Part shown: positions 1-64,000 of the stretch, one piece after another | How the letters are laid out: each line of letters opens with the position of its first letter | How positions within the stretch are numbered: the stretch's first letter is position 1 | NCBI GenBank assembly: GCA_964016885.1 | Contig: OZ024742.1 | Span: 239,010,001 to 239,074,000 of the forward strand | DNA: 64,000 bases | Origin: Eledone cirrhosa | Taxonomy: Eukaryota | Reading direction: 5' to 3' | Translations under genes and position numbers: made by a program | Notes under the pieces: generated by a model | Seen by the model: only the letters and a program-made list of their open reading frames with translations | Told to the model about the DNA's origin: nothing | The model's database searches: none

Positions 1-760
1 ACATGCCAGACAACAACACGACGGTAACATAAACAACATAGAAATTAGAATAATATCTAAACATAGAAATGACCTAGCAGATAGGCAAATCAGAGAGGCC
101 AGCGAAATAGAACTTAGAAGGCCAAGGCTAAACAGAAAAAATGAATGGAATAACAACACCCAAGCAAACAACACTGACCTAAGAGAAGTATAAATAAATA
201 AATAAATAAATACATACACAAGCACAACAAACACATATAAACACACACTAGTAAACTAAGATAGAATACAATAACCAATACACAGTCACCCAAACACGAA
301 CACACATCAAACAAAACACTATACACACACGCAAACGCATGCGCAGAGAAGACAAAAAAATAAACAAATAAATATTAAATAAACAGACTAAATAAAGATG
401 GCGTAGGCATACAATGCAACGGGAGGAAACATAATAGCACCACTGACGATGTTGCAGATGTGCAACGAAAGAACTTTGTTAGACTATATATATGTGTTTG
501 TGTCTATATTGTATCTGTATTTTTGACCGTTGGTCAGTCAATGGTAACATTGAGGACCGAATAAATTAAATTAACCGATATAAAGGACACAGAAGCGAAA
601 ACCAACCAAACAGTGAGTGTGTTCTGTTATTAATTCTGGCAATATTATTACACAAATATGACCCTCCCCAAGTATAACAATATTTGTTTCGACACACGAT
701 TTCATATCAAAAACATCGCAACATCGCAAAACTAATTCAACGCCGTTATATATATATATA
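1..760 (+). mobile_element. Penelope-like element 3' end (GIY-YIG C terminus plus pLTR)
   Basis: Frame from nt 2 reads HARQQHDG...DRQIREASEIELRRPRLNR (GIY-YIG C-terminal RE..I..P.LN motif), followed by a hammerhead at 443; tail 655-745 resembles 9170-9250. Confidence 0.75.
439..480 (+). ncRNA. Minimal type I hammerhead ribozyme motif
   Basis: CTGACGA-T-GTTGCA-gatg-TGCAAC-GAAA-GAACTT-TG: intact core and perfect 6-bp stem II; stem I is weak in this copy. Confidence 0.7.
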
Positions 761-820
761 TATATGGAAAAAATGAAATTTCATTTCTCCCTCTTAGTAC
801 GGCTGATACTTAAATATAAG

Positions 821-1299
821 TATGTATACGTACATACATATATGTATACAGACGTACAGTAGTATGTATATATATATACATACATGCACACATATATATA
901 TGTACGTATGGGTTTACCGAACATTTATTATAATGCTCGGTTTGTTTGTAAACAGACAGCCCGAATTAGTAGCCGTACAGTGTTCGGCAACCACCGTTGC
1001 CATTTTGTTCAACACTGACAAAGGAACGATGAACTAGTTTCTAGCTTATTAGCTGTCATCAGCACCGTATACCTTCCTAATAAGCTAGAAACTAGTTCAT
1101 CGTTCCTTTGTCAGTGTTGAAAAAAATGGCAACGGTGGTTGCCGAACACTGTATGGCTACTAATTCGGGCTGTTTGTTTACAAACAAACCGAGCATTATA
1201 ATAAATGTTCGGTAAACCAATACGTACATATATATATGTGTGCATGTATGTATATATATACATACTACTGTACGTCTGTATACATATATGTATGTACGT

Positions 1300-1306
<7 letters not shown>
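821..1306. repeat. Fold-back palindrome, about 230-bp arms, 24-nt spacer
   Basis: 821-1052 is the near-perfect reverse complement of 1077-1306; right end abuts (TA)n. Confidence 0.95.
1026..1068 (-). ncRNA. Minimal type I hammerhead ribozyme
   Basis: Minus strand ACGGTG-CTGATGA-C-AGCT-aata-AGCT-A-GAAA-CTAG-TT-CATCGT: 6-bp stem I (one G-U), intact core, palindromic ACUAGU stem III, GUU cleavage triplet. Confidence 0.8.
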
Positions 1307-1350
<44 letters not shown>

Positions 1351-2165
1351 GACAGGGGGGAAGAAAAAATGGCTTCACTTGTGCTTTTATAAATTAAGTT
1401 GTTGGTTGTTGGTTAGGTCTTAGGAGTTCTTGGTTAACGTAGGAGGTATTGTTTCGTTTTTAGAAAGACCTTTCACGCTGAGATGCGCTTGTCAAACTGA
1501 TGTGTATGTGGTGTGTTGTTCTATATATAGGGATTTAACATGTCTGTGGTGTGGTGGGGGTTTCTTTTCTCCCCCTTTAATAAGTGCATGGGTGTAGGTG
1601 TGTTGAAAAAGTGTTCATAGCAGTAATGAGTTGAGACGGTGAGTAGGGCTGGGTGGGGAGAAATGTAGCAAGTGCGGCCTGCCCCGGTCATTCTCGAAAA
1701 ATTCCTTTATTCAGGGGAAAAAGCTTTTAGTATTGCTTTTGTGTTGAGAATGGTCACGGGCAAATCGCACCTGCCAAGCTTGTGAATAATTCTTTTTTTC
1801 TTTTTTTCCTGAAGAATTTTTCTACGTCCATCCCAAAGTTAGTCCTTTGTTCAATACACACACATGTGCGCATATATGTACATACACACACGGGCATATG
1901 TAGGAATATATAGGCACACACCATCAATCACACACCCATGCACAAATACATCCACATACATACACAAAAACATATAGAGACATATATAAAAACACACATA
2001 TACATACGTACACACACGAATATGTACTCATACCTCCACATGGGTATATATACATACATACATACACACACATATACACATATACATACATACATATGTA
2101 TATATACATATATACATACATATACACATACACACACATACACACACACACATATATATATATAT

Positions 2166-2208
<43 letters not shown>

Positions 2209-2290
2209 TACATACATATACATACATACATATACATACATATACACACATAAAGATACATAACTAAATATACATATATACACATAAACG

Positions 2291-2368
<78 letters not shown>

Positions 2369-2467
2369 TATTTCCGTATATATACCCCTCCGTTCACACA
2401 TACATGCATGCACACACACACATACACACATACATCTATATAAATATACACATATAAAGAGAGAGGC

Positions 2468-2532
<65 letters not shown>

Positions 2533-2740
2533 TACAAACATACACACATCCATACATATATATACACACACACACACACACATACACACACCCACATACA
2601 TATATACCCACACGTACATACATCCATACATCCCTACACACATATATGTGTGTGTCTCACCGTTTACTCAGATATTCATGTGTATACATAAGAAGAGGGG
2701 GGGGGCGTAGTGAAATGGAATTTTACCTCCGAGTGTTAAT

Positions 2741-2972
2741 TCATTTTTTCGTGTTCAGTAGTGGTTTAAATTTTTCAATGAAGAATTCTTCTTTATATCT
2801 GCGGAAATGTTCGTTATCCGACCATATCTTGAAGAAAGGGAAGATTGTGAATTTTCCCTTCCCGCATGATGCAAAGTGTGCGCTACATGTGGTATTTCTG
2901 ACTGTGGGGTCTTTAATCTGTTGTTTATGTACCCGGACTCTATCATGTAATCCCGTTCCGGTTTCCCCTGGA
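2741..2972 (-). mobile_element. PLE GIY-YIG endonuclease C-terminal half (inverted fragment)
   Basis: GETGTGLHDRVRVHKQQI...HFASC...RRYKEEFFIEKFKPLLN. Confidence 0.85.
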
Positions 2973-2989
2973 ACAGAAGCCAAACAGAC

Positions 2990-3292
2990 CTACAAAAATT
3001 TTATTCGATCCTAAACAGGCTTCATGAAGCTATACAATTCACTATGGAATGTAACGAAAAGGAACTGCCCTTTCTAGATATCCTCATCATCAAAGGAGGG
3101 GAAAATATCATAACGGACCTATTTTGCAAACCCACTGACACACACCAATACTTAAATTTCCTCATCGAAGAGGGCAAACAGTTGTCCTTCAAAAACCATG
3201 ATAATTTCAAGGTCAATGCTAACATGAACTGCAAAACGAAAAACCTAATATATTGCGCAACATGTCCACAGTGTAAAGAGTATTACATTGGG
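2990..3292 (+). mobile_element. PLE RT thumb fused by deletion to GIY-YIG N-terminal half
   Basis: MECNEKELPFLDILIIK...TDLFCKPTDTHQYLNF (PLE RT LPFLD and KPT motifs), then NCKTKNLIYCATCPQCKEYYIG. Confidence 0.88.
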
Positions 3293-3312
3293 TATATATG
3301 TATGTGGGTGTG

Positions 3313-3352
<40 letters not shown>

Positions 3353-3372
3353 TGGATGTGTGTATGTTTGTA

Positions 3373-3424
<52 letters not shown>

Positions 3425-3691
3425 GAAAGTTATATTTAAACTGTTGGGTTAACAACGAGTAAATATTTATATTTCTCTCTGTTTCTTTACATGAAGTTCT
3501 TCTCTTTATCTATCTTTCTATATCTCTCTATTTAGTCACATGCATTTCTTCTTTTTCTTCGTTTCTCTTTCTTTCTTTCTTTCTCTTTTTCTTTTTACAA
3601 CTGTCCACAATATTTTTTACTGCCAAATCAACCTCCCAAATGCAAGGTGATTGAAAGGTATGTCGTATCTATTTATTTATAAGACTGTTTA

Positions 3692-3750
3692 TATTGTCTG
3701 AAGAAGGCATAACATATTGTTAATATGATATCCCTGAAATATATATAACG
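3692..3750 (+). ncRNA. Hammerhead-like motif, older copy of the 4797 family
   Basis: CTGAAGA-AGGCATAACATATT-gtt-AATATGATATCCCT-GAAA-TATA-TA; stem I imperfect. Confidence 0.5.
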
Positions 3751-3795
3751 AAATAAATATGGTTTTATAAATATAGTTTCCATTTATTTAATATC

Positions 3796-3891
<96 letters not shown>

Positions 3892-3948
3892 GTGTATATA
3901 TGTGTATATGTACATGTATGTATGTGTATGTTTGTATATATATGTGTG

Positions 3949-3984
<36 letters not shown>

Positions 3985-4243
3985 TATATGGATAGATGTG
4001 TATGTTTATGTGTGTGCGTATGTATGTGTATGTACCTATATATATGTATGTGCATATATGTATATATGTGTGTACATATGTGTATGTTTCTGTTTGTGTA
4101 TATGTATGTATGTATGTAGATGTATGTGTATATATATGTATATATATGTGTATGTGTATATGTCTTTATGTGCTCGTGTGTACGCACATATATATATATA
4201 TATGTATGTGTGTATGTATGTGTGTGTATGTGTATATATATGT

Positions 4244-4335
<92 letters not shown>

Positions 4336-4396
4336 ATGTACATGTATGTGTATGTATGTATGTGTGTATGTATGTACTTGTATGTGTATGTGTATG

Positions 4397-4433
<37 letters not shown>

Positions 4434-4488
4434 ATATGTATGTGTGTATATATATGTATATGGATATATATGTATGTGTATATGTGTG

Positions 4489-4556
<68 letters not shown>

Positions 4557-4640
4557 AAGTTATATTTAAAATTGTTGGGTTACAACTAGTAAATATTTAT
4601 AACTGATATAAAAGCACTCGACAAATATTTGGAGTATATT

Positions 4641-4896
4641 TACAATATTAAATAAATGGAAAACTATATTTATAAAACCATATCTATTTCATTATATATA
4701 TTTCGGGGATATCATATTAACAATATGCTATGCCTTCATCAGACAAAATACAATATAAACAGTTTTATCTATAAAACTGTTTATATTGTATTTTGTCTGA
4801 TGAAGGCATAGCATATTGTTAATATGATATCCCCGAAATATATATAATGAAATAGATATGGTTTTATAAATATAGTTTTCCATTTATTTAATATTG

Positions 4897-4898
<2 letters not shown>
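4641..4898. repeat. Palindrome with 128-bp arms and 2-nt spacer, one hammerhead-like motif per arm
   Basis: 4641-4768 versus 4771-4898, no mismatch seen; CTGATGA-stem II-GAAA-TATATA at 4797-4845 (+) mirrored at 4694-4742 (-). Confidence 0.93.
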
Positions 4899-4939
<41 letters not shown>

Positions 4940-5055
4940 GCCTCTCTCTTTATATGTGTATATATATATAGATGTATGTGTGTATGCATGTATGTGTGAA
5001 CGGAGGGGTATATATACGGACATATGTATATGCGTGTGTGTGTGTGTGTATACAC

Positions 5056-5120
<65 letters not shown>

Positions 5121-5202
5121 CGTGTATGTGTATATATGTATATTTAGTTATGTATCTTTATGTGTGTATATGTATGTATATGTATGTATGTATATGTATG
5201 TA

Positions 5203-5281
<79 letters not shown>

Positions 5282-6214
5282 ATGTGTGTGTATGTGTATA
5301 TGTATGTATATATGTATATATATATATGTATGTATGTATATGTGTATATGTGTGTGTATGTATGTATGTATATATACCCATGTGGAGGTATGAGTACATA
5401 TTCGTGTGTGTACGTATGTATATGTGTGTTTTTATATGTGTCTCTATATGTTTTTGTGTATGTATGTGGATGTATTTGTGCATGGGTGTGTGATTGATGG
5501 TGTGTGCCTATATATTCCTACATATGCCCGTGTGTGTATGTACATATATGCGCACATATATGTGTGTTGAACAAAGGACTAACTTTGGGATGGACGTAGA
5601 AAAATTCTTCAGGAAAAAAAGAAAAAAAGAATTATTCACAAGCTTGGCAGGTGCGATTTGCCCGTGACCATTCTCAACACAAAAGCAATACTAAAAGCTT
5701 TTTCCCCTGAATAAAGGAATTTTTCGAGAATGACCGGGGCAGGCCGCACTTGCTACATTTCTCCCCACCCAGCCCTACTCACCGTCTCAACTCATTACTG
5801 CTATGAACACTTTTTCAACACACCTACACCCATGCACTTATTAAAGGGGGAGAAAAGAAACCCCCACCACACCACAGACATGTTAAATCCCTATATATAG
5901 AACAACACACCACATACACATCAGTTTGACAAGCGCACCTCAGCGTGAAAGGTCTTTCTAAAAACGAAACAATACCTCCTACGTTAACCAAGAACTCCTA
6001 AGACCTAACCAACAACCAACAACTTAATTTATAAAATAATTTTTTTTAAGAAAAATTCTTTTTGGATTTTGTGAAGAAAATAAATTTGTTGAAAGCACAA
6101 GTGAAACCATTTTTTCTTCCCCCCTGTCTTAATATACCTAACTGTACCAAGGATTACACACATTTTCCAATATATATATATATATATATACATATATGTA
6201 TGTACGTATACATA

Positions 6215-6311
<97 letters not shown>

Positions 6312-6320
6312 GTATACATA

Positions 6321-6368
<48 letters not shown>

Positions 6369-6766
6369 TAACAGATTAAAGTTTAAGCAAAGAATCGCTG
6401 CTTTCACCCTCAACGGGATCTTCTGAAACTAACAAAGTCAATCTGTAAACGCAGAAGTGGATATTTCAAAAAAAGTTGCAACCGGAGGAAGACAGGAAGA
6501 CGATACTTTGGTTCGTGGAAACGTTCCCTGGCAAAGAACGGGAAAAAACGAATATAATACGTCATTAATAATACGTCATTAATAATACGTCATATTAGGA
6601 GCGGTGAAAAACAATTACGCGCAAAGACAGAACCACGTTTATGGTATAAAAGAAGTCGTAGACTAATGTTCTCTTAGATGGTTCAGAGAGACGTTCTCTG
6701 GCAATGAACGGAAAAAACGAAGATAATACGTCATATGTGGAGCGTGGAGAACAATGGCACGCAAAG

Positions 6767-6823
<57 letters not shown>

Positions 6824-6933
6824 TAACAGATTAAAGTTTAATCTGTTATTTTAATAAATATTTGCTCTACGGTTCTTATATATTTATCCTTATCGAGCCC
6901 TCTTTGGATTTTAGTCTTCAAATTTATTATTAT

Positions 6934-6971
<38 letters not shown>

Positions 6972-7080
6972 GAGTACAAATATTTTTGCATACACAATAA
7001 CAAAATATAAACAAACGTATTTATTTCACGAGGCTCGATAAGGATAAATATATATCAAATATATAAAAACCCTAGAGCAA

Positions 7081-7111
7081 ATCCCGAGCAACGCCGGGCC
7101 ATTCTGCTAGT
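7081..7111 (+). mobile_element. Helitron 3' terminus
   Basis: CCCGAGCAACGCCGGG hairpin, then CCATTCTG-CTAG|T; same end motif as 45439-45465. Confidence 0.7.
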
Positions 7112-7149
7112 TATATCTATTTATCAATCTGTTTTGGAAAATCCTAAAA

Positions 7150-7480
7150 ATACCGTGATCTGTCAGCCAACTACATTTTCCAGCCTGTGGTATTTGAGAC
7201 GTTTGGGGGAGTCGGGCTACTGACTGCGAGATTCCTATCTTCACTGGCGACTCGCCTAACGGAGGTAAGTGGTGAGCTCGTGAGGGCGCTTGGTTGTTCC
7301 AGCGCATCAGCCTCGCCATCACACGAGGTAACGCCGCGAGCATGCTGGCTTGCCTAAAAAATTATTAAAGAGGTTTCCCAGTGCTCCCCGCGATATCTTT
7401 TACTCTGGTAGCGGCCCAGTTGTACACCCCTTTCGCCTGCCGTTTGTTGTGTGGTCCCAGATGTGTGTGCTAACCGCTTC
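7150..7480 (+). mobile_element. CRE-like (restriction-like endonuclease) non-LTR retrotransposon 3' fragment
   Basis: YIFQPVVFETFGGVG..ARFLSSLATRL, frameshift, then WLFQRISLAITRGNAASML, the typical RLE C terminus of CRE-type elements; followed by a T-rich tract. Confidence 0.75.
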
Positions 7481-7685
7481 TGTGCTTTTTTTCTTTTTTC
7501 TTTTTTCTTTTTTCTTTCTTCTTTTTTCTTTTTTCTTTTTTCTTTTTTTTTCTTTTTTCTTTTTTCTTTCTTTTTTTTTTGTTTTCCCTTTCCTTTATAT
7601 CATATTTGTTTGTGTTTTCGTTCTATAAGCATTGTATTATATTTCTTTTTATACAACAGTGAGTAAAAATGAAATACGAATGATT

Positions 7686-7778
<93 letters not shown>

Positions 7779-8378
7779 TAAATATCTTTAAGTCGTTTGG
7801 AAGCCTCGACAATGCAAATGGGTAAATCTCCGGGTAACAAGATCCGGTGGTGGAGAGAGAGATGTAAGTGGGTGTACGTTGGGATGCGTGGTGTGTATAA
7901 GACGTGTAGAGGAATGAAGTAAAGAGTATAAAGGATAAAATTAAAATAACAACACGAGAGAGAGTTACCTTGGGAGAGATTTAATTGTCCCTATATATTT
8001 CGGATTCACATCCATCAACTGCGGTTTTTTTCCGGGGTGGGGGAAAGGTTGTCTGTCGGAAAGGTTCGAAACGCGTCCTCCGCTGTTTGTTGTTTTGAAT
8101 ATCTGAGGTATTCAGCAGAGCGCGCGTGCGCGTGAAATGGGGTCGGTCGGGCAGAGGTCAGCGGCCCAATGAGGGAGTGGGGTGGCGCTAGCTGTCAGTC
8201 CGTTCTCTGCCTGTTTGTTAAATGTTACTGTGTGTGTGTGTGCGTGTGTTGTTGCCTTGTTCCTCTGTATTGGCAGTGTAGTATGTTCGTATGGTGGAAT
8301 GCTACTGTGTGTGTGTGCGTGTGTAGTTGTCTCGTTTGTGTGTGTGTGTGTGAGTGTGTTGCTGCATCATTTGTTAAC

Positions 8379-8725
8379 TTAAACCAGCCACTTCATTTCG
8401 CTTCTCCCGGATCGATTGTTTATTTGCGGTGCCAGACGTTTGATAAAAAGCGCTTCCTTGATACGTAACGTGCCGACGTTTCTTTCAGTCGCTAGAATTG
8501 TGACAATGGGCCTTCCGTCTTTGTGTCCGCATTTGTCTATGTGTTTCCGGAAAGACGAGGCCCTAGTTTTAGTGTGTTCCTTGATCCGGATGTGCAAAGG
8601 TCGGATTGTGTTACCTATATAGTATTGGTTGCACCTGTCACATTCTATCTTATACACGACGTATGTGCGTAGGCAACAGTTCGCATGGCGTATCGGGCAG
8701 TCTCTGAGGGAGCACGCGTCAGTAG
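8379..8725 (-). mobile_element. PLE GIY-YIG endonuclease fragment
   Basis: VYKIECDRCNQYYIGNTIRPLHIRIKEH...LRIKEALFIKRLAPQINNR with an upstream Cys pair. Confidence 0.9.
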
Positions 8726-8738
8726 ATTTCCCGGGTTT

Positions 8739-8802
<64 letters not shown>

Positions 8803-8809
<7 letters not shown>

Positions 8810-9199
8810 ATACTTTGTGAGGGTCATGTTGCCAATAAGAAACGCACGCACCAGTTGCTTTCACTCCAATTTATTATAAATTAAATTTATAAATTTATAA
8901 ATTTCCGGTTGGTTGGTTGGTTGGTTCCACAACCGGGCGGTTGTTCATATATTGTCAAAGTTCTTTCGTCACTCATTCTGTGACCTCTTCAGTGACTGGG
9001 GATTCTTTTCTTTGTTTTGTGCCTCTCCTTTATTTTGTCCAGAATGTGTGACGAAAGAACTTTGACAATATATGGTTGTGGAACCAACCAACCAACCGGA
9101 AATTTATAAATTTATAAATTTAATTTATAATAAATTGGAGTGAAACAACTGGTGCGTGTGTTACTTGTTGGCAACATAACCCTCCCAAAGTATAACAAT
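8803..9199. repeat. Fold-back palindrome between (TA)n tracts (PLE pLTR-derived)
   Basis: 8803-8980 versus 9040-9199 reverse-complementary with some divergence and a short indel. Confidence 0.9.
8954..8996 (-). ncRNA. Minimal type I hammerhead ribozyme
   Basis: Minus strand GTCA-CTGAAGA-G-GTCAC-agaatga-GTGAC-GAAA-GAACTT-TGAC: stems I and II perfect; same GAAAGAACUUUG as the 443 motif with a different stem II sequence. Confidence 0.8.
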
Positions 9200-9255
9200 A
9201 TCGGTTTCAACACACGTTTTCAGATAAAGAATCTTGCTAAACAAATTCAGAAACG

Positions 9256-9352
<97 letters not shown>

Positions 9353-10374
9353 TAATTGAATAATATGTAAAGACTAGACCATCAGTTTATATGTCAACAA
9401 TAAATAAAACATCATTTTCATTATAGTAAATGAATAAAATAGTTACAAAAGTAATGTTTGATTGTCAGTTGATGACAACGTTAGACATGATAATAAGGGT
9501 TTTACGGTAAAATTGTGGATGCCACACCCAGTAACTGTAACCTCAATGATAATGTTTCTTTAGAAAACAAAGTTTCTTCTTGGTTTACGTGTTAGAAAAT
9601 AGTTTCTTTTTTCTCTTTTTCTTTTCCTCCGTAGTTTCTTCTGTACTCACACGTTTGTGTAATGACACGTAATACACAAATTTAACAAATCTGCACGGTT
9701 TTTCGTGTGTTTATTTCTTTATCCCCAATTATGTTTTATATGGCTTCAGTGGCATAGCTAAAGTTTATGCCGTCCGGGAAGTCCTTAAATTTCTCTATCC
9801 CCCGCACCGCATCCTCATGAAAAATTATATTAAAAAATCAAATGTACTTAAACAAAATGTTCCACCCCATCTAACTATACTACTGTATGGTTTACTCTAT
9901 TTAATTCTAAATTAACACTATAAATATGTACAGTAGAGAACTGCTTAACTGACCACTGTTCGTTAGCTTACAGTGTTAGGTTTAGACTGGATGGGAGTAG
10001 ATTCTACTTGGTGAACTTGCCGTAGATACATCTACGTGGGAAAAGATTATTCCCACTTTTTTCTGTATGTAAAAATTTGCCAACTAATCTGTAGGCTTGG
10101 TTAGGCTATACTATACTGATGAGATCTAATAGACTGAAACAAATAGGGTTGCCAGATCAATTTAATAAAAAAAAAAATAGCAATTCTGGTTAGAAAGTAG
10201 TCTCCAGATAAAAAGTTGATACTAAATTAAAGATATATATATACAAAAATTGCCTGTGGGTCGATTCTAATTTATTTAGTTGATAATCTAATATTCAAAA
10301 CGATTCTTATTTTTAAGAATTAAAATTTTCCAAGTAGTAAGTTGCTCAAGTTAAATATATAATCCTGAAAAATA

Positions 10375-11370
10375 GTGTGATATGTTGCTCGTCTACCAAG
10401 ATATTGTCAAGGCAGGAACTGGTGCGCCACTTTACCTTGTCCATCTTTCTCAGAATGGCTTTGAGCACAGTAACCATGATCTTTGGTGCCGAATTCAACC
10501 AGAACCCCAGCCTGGTCAGGCTGATGCTGCTACAGTTTCTTTACTACATATACCTGCAGATATGCCAACGTTAAGTCAGCAATGGAGGAGGCCTTCATCA
10601 TTTGTCTCCACTCTCACAAGAATTCCCTGCAGACATCTGTAACCTTACTGCCTGTCTTCGTTCAGTTCATGAAAGTCCAGCACCAGCCTGACCTTGTTCT
10701 TCATTGGTTGCACTACTGCCATTAGCAACAACATTCCACTCTTTATTTCCTCCTTGCAAGGGATTAATATGACCTCCTTGATCCATCTTTGCACCTCTCC
10801 CTTGCTTCTAGTATCCCCTTTTAGGGTATGCTGATAGCAACTCACTTTGTTCTTCAACATCAGGGGCTCTCCTTTCTGGTACCACTCAACTATCCACCAC
10901 TAGCTGTTGAACACAGCCCAGAAATCCTTGTCTTATATGGTATGAACAGCTCATTTTTCTTCATGGCTTTCCCTGTTCCCCTGTTGCACACTCACAGCAC
11001 ATGGTCTTCCCACAAAACCAAATGTTACATCGTCCTCATTCACTGTAATGCCTCCTAAGCCAATCGCATCCATGCCCATTATCACATCAATTCCATTCAC
11101 CACGTGATCAATCATGATCGCACTCAGCCTTATAATCCTCGTACCGCCATCCCCACCTCACTCCTACCTCTGCATCTAATCACTCTACTGTCAACTGCCC
11201 TTACACTACCCCTCCGCTCTACTTTTTAACCAGCTCCAGGGTCACTCAGGTCGTTGTGCAGCCCTTATCCACAAGGGACCTTGACAGCTTCCCTGCCCCA
11301 CCAGAACCTCCACTATAGGTAGCTACTGCAAGAGCGCCTCTACTCGCTTCCATTCATGACTATCCCTGCA
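10375..11370 (-). mobile_element. Degenerate Gypsy-type LTR retrotransposon pol fragment (protease and RT)
   Basis: LVDKGCTTT (protease-site-like), MAVVQPMKNKVRLVLDFHELN, LTRLGFWLNSAPKIM; stops and frameshifts, no LTR seen. Confidence 0.75.
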
Positions 11371-11499
11371 CTTCTGGCTCCCTAGTCCCATGGACATATT
11401 TATTGGTAGACATGGAATACTACAAATCAATGTAATAAACATGTCAAAAATATGGAACATTTCATAAGAACAAGCATAATGTTTTTATTAACATTATTT

Positions 11500-11682
11500 T
11501 GGCAGTATCGGTAGAAAGCCGGATGCCAAGCTTTGCAGCATAGAGTTATGGTCCTTTATGGTCTGAGTTCAAATTATGCCGAGGTTAATTTTGCCTTTTA
11601 TCCTTACGGGGTCGATAGAATAAAGCACTAGTAATAAACTGGGATAATTGCTGGCCTTGTGCCAAAAGTAGAAACAATTATT
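11500..11682 (+). mobile_element. tRNA-derived SINE family A
   Basis: A box TGGCAGTATCGG, B-box-like GAGTTCAAAT, shared body TTTGCCTTT..CCTTACGGGGTCGATA. Confidence 0.85.
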
Positions 11683-11856
11683 TTAATATAGAAAATTCAT
11701 AGTAAGTTAGTTCATTGTACGTATGTGTCAGGTGTAGCTGTAAAAGTGGGAAAGAGAGAGTAAGAGATAAAGGGATTAACAGAAATAAAAATTACCATCT
11801 CTGGTCAAGAGATCAGACAAATATCAGTCTTGTTACTTACCATCCTAATATTGCAG

Positions 11857-12623
11857 ACTCAGTGAGAAGAAGCAAGTTGACTACCAAGAAAAAGACCTAC
11901 CATTAAGATGCTAAGATGGTGGGTGCATGATTTTGCCACACATTTAAGCTTATGTAAATTTCTAAACTTTTTCTTAATCGGTCATAATATATGTTAGTTA
12001 TATAGATGCTGGATTAGTAGAATTGTTAGAGTCAGACAGTAAGGCCCTTGTTTACTTTTACTACAGATCTTTATTGGCTAAACAACGTTTTTGTTTGGGA
12101 TTTTTCTTAATCGATTTACTGATAAAAACCTTTTGAATTAGGAGAAATTCTAGAATTTCAATGAGAACAGAAAAAAAATCTCTCTTTAGTTTTCAGGGGA
12201 TAGTCACATGTCAACCAACTGCTGCAAAAGACCATATTTTGAATATATTATCAAATATTTCAGATGATTTTTTGGGGGGTAATATGACCAGATGAGAGAT
12301 CACAGCTCTGCTACTATGAGCATGTGATTAGAATGTCTCAGGAAAGAATCACTGGACAGATTTTATGGGCAAAAGCAACCGGCAGGAGATCCAGGAGTAG
12401 ACCTCGAGCAAGATGGTTGGATAACATCCATAAGCTTGGCTGGTCTCACTTGGAGATCCAGCAAAATCAGTTAGAAAAGGTTGCTTCTGACAGGACCTGC
12501 TAGAAGGAGTGTTTGAGGACACAGGAATAAGTGGGCAAAGAAGAAGACATTGTATATCACAATTCATCCTATGGAATGAGAGCTCTGTCAACTTCGAATA
12601 TTTTTTACCAAGTTTCAGCTACA

Positions 12624-12676
<53 letters not shown>

Positions 12677-13135
12677 CATTGTCATTTTAATGTCCGCTTT
12701 CCCTGCTAGCAAGGTTGGACAGGTCTATATAGACAAGTCTGTATTGAAACTGAACCACTTATCTCCCAAGCAAGCCAGGGATCTGTGTCTCACTTATGTA
12801 TGCTCTTACATTCCATCAACTGCTCAGAGTAGGTTGTCACGCCTTTGACACAACTGAGGGTCCTTCCAACCCTCTGTTTGACAAGATTTCCATGGTTGGA
12901 TGCCCTTCTTATCACCAACCACTTTGCAGCATGTACTAGGTGCTTTTATCGAGTAAATCACCAACACTTGGGAGGTTGTCATGTCCTTGACATGACAGGA
13001 GGGTCCTTCCGTTCGTTTGTCTGGCAAGTTTTCTACAAAGTGGTTTGTGATAGCAAACATGCCAGACAAAGGGTTGAGAGGACCCTTCCATCGAGTCAAG
13101 GGCATGACAACCTCCCTAGTGTTGGTGATTTACAC

Positions 13136-13166
<31 letters not shown>

Positions 13167-14400
13167 CATCATCATCATCATCATTCAAAGTCTATCTTCC
13201 ACAAGTCCAGGCAAGGTTGTTTGTAGAAGACCAGCAGTCGCCCATACATACCGGTTTCCCCTCTCCACACCACCAGTATACTGGAACAACATGAAAATAA
13301 AGTGTCTTGCTCGGGGACACAATGCATTACCCGGGCTGAGAATCAAACTTATGATTGCAAGCCGAGTGCTCTAACCACTAAACCATACATGTGTGTGCAT
13401 TGTTGATCTTCACAAGATTTGAATTCAGAAACATAAAGCGGTGTAACTAAATACCACAGGGCATATATTTTAATCTTCTTTCTTCTATTTCACCACCTCT
13501 CTAATGTAATCAGTATTAAACATGATTTCTGTTGTTCTAACTGCTAAAACTGATATCTACATGTTTTGGGATTTTTTGTTATATTTTTGCATAGATGGTG
13601 GGAGTGGAATGGTAGATGACCCAATTGAGTAAAATTTACTGGTTTGATCAGAAAACAGATTTTCCTTGTTAACAGGTAAGTAAACCAGCTGTGGATGCAT
13701 ATGTGGCTGGGTGGTTAAGAAGTTTGTTTCACAATCACGAGGTTCCAGTTAAATCCCACAGTGTGATATCTTGAGCAAACATCTTTGTGAGTGAAATTGG
13801 GTACACAGAAACTGTGTAGAAGTGTAGAAGCCCATCAGATGGATTGTACCTGTAATTCAGTCAGCATTGTCACATATTCTATCATGCTGATACAACTTGC
13901 GAATGACATTAAGGGTGCATGTTTCTGTGAAATACTCAACCACTCAGGACATATGGATGATCAATCAAAGGTCTAATTTACAATTTTGTTAGTTTCCAAT
14001 CTTCCTCATTATAATCTCACTGAAATATCTTTTTCTTAAATTATTCAGTTTCTATTTGAGATATTCGGTTAAGAATTTCACACTAAACTAAATCAGAGCT
14101 AGTCTGGGTGCTTAACAATAATAACTTTAAACAGTTATGTTTATAATATTTTCTTTGTTTTCAGATATAACAATTCTCTAACATTTTTTGGGGATTTACA
14201 CAACAATCAAAGCTAAAAAAATATAAGGGACCTTACCAACAGTAACTATAAAAAAGAAAAATTCCGAAGTTGGTCTTGTTGCTTGTTTTCTAGCATCAAC
14301 ATAAATTTTGAAGAAAAAAATCTCTTGATGAATGGAAAAAGGCTAGACCATTTAAAAGAATGTTGAAGCAAAAGTCAAACAGCAATATACCTGGAACAAT
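11857..14400 (+). other. Possible spliced lncRNA or micropeptide transcript
   Basis: Exon-like units with GT-AG borders: 11857-11918, 12197-12278, 13594-13675 (CAG|GTAAGT) and an acceptor ending at 14163; no recognisable homology. Confidence 0.35.
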
Positions 14401-16999
14401 TTTGGTTTTGAGAAGGTTGAATATCCAATGTTTGTGCAATCTAGATTTGAAAAGTAGAATGATGGTTGTGGAATGTTTTATTTTTACTAAATTAAATTAA
14501 ATTTTTTATTTTCTATAATTTTCTGGCTGCTGGACAGTCTAAAAAAACATTTTGTTATATTGCAGTGAAACTGACTTATGAGAATTAAAATATTTAAATA
14601 TAATTTTATTATTTAAATACTTCCTGTAAGAGTGTCTATAACTAATTATTACACCTGTGAATTCTAAATGATTTCTATATGTAATATAAGTACTGTAATA
14701 TTAACTATAATACTGAAAGTGGTAAATTGGCAGAATCATTAAAATGTTGAACAAAATGCACTGTAGCCCACTAAATTCTGAGTTCAGCTTTACCTTTTGT
14801 CCTTCCGGTGATGATAAAAAGATGTCCCTCAAATACTGGAACCAATCTATTATATCCTTCCCACAAATGTGTCGCATTATGCTTATATTAAAAACCAAAA
14901 ATAATTATGATATCTACAAATATGGTAAAATGTTGTTCTGTGCTATATGGTGCTTTGAAATTATCAAAATGTTGTAAATGTAGCATATATATATATCCTC
15001 TCAAATTTAAATATAATTTTATTATTTAAATACTTCATATAAGAGTGTCTATAACTAATTATTACACCTGTGAATTAATCTTTACAGGTGCTAGGACAAA
15101 ATGGCAAAGTGGGTACATTTTTTAATTAATAAAGAATTTTCCAAAGCATCCCATTGAATTATAAAATGTGAGCAATAGAAAATATTTTGGTAAAGAAAGC
15201 AAGAATGTTTTGGTTAAAAATATGTTTAAGTTACAAAGCAGAAGGCATTTTCATTTATAAAGGTGGAAATAATTCCAAGTTATTGTAGGTGAAAACTATT
15301 GCAATAATTAAATTATTTAGATTAAAGATACAGAATATTACTGTTTTCTTTTGTTTGTCTTTTAGCTGGGAGATCGAGCAAACTATCCATTTTCTTTGGA
15401 TAGTAGAACTTACAAGCTATCTGTTTTAACACTGCAATCTGGTTCTTGGTTGCTTCTAGTAGTAATTACTGTTTCAACAATTGAAACTTAGTCAGTGTTC
15501 ATGATAATATACAACTGCACTTTTCCTCGTGCAATATCACTGTTTGTCAGAAAGTAGAGATGGAAAGGCTTCCCAAAAGAAGCTTGCTGCCATATAGGAC
15601 AGTGACTTAAAGGTAGAGGTAGAAAGGTTTCTTAGCATAAGTCTGCTGCCATATAAGAGAGACACAGAGGGTAAGTAGAGGTGGAAAGGTTTCTTAACAG
15701 AAGTCTACTACCAGAGGGTAGGTAGACGTGGAAAGGTTTCTCAGCAGAAGTCTGCTGCCATGTAGGACTGTGACTCAGCTGAAGCATAATGCTATATTCC
15801 CAATTTGTGGTTAATAACCTAGAGAGAAAAGGATTTCAAAACCCTTACGTAACTATAGGCTTCCAGCTAAGATATTGTTAGGAATCAACATAACAGTTTG
15901 CAGCAACTCATGAATCAGGATTTTCTCCTTCACCTTCACCTTCACCTCACAACAAAAACATGAAAATGACACAAATCAAGAATAATAACAAATCCACAAA
16001 TTCTGTGTGTTAATATCTGTGAACTTTGACCCATCTTAAACCCTCTCCCCAACCTCCTATTAACATGCAGAACACATAAGACTCAAATCTAAATGTAACC
16101 TATCTCTGCTGTCCAAACTACACTCTCTAGCCTAACTCTTTACTTGGAATGTTGATGTCTGCACGTAAATAGAACCTATCTACTTTACACTGATCTTTCT
16201 CACCTGATTCAGTCACAATTTCCTGTTAGTCTGGACCAACATGTCTCTTCCCTAAAGTTCTAAGTTAGTGTTTCTAAAAATGGTTTCTGAGCAACCTCAG
16301 GATTCTGTGATATAATAAAATTTAATAAAAAAAAAATTAAGTTTGTCTTTGTTTTTATACATTCTCTCTCTGAAACAATTTTGGTTTCATTTAACCCTTT
16401 TGATATCAATCCATCTAAAACTGGCTTTGATTCTATAAAACACAACCACCTGTTTTAAAGGGACCCTATTTAAAATAAATCTTCCAACATAACTTGACAT
16501 AAAAATCTTTTGTTAAAATATGATACCAATACCATTTTAATAATTAAATAAATAAATTTAGTAAATTCCTCCAAATTCCTGCAGTGTATTTCATTAAAAA
16601 TATGGTAATGAAAGGGTTAATGTTTTATTAAAATTAGGGTGATGGAAATTGTCTGTAAAATATAGGTATGGGTTCTGCAATTGTTTTTAAATTGTATAAA
16701 TTATGTTTGAGAGCCATTGCTTTTAGTTTATCTGTTGTCTCTGCTGCTGCTCAAACTCTTCCAGCTACAATCAGCTATTTGACTGTCTCACTTCCAGTAT
16801 TAAAGACAGATGTCACCTCATCTCACCTTTCTCAGAAGTTGTTGTCCTTGGTTATTTGAATATAACCAACAAGAGAGCCTCTATGATGTTGTTAGACCTG
16901 CTAGGAATAGCAGCCAAATTTCTTTGAAATCACATGTTACCATCTTTATGATGATATCCATGGCTACATTGGATAATGTATCATTATTAGATACATGAT

Positions 17000-17190
17000 A
17001 CAAAGAGCGGGGATTGGCAGTATCGGTAGAGAGTCGGACGCCATGCTTTCCAGCATAGTTACGTCCCTTTATGGTCTGAGTTCAAATCCCGCCGAGGTTT
17101 ACTTTGCCTTTCATCCTTACGGGGTCGATAAAATAAAGTACCAGTAATGCACTGGGTAATTGCTGGCCTTGTGCCTAAAGTAGAAACAAT
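17000..17190 (+). mobile_element. tRNA-derived SINE family A with 17-bp target-site duplication
   Basis: A and B boxes; ATTATTAGATACATGAT at 16983-16999 and 17189-17205. Confidence 0.9.
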
Positions 17191-17644
17191 TATTAGATAC
17201 ATGATGCCTGAAAAATAGGTTTGATTGGTCATAGCTAGAATGTTTTTGATCACAAATCTGTTCATGCCTTCACTCATAGGCCATCATTAGAGTCTACTAG
17301 TAATCAACTCATCATCACCCTTTAATTTCTATTTCTATGCTTGCATAGGTGAAATGAATTGTAATATTGCGAGGCCAGACCAGTCAGGTGACCACATCCT
17401 GCTCATATACTCCATTTTGGTTTCTTCAGCTTTTCATAAAGCCAAACACTTTACAGCATGTACTGAGAGTATGGTTTTTACAGCTGGATGCCCTTCCTAT
17501 TGCCAACCACTTTAGTTGTACTGGGAACATTTTATCATGACTCTGGCACTACCATCTTATAGGGTGGGGTGGGCTGGGTGCTTTTTTAAAGATAATAACC
17601 CAAAAGGGTTAAATAAACAAGTACAATAAATAGCCTATTAAAAT

Positions 17645-17650
17645 TTTATT
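17645..17650 (-). promoter_or_regulatory. Candidate COX18 polyadenylation signal AATAAA
   Basis: TTTATT on plus strand about 155 nt past the stop codon; common by chance in AT-rich DNA. Confidence 0.4.
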
Positions 17651-17804
17651 GATAAAATTGGCTATTTTGTAAAAAAGAGCAAACAAGAAATCCTTTTTTA
17701 AATGATAAAGTAATTTTGAGATAAAAAATTGAAAACCTAGAGAGTATTTTTTCCTCAAATAAAAAGAAATCCTAAAGACATTTTTTTAATAGAAAACTAT
17801 CAGC

Positions 17805-17978
17805 TTATTTCTTCCAAGTGTACTTTTTCTTAGCAGCAGCATAAAGATCTTCAAGTGGTTTTTGACTTTCAGATGGGGTTTCTGGAATCCTCAGAGTGCG
17901 CCTTACTTTAGGAAATTTCAACACCAAATTCTGAGCAAGACCATACAAGCTGGAACATGTCCAATACCAACACATGCA
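17805..17978 (-). CDS. COX18: COX18 exon 6 (last coding exon)
   Basis: tttttag acceptor; CMCWYWTCSSLYGLAQNLVLKFPKVRRTLRIPETPSESQKP...TWKK* contains the conserved YWxxSS..Q and RIP motifs; TAA at 17807-17805. Confidence 0.95.
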   Translation of the reverse strand, partial: CMCWYWTCSSLYGLAQNLVLKFPKVRRTLRIPETPSESQKPLEDLYAAAKKKYTWKK

Positions 17979-18842
17979 CTAAAAATAAAAAAAATTAAAA
18001 ATTGAAAATATAGCCAGTACAATGCAGATGACTATAATAATTGTTGACAACTATAGATAATAGTTGAATAAATTGGATAAAGATGGAAAAAAATGAACAA
18101 AGACATAAGCAGGGAATTGAACCATGCATCTTTTGTATGCTGGGCAAGCATATTAAACCATCACTCCAAAGCGTCCCTGGCTTCTAATTGCTGGGTTTTT
18201 TTTTAGGAGTTTTAAGTGTGGCACTAGAATTGTAAGCAAAACTTGATTGACTGATGAAGCATTGGGAAGTTTGAATTTTAAAAATATAGTGTCATAATGC
18301 AAATCATCATCATCATCATCACCGTTTTACGTCCGTTCTTCCACGCTAGCATGGAACTATAATAATAACTATAATAATAATTGATGATTATATATATTAG
18401 TTTCATCAACCAGGTTAAACGTGCTCACTCGGCATATGAGAGATGCATCGTCTGATTTCCTGCAGACATCGCTGTCCACTGTACCTTACCCAATTTATTC
18501 AACTATTATCTATAGTTATTAACTATTGTTATAGTGATCTGCAAAGTGGCAACTATATTTTCAAATTTTAAATTTTCCAATGCTTCATTAGTTAACCAAG
18601 TTATGTTTAAAAAATAAAATATACAATAGAAATTGAAGAGATTCATGATAACACGTATTAATTCAAGAAACAAAAACATCAAGCAGCACATAAGAAAGTA
18701 TCTTTAAAAATGAATTTCCTCTTAACCATTTCATTACTATATTTCTACGGAAATACACTGCTTATGTTTTCAAATAACTTTCGATATTAATCAAGAATTT
18801 GGAGAGATTTAATATAATAACTAACTTTGTTGATATCAAATT

Positions 18843-18993
18843 ATAATTGTTTATACTTTTGGCACAAGCCAGCAATTATCCAGTACATTACTGGTACTTT
18901 ATTTTATCGACCCTGTAAGGATGAAAGACAAAGTTAACCTCGACGGGATTTGAACTCAGACCGCAAAGGGACGTAACTATGCTAGAAAGCATG
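18843..18993 (-). mobile_element. SINE family A
   Basis: Reverse complement of the 17000 element body. Confidence 0.85.
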
Positions 18994-19904
18994 ATATAAA
19001 GCGGTAGTGCTGGTGCCACGAAAAAAAAAAGCACCCTATCTGCCCTGTCTAATACAAGCATGGAAAATAGATGCAAAACAATAGTAGCAGTGGTATAGGA
19101 ACATTTAAAACTGGCAATTTTGTACCATAAAACTAGAGACAGTTTCAAATGGGCTGGTATCCAAATGACTAATGTTGGTTTTCATGATGAGTGTTCCAGT
19201 TGTTCAATCAATAGAACAGCCTGCTTGATAAATTAACGTAAGTGGCTGAGTATTACACAGATATGTATACCCTTAACATAATTCTCAGAGAGATGGAGCA
19301 TGACACAGTGTGTGACAAGTCTGGCCCCTTTGAATTACAGGCACTGTCCATCCATCATGCTTCCAAATAGTTCCTGTCTATCCAATCACAAGGCTTTGGG
19401 TTAACACGAGGCTATGGTGAATGGCATCAGCACTACCACCTTACAGGGTGAACTGGATGCATTTTTCCATGGCACCAGCAACATTTCCTTACAGTGCAGA
19501 CTGGGTACCTTTATTGTGGCACCAACACTACCATCACAAGAATTAGAGAGAGCATGATCTGCTGCATATGTAATGTTAACATGCATGAATGATGAAGTAA
19601 AAATGTGCTGAAAGGAAAAACTGAGTTTACAAGAGACTGCAATGGTATGAACATGTGATGTTTTATAAAGTAGGTGAAAAAGTGTCAAATAGTGCAAATA
19701 AAAGGAAGTGATGAAGTGTGAACCTCTCAAAAGAGATGAAGGACTGCAATAAATGGAATAATGCTAAGTTAACCCTTTTGCATTTAAATTGGCCATATCC
19801 AACTAAAATTCTCTCACCTCTTTCTGTTTAAGCCAGCTGTAACCAGCTTCTCATATTGATGTTAAGGTATTGTTCTCAAAATAAATAATATCAAAATCTC
19901 ATTT

Positions 19905-20098
19905 ACATAATGGTATAAAATTGATGACTTGACAATAGAGGAGAGGTGAGTGAATTATGATTGAGTTGTTAAATAACAAGGCCTTTTTGGCTTCTTTGGT
20001 TGATGATTGGACTGATGATTCTGTTGTTATTTAACAACTCAATCATAATTCACTCACCTCTCCTCTATTGTCAAGTCATCAATTTTATACCATTATGT
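19905..20098. repeat. 75-bp inverted repeat with 44-nt spacer in COX18 intron 5
   Basis: 19905-19979 is the exact reverse complement of 20024-20098. Confidence 0.95.
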
Positions 20099-20510
20099 GA
20101 CATCGCAACTCATTTTTTCCTGCTGAGTGAACTAAAATAAAGTGACTTGCTCAAAGACACAACACATCACCCTATTTGGGAATTAAACTGACAGCCTCAC
20201 AATTGTAAGTCCAACACTCTAAACACTAACCCATGCTCCTTCACTATTCATTATATAAGTAAGTCATAAATCCAGCACATCGGGTATATCATGTTTTAAT
20301 CTGTATTAATATACTGCTTTCATCTAAATGTGAGTCAGAGATAGTGGTGATAAGAACAGGCCTCCAATTTTCTCTTCAGCTTATTTTCATAAGCTCAGAT
20401 GGGAAGTAAATTAGTGTCAGGGGTTTGAAACAAAGGAGAAAACAGGCATGCTGGTGGATCAATAGTAACAGAATATTAATAAGTGATCATTTGTCAAAAG
20501 AAATACTTAC

Positions 20511-20618
20511 ACTGGGAACTGAAGCTCCAATTGGTATCATTACAATACTAAAACATCTGAGGATATTTGTAATAACTCTAGAAAATCTACCTGGGTTCTT
20601 CATTTGTAATGCATACAT
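20511..20618 (-). CDS. COX18: COX18 exon 5
   Basis: ttatag acceptor, AGT|GTAAGT donor, 108 nt; MYALQMRNPGRFSRVITNILRCFSIVMIPIGASVPS. Confidence 0.93.
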
Positions 20619-22101
20619 CTATAACAGAAAAATAAGTTTTTTTTATGATAGAAAATAAAATGACAATATTTTAGAATATATGAATACTTAAGTACTTTTA
20701 TATTGTCCTAAAGGTTTCAGTTCAAAACTATCCACTTGTGCTAAAATAAACATAGTAAAGTACTTGCTTTATTCAGTAGATTCCGAATGCTATATGTACA
20801 TCTTTCTTGTCTTAGTTTCCATAGAAGATTTTTGTTTTTGATACAAATAGTAACTCCCATTCCCAACAAAATTATATCTGAGCAGAACTTGAAATTCTTT
20901 TCTTACTCAGTGACCACCAATGATGTTTCTGCATAGCAGGGTACCCTGGAAAGTTAGTACGTCACAAATCATTGGTCTTCAGTTTATTAAAACCTAACAA
21001 ATGTAAAATTGTTACCTTAGAAATTTTAAAAACATTTTACAATGAGTAAGTCTGCCTATGAACTCCACTCATCACTAATAACCTGACACTAACATCACAA
21101 ATCAAGGGTCTTTAGTTTATTAAAACCTAACAAACATAAAATTGTTATCTTACAAATTTTAAAAACATTTTACAATGAATAAGTCTTCCTATGAATTGCA
21201 CACATCACTAATAACCTGACGCTAAAGGTTGCTGTTAGATTGTGCTATTGATCATGTACTGTTAGAGTTTTCTCTATAGACATCATTCTAACAAATTAAA
21301 TATATCGTGAGATGACACAAGACCAGGATCTCTGGCAATATGCGGTAATACAGAAGGCCCGACTTCCCATGAGCTCAAGCTGAAGCACATGTACAGTATG
21401 TGTGTGTCCCCCCCCCCCCCAACCCACACTGTAAAGTGGACAGGTAAAAGACACAGCAAAAAGCACCCAACCCACACTGTACATGTGGTTAGCATTAGGA
21501 AGGGCATCCAGCCGTAGATAACCAGCCAGAAACACCCCTATTTTAGTGAGACATGATCACTCGACACAACTTGCCTTAAAATAGGACCAGTCTAACCCAT
21601 GCTAGTGTGGAAGATGGATGTTAATCGATGATGATGGGACACATCATTCTTAATTAGACACTCATGTTGCTACAGAGAGAAGGTGAGCTGGCAGAGTCAT
21701 TAGAATATCAGATAGTAGACTTTGCAGTATTTGTTCCAGCACTCTACAGTTCAAATCCAAACATGAAATGAAGCATCTTTCTCAAGAATGTAATGCGCTG
21801 CCCTGTCCAGCAATTGGATCCATAATCATATGATCATGAGCCCAATATCAAGCCATGCACCTCCATATTAGTTCCCCCTCCCTCCCACAACAGACATCCT
21901 TTCATCATCATCATCGTTTTAACGTCCACTTTCCCTGCTAGAAAGGGTTGGACAGGTCTACATAGACCAAGTTAGCACAGAAACGGGGTCACTGACTCCC
22001 CAGAAAGGCCAGGGATCTGTATCTCACTTACGTACAGTGTCATGGTTGATAAAAAAGTGCCATCCAAGATTGGGTTCAATTCTTCCTCTATATTGCTTTC
22101 T

Positions 22102-25100
22102 CACATACAGGTCCATACATACAGGTCCATACATACAGGTCCATACATACAGGTCCACACATACAGGTCCACACATACAGGTCCACACATACAGGTCCAC
22201 ACATACAGGTCCACACATACAGGTCCATACATACAGGTCCATACATACAGGTCCATACATACAGGTCCACACATACAGGTCCACACATACAGGTCCATAC
22301 ATACAGGTCCATACATACAGGTCCATACATACAGGTCCATACATACAGGTCCATACATACAGGTCCATACATACAGGTCCATACATACAGGTGCATATAT
22401 ACAGGTCCATACATACAGGTCCATACCTACAGGTCCATACATACAGGTCCACACATACAGGTCCACACATACAGATCCACACATACAGGTCCATACCTAC
22501 AGGTCCATACATACAGGTCCATACATACAGGTCCATACATACAGGTCCATACATACAGGTCCATACATACAGGTCCATACATACAGGTCCATACATACAG
22601 GTCCATACATACAGGTGCATATATACAGGTCCACACATACAGGTCCATACATACAGGTCCATACCTACAGGTCCACACATACAGGTCCATACATACAGGT
22701 CCATACATACAGGTCCATACATACAGGTCCATACATACAGGTCCACACATACAGGTCCATACATACAGGTCCACACATACAGGTCCATACATACAGGTCC
22801 ATACCTACAGGTCCACACATACAGGTCCATACATACAGGTCCACACATACAGGTCCATACATACAGGTCCATACATACAGGTCCACACATACAGGTCCAT
22901 ACATACAGGTCCACACATACAGGTCCATACATACAGGTCCATACATACAGGTCCATACAGGTCCATACATACAGGTCCATACATACAGGTCCATACATAC
23001 AGGTCCACACATACAGGTCCACACATACAGGTCCATACATACAGGTCCACACATACAGGTCCACACATACAGGTCCACACATACAGGTCCATACATACAG
23101 GTCCATACATACAGGTCCACACATACAGGTCCACACATACAGGTCCATACATACAGGTCCACACATACAGGTCCATACATACAGGTCCACACATACAGGT
23201 CCATACCTACAGGTCCATACCTACAGGTCCATACATACAGGTCCACACATACAGGTCCATACATACAGGTCCATACATACAGGTCCACACATACAGGTCC
23301 ATACATACAGGTCCACACATACAGGTCCATACCTACAGGTCCATACCTACAGGTCCATACATACAGGTCCACACATACAGGTCCATACATACAGGTCCAT
23401 ACATACAGGTCCATACATACAGGTCCATACATACAGGTCCATACATACAGGTCCACACATACAGGTCCATACATACAGGTCCACACATACAGGTGCACAC
23501 ATACAGGTCCACACATACAGGTCCATACATACAGGTCCATACATACAGGTCCATACATACAGGTCCACACATACAGGTCCACACATACAGGTCCATACAT
23601 ACAGGTCCATACATACAGGTCCATACATACAGGTCCATACATACAGGTCCACACATACAGGTCCATACATACAGGTCCATACCTACAGGTCCACACATAC
23701 AGGTCCATACATACAGGTCCACACATACAGGTCCATACATACAGGTCCATACATACAGGTCCATACATACAGGTCCATACATACAGGTCCATACATACAG
23801 GTCCACACATACAGGTCCACACATACAGGTCCACACATACAGGTCCATACATACAGGTCCATACATACAGGTCCATACATACAGGTCCACACATACAGGT
23901 CCATACATACAGGTCCATACATACAGGTCCACACATACAGGTCCATACATACAGGTCCACACATACAGGTCCATACCTACAGGTCCATACCTACAGGTCC
24001 ATACATACAGGTCCACACATACAGGTCCATACATACAGGTCCATACATACAGGTCCACACATACAGGTCCATACATACAGGTCCACACATACAGGTCCAT
24101 ACCTACAGGTCCATACCTACAGGTCCATACATACAGGTCCACACATACAGGTCCATACATACAGGTCCATACATACAGGTCCATACATACAGGTCCATAC
24201 ATACAGGTCCATACATACAGGTCCACACATACAGGTCCATACATACAGGTCCACACATACAGGTGCACACATACAGGTCCATACATACAGGTCCATACAT
24301 ACAGGTGCACACATACAGGTCCACACATACAGGTCCATACATACAGGTCCATACATACAGGTCCATACATACAGGTCCATACATACAGGTCCATACATAC
24401 AGGTCCACACATACAGGTCCATACATACAGGTCCATACATACAGGTCCACACATACAGGTCCATACATACAGGTCCATACATACAGGTGCACACATACAG
24501 GTCCATACATACAGGTCCACACATACAGGTCCATACATACAGGTCCATACATACAGGTCCACACATACAGGTCCACACATACAGGTCCATACATACAGGT
24601 CCATACATACAGGTCCACACATACAGGTCCATACATACAGGTCCACACATACAGGTCCATACCTACAGGTCCATACCTACAGGTCCATACATACAGGTCC
24701 ATACATACAGGTCCACACGTACAGGTCCATACATACAGGTCCATACATATTGGTCCACACATACAGGTCCATACATACAGGTCCACACATACAGGTCCAT
24801 ACCTACAGGTCCATACCTACAGGTCCATACATACAGGTCCATACATACAGGTCCACACATACAGGTCCATACATACAGGTCCACACATACAGGTGCACAC
24901 ATACAGGTCCATACATACAGGTCCATACATACAGGTGCACACATACAGGTCCATACATACAGGTCCATACATACAGGTCCATACATACAGGTCCATACCT
25001 ACAGGTCCATACATACAGGTCCATACATACAGGTCCATACATACAGGTCCATACATACAGGTCCACACATACAGGTCCATACATACAGGTCCACACATAC

Positions 25101-27708
25101 AGGTCCACACATACAGGTGCACACATACAGGTCCATACATACAGGTCCATACATACAGGTCCATACATACAGGTCCACACATACAGGTCCATACATACAG
25201 GTCCATACATACAGGTGCACACATACAGGTGCACACATACAGGTCCATACATACAGGTCCATACATACAGGTCCATACATACAGGTCCATACATACAGGT
25301 CCATACATACAGGTGCACACATACAGGTCCATACATACAGGTCCATACATACAGGTCCATACATACAGGTCCATACATACAGGTCCACACATACAGGTCC
25401 ATACATACAGGTCCATACATACAGGTCCATACATACAGGTCCACACATACAGGTCCACACATACAGTCCACACATACAGGTCCACACATACAGGTCCATA
25501 CATACAGGTCCATACATACAGGTCCACACATACAGGTCCATACATACAGGTCCATACATACAGGTCCATACATACAGGTCCATACATACAGGTCCATACA
25601 TACAGGTCCATACATACAGGTCCATACATACAGGTCCATACCTACAGGTCCACACATACAGGTCCACACATACAGGTCCATACATACAGGTCCATACATA
25701 CAGGTCCATACCTACAGGTCCACACATACAGGTCCACACATACAGGTCCATACATACAGGTCCATACATACAGGTCCATACATACAGGTCCACACATACA
25801 GGTCCATACATACAGATCCATACATACAGGTCCATACATACAGGTCCATACATACAGGTCCATACATACAGGTCCACACATACAGGTCCATACATACAGG
25901 TCCATACCTACAGGTCCACACATACAGGTCCACACATACAGGTCCATACATACAGGTCCACACATACAGGTCCATACATACAGGTCCACACATACAGGTC
26001 CATACATACAGGTCCATACCTACAGGTCCACACATACAGGTCCACACATACAGGTGCACACATACAGGTCCATACATACAGGTCCATACATACAGGTCCA
26101 CACATACAGGTGCACACATACAGGTCCATACATACAGGTCCATACATACAGGTGCACACATACAGGTGCACACATACAGGTCCACACATACAGGTCCACA
26201 CATACAGGACCACACATACAGGTCCACACATACAGGTCCATACATACAGGTCCATACATACAGGTCCATACATACAGGTCCATACATACAGGTCCATACC
26301 TACAGGTCCACACATACAGGTCCACACATACAGGTCCACACATACAGGTCCATACATACAGGTCCATACATACAGGTCCATACATACAGGTCCATACATA
26401 CAGGTCCACACATACAGGTCCATACATACATGTCCATACATACAGGTCCATACATACAGGTCCATACATACAGGTCCATACCTACAGGTCCACACATACA
26501 GGTCCACACATACAGGTCCACACATACAGGTCCATACCTACAGGTCCATACCTACAGGTCCATACATACAGGTCCATACATACAGGTCCATACCTACAGG
26601 TCCACACATACAGGTCCATACATACAGGTCCATACCTACAGGTCCATACATACAGGTCCATACATACAGGTCCATACATACAGGTCCATACATACAGGTC
26701 CATACATACAGGTCCATACATACAGGTCCACACATACAGGTCCATACATACATGTCCATACATACAGGTCCATACATACAGGTCCATACATACAGGTCCA
26801 TACCTACAGGTCCACACATACAGGTCCATACCTACAGGTCCATACCTACAGGTCCATACATACAGGTCCATACATACAGGTCCACACATACAGGTCCACA
26901 CATACAGGTCCATACATACAGGTCCACACATACAAGTCCATACATACAGGTCCATACCTACAGGTCCACACATACAGGTCCATACATACAGGTCCATACA
27001 TACAGGTCCATACCTACAGGTCCACACATACAGGTCCATACATACAGGTCCACACATACAGGTCCACACATACAGGTCCATACATACAGGTCCACACATA
27101 CAGGTCCATACATACAGGTCCATACATACAGGTCCACACATACAGGTCCATACATACAGATCCACACATACAGGTCCATACATACAGGTCCATACATACA
27201 GGTCCATACATACAGGTCCATACATACAGGTCCATACATACAGGTCCATACATACAGGTCCACACATACAGGTCCATACATACAGGTCCATACATACAGG
27301 TCCATACATACAGGTCCATACATACAGGTCCATACATACAGGTCCATACATACAGGTGCATACATACAGGTCCATACCTACAGGTCCACACATACAGGTC
27401 CATACATACAGGTCCATACCTACAGGTCCACACATACAGGTCCATACATACAGGTCCATACATACAGGTGCACACATACAGGTCCATACATACAGGTCCA
27501 CACATACAGGTCCATACATACAGGTCCATACCTACAGGTCCACACATACAGGTCCATACATACAGGTCCATACATACAGGTCCATACCTACAGGTCCACA
27601 CATACAGGTCCATACATACAGGTCCACACATACAGGTCCATACATACAGGTCCATACATACAGGTCCATACATACAGGTCCATACATACAGGTCCATACA
27701 TACATGTC
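22102..27708. repeat. 14-bp minisatellite (CATACAGGTCCAYA)n, about 400 units, in COX18 intron 4
   Basis: Continuous array with recurrent variants (CCATA/CCACA, CATAC/CCTAC, GTCC/GTGC); phase slips near 22955 and 25467. Confidence 0.99.
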
Positions 27709-27752
27709 TCTAATGAACTACTTGTCTCATTTAACTTTATGTAGACTTCTGC

Positions 27753-28318
27753 ACACCACACACTACCACTCTCTCACACACACTACCACTCTCTCACACA
27801 CTACCACTCTCTCACACACACTACCACTCTCAAACACACTACCACTCTCTCACACACACTACCACTCTCACACACACTACCACTCTCTCACACACACTAC
27901 CACTCTCACACACACTACCACTCTCTCACACACACTACCACTCTCACACACACTACCACTCTTTCACTCTCTCACACACACACTACCACTCTCTCACACA
28001 CTACCACTCTCTCACACACACTACCACTCTCACACACACTACCACTCTCTCACACACTACCACTCTCTCACACACACTACCACTCTCACACACACCACTC
28101 TCTCACACACTACCACTCTCTCACACACACTACCACTCTCTCACACATACTAACACTATCTCTCACTCTACCACTCTCACACACACTACCACTCTCTCAC
28201 ACACACTACCACTCTCACACACACTACCACTCTCTCACACACACTACCACTCTCACACACACTACCACTCTCTCACACACTACCACTCTCTCACACACAC
28301 TACCACTCTCTCACATTC
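27753..28318. repeat. (ACAC)n-TACCAC-(TC)n minisatellite, 16-20-bp units
   Basis: Directly visible; a short copy with the same right flank recurs at 28996-29170. Confidence 0.96.
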
Positions 28319-28435
28319 AAAACTGAATATTAACTGTATTAATCTTGCCCAAATATCCCTATCCTCAGGTAGCAAGGATTGAAAAGACTAAGATCATTAA
28401 CCTCTTATTTACACTAAGTGATTAAAAAAAAAATC

Positions 28436-28825
28436 AGGCATGGCTGTGTGGTTAAGTAGTTTGATTTGGAACCATGTGGTTTTGGGTTCAGTCCCACTGT
28501 ACAGCGCCTTTGGCAAATGTCTTCTACTATAGTTTCAGGTTAACCAATGCCTTGTGAGTGAAATTTTGTAACGATGGTAACTACAGAAACCCATCATGTA
28601 TGCATCATCATTTTATACCCAATTTTCCATGTTTGTGTAGGTTGTTTGTCCATGTCAGTATTTACATTTGTGACTGTGCCTTTGTTTATAACTCATAACT
28701 TATCAGTTCAACAAAAGGTGATCAATAAAATAAGTACCAGACATGAAGAAAGTAAGTACTAGGGCTGATATGATCGACTTTAAGGCAGTATCTCAGCATT
28801 CAGCATGGCCAGTCTAATGACTGAA
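28436..28825 (+). mobile_element. tRNA-derived SINE family B
   Basis: GGCATGGCTGTGTGGTTAAG A box, GGTTCAGTCCC B box; related heads near 13700, 31190 and 31970. Confidence 0.7.
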
Positions 28826-30134
28826 ATCATAAAGGAAAGGCTTTTTTTAATGTTGATTCTTTCACTTTATGAGTACATCCGCAAATATAAATAATTTTGA
28901 ATGTTAAATCCTATGAATTTTTTTTTTATTAAATTCCATATCTTGAGGTTATTCTCCTTTAATAAGGGTTCTATTGAAAATAATGTTAGCACAGTTACCA
29001 CTCTCACACACTACCACTGTCACACACTACCACTCTCTCATACTACCACTCTCACACACTAGCACTCTCTCACATTCAAACTGAATGTTAACTGTATTAA
29101 TCTTTCCCAAATATCCCTAACAAGGATTGAAAAGACTAAGATCATTCATCTCTTTATTACACAGAGTGAATACATTAAGAGTTTCAGTGTTCACTGATTA
29201 ACTATACCTTTTGACTTCATTCTTACAATAAGGTAACTGTGGTGAATGTTACTTTTCTTTTTGTTTGTAAATTACTTTACTTATATAAAAAAAAACACAT
29301 CATCATCATCAACACCACCACCGTTTAATGTCTACTTTCCATGTTTCCATGGGTTTGACAGGTCAGGTGACCACAGGTCAGGTGACCACATCTTGCTCAT
29401 ACAATCCATTTTTTGGCTTGGTTTTCTATGGCTGGATGCCCTTCCTAATACCAACCACATTTCAGTATGGACTGGGAGCTTTTTTCATAGTATCAGCACT
29501 ACCATCCTACAGGGTGGACTGAGTGCTTTTTGTCATAGCACTAGTATGACCACTGAACAGAATGAACTAGCTGCTTTTGTTGTGGCACCAGTACAACCAC
29601 CTTACAGATGAGGTGCTTTTGTTGTAGCACAAGCATGACCACCTTATAGGGTGAACTGGGTGCTTTTGTCATGGCACCTGCATGACCACCATACAGGGTA
29701 GATTGGGTACTATTATCATGGCACCTTCATTCTTACAATAAGGTAATCAAGGTAGATGTTACTTTTCTTCTGCTTTACATTTTGGCAGTCTTTTGTTTGT
29801 AAACAGCTTTATTAATATAAAAAAAATAAAATCCTCAAGAAAAAAAACACACTATCCAGTATCTCAATGTAAATGTTGAAATCAAACTATCATAACTTAT
29901 TTAAACATTCCGGTAAAAAGAACAATAAAACAGGAAATAGTTCTGATATAAATAAAAACCAATTAGATAGAGAAAGTAGTTAGGGCAGACAAATGAAATA
30001 GATATGTAGAATAGTTGTTGATATCTTTATGTTTGCAGTCTGTTAGCCTCATTCTTCCTCACATTCATATTGATATCTTATTGGGAAATTAATCAGATCA
30101 TGACAAGCTTTTATGTAAAAGCTTAACAACTTAC

Positions 30135-30259
30135 TTCAATAATAGAGAGGTTAATAAGTCCAAATGCTACAGGAAGAATCCAGGTGCTATCAGGTAGCAT
30201 CAGGTTGGGAAACCAGAGGAAGCCTTCATTCCCTAATGCAGGTTGGTAAAGAGCATTTT
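30135..30259 (-). CDS. COX18: COX18 exon 4
   Basis: ttccag acceptor, GAA|GTAAGT donor, 125 nt, phase-compatible with exon 3; GFLWFPNLMLPDSTWILPVAFGLINLSIIE matches the Oxa1-family GxLWFxDLxxxD motif. Confidence 0.95.
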
Positions 30260-32490
30260 CTGGAATATATGAAAAAGAAAAGATTTATATGTATGCATAA
30301 ATATGTTGTAGTTTCTCTTTCAAATAATGATTAAATGCTATTGCTGTCATTGTTATGAAGAAAAGAACAACCTACATTGGCTAATCATTTACATCACCAC
30401 ATACCAATTGAATTTAACTGGTCCCACAACAATCATTATCATAACATAAAAAAAAAATAGAATTGAACACAGCTGGGCTATTTATTACACTGCACCCAAC
30501 AGAATTAAATATTTTACGATACAATGCGCAACATAGTTCATTGACTGTGTAAAGAATGATACTCAGTATGCTGTGGAGCTAAGTTACTCTCAAATATTTA
30601 ATTGACTACTAATTTGTCATATATATAAATATATATATATACATGTAGGTAGGGCTAATGTCAAGAATATTAACAAATATCATATCACACCTAGTTCTTA
30701 TTACTTCTTATTTAATTAAGTCATCAAAACTAATTTCATTGTATTACACATACCACTGGTTCTTGCATAGTTTCTTAAAATATTTTTGGAATAATCAATA
30801 TTGTTAAATATCACTCATTTAGACTATTAGACAACTATTAAAAATGTAATAAAGTGTCTGAATAAAAGAAGCTATGCCTATTTGTTGTGGCTTGTAAAGA
30901 TTCCCAGTAAGTGAAGAATACAACAAGTGGAATAACAAGTAAAAGGGGAGATGCATTATTAGTAATTTTTAATAATAATTTTCAATAGTGACAGATAAAT
31001 GACAGATCCCAGATAATGCATGAGTTAATGTTGTGATAGCTCACACTTATGTAGGTTAAGCTGGCCTCTTACAAAGTTGAATCTCAGGATGGTTTTAATC
31101 ATAGAGACCCACAATCCTATCATGAAAAGACTAACCCCTAGACAGAACACATCGGTTGGGGTGGGAGAGGAAGCTAATGTGAAAGCACATTGCCTTGTGG
31201 TTAAGATGTTAGACTCATGATCATATGGTTATGGGTTCGATTGCTGGACAGGGTGGCACATAGTGTTCTTGAGATACTTCATTTCATGTTTTTCATGAGT
31301 AAATGAGATCAGAACATGAAGTGTCAGAGACTATAGTGGAAAAGGAACAATTAGATTATATTAGAAATAGAGCAATGTGCAAGAAAGCTAATTAAAATAA
31401 TAGAAGGGAATCCTGCTGTAGAAACCTTGGAAAAAAAGGGTCAAGAGGATGCTACACCTGTGTCAAAGGCTTGACAATCTCTCTAGTGTTGGTGATCTAC
31501 ATGGTAAATGCCCCCAGTACACTCTGTAAAATGCTTGGTGTAGCATTTTACAGCATCCAGCTGTAGAAACTTTGCCAAACAACAGCTCAGAAAGACTTTT
31601 TATTTGTGTCAAAGTCATGACAACCTCCCTGGTGTTGGTGATAAATACAATAAATGCACCAGATACACTCTGTGAAATGGTTGGTGACAAGAAGGGCATT
31701 CAAATGTAGAAAACCTGCCAAATAAAGGGTTGGGAGGTCACTTCAGTTGTGTCAGACATGACAAATTCCTTTATGCTGGTGCTACGAAAAAGTGCACTTG
31801 GTTGAGTGTGGGAAAGTATGAAACTGAGATACAGGCACCCAGCTCATCTGAGAGGTCACTGGCTTTGCTTGAGTACAGAGTCGGTCTGAGAAGACTAGTC
31901 CAACCCTTGCTAGCAGGTAAAATGGACATTAAATGATGATGATGCTACTGTGAGACGTGTGTAAAACCTTGGCTGTGTCGTTAAGAAGTTCTTTTTGCAA
32001 TCATTTAGGCCCAGATTCACTCACTCTATTGTGCAGCACCTTCTTTGAACAATGCCTTACAATTGAAGTTTGGTAAAAGGAAACTGTGTATAAGCCTAAA
32101 GTGTATATAAATATATAAATATAAATATATATATATATCGGTGTTTACAAAGCTAGACAGCCTTTTGAACTTCTCTATGGATTTTTAAAGATTTCCAACT
32201 TATCCCAGCCATCCATAGATTATTTCGTCTCTACAGGTATTTCTCTTCCCCAGTTTCAAAATGTTCTGCATACATTATTATCATTTGCTTGTTTCCACAA
32301 CGTATATATTTTTGGCCTTGTTTTCGAAATAAACCATGCTGGACATTGTCTCTTTCTCTACGAACTCATCCCAAACCCCCGCCATTCTCTCCCTTTCTCT
32401 CACTCATTCATTTTGGTGTTTACGAAGCTAGACAGCCTTTTGAACTTCTCTATGGATTTTTAAAGATTTCCAACTAATCCCAGTATACAT

Positions 32491-32680
32491 TTGGCAGTAT
32501 CGGTAGAGGGTTGGACGCCATGCTTTCTAGCATAGTTACGTCCCTTTACAGTCTGAGTTCAAATCCCCCCAAGGTTAACTTTGCCTTTCATCCTTACGGG
32601 GTCGATAAAATAAAGTACCAGTAATGTACTGGGTAATTGCTGGCCTTGTGCCAAAAGTATAAACAATTATTATTATTATT
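32491..32680 (+). mobile_element. SINE family A
   Basis: Same A/B boxes and body, (ATT)n tail. Confidence 0.88.
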
Positions 32681-33149
32681 ATCATTTGCTTGTTTCCACA
32701 ACGTATATATTTTTGGCTTTGTTTTCAAAATAAACCACGTTGGACATTCTCTCTTTCTCTACGAACTCATCCCAAACCCAACTCATCTATCATTTAGTCG
32801 ATGACCATGTTCGAAATTCTTGCACATTCGCCTTGTCAAATATGCCTACTTGTATCTGCTTATTTCCCCTGAATCTTCTGTGATGATATACGCCATGATG
32901 GCTACCTATCTCACAATTTCCCACCCGCCCACCACCACTCACCACCATAGGCTATTCGACCAATCAAACCTCACCCATTACCAGCCCCAAAAAATTCTGC
33001 CATTACTACTACTGTCCTTCTAGCCCAGCACCAAAGAATTCTTGTTTACCATTATCTATGGATGAGCTGAGGATAATGAAACAACCCCGAATAAATAAAT
33101 AAATATGAATCTGCGAGTTACCAAGCACCCATGAGAAGCTTTAATTCAG

Positions 33150-36100
33150 AGACAGAAACCATACACACTCCCCCGCAAAAATTCACCCTTCAACGTAAGC
33201 ACAATGAAAGAAAGAGCAGGAGAAATCGTAGAGATGTTAGAGTGAAAGGAAATTGGAGTATGCTGCGTGCAAGAGACTAGAGTGTTTGTAGGCAAAAATC
33301 AGTGCTATGAATTTTTCTGGGTGGGAAATGACAACAGGATGGGTGGTGTAGGTATACTATTAGCTGACAAATGGGTAGATAAAGTAATCTCAGTGAACAG
33401 GGCGGACGCAAGAATCATTAAACAATTGCTACAATCATATCAGCTTACGCACCCCAATCTGGATTGCCAAAAGTTTTACGAGTCCTTAATGCACACTACT
33501 GCTCTAACAAACAACAATGACTTCCTAATCATTGCAGGAGACTTTAACGGACACGTTGAGAAACACGGTTGCGGCTTCTATAGAGTCCACGGAGGCTACA
33601 GGTTTGGCACAAGAAATGAAGAAGGCTTCAGGCTTCTAGAATTCTGCAACGCCAATGACATGTCGATATGTAACACAAACTTCAAAAAACATGACAACCA
33701 TCTGATCACCTATAGATCAGGGGAGCATTCTAGTCAGATAGATTTTATCCTTATCAGAGGACGAGGTAGATGGACGGTTGTAAACACAAAAGCCTTCCCT
33801 GGTGAGGAATGTACCTCCTAACATAACTTAGTTGCTAGCGACCTCATTGTCAGAACTAGAGTTACTTGGAAACAGAAGGCAACCTGGAGAAGAAAGATCT
33901 GGAAGCTGAAAGAGCCCTCAGCCAGTAACATCATCATCATCATCATTATCATCGTTTAACGTCCGTGTTCCACGCTTGCATGGGTTTGGACGGGAGTTTT
34001 CCCACTTGAGGCAAGAGTGGTTGTCTTGCTCGCATAGGACTGTCTGGCGGGTTTTCTACAGTTGGATGCCCTTCCTAACACCAACCACATTTACAGTGTG
34101 GGGCTGGGAGGTTTTTACCGTGTTGCCTATACGGCCACATTACAGCGTGGACTGTCTGGCGGGTTTTCTACAGCTGGATGCCCTTCCTAACACCAACCAC
34201 ATTTAAAGATATCTAACTCGATGCCTATGACAGTAAAGAAGAATAGATAGAGACATTCAATATAGAAGAGCACTGGGAGTTCCTAAAAAATAATTTACTA
34301 AAGGCGATGGACAAGATTTGTGGTTGGAGCAAGACCACAGGGAGGAGGAGAGTGATTTGGTGGCGGAACAATAAGGTAGATGAGACAATTAAAGCCAAGA
34401 GACAGGCATGGAGAGAATGGAAGAACGGGGGAAGCAAGGTACATTACATAGAGACCAGGAGGGAAGCTAGACAACAAGTATATTTTGCTAGAAGGGAAGC
34501 GGAGGATAGAAAATTCAAGCATGTTTTGCAGCGCGAGGACCAGAAATAGGAGGTGTTCAGGATTGCGAGGCAGTGTGTTAGAGAAAATTGTAATGTCATT
34601 GGAGAGAAGTGTATCCGGAATGATAAAGGTGAGCTTGCCCTCACAAGTGCTGAGAGGAAAGATGTGTGGAAGAGCCATTATGAAAGATTACTAAATGAGA
34701 AGAAGGCATGCAGAGAAAGAGACTACCCGAAGTGGACCCTATAGAGGGGCAGCAATACAAGTCAGCAGCAGCGTAGTAAGTAAGGCAATTAAAGATATGA
34801 AGACTGGGGCAACCGGTCCATCGGGTATAGCTGCCGAGATGCTGAAAGCATCTGGATCGGTAGGTCATGCCATAACCACATGTATTGTTAACCAGGTAAT
34901 ACTAGAGGGTGTCATACCAAAGGATTGGTGCAGCAGCATCATTGTCAACTGCTACAAGGGTATACACTAGATAGAGGAAACTATAGAGGTATAAAGCTGA
35001 TGGACCAGGTCATGAAAGTAACGGAAATAGTTATAGCACAGTTGATTAGGGACCGGGTAAAATTAGATGAGATGTAGTTTGGGTTTGTGCCAGGAAAAGG
35101 CACCACTGATACTCTCTTCCTTGTGAGGCAGTTACAGGAAAAGTACCTAGCTAAAAGTAAGCCGTTCTACCTGGCATTTGTTGACCTGGAAAAAGCCTTC
35201 AACAGATTGCTCCGTGCTATAATCTGGTGGGCTCTTAGAAAACTAGGAGTAGATGAATGGCTTGTGAAAGCTGTACAAGTCATGTATAGGGGAGCAGTCA
35301 GCAAAGTTAGGGTTAAAAATGACTATAGCGAGGAATTTAGCATACAGGTTGGTGTCTACCAGGGCTCTGTTCTTAGCCCTCTCCTGTTTATTATAGTATT
35401 GCAGGCTATAACAGAGGAGTTTTAGACCGGATGCTCATGGGAACTTCTGTATGCAGATGATCTTACACTTATAGCTGAATCTATGGTGGAATTAAAGAAG
35501 AAATTCCAAACATGGAAGCAGGGACTAGAAAGAAAGGGTCACAAAGTCAACCTGACAAAGACTAAGATCCTTGTAAGTTGACATGAAAACAGAACGCGGA
35601 TCCCCTCAGGGAAATGGCCTTGCTCAGTATGTAGGAAAGATGTAGGTAGCAATTCCATCCTCTGCCCCAAATGCAAACTATGGGTACAAAAGAGATGTAG
35701 TGGGATCTCAGGAAGCTTAGTTAAGAATGTAGGCTTTACATGTAGCAGCTGCACCGGGACAGTAAGCAGCAAACAGCCACAGGAAACAAGCACTACCAAA
35801 CTCTGGGAGGGCTCTGTAGAAACAGTAGACAGCTTCTGCTACCTAGGTGACCATATTAGCAGCAGAGGTAGGTGTTCTGAAAGTACAGTAACCAGAGTAA
35901 GAACGGGATAGAAGAAGTTCAGGGAGCTACTACCACTGCTAGCTGCAAAAGGCTTTTCCCTCAAAATGAAAGGCAGACTGTATGATGCATGCATACGAAC
36001 AGCAATGTTACATGGTAGTGAGACCTGGGCGCAGTGTGTAGAAGACTTGCGTAGATTAGAAAGAAACGAAGTTTGCATGCTCCAATGGTTGTGTAATAGT

Positions 36101-36722
36101 AATGTACGCAAACGGCAAAGCATAAACGAATTGAGAGAAAGGGACTGAGCATAAGAGGAATCAAATGCTGTGTAGGAGAGGACGTTGCGTTGGTATGGAC
36201 ATGTGATGCGTATGAAGGATGACAGCTGCATAAAAAGGTGCAGAGCACTAAAAGTCGATGGAAGCCTTGGAGTGGGGAGACCCAAGACCTGGGATGAGGT
36301 GATAAAAGCTGACCTTGCCCAATTGCACCTCTCAAAGGCGATGACACAAGACTGTGACCTCTGGCGTCATGCAGTAATACAGAAGACCCGACTTTCCACA
36401 GGTATAAGCCGAAGCTGAAGTATATAGACAATATGACCCCACCCCCTCCCACTGCAAAGTGGTCATGGAGATGTCATGATAAAAAAGCACCCAGTCCACA
36501 CTGTAAAGTGGTCACGTAGGTGCCACAGTAAAAAAGTACCCAGTACTCACTGTAAATGAGATTGGTGTTAGGAAGGGCAGCCAGCTGTAGAAATCAAGTC
36601 AAAATCAGTTCCCGTATGAGCAAGACAAGGTCACCTGACCTGGCATTACCCACAAGAGGACAACCCATCTAACCCATGCTAGCATGGAAGAATGGACGTA
36701 AAAAGGTGATGATGATGATGAT
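33150..36722 (+). mobile_element. Near full-length degenerate RTE-clade LINE (APE endonuclease, RT, Cys-rich insert, (GAT)n tail)
   Basis: VQET, GVGILL, AGDFNGHV, SQIDFIL; FGFVPGKGTTD, FVDLEKAF, GVYQGSVLSPLLF, LLYADDL; many stops; interrupted at 33928-34203 by a short (CAT)n-headed repeat. Confidence 0.93.
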
Positions 36723-37152
36723 ATATATACATATATGTATGACATTAAACTGCATCCAGTGGCAAGGGTCCAGTTCGGGAGTTCAGGAGCTGTGAGGAAT
36801 GTGGAATTACCTCTTAGTTGTGTATGAATGTATGGATATATTATATGTGTATATGTATGTCTGTGTATATGCATATATATATGTATATGTCTGTGTGTGT
36901 GTGTATGTATGTACATGTGTGTGTCTGTGTGGGTGTGTACATATACACATGTATATGTATATTTTTCTATTACTAATCTGTATGAACAAATTCATTTATT
37001 CACATTTGCATTCACTTGCTGCCCGGTGTTGCCATTAATGATACAAGGAACTATTACTGAGTCATCCTAGCATGACATACTCCCGCCTATATGGTCACCC
37101 TCCCATTCAGCTTCCTGTTTACACTAAAGCCAGTCTTTGAACGTCTAACTCA

Positions 37153-37252
37153 CATACCAATACGTGCCTACACGCACAAGTAGATACACACGCATGCGAG
37201 TGTGTAAGAATTCGTGTGTATCTACTTGTGCGTGTAGGCACATATTGGTATG
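37153..37252. repeat. 40-bp inverted repeat, 20-nt loop
   Basis: 37153-37192 versus 37213-37252, one mismatch. Confidence 0.9.
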
Positions 37253-37539
37253 CACTAATATATACACACAGAGTTTGAGACATCATGCAGATAAGTGTTA
37301 AAACGATTATATATTGTAGGGTTTTGAAAATATAGTATGTAGATGCATATAGTTACCATTTCCTACCCCACCTCCACCACCTTCCGGTATGCCCGCCTGA
37401 CGCCATATACCATCCACTTCCTCATGCATATAGTGGAGTGGAGAAGCCCCCTAAGTCCAGTAAAACAAATTCACTAGTGCTGGTGGCATCAATAAAGCAC
37501 CCTGTCCATGCTGTAAAATGGAGGTGATAGAAGTGACAT

Positions 37540-39505
37540 TCAGCCATTAAATCTCTTGCTAATCTGATCATCTAGATATCGGAAGCTATCAACCACCTCT
37601 ATAGACCCTACCTGCGTTTGAAAAATGTGTCTATCACTGACACTTCTACTATCAATTTTCCCTGAACATCTACTACATATGAAGTTTTCCTTTCCTGTTA
37701 GTTTGCCTGCTATCCCACTACACCTCTTCTGTACCCAAGATCTGTATTGTGTACATTCTATAGAGTTTATGCCAACTCCTTTTCTACATATCGAGCATGG
37801 CCATTTCCCAGATGGAATCGGGGTCTTGTCCTCTTTCCTACTTATCAATACTTTAGTCTTTGCTAGGTTCACTTTCAGTCCCCTTGATTCCAACTAAGTA
37901 CCAGATCATCAACATAGAGAAGTTCCTAAGGGCAGCCAGTCTTAAACTCCTCTTTTATGGCTTGGAGAACTATAATGAATAAAACTGGGCTGAAGACCGA
38001 ACCCTGATGAATTCCTACTTGTATCTGGAATTCCTCACTAAATTCCATTCCTACTTTCACTTTTCTGACAGCTCCTCTGTACATAGCTTGCACTGACCTC
38101 ACAAGCCATTCTTCTGCACCTAGTTTCCTTAGGGACAACTAGATGACAGGTTGGGTTACTCTATTAGAGGTATTCTTTAGGTCAACAAAAGCTAAATATA
38201 GTGGCTTATTCTTCTCTAAGAACCTCTCTTGTAGTTGTCTCACTAAGAAGAGGGCATCTGTTGTACTTTTCCCAGGCACAAAACCAAACTGCATCTCATC
38301 TAATTTCTCTAGTTGTGCTAATATTCTCTCTGCCACTTTCATAACCTGATCCATCAGTTTTATGCCCCTATAATTGCTCCTCCCCAGAGCATCCCCTTTA
38401 CCTTTGTAACAATTAACAAGAATATTGCTGCACCAGTCTTTGGGTATGACCCTGCCATATATAAATTGATTGACTATGCATGCAACCAGTTTAGTTCCTA
38501 CTTCTCCTGATGCCTTCAACATCTCAGCAACTATCCCTTACAGTCCAGCAGCTTTACCACCTTTTATTTCCTTAATTGCTTCTTTGACCCTATAGTCGTC
38601 AACCTCAATAGCTGGTCCCTCTGTTGGGAGTAGTTTCTCTCTCTCCCATTCATTCTCAACATTTATCAGTCTCTCATAATGACATTTCCAGGCCTCTTTT
38701 TTCTGAGCATCAGTGACGCTAAGTGATTGGCATCATTTCAGACACCCTTATCTCCAACAACATCCTGATTTGATTTACAATGATACACTGCCTTGCAATG
38801 CAGAACACCTCACATTTCTGATCCTCTTGTCACAGAACATTGGCAAACCTCCTATTCTCAGTTTCCCTGTGTGCTATGTATACCTGTCGTCTGGATCTCT
38901 TTTAGCAGCTGAGTATCGATCTACTGTGCTGTTCCACCACCAAGTCACCCTCTGTCTGGTTGGAGTTTTACTCCAGTCACAAGTCTCTTCAGTTGCGTGC
39001 AGTAGGTTGTCGTGTAAGAACTTCCAATTATCTTGTATATCATACAATTCTAAGTCGTCTACTTTCTCGTCATACATATCTTGTAGAACTTTTCTAAACT
39101 TAGCTTCCAGACCTTCCTGTGTCTAATTCTGTCTCTTGCTTATTGAGATGTCACTAACGACTAACCGATGTTGGGGGGTACATTCTTCCCCAGGGTATGC
39201 CTTAGTATTCATAACCATTTATCTGTCTCGTTGCTGAACTAGCAAGAAGTCAATCAGGCTTATGTGCTCGCCTGATTGGTAGGTGATTGGCAGGTTTCCT
39301 AAAGTTAGGGTGATGCAAAGGGTTAGTCCACTTGCATCACAAAATTCAAGAAGCCTCACTCCTTCTTTGCTTCTTGAGCCATAACCATAACCACCATGTA
39401 CCCCTGTGTATCCATCCTGGAGCTGTCGAACATGACCATTGAAGTCACCTGCTAGTATGACTAGGTCTCTGTCCTCTGTCACTATGGTTGTCTCTAGAAG
39501 TTGTA
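37540..39505 (-). mobile_element. Degenerate RTE-clade LINE fragment
   Basis: AGDFNGHV, NYRGIKLMDQVMK, GIHQGSVFSPVLF and WPCSICRK motifs with deletions. Confidence 0.92.
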
Positions 39506-40251
39506 TAAATACATAAATATGATGATGATGATGATGATGATGATGATGTATGTATTTATTTCATTAAATCAGCAGGCTAATGTTGCAAAAAAAAACACTA
39601 TATATATTTCAATGGCCTGGTTACATAAGACCCTGGCAACATCATCAAACAGAGAATATACTTTATCTTGAGATGGCCTGCAAATTCGGTGTTATTGCTG
39701 CAGCAGACCATTTTCAAATAAAATATATTCTATACTCTACATTGCTTCTATTCATTCCTTCCTTGAGGAGGTGGATATTGTTTTTAACAGCTGCTTGCCA
39801 TTCCTATTAACAGTCACTTCACAGCATGAACTGAGTGCATTTTATCATATAGGATGAAGGAAACACATTCCATTCCAATATTCAAAATATGTTCTATATA
39901 TATTTTTTCTAAATCAGTAACATGGCAGTTTTTTATATCATCTTTAAAAGATATTCTTATTATGCATACATAGAATTTTAGAATTCATTTTTACTACCCA
40001 GTCAACCCATCCCTGTAAAGTGGTTGTGCTGGTGCCACAACAAAAAAGCACCCAATCTACCCTGTAAGGTGGCTGATTAGGAGTGTAAAAAAACAAGCCC
40101 AAAAAATGGATCACATGAGCAACTCATGGTAACCTGATGTGTCTAGCCTAATAACATGATAACCCATCTAATCTATGCAAGCATGGAAAATAGACATTAA
40201 ACAGTGATGATGATGAATCCAAGTATTGAAAATGCAGACTAAGAATATTAC

Positions 40252-40399
40252 CTTGATCGAGTCCAGGTGTGAAATCACTCATGTAACGCAAAGCAAATGA
40301 CAAGGAAAACCACATAGGTAACTGGATCCATATAAGTACAGTGGCTTTCATTGGGTGGCAGTTGTCTCTGATATACAGATTACGAATCAATTTTTTAAG
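40252..40399 (-). CDS. COX18: COX18 exon 3
   Basis: tttcag acceptor, G|GTAAT donor, 148 nt; LKKLIRNLYIRDNCHPMKATVLIWIQLPMWFSLSFALR carries the COX18-specific RDNCHP..QLPMW motif. Confidence 0.95.
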
Positions 40400-40963
40400 C
40401 TGAAATTAAAAGTGTGTAATAACTATGAATTTTACACAGAACAAAGACACATTTTTTAAAGAGATATTAATCATCAGTCTTTTAGTATGAGAAATAAATT
40501 ACTGCATTCATAAAATATAAGTCATAAAGCTTAAAAGTATTAAAATAAATATTTTAACTGAGGATAGAAAACCTTCCAAACAAAAGGTAAAAAAACAGCT
40601 GTAGAAAACCTTCCAAACAAAGGGTCGGGAAGACTCTTCAGCTGTGTCAAAAACATGACAACCTCTCTAGTGCTGGTGCCATGACAAATGTAAGTGCGAT
40701 GCAGACCCCTCAAACCATCTGAGCACTTTGTAGAGGGTGGGAGACATATGTAAACAAGATATGATCAACAACCACCCCCACTCTCAACCCTGTCCATCTG
40801 AGTAGTCAGTAGCTACTTTCAGTATTGATTTGGTCTGTGAGAACCCGTCCAACACTTGCTAGCAAGAAGAATGGACGTTAAATGATGGTGATGATGACAG
40901 TGATGGTGATTTGACTTCGTTATTGGTATAAAGTAAAGAAAAGGATCAAAGTATTCAACTTAC

Positions 40964-41530
40964 AGAATGATTATATTTAAGTCGAGCGTGATTCATCTCC
41001 CATCCAAATTCTCGAATAGCTCTAGCAGTTTCAATTTTAAGGCGGTGTGATAATTTACGTATCTCAGGTTGAAGCAATTCTACTTTTGCAACTATAAATA
41101 ATGAGTAGATAGCCAAAGGGAAAGTTACAAAAGATCTTAACAGGCAAGTGCTTACAAGTATGCTAGCCCACCAAGGAAACCCTGTCATGGTATGAATATA
41201 AGTGAGAAATTCATATGAATATTTTATTGGTGCAAAGTCTTGAGAAAAAACACGGTAGAACGATTCTGCTGAAAATGTTTTCTTGTGATTATATAAGGGG
41301 AAGAATAAATGTCTTTTAAACAAAATATTTTGGTCGCTTTTAAAATTTCTGAGGCCATTCTTTTCCACTAAATTTGCAGTTTTTTGCTGGCAAAGAGTAG
41401 AATATCTGTAGAGATTTGATGTAACAGGATGTGTAGTGTCCCATTGACTTTTAGTTGTGGTTTTTGATAAGATAGGATTTAAGTTGGATCTTGAAGTAAT
41501 AGGATGGAATTTTTGGCAGCTGAAAGAAGA
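40964..41530 (-). CDS. COX18: COX18 exon 2 (Oxa1/YidC family insertase)
   Basis: Acceptor ttttttctcttccag, donor TCT|GTAAGT, 567 nt open; encodes IHTMTGFPWWASILVSTCLLRSFVTFPLAIY, the Oxa1/Cox18 TM1 signature (GLPWWxxI...R...PL). Confidence 0.92.
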
Positions 41531-42476
41531 CTGGAAGAGAAAAAAGATGATATTACATGGAAATCAAAGAATATTCGAAAGCGATAACATATTTTTAAAA
41601 ACTGACATAAAGTTAAGAAACCCAATTTTAAAAAAATATATATTCTATGAGAAAAAAAAAGACAAACTTGATTTTAAGTGGAGTTCAGAAAGATAGGTAA
41701 ACGTTTTTTTTAGCCACATATAACCACCCACCTCCTGTCCCTGCCACTATGTCAGTTCTGATTTAGTAGACTTATAATCAGAAGCATTCCACCTAGGACC
41801 ATCTATTTGTTTTTTTTTTATTTTGGGCACTGCCTATTTAATATTACATTATCTAATGTAATCTTAAATATAATCTTTTTTAAGATGGTAGGTTGTAATT
41901 TAGCTGTCATTTTTAGCAAATCAACTTAAAACATAGAGGGTCCCTTGTTGACTCAAGACAGACAAATGTAATAATTTAGAGGTTACAAAAATATTTTAAA
42001 AGGTTTTTAGACCTATTTTCCTATAATTAGCATAATATGTAGAAATTTACAAAATGTTGTACATTAGTGCTATATATAGATGGATCTGGTATTGGATTCA
42101 ATTATGAACATTTAGCTGTTCAATCAACTTGACATCCAACTCATGAATTAACATATAAGTAGTTGAGTATTCCACAGACATTATTCCAAAGCCGAATTAA
42201 CATGACAGAATATGTGATAAGACTAGACCTTTGAATTTCAGGTACAATCCATCTGACAGACTTCCACACAGTTTCTGTCTACTCCATTTCATTTGCAATC
42301 AAGATGCCAAACAATGAGATCGAACTCAGGACTTCATGATAGTAAAGCAAACTTCTTAACCACTTAACCATGCTTGCATCTACTACAACTATATAAAATC
42401 TCTAAAGATGACAAATAGGAAAAGATAAGATGGTTTGATGTTAGTGGATTATAACTCTCGATTGCCATTACTTAGG

Positions 42477-43900
42477 TACCTTTCCAGAAATCCAGGCCAC
42501 CCGGCACACAAGAGTCAGCAAGAAAATACCTTTTCTATTTAAGGCTTTTAACATCTCAGGCTGGATTTCATCTTCCCCAGCGGCCTTTCCACATTTGAGC
42601 TATTCAACTGCTCTTGAGACATCAGCCTCTGAGAGATTAGTCACCGGTCCCAGATGCACCTCATGTACACCAGGAGTTCTCTGAATTTGAATGTAATAAT
42701 AACTGCATACATGGTCCTGACTTCTTTATCCACCAACACTTCTCACTTTATCCTGTAGATTGCCCTGGATGTGCCAGTTTTGTGGGCTTCCTTGGTTTTA
42801 GTTAGTCTCAGGTTGCAGATAACTAGATGGCAATCAATTGACAGGTCAGCCCATCTCTAAACACAAACATCCAGCACAGGATCAAAGAGGTCAGAGACAA
42901 TAACAAAATCAATTATTGATCTGTGTCCCTGGTTCCCTTTATACTATGTAAATTTATGGATGTCTGTCCTGGCAGGTGTTCATAATAGAGTGTCCATTGC
43001 TAGAACAGAAGTCTAGAAAGGTCTCTCCATTTGTATTTAGATTGGGGGTCGCCATTCCTTCCAATCACTCCTTTCCATGTCAGGTTGTCAGTGCCAACAT
43101 GTACATTGAAGTCCCCCATCAGGATATATGACTCAGTCTTAACTACATCTAACACTGCAGTGACTGCATCAAGGAAGGATCTGTGTTTGGACTACTTTTT
43201 TGGTCTATAAACTTGTACCACCCACAGAAACCTATCTTTCAGCCAATGCATCAAGAGGCAAATCCTCCGTCCTTATGGGAATGTATCCATAACACATTCT
43301 AACAACCTGGGGCTTGTGAGTATCCCCACTCCTGCCTTTGCAGTCATTTTTGGCGCCACACCTGAATAGTGGTGTTTCCATCCTCCATCCAAATCTATAG
43401 TACCAGATCCACAGTATTTTGTTGAAGACACCCCGACTATATCTAGCCAGTAACATCTAACCTCTTCCACTAGTTCCTGCTCCTTACCTGTAAGGATTGT
43501 GATGTTCCAGGTTCCAATTGTCAGGTTTGCTCCCTTCCAAAGCCTCTTTGGGGTCTCGCGATATGCAATCTTTGTGCGTCCATCCTGCGCCTCCCAGGAC
43601 AGATCACAGGCTCATCGCCAGTGTTTGCGGTATGAAATGGGGACTGCAATATATTTTTCGAACAGGCCCCTCTACCTAAGACCTGAATGTGTCTCTTGTT
43701 AACCTGCGAGGCAGAACTGTTTTCCCGGCAGAGCTGCTCTGCTAGAGAACGGGTCGCAGGTGGGCAATAGTGATACCACCACCCGATATGATGGTTAGTT
43801 GCGATATAAGCGGGTAACTGCCGGTAAACTACTTGGGGAGTTGGAGCAATGGGTGACACCAGTAGCTCCCAAGAACACTCACAACCCAGTTACGTAGCTA
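42477..43900 (-). mobile_element. Second RTE family (Rex3/Expander-like) 5' fragment in COX18 intron 1
   Basis: GTWNIT..LDIVGVSSTK..AGVGILT, MGDFNVHVG, SIIDFVIV, GKAAGEDEI; homologous to 56645-58100. Confidence 0.85.
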
Positions 43901-44910
43901 TGACGAGGTGTGGAAGGCCGCCTCTAAATAAACCTAGTCTTCGTAAGTTTTACAAAGTACTAGATTGGTGACTGGCGCGAATAAGACCACTGCAACATAG
44001 TGAAAGGAACAAAAGAGAACGATTCCGCATCGTCCATCGTCCTTGATATTCGTTAATATTAAATAGTTGTTGTTGTTGTTTAGCCTCGGTCAAGCCTGAT
44101 AAACCTGCCATCAAATGTATTCAAGCTATGATTATTCAGTTATTTTTGGAGGAGGGTTTTACTAAACTAGAAAACCTAGAATTACATATCCAATTAATTA
44201 TATGGATAAATAAAAATGAAACAAGTCAAGAGAATCACTATTTTTCTGCTGACGGTAAGAAAAAATTATTTGTTTACACTTGCTTGCAACCGCTGCAAGG
44301 CTTAAATTGGAGGTAAACCTTGTGTTAAAATTTCAGAGTAAACATTATGCAATATCGTGTGATTTGGCTGCTTTTTTAAACAGGCCAAGCGACTATGCAG
44401 AAGCTTTTGTGACTCATACTAAATGTGTATACATATTTTCTGCCCTATCCACCGGTGACACCAACAGTTTATTACAACTGCATGCTAAGTTTTTGTGTGT
44501 TAGTACAAGACAAATTTATTGAATTGGTTAATTCAAATGTTTCTTTATGAAAGATAACAAAATATAATAATGTTAAATCGAAACACAATCCAGTGATGAT
44601 AATTTCAAAAGTTAGTTTGGAGGTTATAAACAAAACACATGTCTCGAGTGGAGCACGCTATACATTCTTGTTTGTTTATAAAATTATTTATCAATTTATA
44701 GTAGTACTTATATTGTCAGCTATTAACTGACTAGGTTTTCTTTTCATAAATTAGTGTTTAAATAAAAATCTCTATAAAAAATGTAATATATTTTTATGTA
44801 AATTATCTGAATGACTGTAATCACCCGACCTCTAATTGAGGTTATTCTACAGTGTATATTTAAAGTTAATAAAATATCCCAAGAAAATTTTTGTTAGAAT
44901 AGTTACATAC

Positions 44911-44997
44911 CTTTCCATAGTGTCGTCTCAAGTTAAATCGAGTGAACGATTGATAGCAAGTTTGATTGTTAATTATTACCCGCATCAACGAAATCAT
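44911..44997 (-). CDS. COX18: COX18 exon 1 (putative mitochondrial presequence)
   Basis: ATG at 44997 opens MISLMRVIINNQTCYQSFTRFNLRRHYGK (Arg-rich, no acidic residues) and ends at AAG|GTATGT in phase 0, which joins in frame to exon 2; exon 2 has an in-frame stop upstream of its acceptor, so an upstream exon is required. Confidence 0.7.
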
Positions 44998-45379
44998 AGC
45001 AAACGGTCTTAAACAAAAATAAGTTCCCTGTAAATAAATACTAGTTTTTATGTACTTTACGAGGGTAGAATTTTATCCCCTATTATCTGACATAATTTAA
45101 TGTGCCTTCTCAAGTAAGAGACGTTAGTCCTTGTTTGTTATTATAATGCTTTCTTTATTCATTAAGGACGGCAAAGGACAATACAGGACGGTACAAATAG
45201 GCATTTCTGCGTATTTAAAAATAAAAAAAATTATTTGTATAAAAAAGAAACAAGGGAAAATTCCCCGAGGGTCACTCATGGAGAAAGCCCACAAAAAGGT
45301 CACGGTTACTCTGACCGCTCTCCGGATAAACATAAACCGTTGAATGCTTGATATCTGTTATGTAAAGGTCGACTGATTT

Positions 45380-45465
45380 TTAATCAACCAACTTTCTCTA
45401 ATTGAATAAATATGGTACACACAATTGCTATTTAATATCCGAGCAACGCCGGGTACTTCTGCTAG
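45380..45465 (+). mobile_element. Helitron 3' end (5' boundary not determined)
   Basis: CCGAGCAACGCCGGGTACTTCTG-CTAG|T. Confidence 0.75.
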
Positions 45466-45475
45466 TATATATATA

Positions 45476-45745
45476 TAATTGGTGCGGAATGCTTAAAGTG
45501 TCCTTAAGCGGTAGGCCGTTTGAGCACGCGATGCTCTTACAGAGCAGAGTATGATATCACATAAGAAACGGAGAAATCAGTGTTGCGACGAATAAAATTT
45601 ATTAGACATATTACAATCGTTTCTCTGGAGACCAGCTCGAGACACGATCGATGTGATGATCGAACCTAACTCGAGCTTGTCACCAGAGAAACGATTGTAA
45701 TTTTATTCGTCGCAAAACTGATTCTCCGTTTCTTATGTGATATAT
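45476..45745. mobile_element. Fold-back derivative of the hammerhead-bearing element at 58410-58660
   Basis: 45476-45672 is the reverse complement of about 58463-58660; 45670-45743 mirrors 45554-45640. Confidence 0.85.
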
Positions 45746-45762
45746 ATATATATATATATATA

Positions 45763-46829
45763 CTAGCAGAGGTACCCGGCGCTGCTCGGATATTAAATAC
45801 CAATTGTGTATACCATTTATGTCAATACTTCAGTGCTACTTCGAAAACTATACTTTTACAAAATCATTTGCTTTTTCCAAAAGGGGGTTCCTTCCCCCGG
45901 GGGTCCCCTACCCAATATGTGCCAATTCTGAGAGTTCACATTCATCTGTAGGACAAACGTAGCCCATGTGTCAAGTTTTGTGAAAATCGGTTGCGAACTC
46001 CAGAAGTTATGACGTTTTGTTGCATTGCACTGCAGTGCTTCAGTCGACTCCAAGGAAGTGGTTAAAGTGGTTAAAGGGGGTTATCTGTCGGGGGTGGGGG
46101 GCTATAATCAATATCTGGAAAAATGACAGTGCCCATGACCATCCGAAGTAAATAAGTAACCTATGTCTTAAGTTTGGTGAAAATACTGTAGAAATGCATA
46201 AGGTTTATACATACACGCGTGCGTTCGTGGAGAGGGGGGGGTATGTATTTGTGTGTGCGTATGTATGTGTATGTCCGTCAGGGCATACGTATGTACTGGC
46301 CTAAATCTTCACTATTTACTTTTACTATTTTAATAACCTCTGTCATTTTCGTTTTCAATTTTATTTACATCATTCTTAAACTCCGGGGCTGGAAATCATT
46401 CTGTTATTTTAAATAGAATATTAGTATAACGACTCCATTTATACCATAAACTTGGTCTTGTCTTTGCTTGAAAAGTTCTTCTCGATCCACATAACGACGT
46501 ATTATCCTCGCTTTTTTCCCGTTCATTGCCAGGGAACGTCTGCACGAACCAAAATATCGTCTTCCTGTTTTCGTTCGGTTGCAACGTTTCTCGAAATAAT
46601 TACTTCTGCGTTCACAGATTACTCTCAGTTCAATTTGAATGGGAAATTCCTGTTTCATCGATTTTCTCCGTAACCATGGAGGATTGTAGCTTGAAAGTCG
46701 ACCCAACGCCTCCTCGGGTCATTCTGCATAACTGTGTAAATTTTCGCTGCATCCCACCAAGCCATTTCGACGTTTATCCGACTACACCTACATATACAAC
46801 GTCCGACCACTTCCAATTTATATAGTAGA
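45763..46829 (-). mobile_element. Non-autonomous Helitron, both termini present
   Basis: Minus strand A|TCTACTATATAAA at 46829, 3' hairpin CCGAGCAGCGCCGGG then CTAG|T at 45763; AT target and no TSD. Confidence 0.8.
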
Positions 46830-47837
46830 TTTGTTTATATATGAATGACAAAAAGAAAAGTACAAAACTATACATTAATTTTTTCTACTAAACCTTCAAT
46901 TTAAGACACAACCTACATATTTGATAGGACTCCAGCTCACTTCTTCTTCTTCTTCTTCTTTTGCTCCCCCTGGAACATTGGGCTGCGAGCCACCCACCCC
47001 CACACAACGCCATGTTCTGAGTCTGCTTTTCAACTCCACCGTGATGCACTGTGCGTCATGGTGTATCTAACCATTTTTTTAGGTCTTACTACGGCTGATT
47101 TCTTCCAGAGAGAAAGAAAGAGATGGAAAAATGCAGAGAAGATTCATCCCCGGAGGAATAATAAAAAATGTTTACACTGCACATTTCATTTTTTCAAAGC
47201 TAAAGCTGCCGATCCAAAATCAGTAATTCAACTCCCTGAAAACTTTCAAATATATGCTGTTCTAGCATGAATATTAGGCAAAGGATAAGCTGTCCACAAA
47301 GTAAGATTTACTTGCATATCCCCGCTCATATAAACACATAAATACATGCATATATACATTACAGTTGATATTTTTTTTATTAAAGCGTTTTCATATTATA
47401 TATATATATAGTGACGAAACATAAGTCAATTGCATGAACTCATAATCCTTTATTTACTGCTTCATTTGTATGAAATTGTAAATAAGACAAAAGTATTAGA
47501 ACAGGAGGAAATAACTCACCGAACGCGATAGTTTTGGGGTCCCAGGGATCACATTTTTCAAGTTAGAGATTTGAAACCTCGTCTATTTGCTTCCTTGGCA
47601 CTTTTTACATAGGTGTGTAAATTTTCATGTCAGTCCGACCACGTCTACTACCATTTAACCGTGCACATCTGAATTTCAACCACCACCCATTTCACAAATA
47701 TATATTAGACTATTGACGTCTCCAATATGCGTTGTAAATTTGTGCATTATTTTATTGAATAAGAATATATTTGCGTATGTAGAAAGGTCTCTTTTATGGC
47801 AGTGGACTGGGGGACGCTATGAATTCATTATTTATAA

Positions 47838-47980
47838 TATAGTTACGTCCCTTTACGATCTGAGTTCAATTCCCGCCGAGGTTAACTTTGCCTTTCATCC
47901 TTACGGGGTCGATAAAATAAAGCACCAGTAATGTACTGGGATAATTGCTGGCCTTGTGCCAAAAAGTAGAAACAATTATT
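47838..47980 (+). mobile_element. SINE family A, 5'-truncated
   Basis: B box and body match the family. Confidence 0.85.
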
Positions 47981-48060
47981 TATAATGTTATTATAGTATT
48001 GTATACACATGATATAATAGTATATTAAATATCGAATGATACATATTATATATAAGCTTT

Positions 48061-49065
48061 GTGGGGGTAGGCATTTTACTGGCTGAGAGATGGATCAATA
48101 AGATAATAGAGGTAGTTAGAGTTAGTAATAGAATAATTAAGCTTAGATTAGTTGTAGGCAAGAGACTGTTGACAATCATCTCTGCCTATGCTCCCCAGGC
48201 AGGCTTAGGTAAAGAAGAGAAAGACTGCTTTTACGAGCAACTTTTAGAAACAGCCACAATGACAGAGGACAGAGACATTATTATGCTAGCAGGGGACTTC
48301 AATGGTCATGTTGGACAGCTCCAGGATGGATACACTGGGGTACATGGTGGGGACGGTTATGGCTCAAGAAATGAAGGTGTGAGGCTTCTTGAATTTTGTG
48401 ATGCAAGTGCACTAAACATTTTCAACATTAACTTCAAGAAACCTACCAACCGCCTAATAACCTTCAAATCAGGTGAGCACATAAGCCAGATTAACTTCTT
48501 GCTAGTTAGGCAGCGAGACAGACAGATGGTGTCAAATACTAAGGCATACCCCGGGGAAGCATGTACCCCACAACATAGGTTAGTTGTTAGTGACATCTCA
48601 GTAAGCAAGAAACAAAATGAGACATACAGGAAGGTATGGAAAAGAAAGGTCTGGATGCTAAAAGACCTTTCGCTAAAATATAAATTCAGGAAAGCCCTTC
48701 AAGATGTGTATGAAGAAAAAGAAGATGATTTAGAATCATAAGATATAGATGATAACTAGAATTTCTTACGTGACAACTTACTGCAGGCTACTGATGAAAC
48801 TTGTGGCTGGAGCAGAGCTCCGATCAGACAGAGAGTGACCAGGTGGTGGAACAGCACGGTAGGTAGAGCCATTAGAGACAAAAGACTACAAAATTGCTAC
48901 AAAGGTAAAGGGGATGCTCTGGAGAGGAGCAATTATAGGGGCATAAAGCTGATGGATCAGGTTATGAAAGTGACAGAGAGAATATTAGCACAACTAGAGA
49001 AATTAGATGAGATGCAGTTTGGTTTTGTGCCTGGAAAAAGTACAACAGATGTCCTCTTCTTAGTG
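48061..49065 (+). mobile_element. RTE LINE fragment (endonuclease plus short RT piece)
   Basis: GVGILL..ISAYAPQ..AGDFNGHVG, then a jump to NCYKGKGDALERSNYRGIKL. Confidence 0.92.
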
Positions 49066-49116
49066 AATTTCAACCACCACCCATTTCACAAATATATATT
49101 AGATATATATATATAT

Positions 49117-49978
49117 ATCATCATCATCGTTTAACATCTATCTTCCACGCTAGCATGGGTTTAGACAGGAATTATCCCACTTGAGGCATGATTGGTTGTC
49201 TTGCTCGCATAGGACTGTCTGGCAGGTTTTCTGGCTGGATGCCCTTCCTAACCCCAACCACGTTTACATTGTGGACTGGGAGGTCTTTACCGTGTTACCT
49301 ACACGGCCACATTACAGCGTGGACTGTGTGTTTTTTTGTCGTGACACCTACAGGACCTCATTTGTTTCGGACTGGATGTTGTGGTACCAACATAACTTTA
49401 CATTGAAAGGGGTGGTGTGGATGGGATGGGAGTAGTGGGACGGGGTGTATTTTTGTTAGAGGTCCTACTGACTGTAGATTTCGCTTTGTACTTAGGCAAG
49501 GCGGGTCTTCTGTATTACTGTGTAGCGCCAAAGATCTTGGCCCAGTGGCATTGTCTTGGAGAGGTGTAAGTGTGTGAGGTCGGAATTTATCAAGTCGTCC
49601 CAGGTTTTTCTGGGTCTGTCTACTCCGTGGCTACCATCTATTTTTATCGCCCTGCACTTTTTTATACAGCTGTCGTCTTTCATGCGCATCACCTGACCGT
49701 ACCAACGTAGTCTTCTCTTGAGTAAACAACATCTGATCCCTCTTATTCCTAATTTCTCTCTTAGTTCGTTTATGCTTTGCCATTCACGTATATTACTATT
49801 ACACATCCAGCGGAGCATGCAAGCTTCGTTCCTCTCCAGTCTGTGTATATCCTCTGCACACAATGCCCAGGTCTCACTGCCATGTAACATTGCTGTTCGT
49901 ATGCAGGCATCATACAGCCTGCCTTTCATTTTTAGAGAGAAATCTTTAGCGGCCAATAGTGGTATAAGCTCTCTGAAC
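49117..49978 (-). mobile_element. RTE LINE 3' end with (GAT)n tail
   Basis: KGRLYDACIRTAMLHGSETW..RLRWYG..RPRKTW, followed by the family 3' UTR. Confidence 0.9.
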
Positions 49979-51399
49979 TATATATATATAGTATTTGTAT
50001 GGTAATATTGGGATTTTCTAATAAAGATCCTGATAAAGATGAGAGAAGTTTTATGCTATCCAGTTTCCTTGATACAGCAGTAATTCAAAATCTGCTAAGG
50101 ATGTTCTCAGCTGTTGTAGATTCTGTTGTAGACTGTTAGGCTACGGGCTGCAGAGCTCAACATTTATAAATGGAGAGAGAATAACCAAGTTATACGTAAA
50201 ACATAATTTTCATTCTACATATGTTTCAGTGTATAACTGCGGGCCATACCATGATATATACAAGGTATCTGTCCATTGCTCTACATAACTGCAGGATTTA
50301 GACATTGTTATAAGTTTCAAGAGTAATGCATACAAGAGATAACTCCATACCATAGATGAGGTTCATATCATATCAATTAATACATTGTAAATTACAAGCA
50401 CACTAAAAGGCCACAGCTAAGCAGAAGCAGTATTAAAAGGGATATCAAAATGAAGTATTTCTGTGCATCCGTACATTAAGAGACATATCAAAATTACATG
50501 AGAATTTTAGTATGCATATTGACAAGAAAAAGGACAGTAGTTAGCCAATTATGTGCTGGCCATATGAAAATATATAAAAAAAGGAAAAGAAAATTCATAA
50601 CTTCATAAGAATTCTAGGTTAAAAGTAATTCTTCCTAAGAAGATTCCCAATAGTACTCAAAAAATCTCTAGCTAACTGTAAAACACTGGTATCAATCTTA
50701 TTTATATTATAATACAATACTATGAAATTCCAATAAATAAATAAATATAGAAAGATAGATAATTAAACAACTATTTTTTTACAGACTTACATAGATCTAT
50801 ATATTAGAATGTTCATTAAATGTTTGTATACAAATATACACCATCAATAACCAGTGCCAATAGGGCAGGTGAATAGGATGAATTAGTCATTAATAATTTA
50901 AGTGCAAGTTGGAGATCACCTTTTGTTGAGTTAAGTAACACCGTGTCGTCTGCAAATTCCAGCTGACTGATTTTACACACTTCCAGCTCGGCTACACATG
51001 TCAATCCTGTTCATGTAAATAATGGTTTCTACTATAGTCACAAGGCCAGCAATGTTTGGGGTGAGGAGAAATCGATTGAATCGACCCCAGTGCATTACTG
51101 GTGCTTTATTTCATCAACCCCATAAGGATGAAAGGCAAAGAGAGGTGACAGTACACATTCTTAGTGGAGTCCAACTCCCACATTGAATGGTTTCGATTTA
51201 GCACCATTTATCCAATTACAAATACTCATGCATTTGTATAGAGACATCAGGACAACAAGAAGCTGCCCACCGATCCCATACTCATGCAGAACCTTCCACA
51301 GCAGATTTTATGGGCAAAACCAACCAGCAAGAGACCCAGGAATTGACCCTGAGCAAGATGGTTACAAGAAGAAGGAGGAGGAGGAGGCTGGGCAAACCA

Positions 51400-51900
51400 T
51401 GTAGGCCCCCACAGACATCACCCCCACTTGGAATGCAATGGAGATGCGGAGCGCCTCCAGACTGAAAAGACCATTAATGTTGGCAACAAGGACATCAATC
51501 CAGTCCCCCTAGAACTTTGCGCTTGCAGAAAGTAAGCGGTACCTAGAAAATGGTTCAGAATGATTAAAGAGAGAGTTAAAAGTTTCGTTCGAACATAGAT
51601 TATCCCCATCCTCTCTGCTTCCGTCTATTCTCATCAGTAACGGGAACTAACGAACCTAGCTCTTTTCACTGTAGTAAAGTTTCATCCATTTACCTAGTGG
51701 AACTAGTCCATGTTGGAAAGGAAAGGATGTCACCCACTAAAGGGAAGCAATCGTGGCTGGAGGAATGAAAGTAAGGCAGAGACAAAGATGAGCATTTGCG
51801 CAGTCCGAAACCGCCAAACCATTTAGACAAAGCAGCTTGGTCGCAGGACAATGGAGAGAATCGGACATTGACCAGACCCCCGAGATCACTGAATATTAGG
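51400..51900 (-). mobile_element. CRE-like retrotransposon remnant
   Basis: DQAALSKWFGGFGLR and LRISIAFQVG resemble post-RT motifs of CRE-type elements. Confidence 0.5.
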
Positions 51901-52737
51901 TAGTCAAAGAGAATTTGTAAGAGGGACTTACATCCTTCTCGCACGCCCATATATATGTACAGACACACAATTCTATGACCTTAGAATTATTTCCCTTTGA
52001 ACACTTTGTTTTGTTTTTTTCACCGGTGCAACTACGTTTTGGCATGTAAGTTACAACCTTAAAATTATGATTGTAACCTTTCTATTATAAACTATGTAAA
52101 GTATTAGATAATTGCAATACTTACACAACAGACTATCTTCTTTACAAAGGTCCGTTTATCATAATTAACATTGCAAACAAATTATAGCTATTTTCAGTTT
52201 TTTTAAATAAAAGTTTTAAATTCTGGCTCCAAAGTTCAATTAACACCCTGGGTCAATATCTTCCACTCTATTGATCTCTAACCCAGACCAATGTAAATGT
52301 AACTAAAAGCATAAAAGACACCAAAAAACTAATTTTGTGGCCTTCATGTCAGTTATTCTCAAGGTCAAACCTAATTCCGTATATAACTTATTCAATATCA
52401 AGTTTATTTTTCAACATATTTGCTTAATGACTCGAACAATAGCATTACACATTCTGTTTGTTGGTTCAACGTCGTTTATAAAAAGCAGAAAACTAAGTGG
52501 GCCATTTATACAGATACATCCACACACACACACCCCTACAAGCCACTGCATCCGTGTTATACTATACAGTAAAATTCCGTTATAACGAAATTCACGGAGT
52601 ATAAAAAAATTCGTTGTAAGGAAAAATTCTTTATAATGAGATCGATCGATTGTTTGTTATTACCTCGTATTTAAAAATTTAACAATAAATGAATGAAAAC
52701 ATGCCTGCAATATGACTTTATCATGCAATAAAATATA

Positions 52738-53045
52738 CAGTGTACCCTCGGCATTCGCAGAATTTTCGTTAGAACCTAACTAATAATTGTTCGTAGAAAC
52801 CACTGCATAATCGCGGAATCGTAAATATCTTCCGCGATTTTTTAATGGCTTTTTTCGTGGCAAAATATAATTTATCATGCTTTTTAATGCTAAATTCTTA
52901 ATAACAATATACCGTATTTGCCAGCCTATATTTTACGTTATGTTTTGACATTTATAGGCATTTTGTTTTTTACCACGTCCAATATTTTTCACTCTTCGCA
53001 GGTGCTCTAGGAACGTGACTCCCCGCGAATACAGGGGGACAACTG
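52738..53045. mobile_element. Nested Tigger-type MITE
   Basis: TA|CAGTGTACCCTCGGCATTCGC ... GCGAATACAGGGGGACAACTG|TA, imperfect TIRs with TA duplication. Confidence 0.75.
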
Positions 53046-53594
53046 TATTTCAAATATGTTTGCTTCGTTTGTTTTCTGTCATATTATAAACTTAAGTAAA
53101 AAACCCTCAAAAACTTTAAATCACTTTTTAGTTATGTATTTTGTTATAATTATATATACTAGCAGAAAAACCACCCAACGCGTGGTTTTCTGCTAGCATG
53201 TGTAGTGTGTATATTGATATTATACACAATATGTAACGAGAAATTTTGGCTGCTTGGGGTTCAATTTTCGTTCGTTGTACTGAAATAATCGTTTTAATGA
53301 ATTTCGTTATAACGAGATTCTTTTATCGTTGTTTTAATAAGCTTGTGCCTGAGGATTGAAAAAAAATTTGTTATACATCAAATAAAATCGTAATTCACAA
53401 TATACACAGAAATTGAACGAAGTCTATGTTACACTGTCTTCTGTAGCGTAATCAATGATACATTAAAAAAAAGAACATATCTGAAACACACATATACATT
53501 AATAGATACACATATATATAAACTACATTAGGAGAAAATTAGTGACGGAAATATATGCGATATTTTTATAAGTGTTATAATATAACGGCCGCTA

Positions 53595-53604
53595 ACCGGA
53601 AGTG
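53595..53604 (+). promoter_or_regulatory. Canonical ETS/GABP site ACCGGAAGTG, candidate TMEM186 promoter
   Basis: Exact consensus in a short CpG-containing non-repeat stretch 5.4 kb upstream of the TMEM186 acceptor; possible donor CAGG|GTAAAA near 53756. Confidence 0.4.
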
Positions 53605-55199
53605 TTGACATTTGAAAATTTTAAAGAAGTGAATTTTAAAGGTCTTTAAATAAGCTATAAAATATATTTAATCAACAACCACGAAATTTAGCACATAAAT
53701 TATGTAATATTCATTCATTATTTATTCAAAGTAATCCAACTTATTTTACAAACAGGGTAAAAAAAATATATTCTGATGCAATCCCGCACTCCTTTCTTTG
53801 TTATAGTTAAGATATGTGTGTGTGTATCTATTAATGTATGTATGTGTGTGTGTTTCAGATATGTTCTTTTGAATAATTTGCGAATAGGATTCGTAGCCGG
53901 TAAACCGAACCTTAAAGGGACGCAACTCCAGCGGGGATCCTGTTGAAAAAATCTTTTTTCGTTGTAACGAGAAATTTTGGCTGCTTGGGGTTCAATTTTC
54001 GTTCGTTGTGTTGAAATAATCGTTGTAACGAGATTCTTTTATCGTTGTTTTAATAAGCTTGTGCCCGAGGATTGAAAAAAAATTTGTTATACTGAAAAAT
54101 TCGTTATAACGGAATTTTACCAGTATATAATGTTTTGTGATTGAAATTTTGTAGACGAAAACTACAGAAGCCCCTTGTATGTATGTGTATGTCTTTATGT
54201 CCCATAACTTAACGGTTCGATAAAAACAGAACGATAAAATAAGTATCAGTCTTGCAATTATAAGTACTGATAGGTTAAATATTTTCAAGATGACGCTCCA
54301 GTATGGTTGCAATCTAATGACTGTAACCGATTATAGGATAAGATCATAATAATGGGTCATTGAATTGCGTGGTTTCTTGGCAACACAGTAATTTCCTCTT
54401 GCATTTCATATAACTTTGAATCAAACAATAGAATGAGCAATACATTGATAGTTCTTGTCAATAAACATATCAGTTGTAAGATAAAATACAGTATTTAGTT
54501 TGGTACACAAATGCACACACACACACATATATATATACAGAAGTCACACCTTCCCATGCTCACAGACTTAAACATACATCTAGTAGACACCTCTTAACGA
54601 CTATACCCCCCCCCCCCACACCAACTCACTCCTGTCCACACCACCCTTACACTGTGAACAAAAAGCATCCAGTCCACACTGTAAAGTAGTCGTGTGGGAG
54701 TCACGATGAAAAGCATCCACACACTGTAAATGTGGTTGGCGTTAGGAAGGGCATACAGCTGTAGAAACCTAACCAAACAGTTTTATGAATAAAACACGAT
54801 CCCCTGACTCATCTTGCCTTAAATGGGACAACCTGTGTAACCCATGCTAGTGTGGAAAAAAATGGACATTAAACGATGATGATGATGATATATAATAATG
54901 AGAGTAAATTTTTACTCATTTACTAGGTGTCTTTTAGCTCAATGCAATGATAGGATCATGCAAAGCCATTATATAGTTACAATTTGCTTACAAACCAAAA
55001 ATTTAAGAGCTCAAGGCATTTAATTACTGACACTTGTTTCTTCCTACGGTGATTTGCCACATATACCATTTTATTTAACAATTTTCCATTAGTGAGTGTA
55101 GACTATGGGTGTCATCAGAGTTTAATTAAGGTACCAATACAATTCACTCAGGAAAAAAGAGCAGATAATATATATCACTCATCAAAGTTTCAAGATAAA

Positions 55200-55770
55200 A
55201 GATTAGAGTTACAAATATTGTTCAAGCATCTTACACATCTATATCCCCAATTTACTCAACTGAGCTCTTATTATGGCAATGAGATTATGTAACCTTAATA
55301 GATCCCAAATAGATATAATTTTAGCAGCTCATAAGACTATAATAGAATTTGAAGGGTACCTATGGACATGTAATAATATGCCAAATAACTTTGATATCAC
55401 AATGGGATCCAGTGCTTCAGCCCAATTCATAGATCATGTTGGACTACATTTATTGAGAGAAATTAGCATAAATATTCCATACTTAAAGGATGGTTTATAC
55501 CATGGTGATGCTCTTTTTGCTTTAGACTATAAGAAACACTACATAGAAAGAATTAGAAAGGACTTACATAAACTCTTTAAAAATTATAACCTAAACTTAC
55601 AAACCATACTATACCATAAACCTGCTCAATTGATAAGAAATCAAACCACCCTAAAGCAATACTTCAATCAATATTTAAAAGTATATCTAATACAATTAGC
55701 ACTTTATCTTGAAACTATCTTTAACCAAAATGCACCTTATTATAATGAAGCTTTATCTCGGTAGGGCCAC
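55200..55770 (+). mobile_element. Degenerate PLE reverse transcriptase
   Basis: FDITMGSSASAQFIDHVGLHLL and DGLYHGDAL (decayed GLYRDD), HKP, NAPYYNEAL. Confidence 0.7.
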
Positions 55771-55924
55771 TCTGATGAAATTAGATATCTAAATGGTAGT
55801 GTAGATGAGAGTTGACCAAATAATATATCATATAATATGGCAATAAATAAATCCGGATTGAAACACCATAATAATGATCTATATAACCATACAATTGATA
55901 AGATTACACAAACACAAAAGACCA

Positions 55925-56062
55925 TAATAATTGTTTCTATTTTAGGCACAAGGCCAGCAATTACCCAGTACATTACTGGTACTTTATTTTATCGACCCCG
56001 TAAGGATGAAAGGCAAAGTTAACCTCGGCGTGATTTGAACTCAGATCATAAAGGGACGTAAT
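55925..56062 (-). mobile_element. SINE family A, 5'-truncated
   Basis: Reverse complement of family body; more diverged pieces near 51030-51140, 60570-60630 and 61200-61260. Confidence 0.85.
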
Positions 56063-56152
56063 AATAATAATAGTAAAAAATATATTAGGAACAATAAAAT
56101 AAACCCACAAACTCTTTAACTCCCATATAAAACCTACAACCCAGAATAATCA

Positions 56153-56640
56153 TCATCATCATCATTTTACGTCCACTTTTCTTGCTTGCAAGGGTAGGAC
56201 GGGTCCTCCTCAACACAACATCTCTCCATTCGTCATGGTCCTTCGCCATCTCCTCTGTAAGCTTCAGCGATATGAGGTCAGCTCTCACCACCTCCGCCCA
56301 TATTTTTCGTGGTCTTCCTCTACTGTGTCTTTCTTCCACTGGGATTACTTGGCACTTCTTCACCCAGTGATCATCTTTCATGCACATCACATGGCTATAC
56401 CAACGCAGTCTTCTCTCCTGCACACTACAGTTTATCCTTTTTATACACAGTTTCACTCTCAACTCGTCCATGCTTGATTGTTCATGCACATTGACATGGC
56501 ACATCCATCGGAGCATGCTTCCCATATTCTCCACAGTTGATGTCCATGTCTCACTACCATGCAGCATCGCACATCTCACATAAACATCATACAACCGACC
56601 TTTCATTCGCAGGGAGAAACCCTTGGACTCGACAATCTCC
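56153..56640 (-). mobile_element. RTE LINE 3' end with (GAT)n tail
   Basis: KGFSLRMKGRLY..MLHGSETW..RRLRWY..RGRPRK. Confidence 0.9.
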
Positions 56641-56644
56641 CTGC

Positions 56645-58100
56645 ATCTCTTTGACACTTAGCATAGAGTTTACCAGGGAGGCTTAACAAGGTGATCCCTC
56701 TGTAATTAGAACAATCTCTGTTGTCTCCCTTTTTGAAAATTGGGACTATAACTCCCGATTGCCATGGCTTAGGTGCTTTTCCAGAGATCCAGGCCACCTG
56801 GCACACATGAGTCAGCCAGAGAATACCTTCTCTATTTAAGGCTTTTAATATCTCAGGCCGGATTTCATCTTCCCCAGTGGCTTTACCACATTTGAGCTCT
56901 TTAACTGCTCTTGTGAGTCAGCCTCTGAGAGATTAGTCACTGCTTCCAAATGCACCTCTTGTACATCTGATGATGCTGTTGTGATCCGGTTTAGGAGACC
57001 AGCAAAGTATGCTCTATACCTCACGTTCTTGATAGCAGGTGTGGAGGAGGGCTTCTTATTACAAAGAACACTTTATTTGCTGATCTGAAGTCAGATTCCA
57101 GCTTAACCCCAAAGTCCTCCCATGTCTTAACTTTGAACGCTTTTACTGTCTCTGCTATGATTTTTTTGTGCCTGCTTGTACTGCAAGTGCAAGAAGGAGA
57201 ACTTATTTTCAAGCCAAGCTTTGTAAGCCTCCTTCTTTGTATGGATGGCATCTTTGACCTCTTGATTGAAACAAGGAGGAGTCCTACCATCCAGCACCAC
57301 ACCAAGCCTTTTTCACAGATAACTAGATGGTGATCAGTTGACAGCTCAGCCCCTCTCTTAACTTGAACATCCAGCTCAGAATAAGAGAAATCAGAGACAA
57401 TAACAAAATCAATTATTGATCTCTATCCCTGATTCCACTTATACCATATGTATTTATGGATGTCTGTGCTGGAAGAAAGTGTTCATAATAAAGAGTTCAC
57501 TGCTAGAACAGAAGTCTAGCAAGACCTCTCCATTCATATTTAGATCGGGGTTGCTGTTCCTTCCAATCATTCCTTTCCATGTCATATACGTTGAAGTCTT
57601 CCATCAGGATACTCAGTCTTAACTACATCTAACACTGCAGTGACTTTATCAAGGAAGGACCTGTATTCGGACATCTTGTTTGGTGCATAAACTTGCATAA
57701 CCCACAGAGACCTATCTTTCAGCTTAAGCTTCAAGAGGCAAATCCTCCCTCCTTATGGGTTCCAGTTCATAACACATTCTGACAACCAGGGGCTTGTGAG
57801 TATCCCCACTCCCGCCTGTGCAGTCATTTCTGGCACCACACCTGAATATTGGAGTTTCCATCCTCCATCCAAAACTAAAGTATCAGAGCTACAGAACTTT
57901 GTTGAGGAAACCCCAAGTATATCTAGCTGGTAGCTTCTAGCCTCCTCCACTAGTTCCTGCTCCTTACCTTTAAGGGTTGTGATGTTCCAGGTTCCAGCTG
58001 TTAAGGTTTGCTCCCTTCCGAGCATGAAATGTGGCATGAAATATATTTTTCTAACAGGCCACTCTACCTAAGGCTTGAACGCATCCCTTGTTAATCTGCG
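56645..58100 (-). mobile_element. Rex3/Expander-like RTE fragment
   Basis: GTWNITTLKGKEQEL..AGVGILT; IVPIFKKGDNRDCSNYRGITLLSLPGKLYAK. Confidence 0.88.
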
Positions 58101-58434
58101 CAAAGGACGGTGTAGTATGGATTTTCTTTGTTTTCCTCATCATATTGCAGTTTCAAATTCGGTGGTCCTATTTACACCAGTCATCAATCTGGTACTTTGT
58201 CAAACCCGTGAGACTAGGCTTTTTTAGAGGTGGATTTTACTCGCCTCATCGTAGCTACGTCACTGGGTTGTGAAATTTTTCTTCGGAGCTGCAAGTATGA
58301 CCTATTGCTCCATCTCCCCTAGTAATTTACAGCTGTTGGTCCAGGGTTGCTTATTTGTCTGGCAGTTGCCCACTTATATTGTAACTAGCTATCATATCTG
58401 GTGGCCTTATTGCAAACTCTGCTTCGTAGAATCG

Positions 58435-58531
58435 AGACATATCCGAGGATCTTGCGATTTCAGAGTCAGGTTTGATCATTGCATCGATTGTGCCTCGAGC
58501 TGGTCGCCAGAGAAACGATTGTAATATGTCT
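58435..58531 (+). ncRNA. Type I hammerhead with long stem II, core U4C variant
   Basis: AGACATAT-CCGAGGA-TCTTGCGA..TCGCCAGA-GAAA-CGATTG-TA-ATATGTCT: perfect 8-bp stem I, GUA triplet, near-palindromic stem III; lies in an element of about 58410-58660 ending in (TA)n. Confidence 0.7.
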
Positions 58532-59087
58532 AATAAATCTTATTCGTCGCACCACTTTTTCTCCGTTTCTTATGTGATATTATACTCTGCTCTGTACGAG
58601 CAACAAGTGCTCAAACGGCATACCGCTTACGGACGCTTTAAGCATCCCACAGCAATTATATATATATATAGTAGCACTCACTGTAAATGAGGTTGGTGTT
58701 AGGAAGGGCATCCAGCTGTAGAAGTCAAGCCAGAATCAGTTCCCGTCCCACCCTTGCAAGCACGGAAAAGCGGATGTAAAATGAAATGATAGTAGGTGGC
58801 TTCCCAGTGTATATCAAGAGGTGACCACAGTTAAAAAAGGTACTCAATATATGTACACATTTATTTTATTATAGAAATGATTGTTTTATGTTGCCAATCC
58901 TTATGCCAATAGTAATGCACTTGTAGAATTATATAAATTTAAATTGAATTATTGTCTTCCTGTAATTCTTATATTACTTGTCTTTTTTCCTTCTTTTCTT
59001 TTCTATTTTTAGAAGAATTGTTCACTTAAGTCCCATCAAGCTGAATGTTAACTTTTACAATTTTTTGTACTTCCACAAACTAAGAAG

Positions 59088-59816
59088 ATGTTTAGTTGTT
59101 TCTGCAGAAGAACAATGTCGACAATTATACAGAAAGTAAATTTTCCAAAGAATCATTTTCCTTTTCTGTGTCACTTTTCTGCTTCTCCATCTTGGAAGTA
59201 CCAACACCATCTTATTCAATGTAGAACATTTCGTGGAGTGCCTTATATTTGTAATAAACATCATCAAGAACCACTAAACAGACAACTTGCATTAAAATCA
59301 CCATCAGCTCATACTTACAGTAATGATGCAAGATTTACAAATCATAACTTTGATGTTATCTATCGATTCCCTTACATATTACATATGCATTTAGTGTCAA
59401 GACTCAAAATATATCAAACAGCTATATCTGTAACTGCTGTGCCATTGTGCTACCTTATGCACAGCACAGGTCAGTTATCTCTGGATCTTTATTATTATGT
59501 TCTTGGTTACTCAGCAATAGCCTGTGTGATGCTTTATGTTCTTAGCATCTATTTTCGGAGACTTATTGGTATCATTGCATATAACAGTGCTGAAGAATTG
59601 GTCAAAGTATCACATTTGACTTTCTGGGGAGGTCGTAACGACATCTTCCTTCATGTGAAAAGTATCATACCTATATCTGATATGTCCGACAATCCAAATG
59701 ACATTTTTGTGAAATTTCGGCAGTATGATGAGAAAGGAGAACTCTACCTTGTACTTAAGTTTGGAGGAATTAAAGATGCTGAGAAACTCCGACTGATCCT
59801 AGGAGAAATAAGATAG
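59088..59816 (+). CDS. TMEM186: Transmembrane protein 186 (mitochondrial complex I assembly, MCIA-associated)
   Basis: Intact 242-aa ORF: presequence-like N terminus, IYRFPYI..SRLKIYQT, two hydrophobic segments, RRLIGII..VKVSHLTFWGGRND motif of the TMEM186/TMEM70 family. Strong polypyrimidine acceptor ends at 59012, so the 5' UTR is spliced; AATAAA at 59909 and 59936. Confidence 0.9.
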   Translation: MFSCFCRRTMSTIIQKVNFPKNHFPFLCHFSASPSWKYQHHLIQCRTFRGVPYICNKHHQEPLNRQLALKSPSAHTYSNDARFTNHNFDVIYRFPYILHMHLVSRLKIYQTAISVTAVPLCYLMHSTGQLSLDLYYYVLGYSAIACVMLYVLSIYFRRLIGIIAYNSAEELVKVSHLTFWGGRNDIFLHVKSIIPISDMSDNPNDIFVKFRQYDEKGELYLVLKFGGIKDAEKLRLILGEIR

Positions 59817-61804
59817 TGTATATAACTTTGTGTTCAATGTTTGTGTAATTTAAAGCATGTTTATCACTTTCTTGGCCATGTTTCTTGAAAGTGGTTTAAT
59901 TAATTTTGAATAAAATCAAGAAAATGAAAGATTTTAATAAATGAGCTTTTCATTAAGTTGGTGTTAAGAACAGGACAACAAAGTTCTTACATAAAATTAT
60001 GATGAAAGGTTTTGATTTAGACATGAATACTTTAAAATAGACAGTGTTATCACAGAACCAGAGGCAGTTTCTAGCAAGTTGGTATTCAAATGGATACTGG
60101 ATATTCAAATAAATCATAGTTGTTATCTGAACAGTCTTTTTGAGTTGTTTTTTGTTTTTATAAGACATTATGTGTATCCAGTTTAGAATGGGTTCGCTAT
60201 ATCCCTCCATGTGATAAGTGATGAAAAGGATCGGTGTCAGTAAAATATTGCCTAAAAAAATTCCATCCAATCCATGCTAGCGTGGAATGGTGGACATAAA
60301 AATGATGAGGTTAGTGAGAGAAAGAGGAGTAAGAGGAAGAGCTATGCCTGTTACCTTTGAAGACCCTTCAACTGGTGAGACTACAATATATTACAGCTCT
60401 CACTCACAATCGAATATGATTTAGTAGAATGTTCCATGCTTTTGCTAAAGGTTTTAGCTGCCCATGCAGTAGTGAACAAAAACAGACTCCCTCATAATCC
60501 TCACTCTTGATTCAGCAGAACATCTAGGATGTGACACTGGAGGGAGAGAGGGCTGCACCAGCACTTTCTTTATTGATCCTGAAAAGATAAAAGGCAATGT
60601 AAACCTCGGCAGGGTTTGAACTCAGAACACAGAGACCTGGAACAAATATCTAATGCTCTAACAACTCTACAAAATCAACCACCTTCATACTACAACATAC
60701 CTACTATGAAAATATACAGGAATAATATAAGTGAGGGGTAATGAGGCATCTGGTTCAAAAGCTTTCAACAGGTTGAAAACTGCTAAAAGGACCACTTGGT
60801 TGTTTAAACTAGGCCTATCGCTCATATCAACAACCAATATACATTCAAGATATGAGAAAACCTATGTGGCAAGGAACTCAGAATGTAAAAAGCAATAAAT
60901 AAATAACATTAATTTTATTTCATCATCACAAAAGTTTCTATGGTAATGAAAAAGGTGCATTGAAATTAATTTGGAAAGAAATAATTCTTGAGTTTCTATA
61001 TAATTAACTCTGCTTCTTATGTATGGGCTTGTAACTGCTGGTAGAGTCATAGGGGCACCATCATGACATATGGCATGTCAGGAGCATTTAAAACCTGGCA
61101 GAGCCCATTCCCTCTCCAGGTAAAAAAACAGCTGATTTCTTCCAGAGAAAGAGAGAGAGTGGGGAAGAGATGTAGAGAAAAAATTGGCCCCAGTACAGAA
61201 CTGGTCCTTTTTAAAAATCAATCTATCAATCTTGTAAGGATGAAAGGCAAAATTGACCTTTGAATGCAGAGTCAGAATGAATACCATAGAACATTCTATT
61301 CAATGTTCTAACAATTCAGCCAATTCGCTGTTTTTGTCTCCTGTGATATGGTATATATTTTTCACTAGATCCAATGCTGGATTAACCATTGAGCAAAATA
61401 AACACTTTGCTTAGTGCATCAAGGGAAGAGGATCACTATTTTATTCAAATCAATTGTTGTATTTGCCATTAAAAAAATTTTTTTGTATACTTTATATATA
61501 GGGTGCAGGGGTATCATAATCTTCCAAGTGTTTAAAACCTGAAAACGATTTAATCCAGTTACTAACCTAGTGGATAAGAATGTTAAATTTCAGTTTGGAA
61601 ATAAATGTTCCTAGTTCTGGTCCTGCCTAGTACTGTGTATACATCTTGGAATTAGAAAACTGATGATCAGAAATTGCACTAATTAAAACATAGTGTAGGT
61701 GTAAATATTGTAAAAGAATTATTTCATATCTAAAGATGAAAAAAATAGTTTAAAAAATTATAGTTGTATTAACAACTCATCTCATACAGTTATTTTTTCA
61801 TTTT

Positions 61805-62030
61805 TATTGAAGTGGTTGCAGCGGGCGTCACTGGCCATTGTCCATGGAAATGCTTTTGCAGTTTTGTTCGCGAACCACAACCTAAACACTACCACACCCC
61901 AGGCCCAGAGCCCATTACCCTCCTTTTCTACTGTGCCCATAGGGTCCTTGATTTTTCCCTCCTCTTTCTCTCATTTATGGCATTTATAGTCCATTCCTCT
62001 ACTTTCCCATACAGCCAGGTTTGTTAGCTC
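61805..62030 (+). mobile_element. CRE-like 3' end remnant
   Basis: KWLQRASLAIVHGNAFAVL, same motif as about 7290-7350. Confidence 0.6.
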
Positions 62031-62067
62031 CTTCAAATGCTCAGATGGTTCTATAGAAATAGTCAAC

Positions 62068-63015
62068 ACTTCGAAACAGTAGACAGCTTCAGCTACCTGG
62101 GTGACCAAATTAGCAGCAGAGGTGGGTGTTCTGAAAGTACAGTAGCCAGAGTAAGAACAGGATGTAGAAAGTTCAGAGAGCTAATATCACTGCTAGCTAC
62201 AAAGGGGTTTTCCCTTAAAATGAAGGGCAGATTGTATAATGCATATATATGAACAGCAATGTTACATGGTAGCGAGACATGGGCACTGTGTGCAGAAGAC
62301 TTGCGAAAATTGGAAAGAAATGAAGTTTACATGCTCCGATGGATATGTAATAGTAATATATACGAACGGCTAAGTGTAAATCAACTGAGAGAGAAATTAG
62401 GCTTAAGAGGGATCAGATGCAGTGTGCAAGAGAGGGGATTGTGTTGGTGTGTGATGCGTAGGAAGAATGACAGCTCTATAAAAACGTGCAGGACAATCAA
62501 AATTGATGGAAGTTATGGAGTATGAGGACCCAGAAAGACCTGGGATGAGGTGATAAAAGCTGACCTTACACAATTACACCTCAAAAAAGACAATGACACA
62601 AGATTGAGATCATTTGCACGGACTCAAACATACATCTAATAAGCACCTCTTAACCACTATACCCCCTCCATACACCCCCCGACCCTACACCCACCCACTT
62701 CTGTCCACACCACCGTTACACTGAAAAGTTATGTCAGTATCACAAAAGAGCATCCAGCCCACACCGTAAAGTGGTTTTGTGGTTGTCAAGACAAAAAGCA
62801 CCCACCCCACACTGTAAATTGGTCATGTAGGAGTCATGACAAAAAGCACCCAGCACACACTGTAAACCTGGTTGGTTAGGAAGGGCATCAATGCCAAAAA
62901 CAGTTCTATATGATCAAGATATGGTCACTTAACCCGACTTACCTCTAATGGGACAGCTCTTCTAACCTATGCTTGCATGACAAATGGATGTTAAACGATG
63001 ATGATGATGATATGA
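62068..63015 (+). mobile_element. RTE LINE 3' part with (GAT)n tail
   Basis: ETVDSFSYLGD..KGRLY..MLHGSETW; close to 35820-36722. Confidence 0.9.
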
Positions 63016-63044
63016 TATATATATAGTGCTTCTTACCCCTCATT

Positions 63045-63665
63045 AAACCAGAGAAAATTATGAATATAGGCGGGAAGCCACTAGAGTTGGTTGAAGACTT
63101 CCTGTATCTGGGGGCAAAGATTGAGAACACAGAGTAGGATGTGGTGGAGAGGAAGAGCAAAGCCTGGGCAGCGTGTCACAGTTTGAGGTCGGTGTAGAAG
63201 TCAGACCTTCATAAGGACCTGAAGATCAGTCTTTTCGTCGCTATAGTGGAGTCTGTGCTGCTGTACAGGTCTGAGATTTGGACACTAACCAAGAGACTCA
63301 CTCAGATGGTGGATGGGTGCTATACAAGAATTTTGAGGATGGCTCTGAACATTAATCAGTATACATTGAGGATGAAGAACTCAGAGCTATACAGGAGCCT
63401 CCCAAAAGTCAGCTCGAAAGTTACACAGAGGAGACTGAGGTTAGCTGGACATGCTCACCGATATTCAGAGTTGACACTGCACTCAATGGTCCTGTGGGAG
63501 CTCCTACATGGACACACTAGAAGAGAGAGACCGCAGATGACATATATTGATACCCTAAGGGCAGACACTGGTCTCTGGGGGACGCAGGACATGATGGCGA
63601 TGATGAAGGACAGAGACCGCAGAAGAGAACTCGTCGTTGGATATCGGGAATTTTACCTGCCCTAG
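63045..63665 (+). mobile_element. Third RTE-type LINE family, 3' fragment
   Basis: LVEDFLYLG..VESVLLYRSEIWTLT..RRLRLAGH with stops. Confidence 0.8.
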
Positions 63666-64000
63666 ATATAGATTACCCTACTTGCTGCTGGAACTGAATA
63701 CAGTTGAAAACATATAGTTTAGAAGCCTATGTACATGGGCTGATCAGCCATGTCCCAGCAGCAAGTGGTGTAAGGAGCACTAGCTTGATAACGACCAGAG
63801 TCAGAAATGATGAAGTCATTATCACTAATTACTTGTCCTTAGCTTCTACTGACACATGGTAGATGGCGCTATACCATCAGTTTCCAAATTCATAGCTGAA
63901 GGCTTTCAAAATGTTTACTTATAAACATACCGTATATTGCCAGATATACAAATTCACATATTTCATATACACAGCTATATTAGAGCTAACACTCTTATTT

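Follow-up and report, generated by a model that had tools for sequence, protein, structure and literature searches.

The window, the whole 64-kb stretch of DNA that was analyzed, opens inside a Penelope-like element (PLE). A reading frame cut by the window edge (2..193, +) is the 3' end of a Penelope-like ORF and corresponds to the C-terminus of a GIY-YIG endonuclease. In phmmer, this ORF end gave four matches (E 1.9e-7 to 3.2e-4), all at C-termini. Longer relatives of the 63-aa ORF end (P0003, P0008, and P0041) carry an RT and then a C-terminal GIY-YIG domain, with a CX2-5CxxC linker; the window begins 3' of such parts. A Naiad identity was ruled out, as the endonuclease is C-terminal. Neither word-index protein searches with the window's two endonuclease pieces nor a locus search of prokaryote genomes with P0003 gave a match. 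The first of two type I hammerhead motifs, copy A (443-478, +), lies 250 nt downstream of the endonuclease end. About 40 nt upstream of it is the AAGATGGCGTAGG motif (395..407, +), a candidate YY1-like internal-promoter element. ATGGCGTAGG is also found upstream of the B-family hammerhead, in loose contig ends at 9018 and 9040. An ORF start (MTLPKYNN..., 658..746, +) follows, in which an 8-nt duplication near 713-728 shifts the frame. This segment, which has a tail of about 60 nt, ends at a (TA)n target tract (747..765), where element A ends.

The second motif, copy B (8996-8954, -), lies in a 5'-truncated pseudo-LTR (pLTR) of a sister subfamily (8802..9040, -), which stops 26 nt into the ORF start and lacks the tail. 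Adjoining it is an inverted, 5'-truncated copy of the B pLTR (9041..9259, +) with GAAAGAACUU at 9053-9062. This arm holds a third, half hammerhead copy (the 3' side of stem II and GAAAGAACUUUG, 9041-9064, +), which the original prediction had overlooked, and then an ORF start with tail (9176-9259, +) followed by (TA)n. The ORF starts of A and the inverted arm differ by seven synonymous and five non-synonymous codon changes in 21 codons, and 10 of 13 base changes fall at third positions. Depth from the own-species sequencing run (X1) over the inversion junction was 299 at 9042 versus about 51,000 at 9032, and the junction at 9040/9041 looks specific to this locus. We rejected 8802-9259 as a multi-copy foldback element, as almost no depth spans the junction. 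A fragment at 8379..8720 (-) matches Pfam GIY-YIG at E 2.3e-4, short of the cut-off; it belongs to another Penelope-like element and is separated from B by a (TA)n tract. It was rejected as the parent of hammerhead B because it sits 3' of B beyond this tract, and our relaxed descriptor found no hammerhead after it in the 64 kb.

The order in this lineage is endonuclease end, hammerhead, ORF start, and (TA)n. The endonuclease end 5' of A, the ORF start and tail 3' of A/B, the inverted truncated copy, and the (TA)n flanks place the motifs where PLE hammerheads are expected, and this anatomy matches the pLTR anatomy given in PMC8557442 and PMC11167929. From these sequence features, we assign A and B to pLTRs of one high-copy Penelope-like lineage but different subfamilies. 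No full-length tandem element was seen in the 64-kb window, and the copies in it are truncated, non-autonomous leftovers.

Both motifs contain the type I core (C3 U4 G5 A6 N7 G8 A9 ... G12 A13 A14 A15.1 ... U16.1 H17), and in both G10.1-C11.1 closes stem II. Copy A (443-476, +) consists of the core CUGACGA (443-449), an extra U (450) between A9 and G10.1, stem II GUUGCA/UGCAAC (451-456/461-466) around the loop GAUG, GAAA (467-470), G-AA-C (471-474), U16.1 (475), and U17 (476), with a predicted cut at 476/477. Its stem I has 2 bp only, UG (477-478) with CA (441-442), so that hammerhead A spans 441..478. Copy B (8992-8958, -) consists of CUGAAGA (8992-8986), an extra G (8985), stem II GUCAC/GUGAC (8984-8980/8972-8968) around AGAAUGA, GAAA (8967-8964), G-AA-C (8963-8960), and UU ending with U17 (8958); the predicted cut is at 8958/8957. 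Its stem I has 4 bp, GUCA (8996-8993) with UGAC (8957-8954). Positions 15.2-16.2 are G-C in both copies, and the stem III loop is AA, which is not palindromic. Reading the motif in a shifted register, with the cut after UUU and AAC as the loop, was rejected: the first stem I base pair would be lost, and a 10% U>A change at 8958 would strike the invariant U16.1.

The original prediction had placed two Penelope-type minimal hammerheads here, and both were recovered: the motif matched twice in the real sequence versus a mean of 0.00 across 100 shuffles. The pLTR context, the extra base, and the type I core support the Penelope-type assignment. When the type I descriptor was relaxed to allow one core mismatch, 0-1 extra base, a stem II as short as 4 bp, and a stem I as short as 2 bp, A and B were still the sole matches on both strands of the 64 kb. 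Rfam gave 86 matches at E<=1, every one of them to a miRNA family rather than a hammerhead, and none attained its gathering score. Copy A is predicted to misfold, with its CUGACGA core pairing with the 3' flank in the MFE structure. Because of this pairing and the 2-bp stem I, copy A looks decayed or self-blocked in the folding model, and it is probably inactive.

The flanks of A and B have diverged (21/42 and 82/148 identical positions, and 121/193 against the inverted arm; 50-63%). Between the two copies, GAAAGAACUUUG is identical at 12/12 positions and CA-CUGANGA at 8/9, the sole difference being N7. Stem II differs and still pairs, as originally noted, and it covaries: going from A to the B family, pairs 3 and 4 each have substitutions in both strands. 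A conserved core amid diverged flanks points to selection on the catalytic core.

We profiled variation in contigs from four sequencing runs aligned over the B region; unless a lower figure is given, variants are those listed at >=3%, in a listing that covers all but three variant rows and 345 loose ends. Runs X1 and X6 represent two deeply covered species, and X7 (3 contigs) and X5 (23 contigs) carry little weight. Position 8973 is U in 99.4-100% of the depth in three runs, giving a 6-bp stem II (GUCACA/UGUGAC) in the B family, as in A; the 5-bp stem II of copy B is a private mutation. In line with the claim that the core is conserved among copies, no change was listed at C3, U4, G5, A6, G8, A9, A13, A14, A15.1, G15.2, or U16.1. 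G12 and C11.1 show 2-10% CpG-type decay. As in working hammerheads, N7 is variable (A>U at 63% in X6 and 1% in X1), and H17 shifts among allowed bases only (U>A 10% in X1, giving CUA instead of CUU).

The AA loop is kept in >90% of the depth in X1 and X6, and the only loop variants listed are AG (about 7%) and GA. The first A hardly ever changes (A>G at 0.07% in X1 and 0.27% in X6), unlike the second (A>G at 6.8% and 7.7%, respectively). One X5 contig has GGAC (depth 103.5 of 440). In none of the four runs did the variants listed at >=3% include a palindromic loop or an A>U change in the loop. In X6, the loop is covered 24 and 10 times as deeply as the two flanks, and therefore sequences with diverged flanks carry the same loop. 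Relative to its maximum, which lies over the 5' core and stem II, depth falls to 51-59% at the loop; contigs that differ in both stem III and the 3' flank could thus have been clipped there and have escaped the count. Judged from these sequences, the AA loop is a lineage trait kept across diverged subfamilies.

In the working model, a palindromic stem III mediates the pairing of the very many minimal hammerheads found in animal PLEs. Lünse, Weinberg and Breaker reportedly described short-stem-III, PLE-associated hammerhead variants that cleave as dimers. A review (PMC6765202), through which these variants are known here, calls their loop palindromic. Our motifs share with them the PLE association, the diminished stem III, and a dimer model; the AA loop is set apart by the review's description only, which bears on its novelty. 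Minimal hammerheads (min-HHRs) in the pLTRs of metazoan PLEs were described by Cervera and De la Pena 2014 (PMC4209133). As characterized there, they resemble A and B in type I topology, an extra base between A9 and G10.1, a G10.1-C11.1 pair, a stem II of 5-6 bp, a short stem I, U17, a pLTR position, opposite-strand pairs, and mostly truncated copies.

The original prediction saw three oddities in the window's motifs, and two of these are ordinary. The extra nucleotide after A9 is listed as a conserved feature and occurs in 54 of the 56 entries of Fig. S3 in PMC4209133. U17 occurs in 24 of these entries and CUU in three; CUU is also unfixed in our lineage (about 10% CUA). The non-palindromic stem III does stand out. 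In a hand count of the machine-read text of Fig. S3, all nine two-base and all five four-base loops (14/14 of even length) are palindromic, unlike the 2-nt AA loop, which is not self-complementary. The closest entry, from Oikopleura dioica (GAAA-G-AU-C-UU), is one base from the window's stem III. Non-palindromic entries of Fig. S3 are of other kinds (an odd loop with a longer stem in Hydra; the entry Latimeria 3, which has a C.A pair and no loop). For family Xen_7, the text of Fig. S4 possibly gives G-A-C as stem III but is too garbled to rely on. Because AA instead of a palindrome fills >90% of the X1 and X6 depth, we class A/B, by sequence, as a min-HHR variant rather than a plain member.

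What the AA loop means for cleavage was modeled with nearest-neighbor energies for the 16 possible two-base loops. In a homodimer, which would contain tandem A-A mismatches as predicted, AA gives the least stable helix III of all 16 (+2.4 kcal/mol, versus -5.0 for AU). AG and GA are the two most stable non-pairing loops, but as transitions are the easiest mutations, these variants are no proof of pairing. Closing a monomer on the single A-U pair would cost +4.8 (A) or +5.7 (B) kcal/mol in this model, which has no special term for a GAAC loop. For copy B, a dimer is favored, as it is 2.8 kcal/mol uphill for two sites versus 5.7 for one closed monomer.

We lean, with only somewhat better than even confidence, towards a weak two-copy (double) hammerhead that keeps the AA loop and probably cuts only when the element's protein helps it fold. 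In a transcript with two pLTRs, both motifs would swap stem I strands, and helix III would form as A-U, G-C, A.A, A.A, C-G, U-A. The dimer would be held by the two stems I, with helix III merely closing over the tandem purine-purine mismatch, and each site would be cut after CUU (CUA in one subfamily). A weak helix III may leave uncut RNA as template and make cutting conditional. The protein dependence is suggested by analogy: the hammerhead of the anole Poseidon element showed no cleavage without its protein (PMC11167929). Because of this precedent, the proposal that a lack of cleavage as monomer or dimer would refute the prediction is incomplete, as inactivity of the naked RNAs would leave function possible. 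Against a dimer stands the loop itself, the least stable of the 16: selection for dimerization would be expected to favor a palindrome, which is one mutation away, yet none was listed at >=3% in any of the four runs.

The retention of the worst dimer loop would be accounted for if no partner were needed. The lineage may have escaped the dimer rule, with A15.1-U16.1 as all that is left of helix III, a GAAC tetraloop of the GANC class as its cap, perhaps docking on protein or RNA, and the monomer cutting once the element's protein clamps it. The variation fits G-A-N-C, with a near-fixed second base and a varying third base in X1 and X6. GAAC is also a known folded tetraloop: in the group IIC intron GANC/GAAC loop (PMC3616724), which likewise has a variable third base, the first A stacks on a distant base. 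However, the intron loop caps a real helix, and here a single A-U pair would close it at the cost given above. The GGAC contig breaks the GANC pattern, and GAUC and GACC, which also belong to it, are absent among the variants listed. Published motifs with a one-pair helix III are also poor cleavers in monomeric form (6% cleaved in 1 h for axolotl Amex1; PMC7229834). We consider this reading unlikely; if true, it would make these motifs a natural hammerhead without helix III and a protein-gated switch.

We give a similarly low probability to the motifs being non-catalytic or nearly dead, with the fold surviving because it binds protein, has a regulatory role, or rides along in master copies, and with AA as a frozen off-switch. 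AA minimizes helix III stability, Naiads spread without canonical hammerheads (PMC8557442), and, in the anole experiments reported in PMC11167929, catalytic mutants left insertion in vitro unaffected and no RNA-seq reads ended at the cut site. Yet subfamilies whose flanks are 50-63% identical, and two deeply covered species, retain precisely the pattern of a catalytic motif: a fixed core, a free N7, no base but U or A at H17, and stems I and II paired. This is hard to explain without selection on an active fold. An obligate heterodimer of the AA motif with a partner hammerhead bearing a UU loop (AGUUCU) would give a perfect 6-bp helix III (-4.6 kcal/mol, on a par with a palindrome) but is very improbable, as A>U was listed at neither loop base in any of the four runs at >=3% and GAAAGUUCU is absent from the 12 GAAAGNNCUH sites of the window.

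Searches for the loop elsewhere gave no further candidates. Scanning viral contigs for the stem III pattern gave a stem II of at least 4 bp at 0 of the at least 120 loci listed (about 160 estimated). None of 43 loci with this pattern in metagenome contigs had a stem II of at least 5 bp plus a stem I. One metagenome locus (L156; 4+4 pairs counting G-U) was rejected, as its look-alikes lose the pairing, and we read it as coding sequence. GAAAGAACT had coding matches only in the Craig 2021 supplement. On these sequence comparisons, the AA loop appears to be without support outside the lineage. Our literature search, which excludes Lünse 2017 and Arkhipova 2017, returned no prior description of a non-palindromic PLE loop. 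The novelty is limited to the AA loop, a variation within a known class. Even so, a successful lineage, whose contigs number in the thousands in both deeply covered species, combines an intact catalytic pattern with the loop least suited to dimers. It offers a natural test case for RNA dimers versus protein-assisted monomers versus hardly any cutting, and such families will escape any descriptor that requires a palindrome.

The lineage also shares features with PAc, the Poseidon element of Anolis carolinensis, as described by Frangieh et al. 2024 (PMC11167929): a hammerhead near the ORF start, a pLTR running into the ORF, an optional tail at the insertion end, and AT-rich targets. The (TA)n ends were observed directly in the window. 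The cysteine linker before the endonuclease, known here from the relatives only, is of the Neptune/Nematis type and not of the Poseidon type. Unlike in PAc, where the ORF starts inside stem II, it starts about 130-180 nt after the hammerhead here, and the tail is about 60 nt long versus 30-40 nt in PAc (PMC11167929).

Two hammerhead motifs lie in the window, A at 443-476 on the forward strand (CUGACGA-U-GUUGCA[GAUG]UGCAAC-GAAA-G-AA-C-UU) and B at 8992-8958 on the reverse strand (CUGAAGA-G-GUCAC[AGAAUGA]GUGAC-GAAA-G-AA-C-UU), and re-reading the sequence placed both where the original prediction had put them. The hammerhead pattern matched twice in the window and never in 100 shuffles, and a relaxed structural descriptor applied to both strands of the window returned A and B only. 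The hammerhead family was absent among the 86 Rfam matches of the window at E<=1. Stem I is two pairs shorter in A (2 bp) than in B (4 bp); the predicted fold of B contains stems I and II, and in that of A the core is paired with the 3' flank.

The original prediction held three features to be unusual: an extra core nucleotide, a CUU triplet and a non-palindromic stem III loop. Only the loop is exceptional, because in our hand counts from the 56 entries of Fig. S3 of Cervera and De la Pena 2014 (PMC4209133) the extra base is present in 54, CUU in three (Philodina, Oikopleura and Chrysemys) and U17 in 24, whereas all nine two-base and all five four-base loops are palindromic. The base between 9 and 10.1 is described there as a conserved feature of minimal hammerheads of Penelope-like elements (PLEs), and the Oikopleura stem III region reads GAAA-G-AU-C-UU, but the A and B lineage has AA. 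That A and B represent a PLE minimal hammerhead lineage and a real feature is well supported. One published feature of the class, the palindromic loop, is missing as a conserved trait of this lineage, which is therefore a variant within the known class. In the literature searched, non-palindromic PLE loops went undescribed, but the largest survey, Lünse 2017, lies beyond it and possibly already holds this variant. The same motif occurred in none of the 120 loci among the matches listed from viral contigs, and convincingly in none of 43 loci from metagenome contigs.

The window is eukaryotic with many microsatellites. A stop codon 250 nt upstream of A closes a frame of 63 aa at the edge of the window; this piece matches the C-termini of four proteins (E 1.9e-7 to 3.2e-4), and a search with one of these gave 50 longer relatives. 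Five of them were scanned with Pfam: in one, a reverse transcriptase (RT) precedes GIY-YIG; a second has GIY-YIG at its C-terminus, a third matches RT, and the other two have no Pfam match. A cysteine cluster precedes GIY-YIG in the relatives, as in Neptune and Nematis elements according to the available text of PMC8557442, and through this cluster the window element may be assigned, indirectly, to that group. The segment downstream of A, common to A, B and the inverted arm adjoining B (9041-9259, +), is an ORF start. This segment encodes MTLPKYNN... in A, and the arm has ITLPKYNN...; over 21 codons the two differ by 7 synonymous and 5 non-synonymous changes. Before (TA)n, A and the arm extend about 60 nt beyond B, resembling the tail that PLE insertions optionally carry (PMC11167929; PMC8557442, available text). 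From the endonuclease end upstream, the shared ORF start and this extension, it follows that each motif lies within a pseudo-LTR (pLTR) consisting of endonuclease end, hammerhead, ORF start and TA tract. B itself lacks its 5' part and adjoins an inverted copy that is likewise truncated; the junction between them looks specific to one locus (depth in run X1 of 299 at 9042 vs about 51,000 at 9032). A GIY-YIG fragment at 8379-8720, considered as part of B's element, was assigned to another insertion. Both hammerhead subfamilies keep ATGGCGTAGG about 40-55 nt to their 5' side (395-407 for A), even though flank identity is 50%; we take it to resemble a YY1 site, and it may mark the pLTR promoter.

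Sequence comparison shows A and B to be old sisters. Their identity is 21/42 upstream and 82/148 downstream (A and the inverted arm, 121/193 downstream), 11/17 across stem II plus the extra base, and 12/12 in GAAAGAACUUUG. Contigs from 4 of 23 listed runs were aligned at 80% likeness to B (8845-9075), with B rather than A as reference: 6,320 from X1 (species of the best-matching run, possibly the source sample), 5,304 from X6 (another species), 23 from X5 and 3 from X7. Their depth, which is not equal to copy number, shows that the B family is high-copy. Its stem II has 6 bp (GUCACA/UGUGAC) and differs from that of A (GUUGCA/UGCAAC) in two pairs, both sides changed. U accounts for 63% of the depth at N7 in X6 and 1% in X1, and A for 10% of that at H17 in X1. 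C11.1 and G12 show 2-10% decay, as CpG; the other core bases are unchanged among the variants listed for the four runs at the 3% threshold. G stands at the second loop base in 6.8% of X1 and 7.7% of X6, and at the first in 0.07% and 0.27%, plus one X5 contig. A palindrome-making A>U at either loop base is absent among the listed variants of at least 3% in these runs, where three further rows stand beyond those listed, loop depth reaches 51-59% of the peak and contigs with divergent stem III could have been clipped. Loop depth in X6 is 24x and 10x that of the two flanks, so the AA loop is common to sequences with diverged flanks. Four X5 variants (8953, 8958, 8962 and 8976) share a depth of 103.5 and so probably come from a single contig, representing a subfamily whose loop is GA and whose cut site is CUA.

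On balance we favour, with modest confidence, a weak dimer in which two motifs would exchange stems I to form a double hammerhead, its helix spanning tandem purine-purine mismatches, probably with help from the element's own protein. We prefer it because selection acts on the catalytic pattern, the dimer costs less than the closed monomer, the loop variants found make better tandem mismatches, and the sole PLE hammerhead we found tested together with its protein required that protein (PMC11167929, available text). By nearest-neighbour estimates without tertiary terms, two B monomers are 2.8 kcal/mol more stable than the double hammerhead formed by exchanging their stems I (with an AU loop, 0.8 kcal/mol less stable), and closing the GAAC loop of the B monomer on A15.1-U16.1 costs 5.7 kcal/mol. 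Against a dimer, AA gives the least stable pairing among 16 loops in the 6-base self-duplex AG-xy-CU (+2.4 kcal/mol; AU -5.0, GA -1.7, AG -0.4), and a palindrome is one mutation off. GA, as in the X5 subfamily, is the most stable non-pairing dimer loop.

A monomer with a tetraloop in place of the dimer seems doubtful: the GGAC contig does not fit it and one-pair monomers have poor activity (PMC7229834), although variation follows a G-A-N-C pattern and the GAAC fold is already known (PMC3616724, available text). We also consider it unlikely that the motifs have a non-catalytic role, which would accord with in vitro insertion being unaffected by catalytic mutants (PMC11167929) and with reviews that, in their available text, call the role of such motifs unknown (PMC7761336, PMC6765202). 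A partner hammerhead with a UU loop left no trace in the aligned B-family contigs or the window and is very improbable. Self-cleavage is predicted for this lineage, which offers a good test case for the mechanism of such motifs.

Other PLE pieces occur in the window. A second Penelope-like insertion (1385-6036) has inverted arms of 977 nt (96%); at 2951-3289 it contains a fragment of RT/endonuclease that matches P0041, a protein relative of the ORF end near A (tblastn, E 5e-5). Each arm holds a hammerhead-like remnant, UUGACAA-GCGC..GCGU-GAAAGGUC (1495-1465, -; 5926-5956, +), with a U3-A8 type core and no pairable stem I found. In a TA-flanked piece at 7770-8760 (-), the hammerhead descriptor had no match over the roughly 600 nt that follow a GIY-YIG C-terminus; this piece may be a PLE end lacking a canonical hammerhead. 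A 166-aa frame at 55264-55764 (+), without a Pfam match, contains a stretch that by eye we take to resemble a decayed PLE reverse-transcriptase motif. Immediately after element A, a foldback element of about 490 bp (810-1295), almost a perfect palindrome, lies between TA tracts. The tandem array of about 5.8 kb at 21923-27750, with an apparent 14-bp unit and several frames open for about 2,000 codons, is by appearance a satellite and not a gene. Many broken frames at 33246-39560, 48040-49977 and 56085-58067 look by eye like LINE endonuclease and RT pieces.

What the first reader, a model, noticed from the sequence alone, without database searches (positions are those of the whole stretch)
821..58660. 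Fold-back elements that turn around in or beside a hammerhead ribozyme
Seen: four unrelated palindromes next to (TA)n tracts have their symmetry centre at a hammerhead. At 821-1306 the minus strand holds a full ribozyme (1026-1068) and the second arm restarts inside stem II, without CUGAUGA. At 8803-9199 the same occurs (full motif 8954-8996; mirrored arm starts in the stem II loop at 9040). At 45476-45745 stem II itself is the axis, and comparison with the unfolded copy at 58435-58531 shows the 5' half of the ribozyme replaced by the mirrored 3' half. At 4641-4898 the axis lies about 27 nt upstream of two head-to-head motifs. Established: PLEs carry minimal hammerheads in their pLTRs and often insert with an inverted truncated pLTR. 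Inference: the ribozyme hairpin defines where cDNA snaps back and self-primes, producing small non-coding hairpin elements (retrozyme-like) that favour TA microsatellites and could supply dsRNA.
Basis: partly seen in the sequence, partly recalled or inferred. Interest (0 to 1): 0.85.

Follow-up and report, generated by a model that had tools for sequence, protein, structure and literature searches.

The report
Penelope head-to-head stubs, not ribozyme snap-backs
The four palindromes are real, lopsided mirror-image stubs of very abundant Penelope-type jumping genes, a known shape; other copies of these families turn around at many places and not preferentially at the hammerhead, and each stub was likely built from two separate DNA copies of one RNA, started at two fixed points and joined head to head.

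Summary
The four palindromes and their hammerheads are real. They are head-to-head pairs of 5'-truncated ends (pLTRs) of four abundant Penelope-like families; one family has an RT plus GIY-YIG ORF, one is a 440-nt tandem retrozyme-like unit.

The ribozyme does not set the axis. Copies were sampled by a motif downstream of the hammerhead. Inner arm ends inside the ribozyme were 4 against 11.8 expected (family 3) and 30 against 26.9 (family 4). They pile up instead 35-65 nt upstream of it (17 against 1.4; 14 against 5.2), probably the RNA 5' end.

136 of 142 scorable pairs have one tailed and one tail-less arm. In 27 of 58 and 20 of 34 the tail-less arm reaches further in, which plain snap-back cannot make. 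Best reading (0.7): both target strands prime on one uncut RNA at two start sites, and the cDNAs are end-joined. Architecture and self-priming are in print (PMC3846280, PMC8557442); two start sites and both-strand extension are shown in vitro (PMC11167929). This scan reached a similar reading on other DNA.

The parts
766..1077 (-). Locus 1 (family 1, ~440-nt tandem retrozyme-like unit): tailed arm, inner end at -16 from CUGA; tail about 766-820
1026..1068 (-). Minimal type I hammerhead, palindromic stem III (ACUAGU), C:A at 10.1:11.1
1076..1310 (+). Locus 1: tail-less arm starting at +10 (stem II 5' strand), 1-2 nt overlap with the other arm; ends in (TA)n
3423..3804 (.).
4551..4775 (-). Locus 2 (family 2): tailed arm with hammerhead 4750-4685; tail about 4551-4640
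4764..4900 (+). Locus 2: tail-less arm with hammerhead 4789-4854; AT-rich junction near -30
8803..9040 (-). Locus 3 (family 3, PLE with RT and GIY-YIG ORF): tail-less arm, deeper (inner end -47), full hammerhead 8996-8954
9040..9260 (+). Locus 3: tailed arm starting at +12 (stem II loop); tail 9201-9260 codes residues near the N-terminus of the family ORF
45476..45672 (-). Locus 4 (family 4): tailed arm, inner end at +20 in stem II; tail 45476-45553
45670..45743 (+). Locus 4: tail-less arm starting at about +51 in stem II, 3-nt overlap (CTC), internal 13-nt deletion
58410..58657 (+). Unpaired tailed family 4 copy with hammerhead 58435-58531; its 5' end (-33) lies in the family's truncation hot spot
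2..745 (+). 3' end of a longer relative of family 3: end of the endonuclease-coding frame (2-190), degenerate hammerhead near 443-485, tailed end before (TA)n

Best explanation
The palindromes are short head-to-head insertions of the terminal repeat of Penelope-like retroelements, and each was likely built at its site from two separate cDNAs rather than by one cDNA folding back. Inferred steps: (1) the element's RT-endonuclease, probably a dimer, nicks both strands of a (TA)n target; (2) one 3' end primes at the outer start site (end of the tail), the other at the inner site (start of the tail), on the same uncut RNA; (3) both cDNAs run towards the RNA 5' end and stop at scattered places, or run off the 5' end, which likely lies 35-65 nt upstream of the hammerhead; (4) host end-joining links the two cDNA 3' ends with 0-7 nt of microhomology or short filler, and repair fills in the other strands. 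The axis often falls near the hammerhead because the ribozyme sits between the start sites and the RNA 5' end, not because its hairpin primes. Shown here: the anatomy and counts. Shown in vitro by others for one element: both-strand nicking and extension, two internal start sites, uncut RNA as template. Not shown: that both cDNAs are made in one event, and that the upstream hot spot is the transcription start.
For: One tailed plus one tail-less arm in 70 of 74 family 3 pairs (P 1e-16 against 50%; unpaired arms split 35 tailed, 37 not), 37 of 37 family 4 (two of them are one local duplicate), 19 of 21 scorable family 1 (22 found, two automatic calls corrected by eye) and 10 of 10 family 2. Which arm is deeper does not follow the tail: tailed 21, tail-less 27, level 10 of 58; tailed 12, tail-less 20 of 34. 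Partner arms are more alike than other copies (median 2.9% against 6.1% substitutions over 58 pairs). A candidate giant pair, L083/L084, is 99.8% identical over 3.9 kb and shares a 1-nt indel against L108. No ribozyme enrichment, but sharp peaks upstream. None of 10 pairs with an end at the family 3 upstream peak has a partner reaching further 5', while 32 of the other 51 pairs have such an arm (permutation P 0.0014), as expected if both cDNAs share one template. The tail runs into the ORF start. PMC11167929 (parts 1-2 of 4 read): the enzyme nicks and extends both strands, starts at two internal sites that bound the tail, is predicted to be a dimer, and uses uncleaved RNA.
Against: Four family 3 pairs and two family 1 pairs have like ends. 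Only 28 of 58 pairs have a partner closer than 90% of other copies, and three (L087, L319, L321) are less alike than typical copies. Microhomology is modest: 3 nt or more in 11 of 41 family 3 junctions (6% by chance) but only 3 of 25 in family 4 (5% by chance) under a strict count that later mutations bias towards 'filler'. The locus 3 junction recurs exactly at L344, so some junction near stem II may be favoured. Eight family 3 ends lie at -10..+6 against 4.5 expected (P 0.09). Hot-spot windows were chosen after seeing the data. All sampled copies come from the first part of one contig. No RNA data fix the 5' end.
Confidence: 0.7

Rival explanations
1. Self-priming first, tail trimming later: a hairpin intermediate forms by self-priming (on cDNA or on an antisense RNA, as proposed in PMC3846280) with both arms full length, and the endonuclease then removes the tail from either arm while resolving or inserting it.
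For: It also predicts near-identical arms, one tail per insertion, and no link between depth and tail if either strand can be nicked. PMC8557442 (passages) ascribes the tail to endonuclease-mediated resolution. Overlaps of 19-21 nt in the AT-rich palindrome of family 3 (L037, L293, L294) look like perfect fold-backs.
Against: Self-priming needs a paired 3' end, yet 5 of 41 and 3 of 25 junctions are blunt and others carry filler or extra pieces. Pairs with both arms ending at the upstream peak and a few filler bases between them (L311, L237) fit two run-off cDNAs better. PMC11167929 explains the two ends as two RT start sites.
Confidence: 0.15
2. One reading: the hammerhead hairpin sets the place where a single cDNA snaps back and self-primes.
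For: Three of four listed loci have an arm starting in stem II; locus 4 has a 3-nt overlap between opposite sides of stem II. The locus 3 junction (-47 with +12) occurs twice. There is a slight excess at the 5' edge of the family 3 ribozyme (8 against 4.5).
Against: Stem II: 1 of 122 ends (5.0 expected) and 18 of 68 (16.8 expected); the family 3 ribozyme is under-used (4 against 11.8, P 0.009); the midpoint of the two inner ends falls at -10..+42 in 5 of 61 pairs. At loci 1-3 the joined positions are not partners in any ribozyme helix. The tail-less arm is deeper in about half of the pairs.
Confidence: 0.05
3. Two independent insertions into the same AT-rich spot, or later inversion or gene conversion, made the mirror images.
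For: A few pairs have unlike arms (L087, L319, L321), and these elements crowd into TA tracts. Gene conversion could make arms alike after the fact.
Against: Arms abut within a few bases with no TA target between them; 148 of 220 family 3 arms are in head-to-head pairs; independent insertions would give like ends in about half of the pairs, not 4 of 74.
Confidence: 0.05
4. The palindromes are read or assembly chimeras.
For: The window's own four junctions were not bridged by any listed read or contig (one search covered locus 3 only).
Against: Arms differ by substitutions and indels, end at two fixed family sites with a one-sided tail, and fold-back joints of family 3 at other positions appear in contigs of runs X1-X3 and in raw reads of X21.
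Confidence: 0.02

Closest known systems
Insertions of endonuclease-bearing Penelope-like elements with an inverted 5'-truncated pLTR and one-sided tail (Pen2a_Av and others, PMC3846280, passages seen; PMC8557442 Fig. 2 legend and passages)
   Same: Head-to-head inverted pLTR, a tail on one end only, pLTR plus tail overlapping the ORF start, AT-rich or (TA)n targets, short overlap at the inverted junction.
   Different: Tails here are 55-90 nt rather than 30-40. Most copies are ORF-less stubs. The published explanation is self-priming; the counts here favour two separately primed cDNAs.
PAc, Poseidon element of Anolis carolinensis (PMC11167929, parts 1-2 of 4 read)
   Same: Two internal RT start sites that bound the tail, cleavage and extension on both target strands, AT-rich target, ribozyme cleavage not needed for insertion.
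   Different: In the parts read, that paper does not explain inverted insertions. In family 3 the ORF starts about 175 nt downstream of the ribozyme, not in stem II, and the protein has the Neptune/Nematis-type linker.
Minimal type I hammerheads of PLE pLTRs (PMC4209133, part 1 of 4 and passages)
   Same: Short palindromic stem III, extra base before stem II, and pairs of motifs on opposite strands 100-700 bp apart already noted in Schistosoma.
   Different: That work treats the opposite-strand pairs as truncated PLEs and does not map axes or tails.
Animal non-LTR retrozymes (10.64898/2026.07.22.740005, part 1 of 5 read)
   Same: Family 1 is a ~440-nt tandem unit with one type I hammerhead and no ORF seen, probably moved by a PLE.
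   Different: Retrozymes are defined as head-to-tail tandems; locus 1 is a head-to-head insertion of a partial unit, and it follows the same one-tail rule as the coding families.
L1 twin priming (recalled; only search listings seen)
   Same: Both target strands prime on one RNA and the cDNAs are joined by microhomology, giving an inversion.
   Different: In L1 the second primer anneals at a chance internal site and the two pieces do not overlap; here both start sites are fixed and close, so both cDNAs copy the same stretch and a palindrome results.

Membership tests
Endonuclease-bearing Penelope-like element (family 3) | RT followed by a C-terminal GIY-YIG endonuclease with the CCHH motif | tested here: met
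   863-aa frame in L084 with YVDD, DKS(G)-type motif and VVY..C....C..YIG..H..H read by eye; Pfam RVT_1 only weak, below cut-off; nearest atlas clusters carry RVT_1, HTH_animal and GIY-YIG at 0.95-0.96.
Endonuclease-bearing Penelope-like element (family 3) | pLTR with hammerhead that overlaps the ORF start, tail running into the ORF | tested here: met
   ATG at about +177 from CUGA; the frame continues through the tail in L043; hammerhead at 0..+38.
Neptune or Nematis clade (family 3) | CX2-5CxxC linker before the endonuclease | tested here: met
   C-IDKK-C-IT-C upstream of GIY-YIG (motif definition from PMC8557442).
Neptune or Nematis clade (family 3) | Placement in an RT tree with named clade members | not tested
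   No tree was built, so the two clades are not told apart.
Hydra clade (families 2 and 4) | CxCX5C linker, no CCHH in the endonuclease | tested here: inconclusive
   A broken frame inside the family 4 pair L249 has CNC-RVGEQ-C before VVY..YIG, but its link to the right arm rests on one locus; family 2 shows only fragments with a late CxxC.
Non-LTR retrozyme (family 1) | Head-to-tail tandem units, each with a type I hammerhead, no ORF | tested here: met
   L208 has two hammerheads 440 nt apart and the tail continues into the next unit; matches recur at about 430-440-nt steps; no PLE frame of 200 aa or more in L181-L210.
Non-LTR retrozyme (family 1) | Self-cleavage and circular RNA | not testable with these tools
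   No RNA run holding a useful share was offered for the one stretch searched (family 3); family 1 was not searched.
   Junction patterns with up to 2 mismatches: 1, 1 and 2 matches genome-wide for loci 1, 4 and 3, against 3,345, 1,200 and 23,759 exact matches of the family end motifs. Locus 2 was not searched.

The most novel reading that the evidence does not exclude
Penelope-like elements insert by obligate double priming. A dimer uses both nicked strands at once on one uncut RNA, one at each end of the tail, so that every head-to-head pair records a single two-ended event. The short stubs come from priming at the tail just downstream of the 5' pLTR and run off the transcription start 35-85 nt upstream of the hammerhead. 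The same machinery moves a tandem retrozyme by the same rule. The tail, the inverted pLTR and the apparent tie to the ribozyme would then be one phenomenon, with the ribozyme passive during insertion.
Probability: 0.5. Interest if true: 0.65.

Novelty: new member of a known kind. Interest (0 to 1): 0.4.

Why it matters
The shape is known and the ribozyme-guided snap-back is not supported, so as a new element class this is ordinary. Its value is as a test set for an open question: PMC8557442 names the origin of tandem and inverted PLE structures as unsolved, and the printed explanation is self-priming (PMC3846280). Four unrelated families, with thousands to tens of thousands of ends each, follow a one-tail rule (136 of 142 pairs), show no link between depth and tail, and have a sharp stop upstream of the ribozyme. 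Together with the in vitro system of PMC11167929 these give direct predictions for a two-primer mechanism and suggest that uncut RNA is the template in vivo. No paper stating the two-primer model for PLEs came up, but the library lacks most subscription papers and no supplements were read. Other windows of this scan reached a similar idea, unchecked.

Tried and rejected
Rfam at gathering score: no match in the window. The first hammerhead scan was too strict and missed loci 1, 3 and the 58435 copy; the relaxed scan found them. The DNA search with a whole arm (L001-L030) selects copies that hold the ribozyme, so these 30 loci were left out of all end counts and used only as references. The low-complexity pattern was a poor probe and was used only for the tandem period. 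Mapping with mixed references gave shifted coordinates and was redone on one scale. In family 3, 13 of 74 pairs with complex or widely spaced junctions were dropped from end counts; in family 4, 3 of 37. Microhomology could be scored for only 41 of 61 and 25 of 34 simple pairs. Ends at the ribozyme cleavage site: no peak (family 4, +76..+84: 3 against 3.4; family 3: none at +25..+38), so cleaved RNA as main template was rejected. Families 1 and 2 were not tested statistically for end positions (reference problems, small samples). Reads laid on locus 3 showed fold-back joints of other copies but no record bridging the 9040 junction; runs with small word shares were not used. Target-site duplications cannot be read in (TA)n. 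dsRNA or circular RNA: no usable RNA data.
Full report
Observation. Self-comparison of the window finds inverted repeats centred near 1064, 4769 and 45650; the arms at 8803-9040 and 9040-9260 align directly. Arm mismatches are 7 of 240, 3 of 141, 6 of 162 and 3 of 74. A relaxed type I scan finds hammerheads at 1068-1026 (-), 3694-3751 (+), 4750-4685 (-), 4789-4854 (+), 8996-8954 (-) and 58435-58531 (+), plus one weak core at 51637; 20 shuffles give 0-2 each. The motifs have the palindromic stem III, and some the extra base before stem II, described for PLE hammerheads (PMC4209133, part 1 and passages). Rfam finds none at gathering score. A fifth pair of family 2 at about 3423-3804 turns about 240 nt from its ribozyme.

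What the families are. Exact 22-30-nt end motifs occur 23,759 and 2,396 times (family 3, two variants), 47,859 (family 2), 1,200 (family 4) and 3,345 times (family 1) in the 3.0-Gb genome; reversed controls gave 0. Family 3 is a coding PLE. [quoted passage not shown] Pfam gives only a weak RVT_1; atlas neighbours carry RVT_1 and GIY-YIG. Its ORF starts in the pLTR and runs through the tail. Family 1 is a 440-nt tandem unit without ORF, retrozyme-like. Family 4 probably, and family 2 possibly, belong to the Hydra clade, on broken frames only.

Sampling. To avoid selecting for the ribozyme I took copies by a motif downstream of it and read the DNA around them. Family 3: all 100 listed matches of the common variant and the first 78 listed of the rare one. 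Family 4: 30 loci plus 39 regions. Family 1: 30 plus 20. Family 2: 30. All come from the start of contig C1. Positions below count from the first C of CUGA.

The tail rule. Each family has two fixed 3' ends. Head-to-head pairs carry one of each: 70 of 74 in family 3 (unpaired arms 35 tailed, 37 tail-less), 37 of 37 in family 4 (two are one local duplicate), 19 of 21 scorable among 22 in family 1 (L259 changed to like-ended and L195 to one-of-each by eye) and 10 of 10 in family 2. All five window pairs follow it. The deeper arm is tailed in 21, tail-less in 27 and level in 10 of 58 family 3 pairs, and tailed in 12, tail-less in 20 of 34 family 4 pairs. In a plain snap-back the deeper arm is the first cDNA and the other is its copy, so a tail-less deeper arm with a tailed partner, as at locus 3, cannot arise (inference from the anatomy).

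Against the mean rate of ends per nucleotide at risk, family 3 has 4 ends in the ribozyme (11.8 expected, P 0.009 for deficit), 1 in stem II (5.0), 8 at -10..+6 (4.5, P 0.09) and 14 at -76..-51 (5.2, P 0.001), of 122 ends from 61 simple pairs; ends range from -3608 to +170. Family 4 has 30 in the ribozyme (26.9), 18 in stem II (16.8), 3 at the cleavage site (3.4) and 17 at -41..-27 (1.4, P 1.5e-13), of 68 ends; 12 of 31 unpaired arms also stop there. By eye, families 2 and 1 cluster near -84 and -100. The hot-spot windows were drawn after seeing the data. The family 4 peak sits on ACATT and the family 1 cluster on TCACT, both called initiator-like in PMC3846280 (passage); the family 3 peak precedes AAGATGGCG, which I recall as a YY1 motif (no call). 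That these peaks are RNA 5' ends is inference. If so, the templates were not cut by the ribozyme, in line with PMC11167929.

One template. Partner arms differ by a median 2.9% against 6.1% to other copies over 58 pairs; 28 of 58 partners are closer than 90% of other copies, and three are less alike than typical copies. L083 and L084, 11.8 kb apart with the middle unread, are 99.8% identical over 3.9 kb, one tailed and one not, and share a 1-nt indel against L108. None of the 10 pairs with an end at the -60 peak has a partner going deeper, against 32 of 51 other pairs (permutation P 0.0014). This points to the same RNA, or the same class of RNA, for both arms; it cannot tell one molecule from two of the same donor, and gene conversion could add likeness.

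Junctions. Overlap of 3 nt or more occurs in 11 of 41 scored family 3 junctions (6% by chance) and 3 of 25 in family 4 (5%); 5 and 3 are blunt; 17 and 19 score as filler, a number inflated by later mutations. The window junctions of loci 1 and 4 are unique in the genome at up to 2 mismatches; that of locus 3 recurs once, at L344 with other flanks. Both arms of L344 carry an AT-rich variant that both arms of locus 3 lack, which suggests separate formation, though substitution counts do not decide it. This is the best remaining hint of a favoured annealing near stem II.

Artefact check. Contigs of runs X1-X3 (one sample) and raw reads of X21 show fold-back joints of family 3 at other positions, many near the 3' end and far from the ribozyme; none listed bridges 9040, and 93 joints were not shown. 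The window's own junctions are therefore supported by arm differences and family anatomy, not by reads.

Mechanism and rivals. The best fit is two cDNAs primed on the two nicked target strands at the two start sites of one uncut RNA and then end-joined (0.7). PMC11167929 (parts 1-2 of 4) shows both-strand cleavage and extension, two internal starts bounding the tail, a predicted dimer and no need for ribozyme cleavage; the parts read give no model for inverted copies. A hairpin intermediate trimmed on either strand (0.15) survives the depth-tail result but not easily the blunt and filler junctions. Ribozyme-set snap-back (0.05), independent insertions (0.05) and artefact (0.02) fit poorly.

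What is known. The inverted pLTR with one-sided tail and (TA)n bias are in PMC8557442 (passages) and PMC3846280 (passages), which proposes self-priming. Opposite-strand hammerhead pairs are noted in PMC4209133. Retrozymes as PLE derivatives: 10.64898/2026.07.22.740005 (part 1 of 5). PMC9977147 (passages) added nothing. No printed two-primer model for PLEs came up; supplements were not read and older subscription papers are not in the library. Earlier notes of this scan reach a similar reading in this and other genomes; I had noted the idea before looking, and those notes are not counted as evidence.

Verdict. Real, a new set of members of a known kind. The counts make the insertion mechanism testable. 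Interest 0.4.

Noticed in passing
window 1385-2361 and 5060-6036 (also 1348-1387 / 6092-6131): A 977-nt, 96% inverted duplication that encloses both family 2 pairs (3423-3804 and 4551-4900).
   Followed up: no
window 19905-20098: Hairpin with perfect arms of about 75 nt around a spacer of about 45 nt; the spacer holds CTGATGA but the scan found no hammerhead. MITE-like or small-RNA-like.
   Followed up: no
window 12947-13139, 37153-37252, 18230-18612: Further inverted repeats without a detected hammerhead; the first lies beside (TA)n and overlaps a dispersed repeat.
   Followed up: no
window 45401-45465 and 45763-45826: Locus 4 is flanked on both sides by inward-facing copies of another repeat end (GC hairpin then CTAGT; Helitron-like by recall), 89% alike.
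   Followed up: partly
L151/L152 junction (family 2): Between the two arms lies a 15-nt insert that matches the 3' strand of the family's ribozyme stem II, apparently a template jump.
   Followed up: no
tails of families 2 and 4 (window 4551-4640, 45476-45553): The unrelated tails share GAGTRCT: 15 of 15 and 28 of 38 tailed matches, overlapping loci counted twice; absent from the family 3 tail.
   Followed up: partly
L250 (family 4, between L122 and L123): A ~310-nt tandem array in inverted arrangement, nearly identical copies, lies between two family 4 ends 7.2 kb apart.
   Followed up: no
L083/L084: Near full-length family 3 copies head to head 11.8 kb apart, 99.8% identical, one tailed and one not; the 4 kb between them was not read.
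   Followed up: partly
window 42816-43538 / 57316-58019 and 33954-39503, 48238-49979, 62073-63006: Several dispersed repeats of 0.5-1 kb at 65-85% identity, probably LINE fragments.
   Followed up: no
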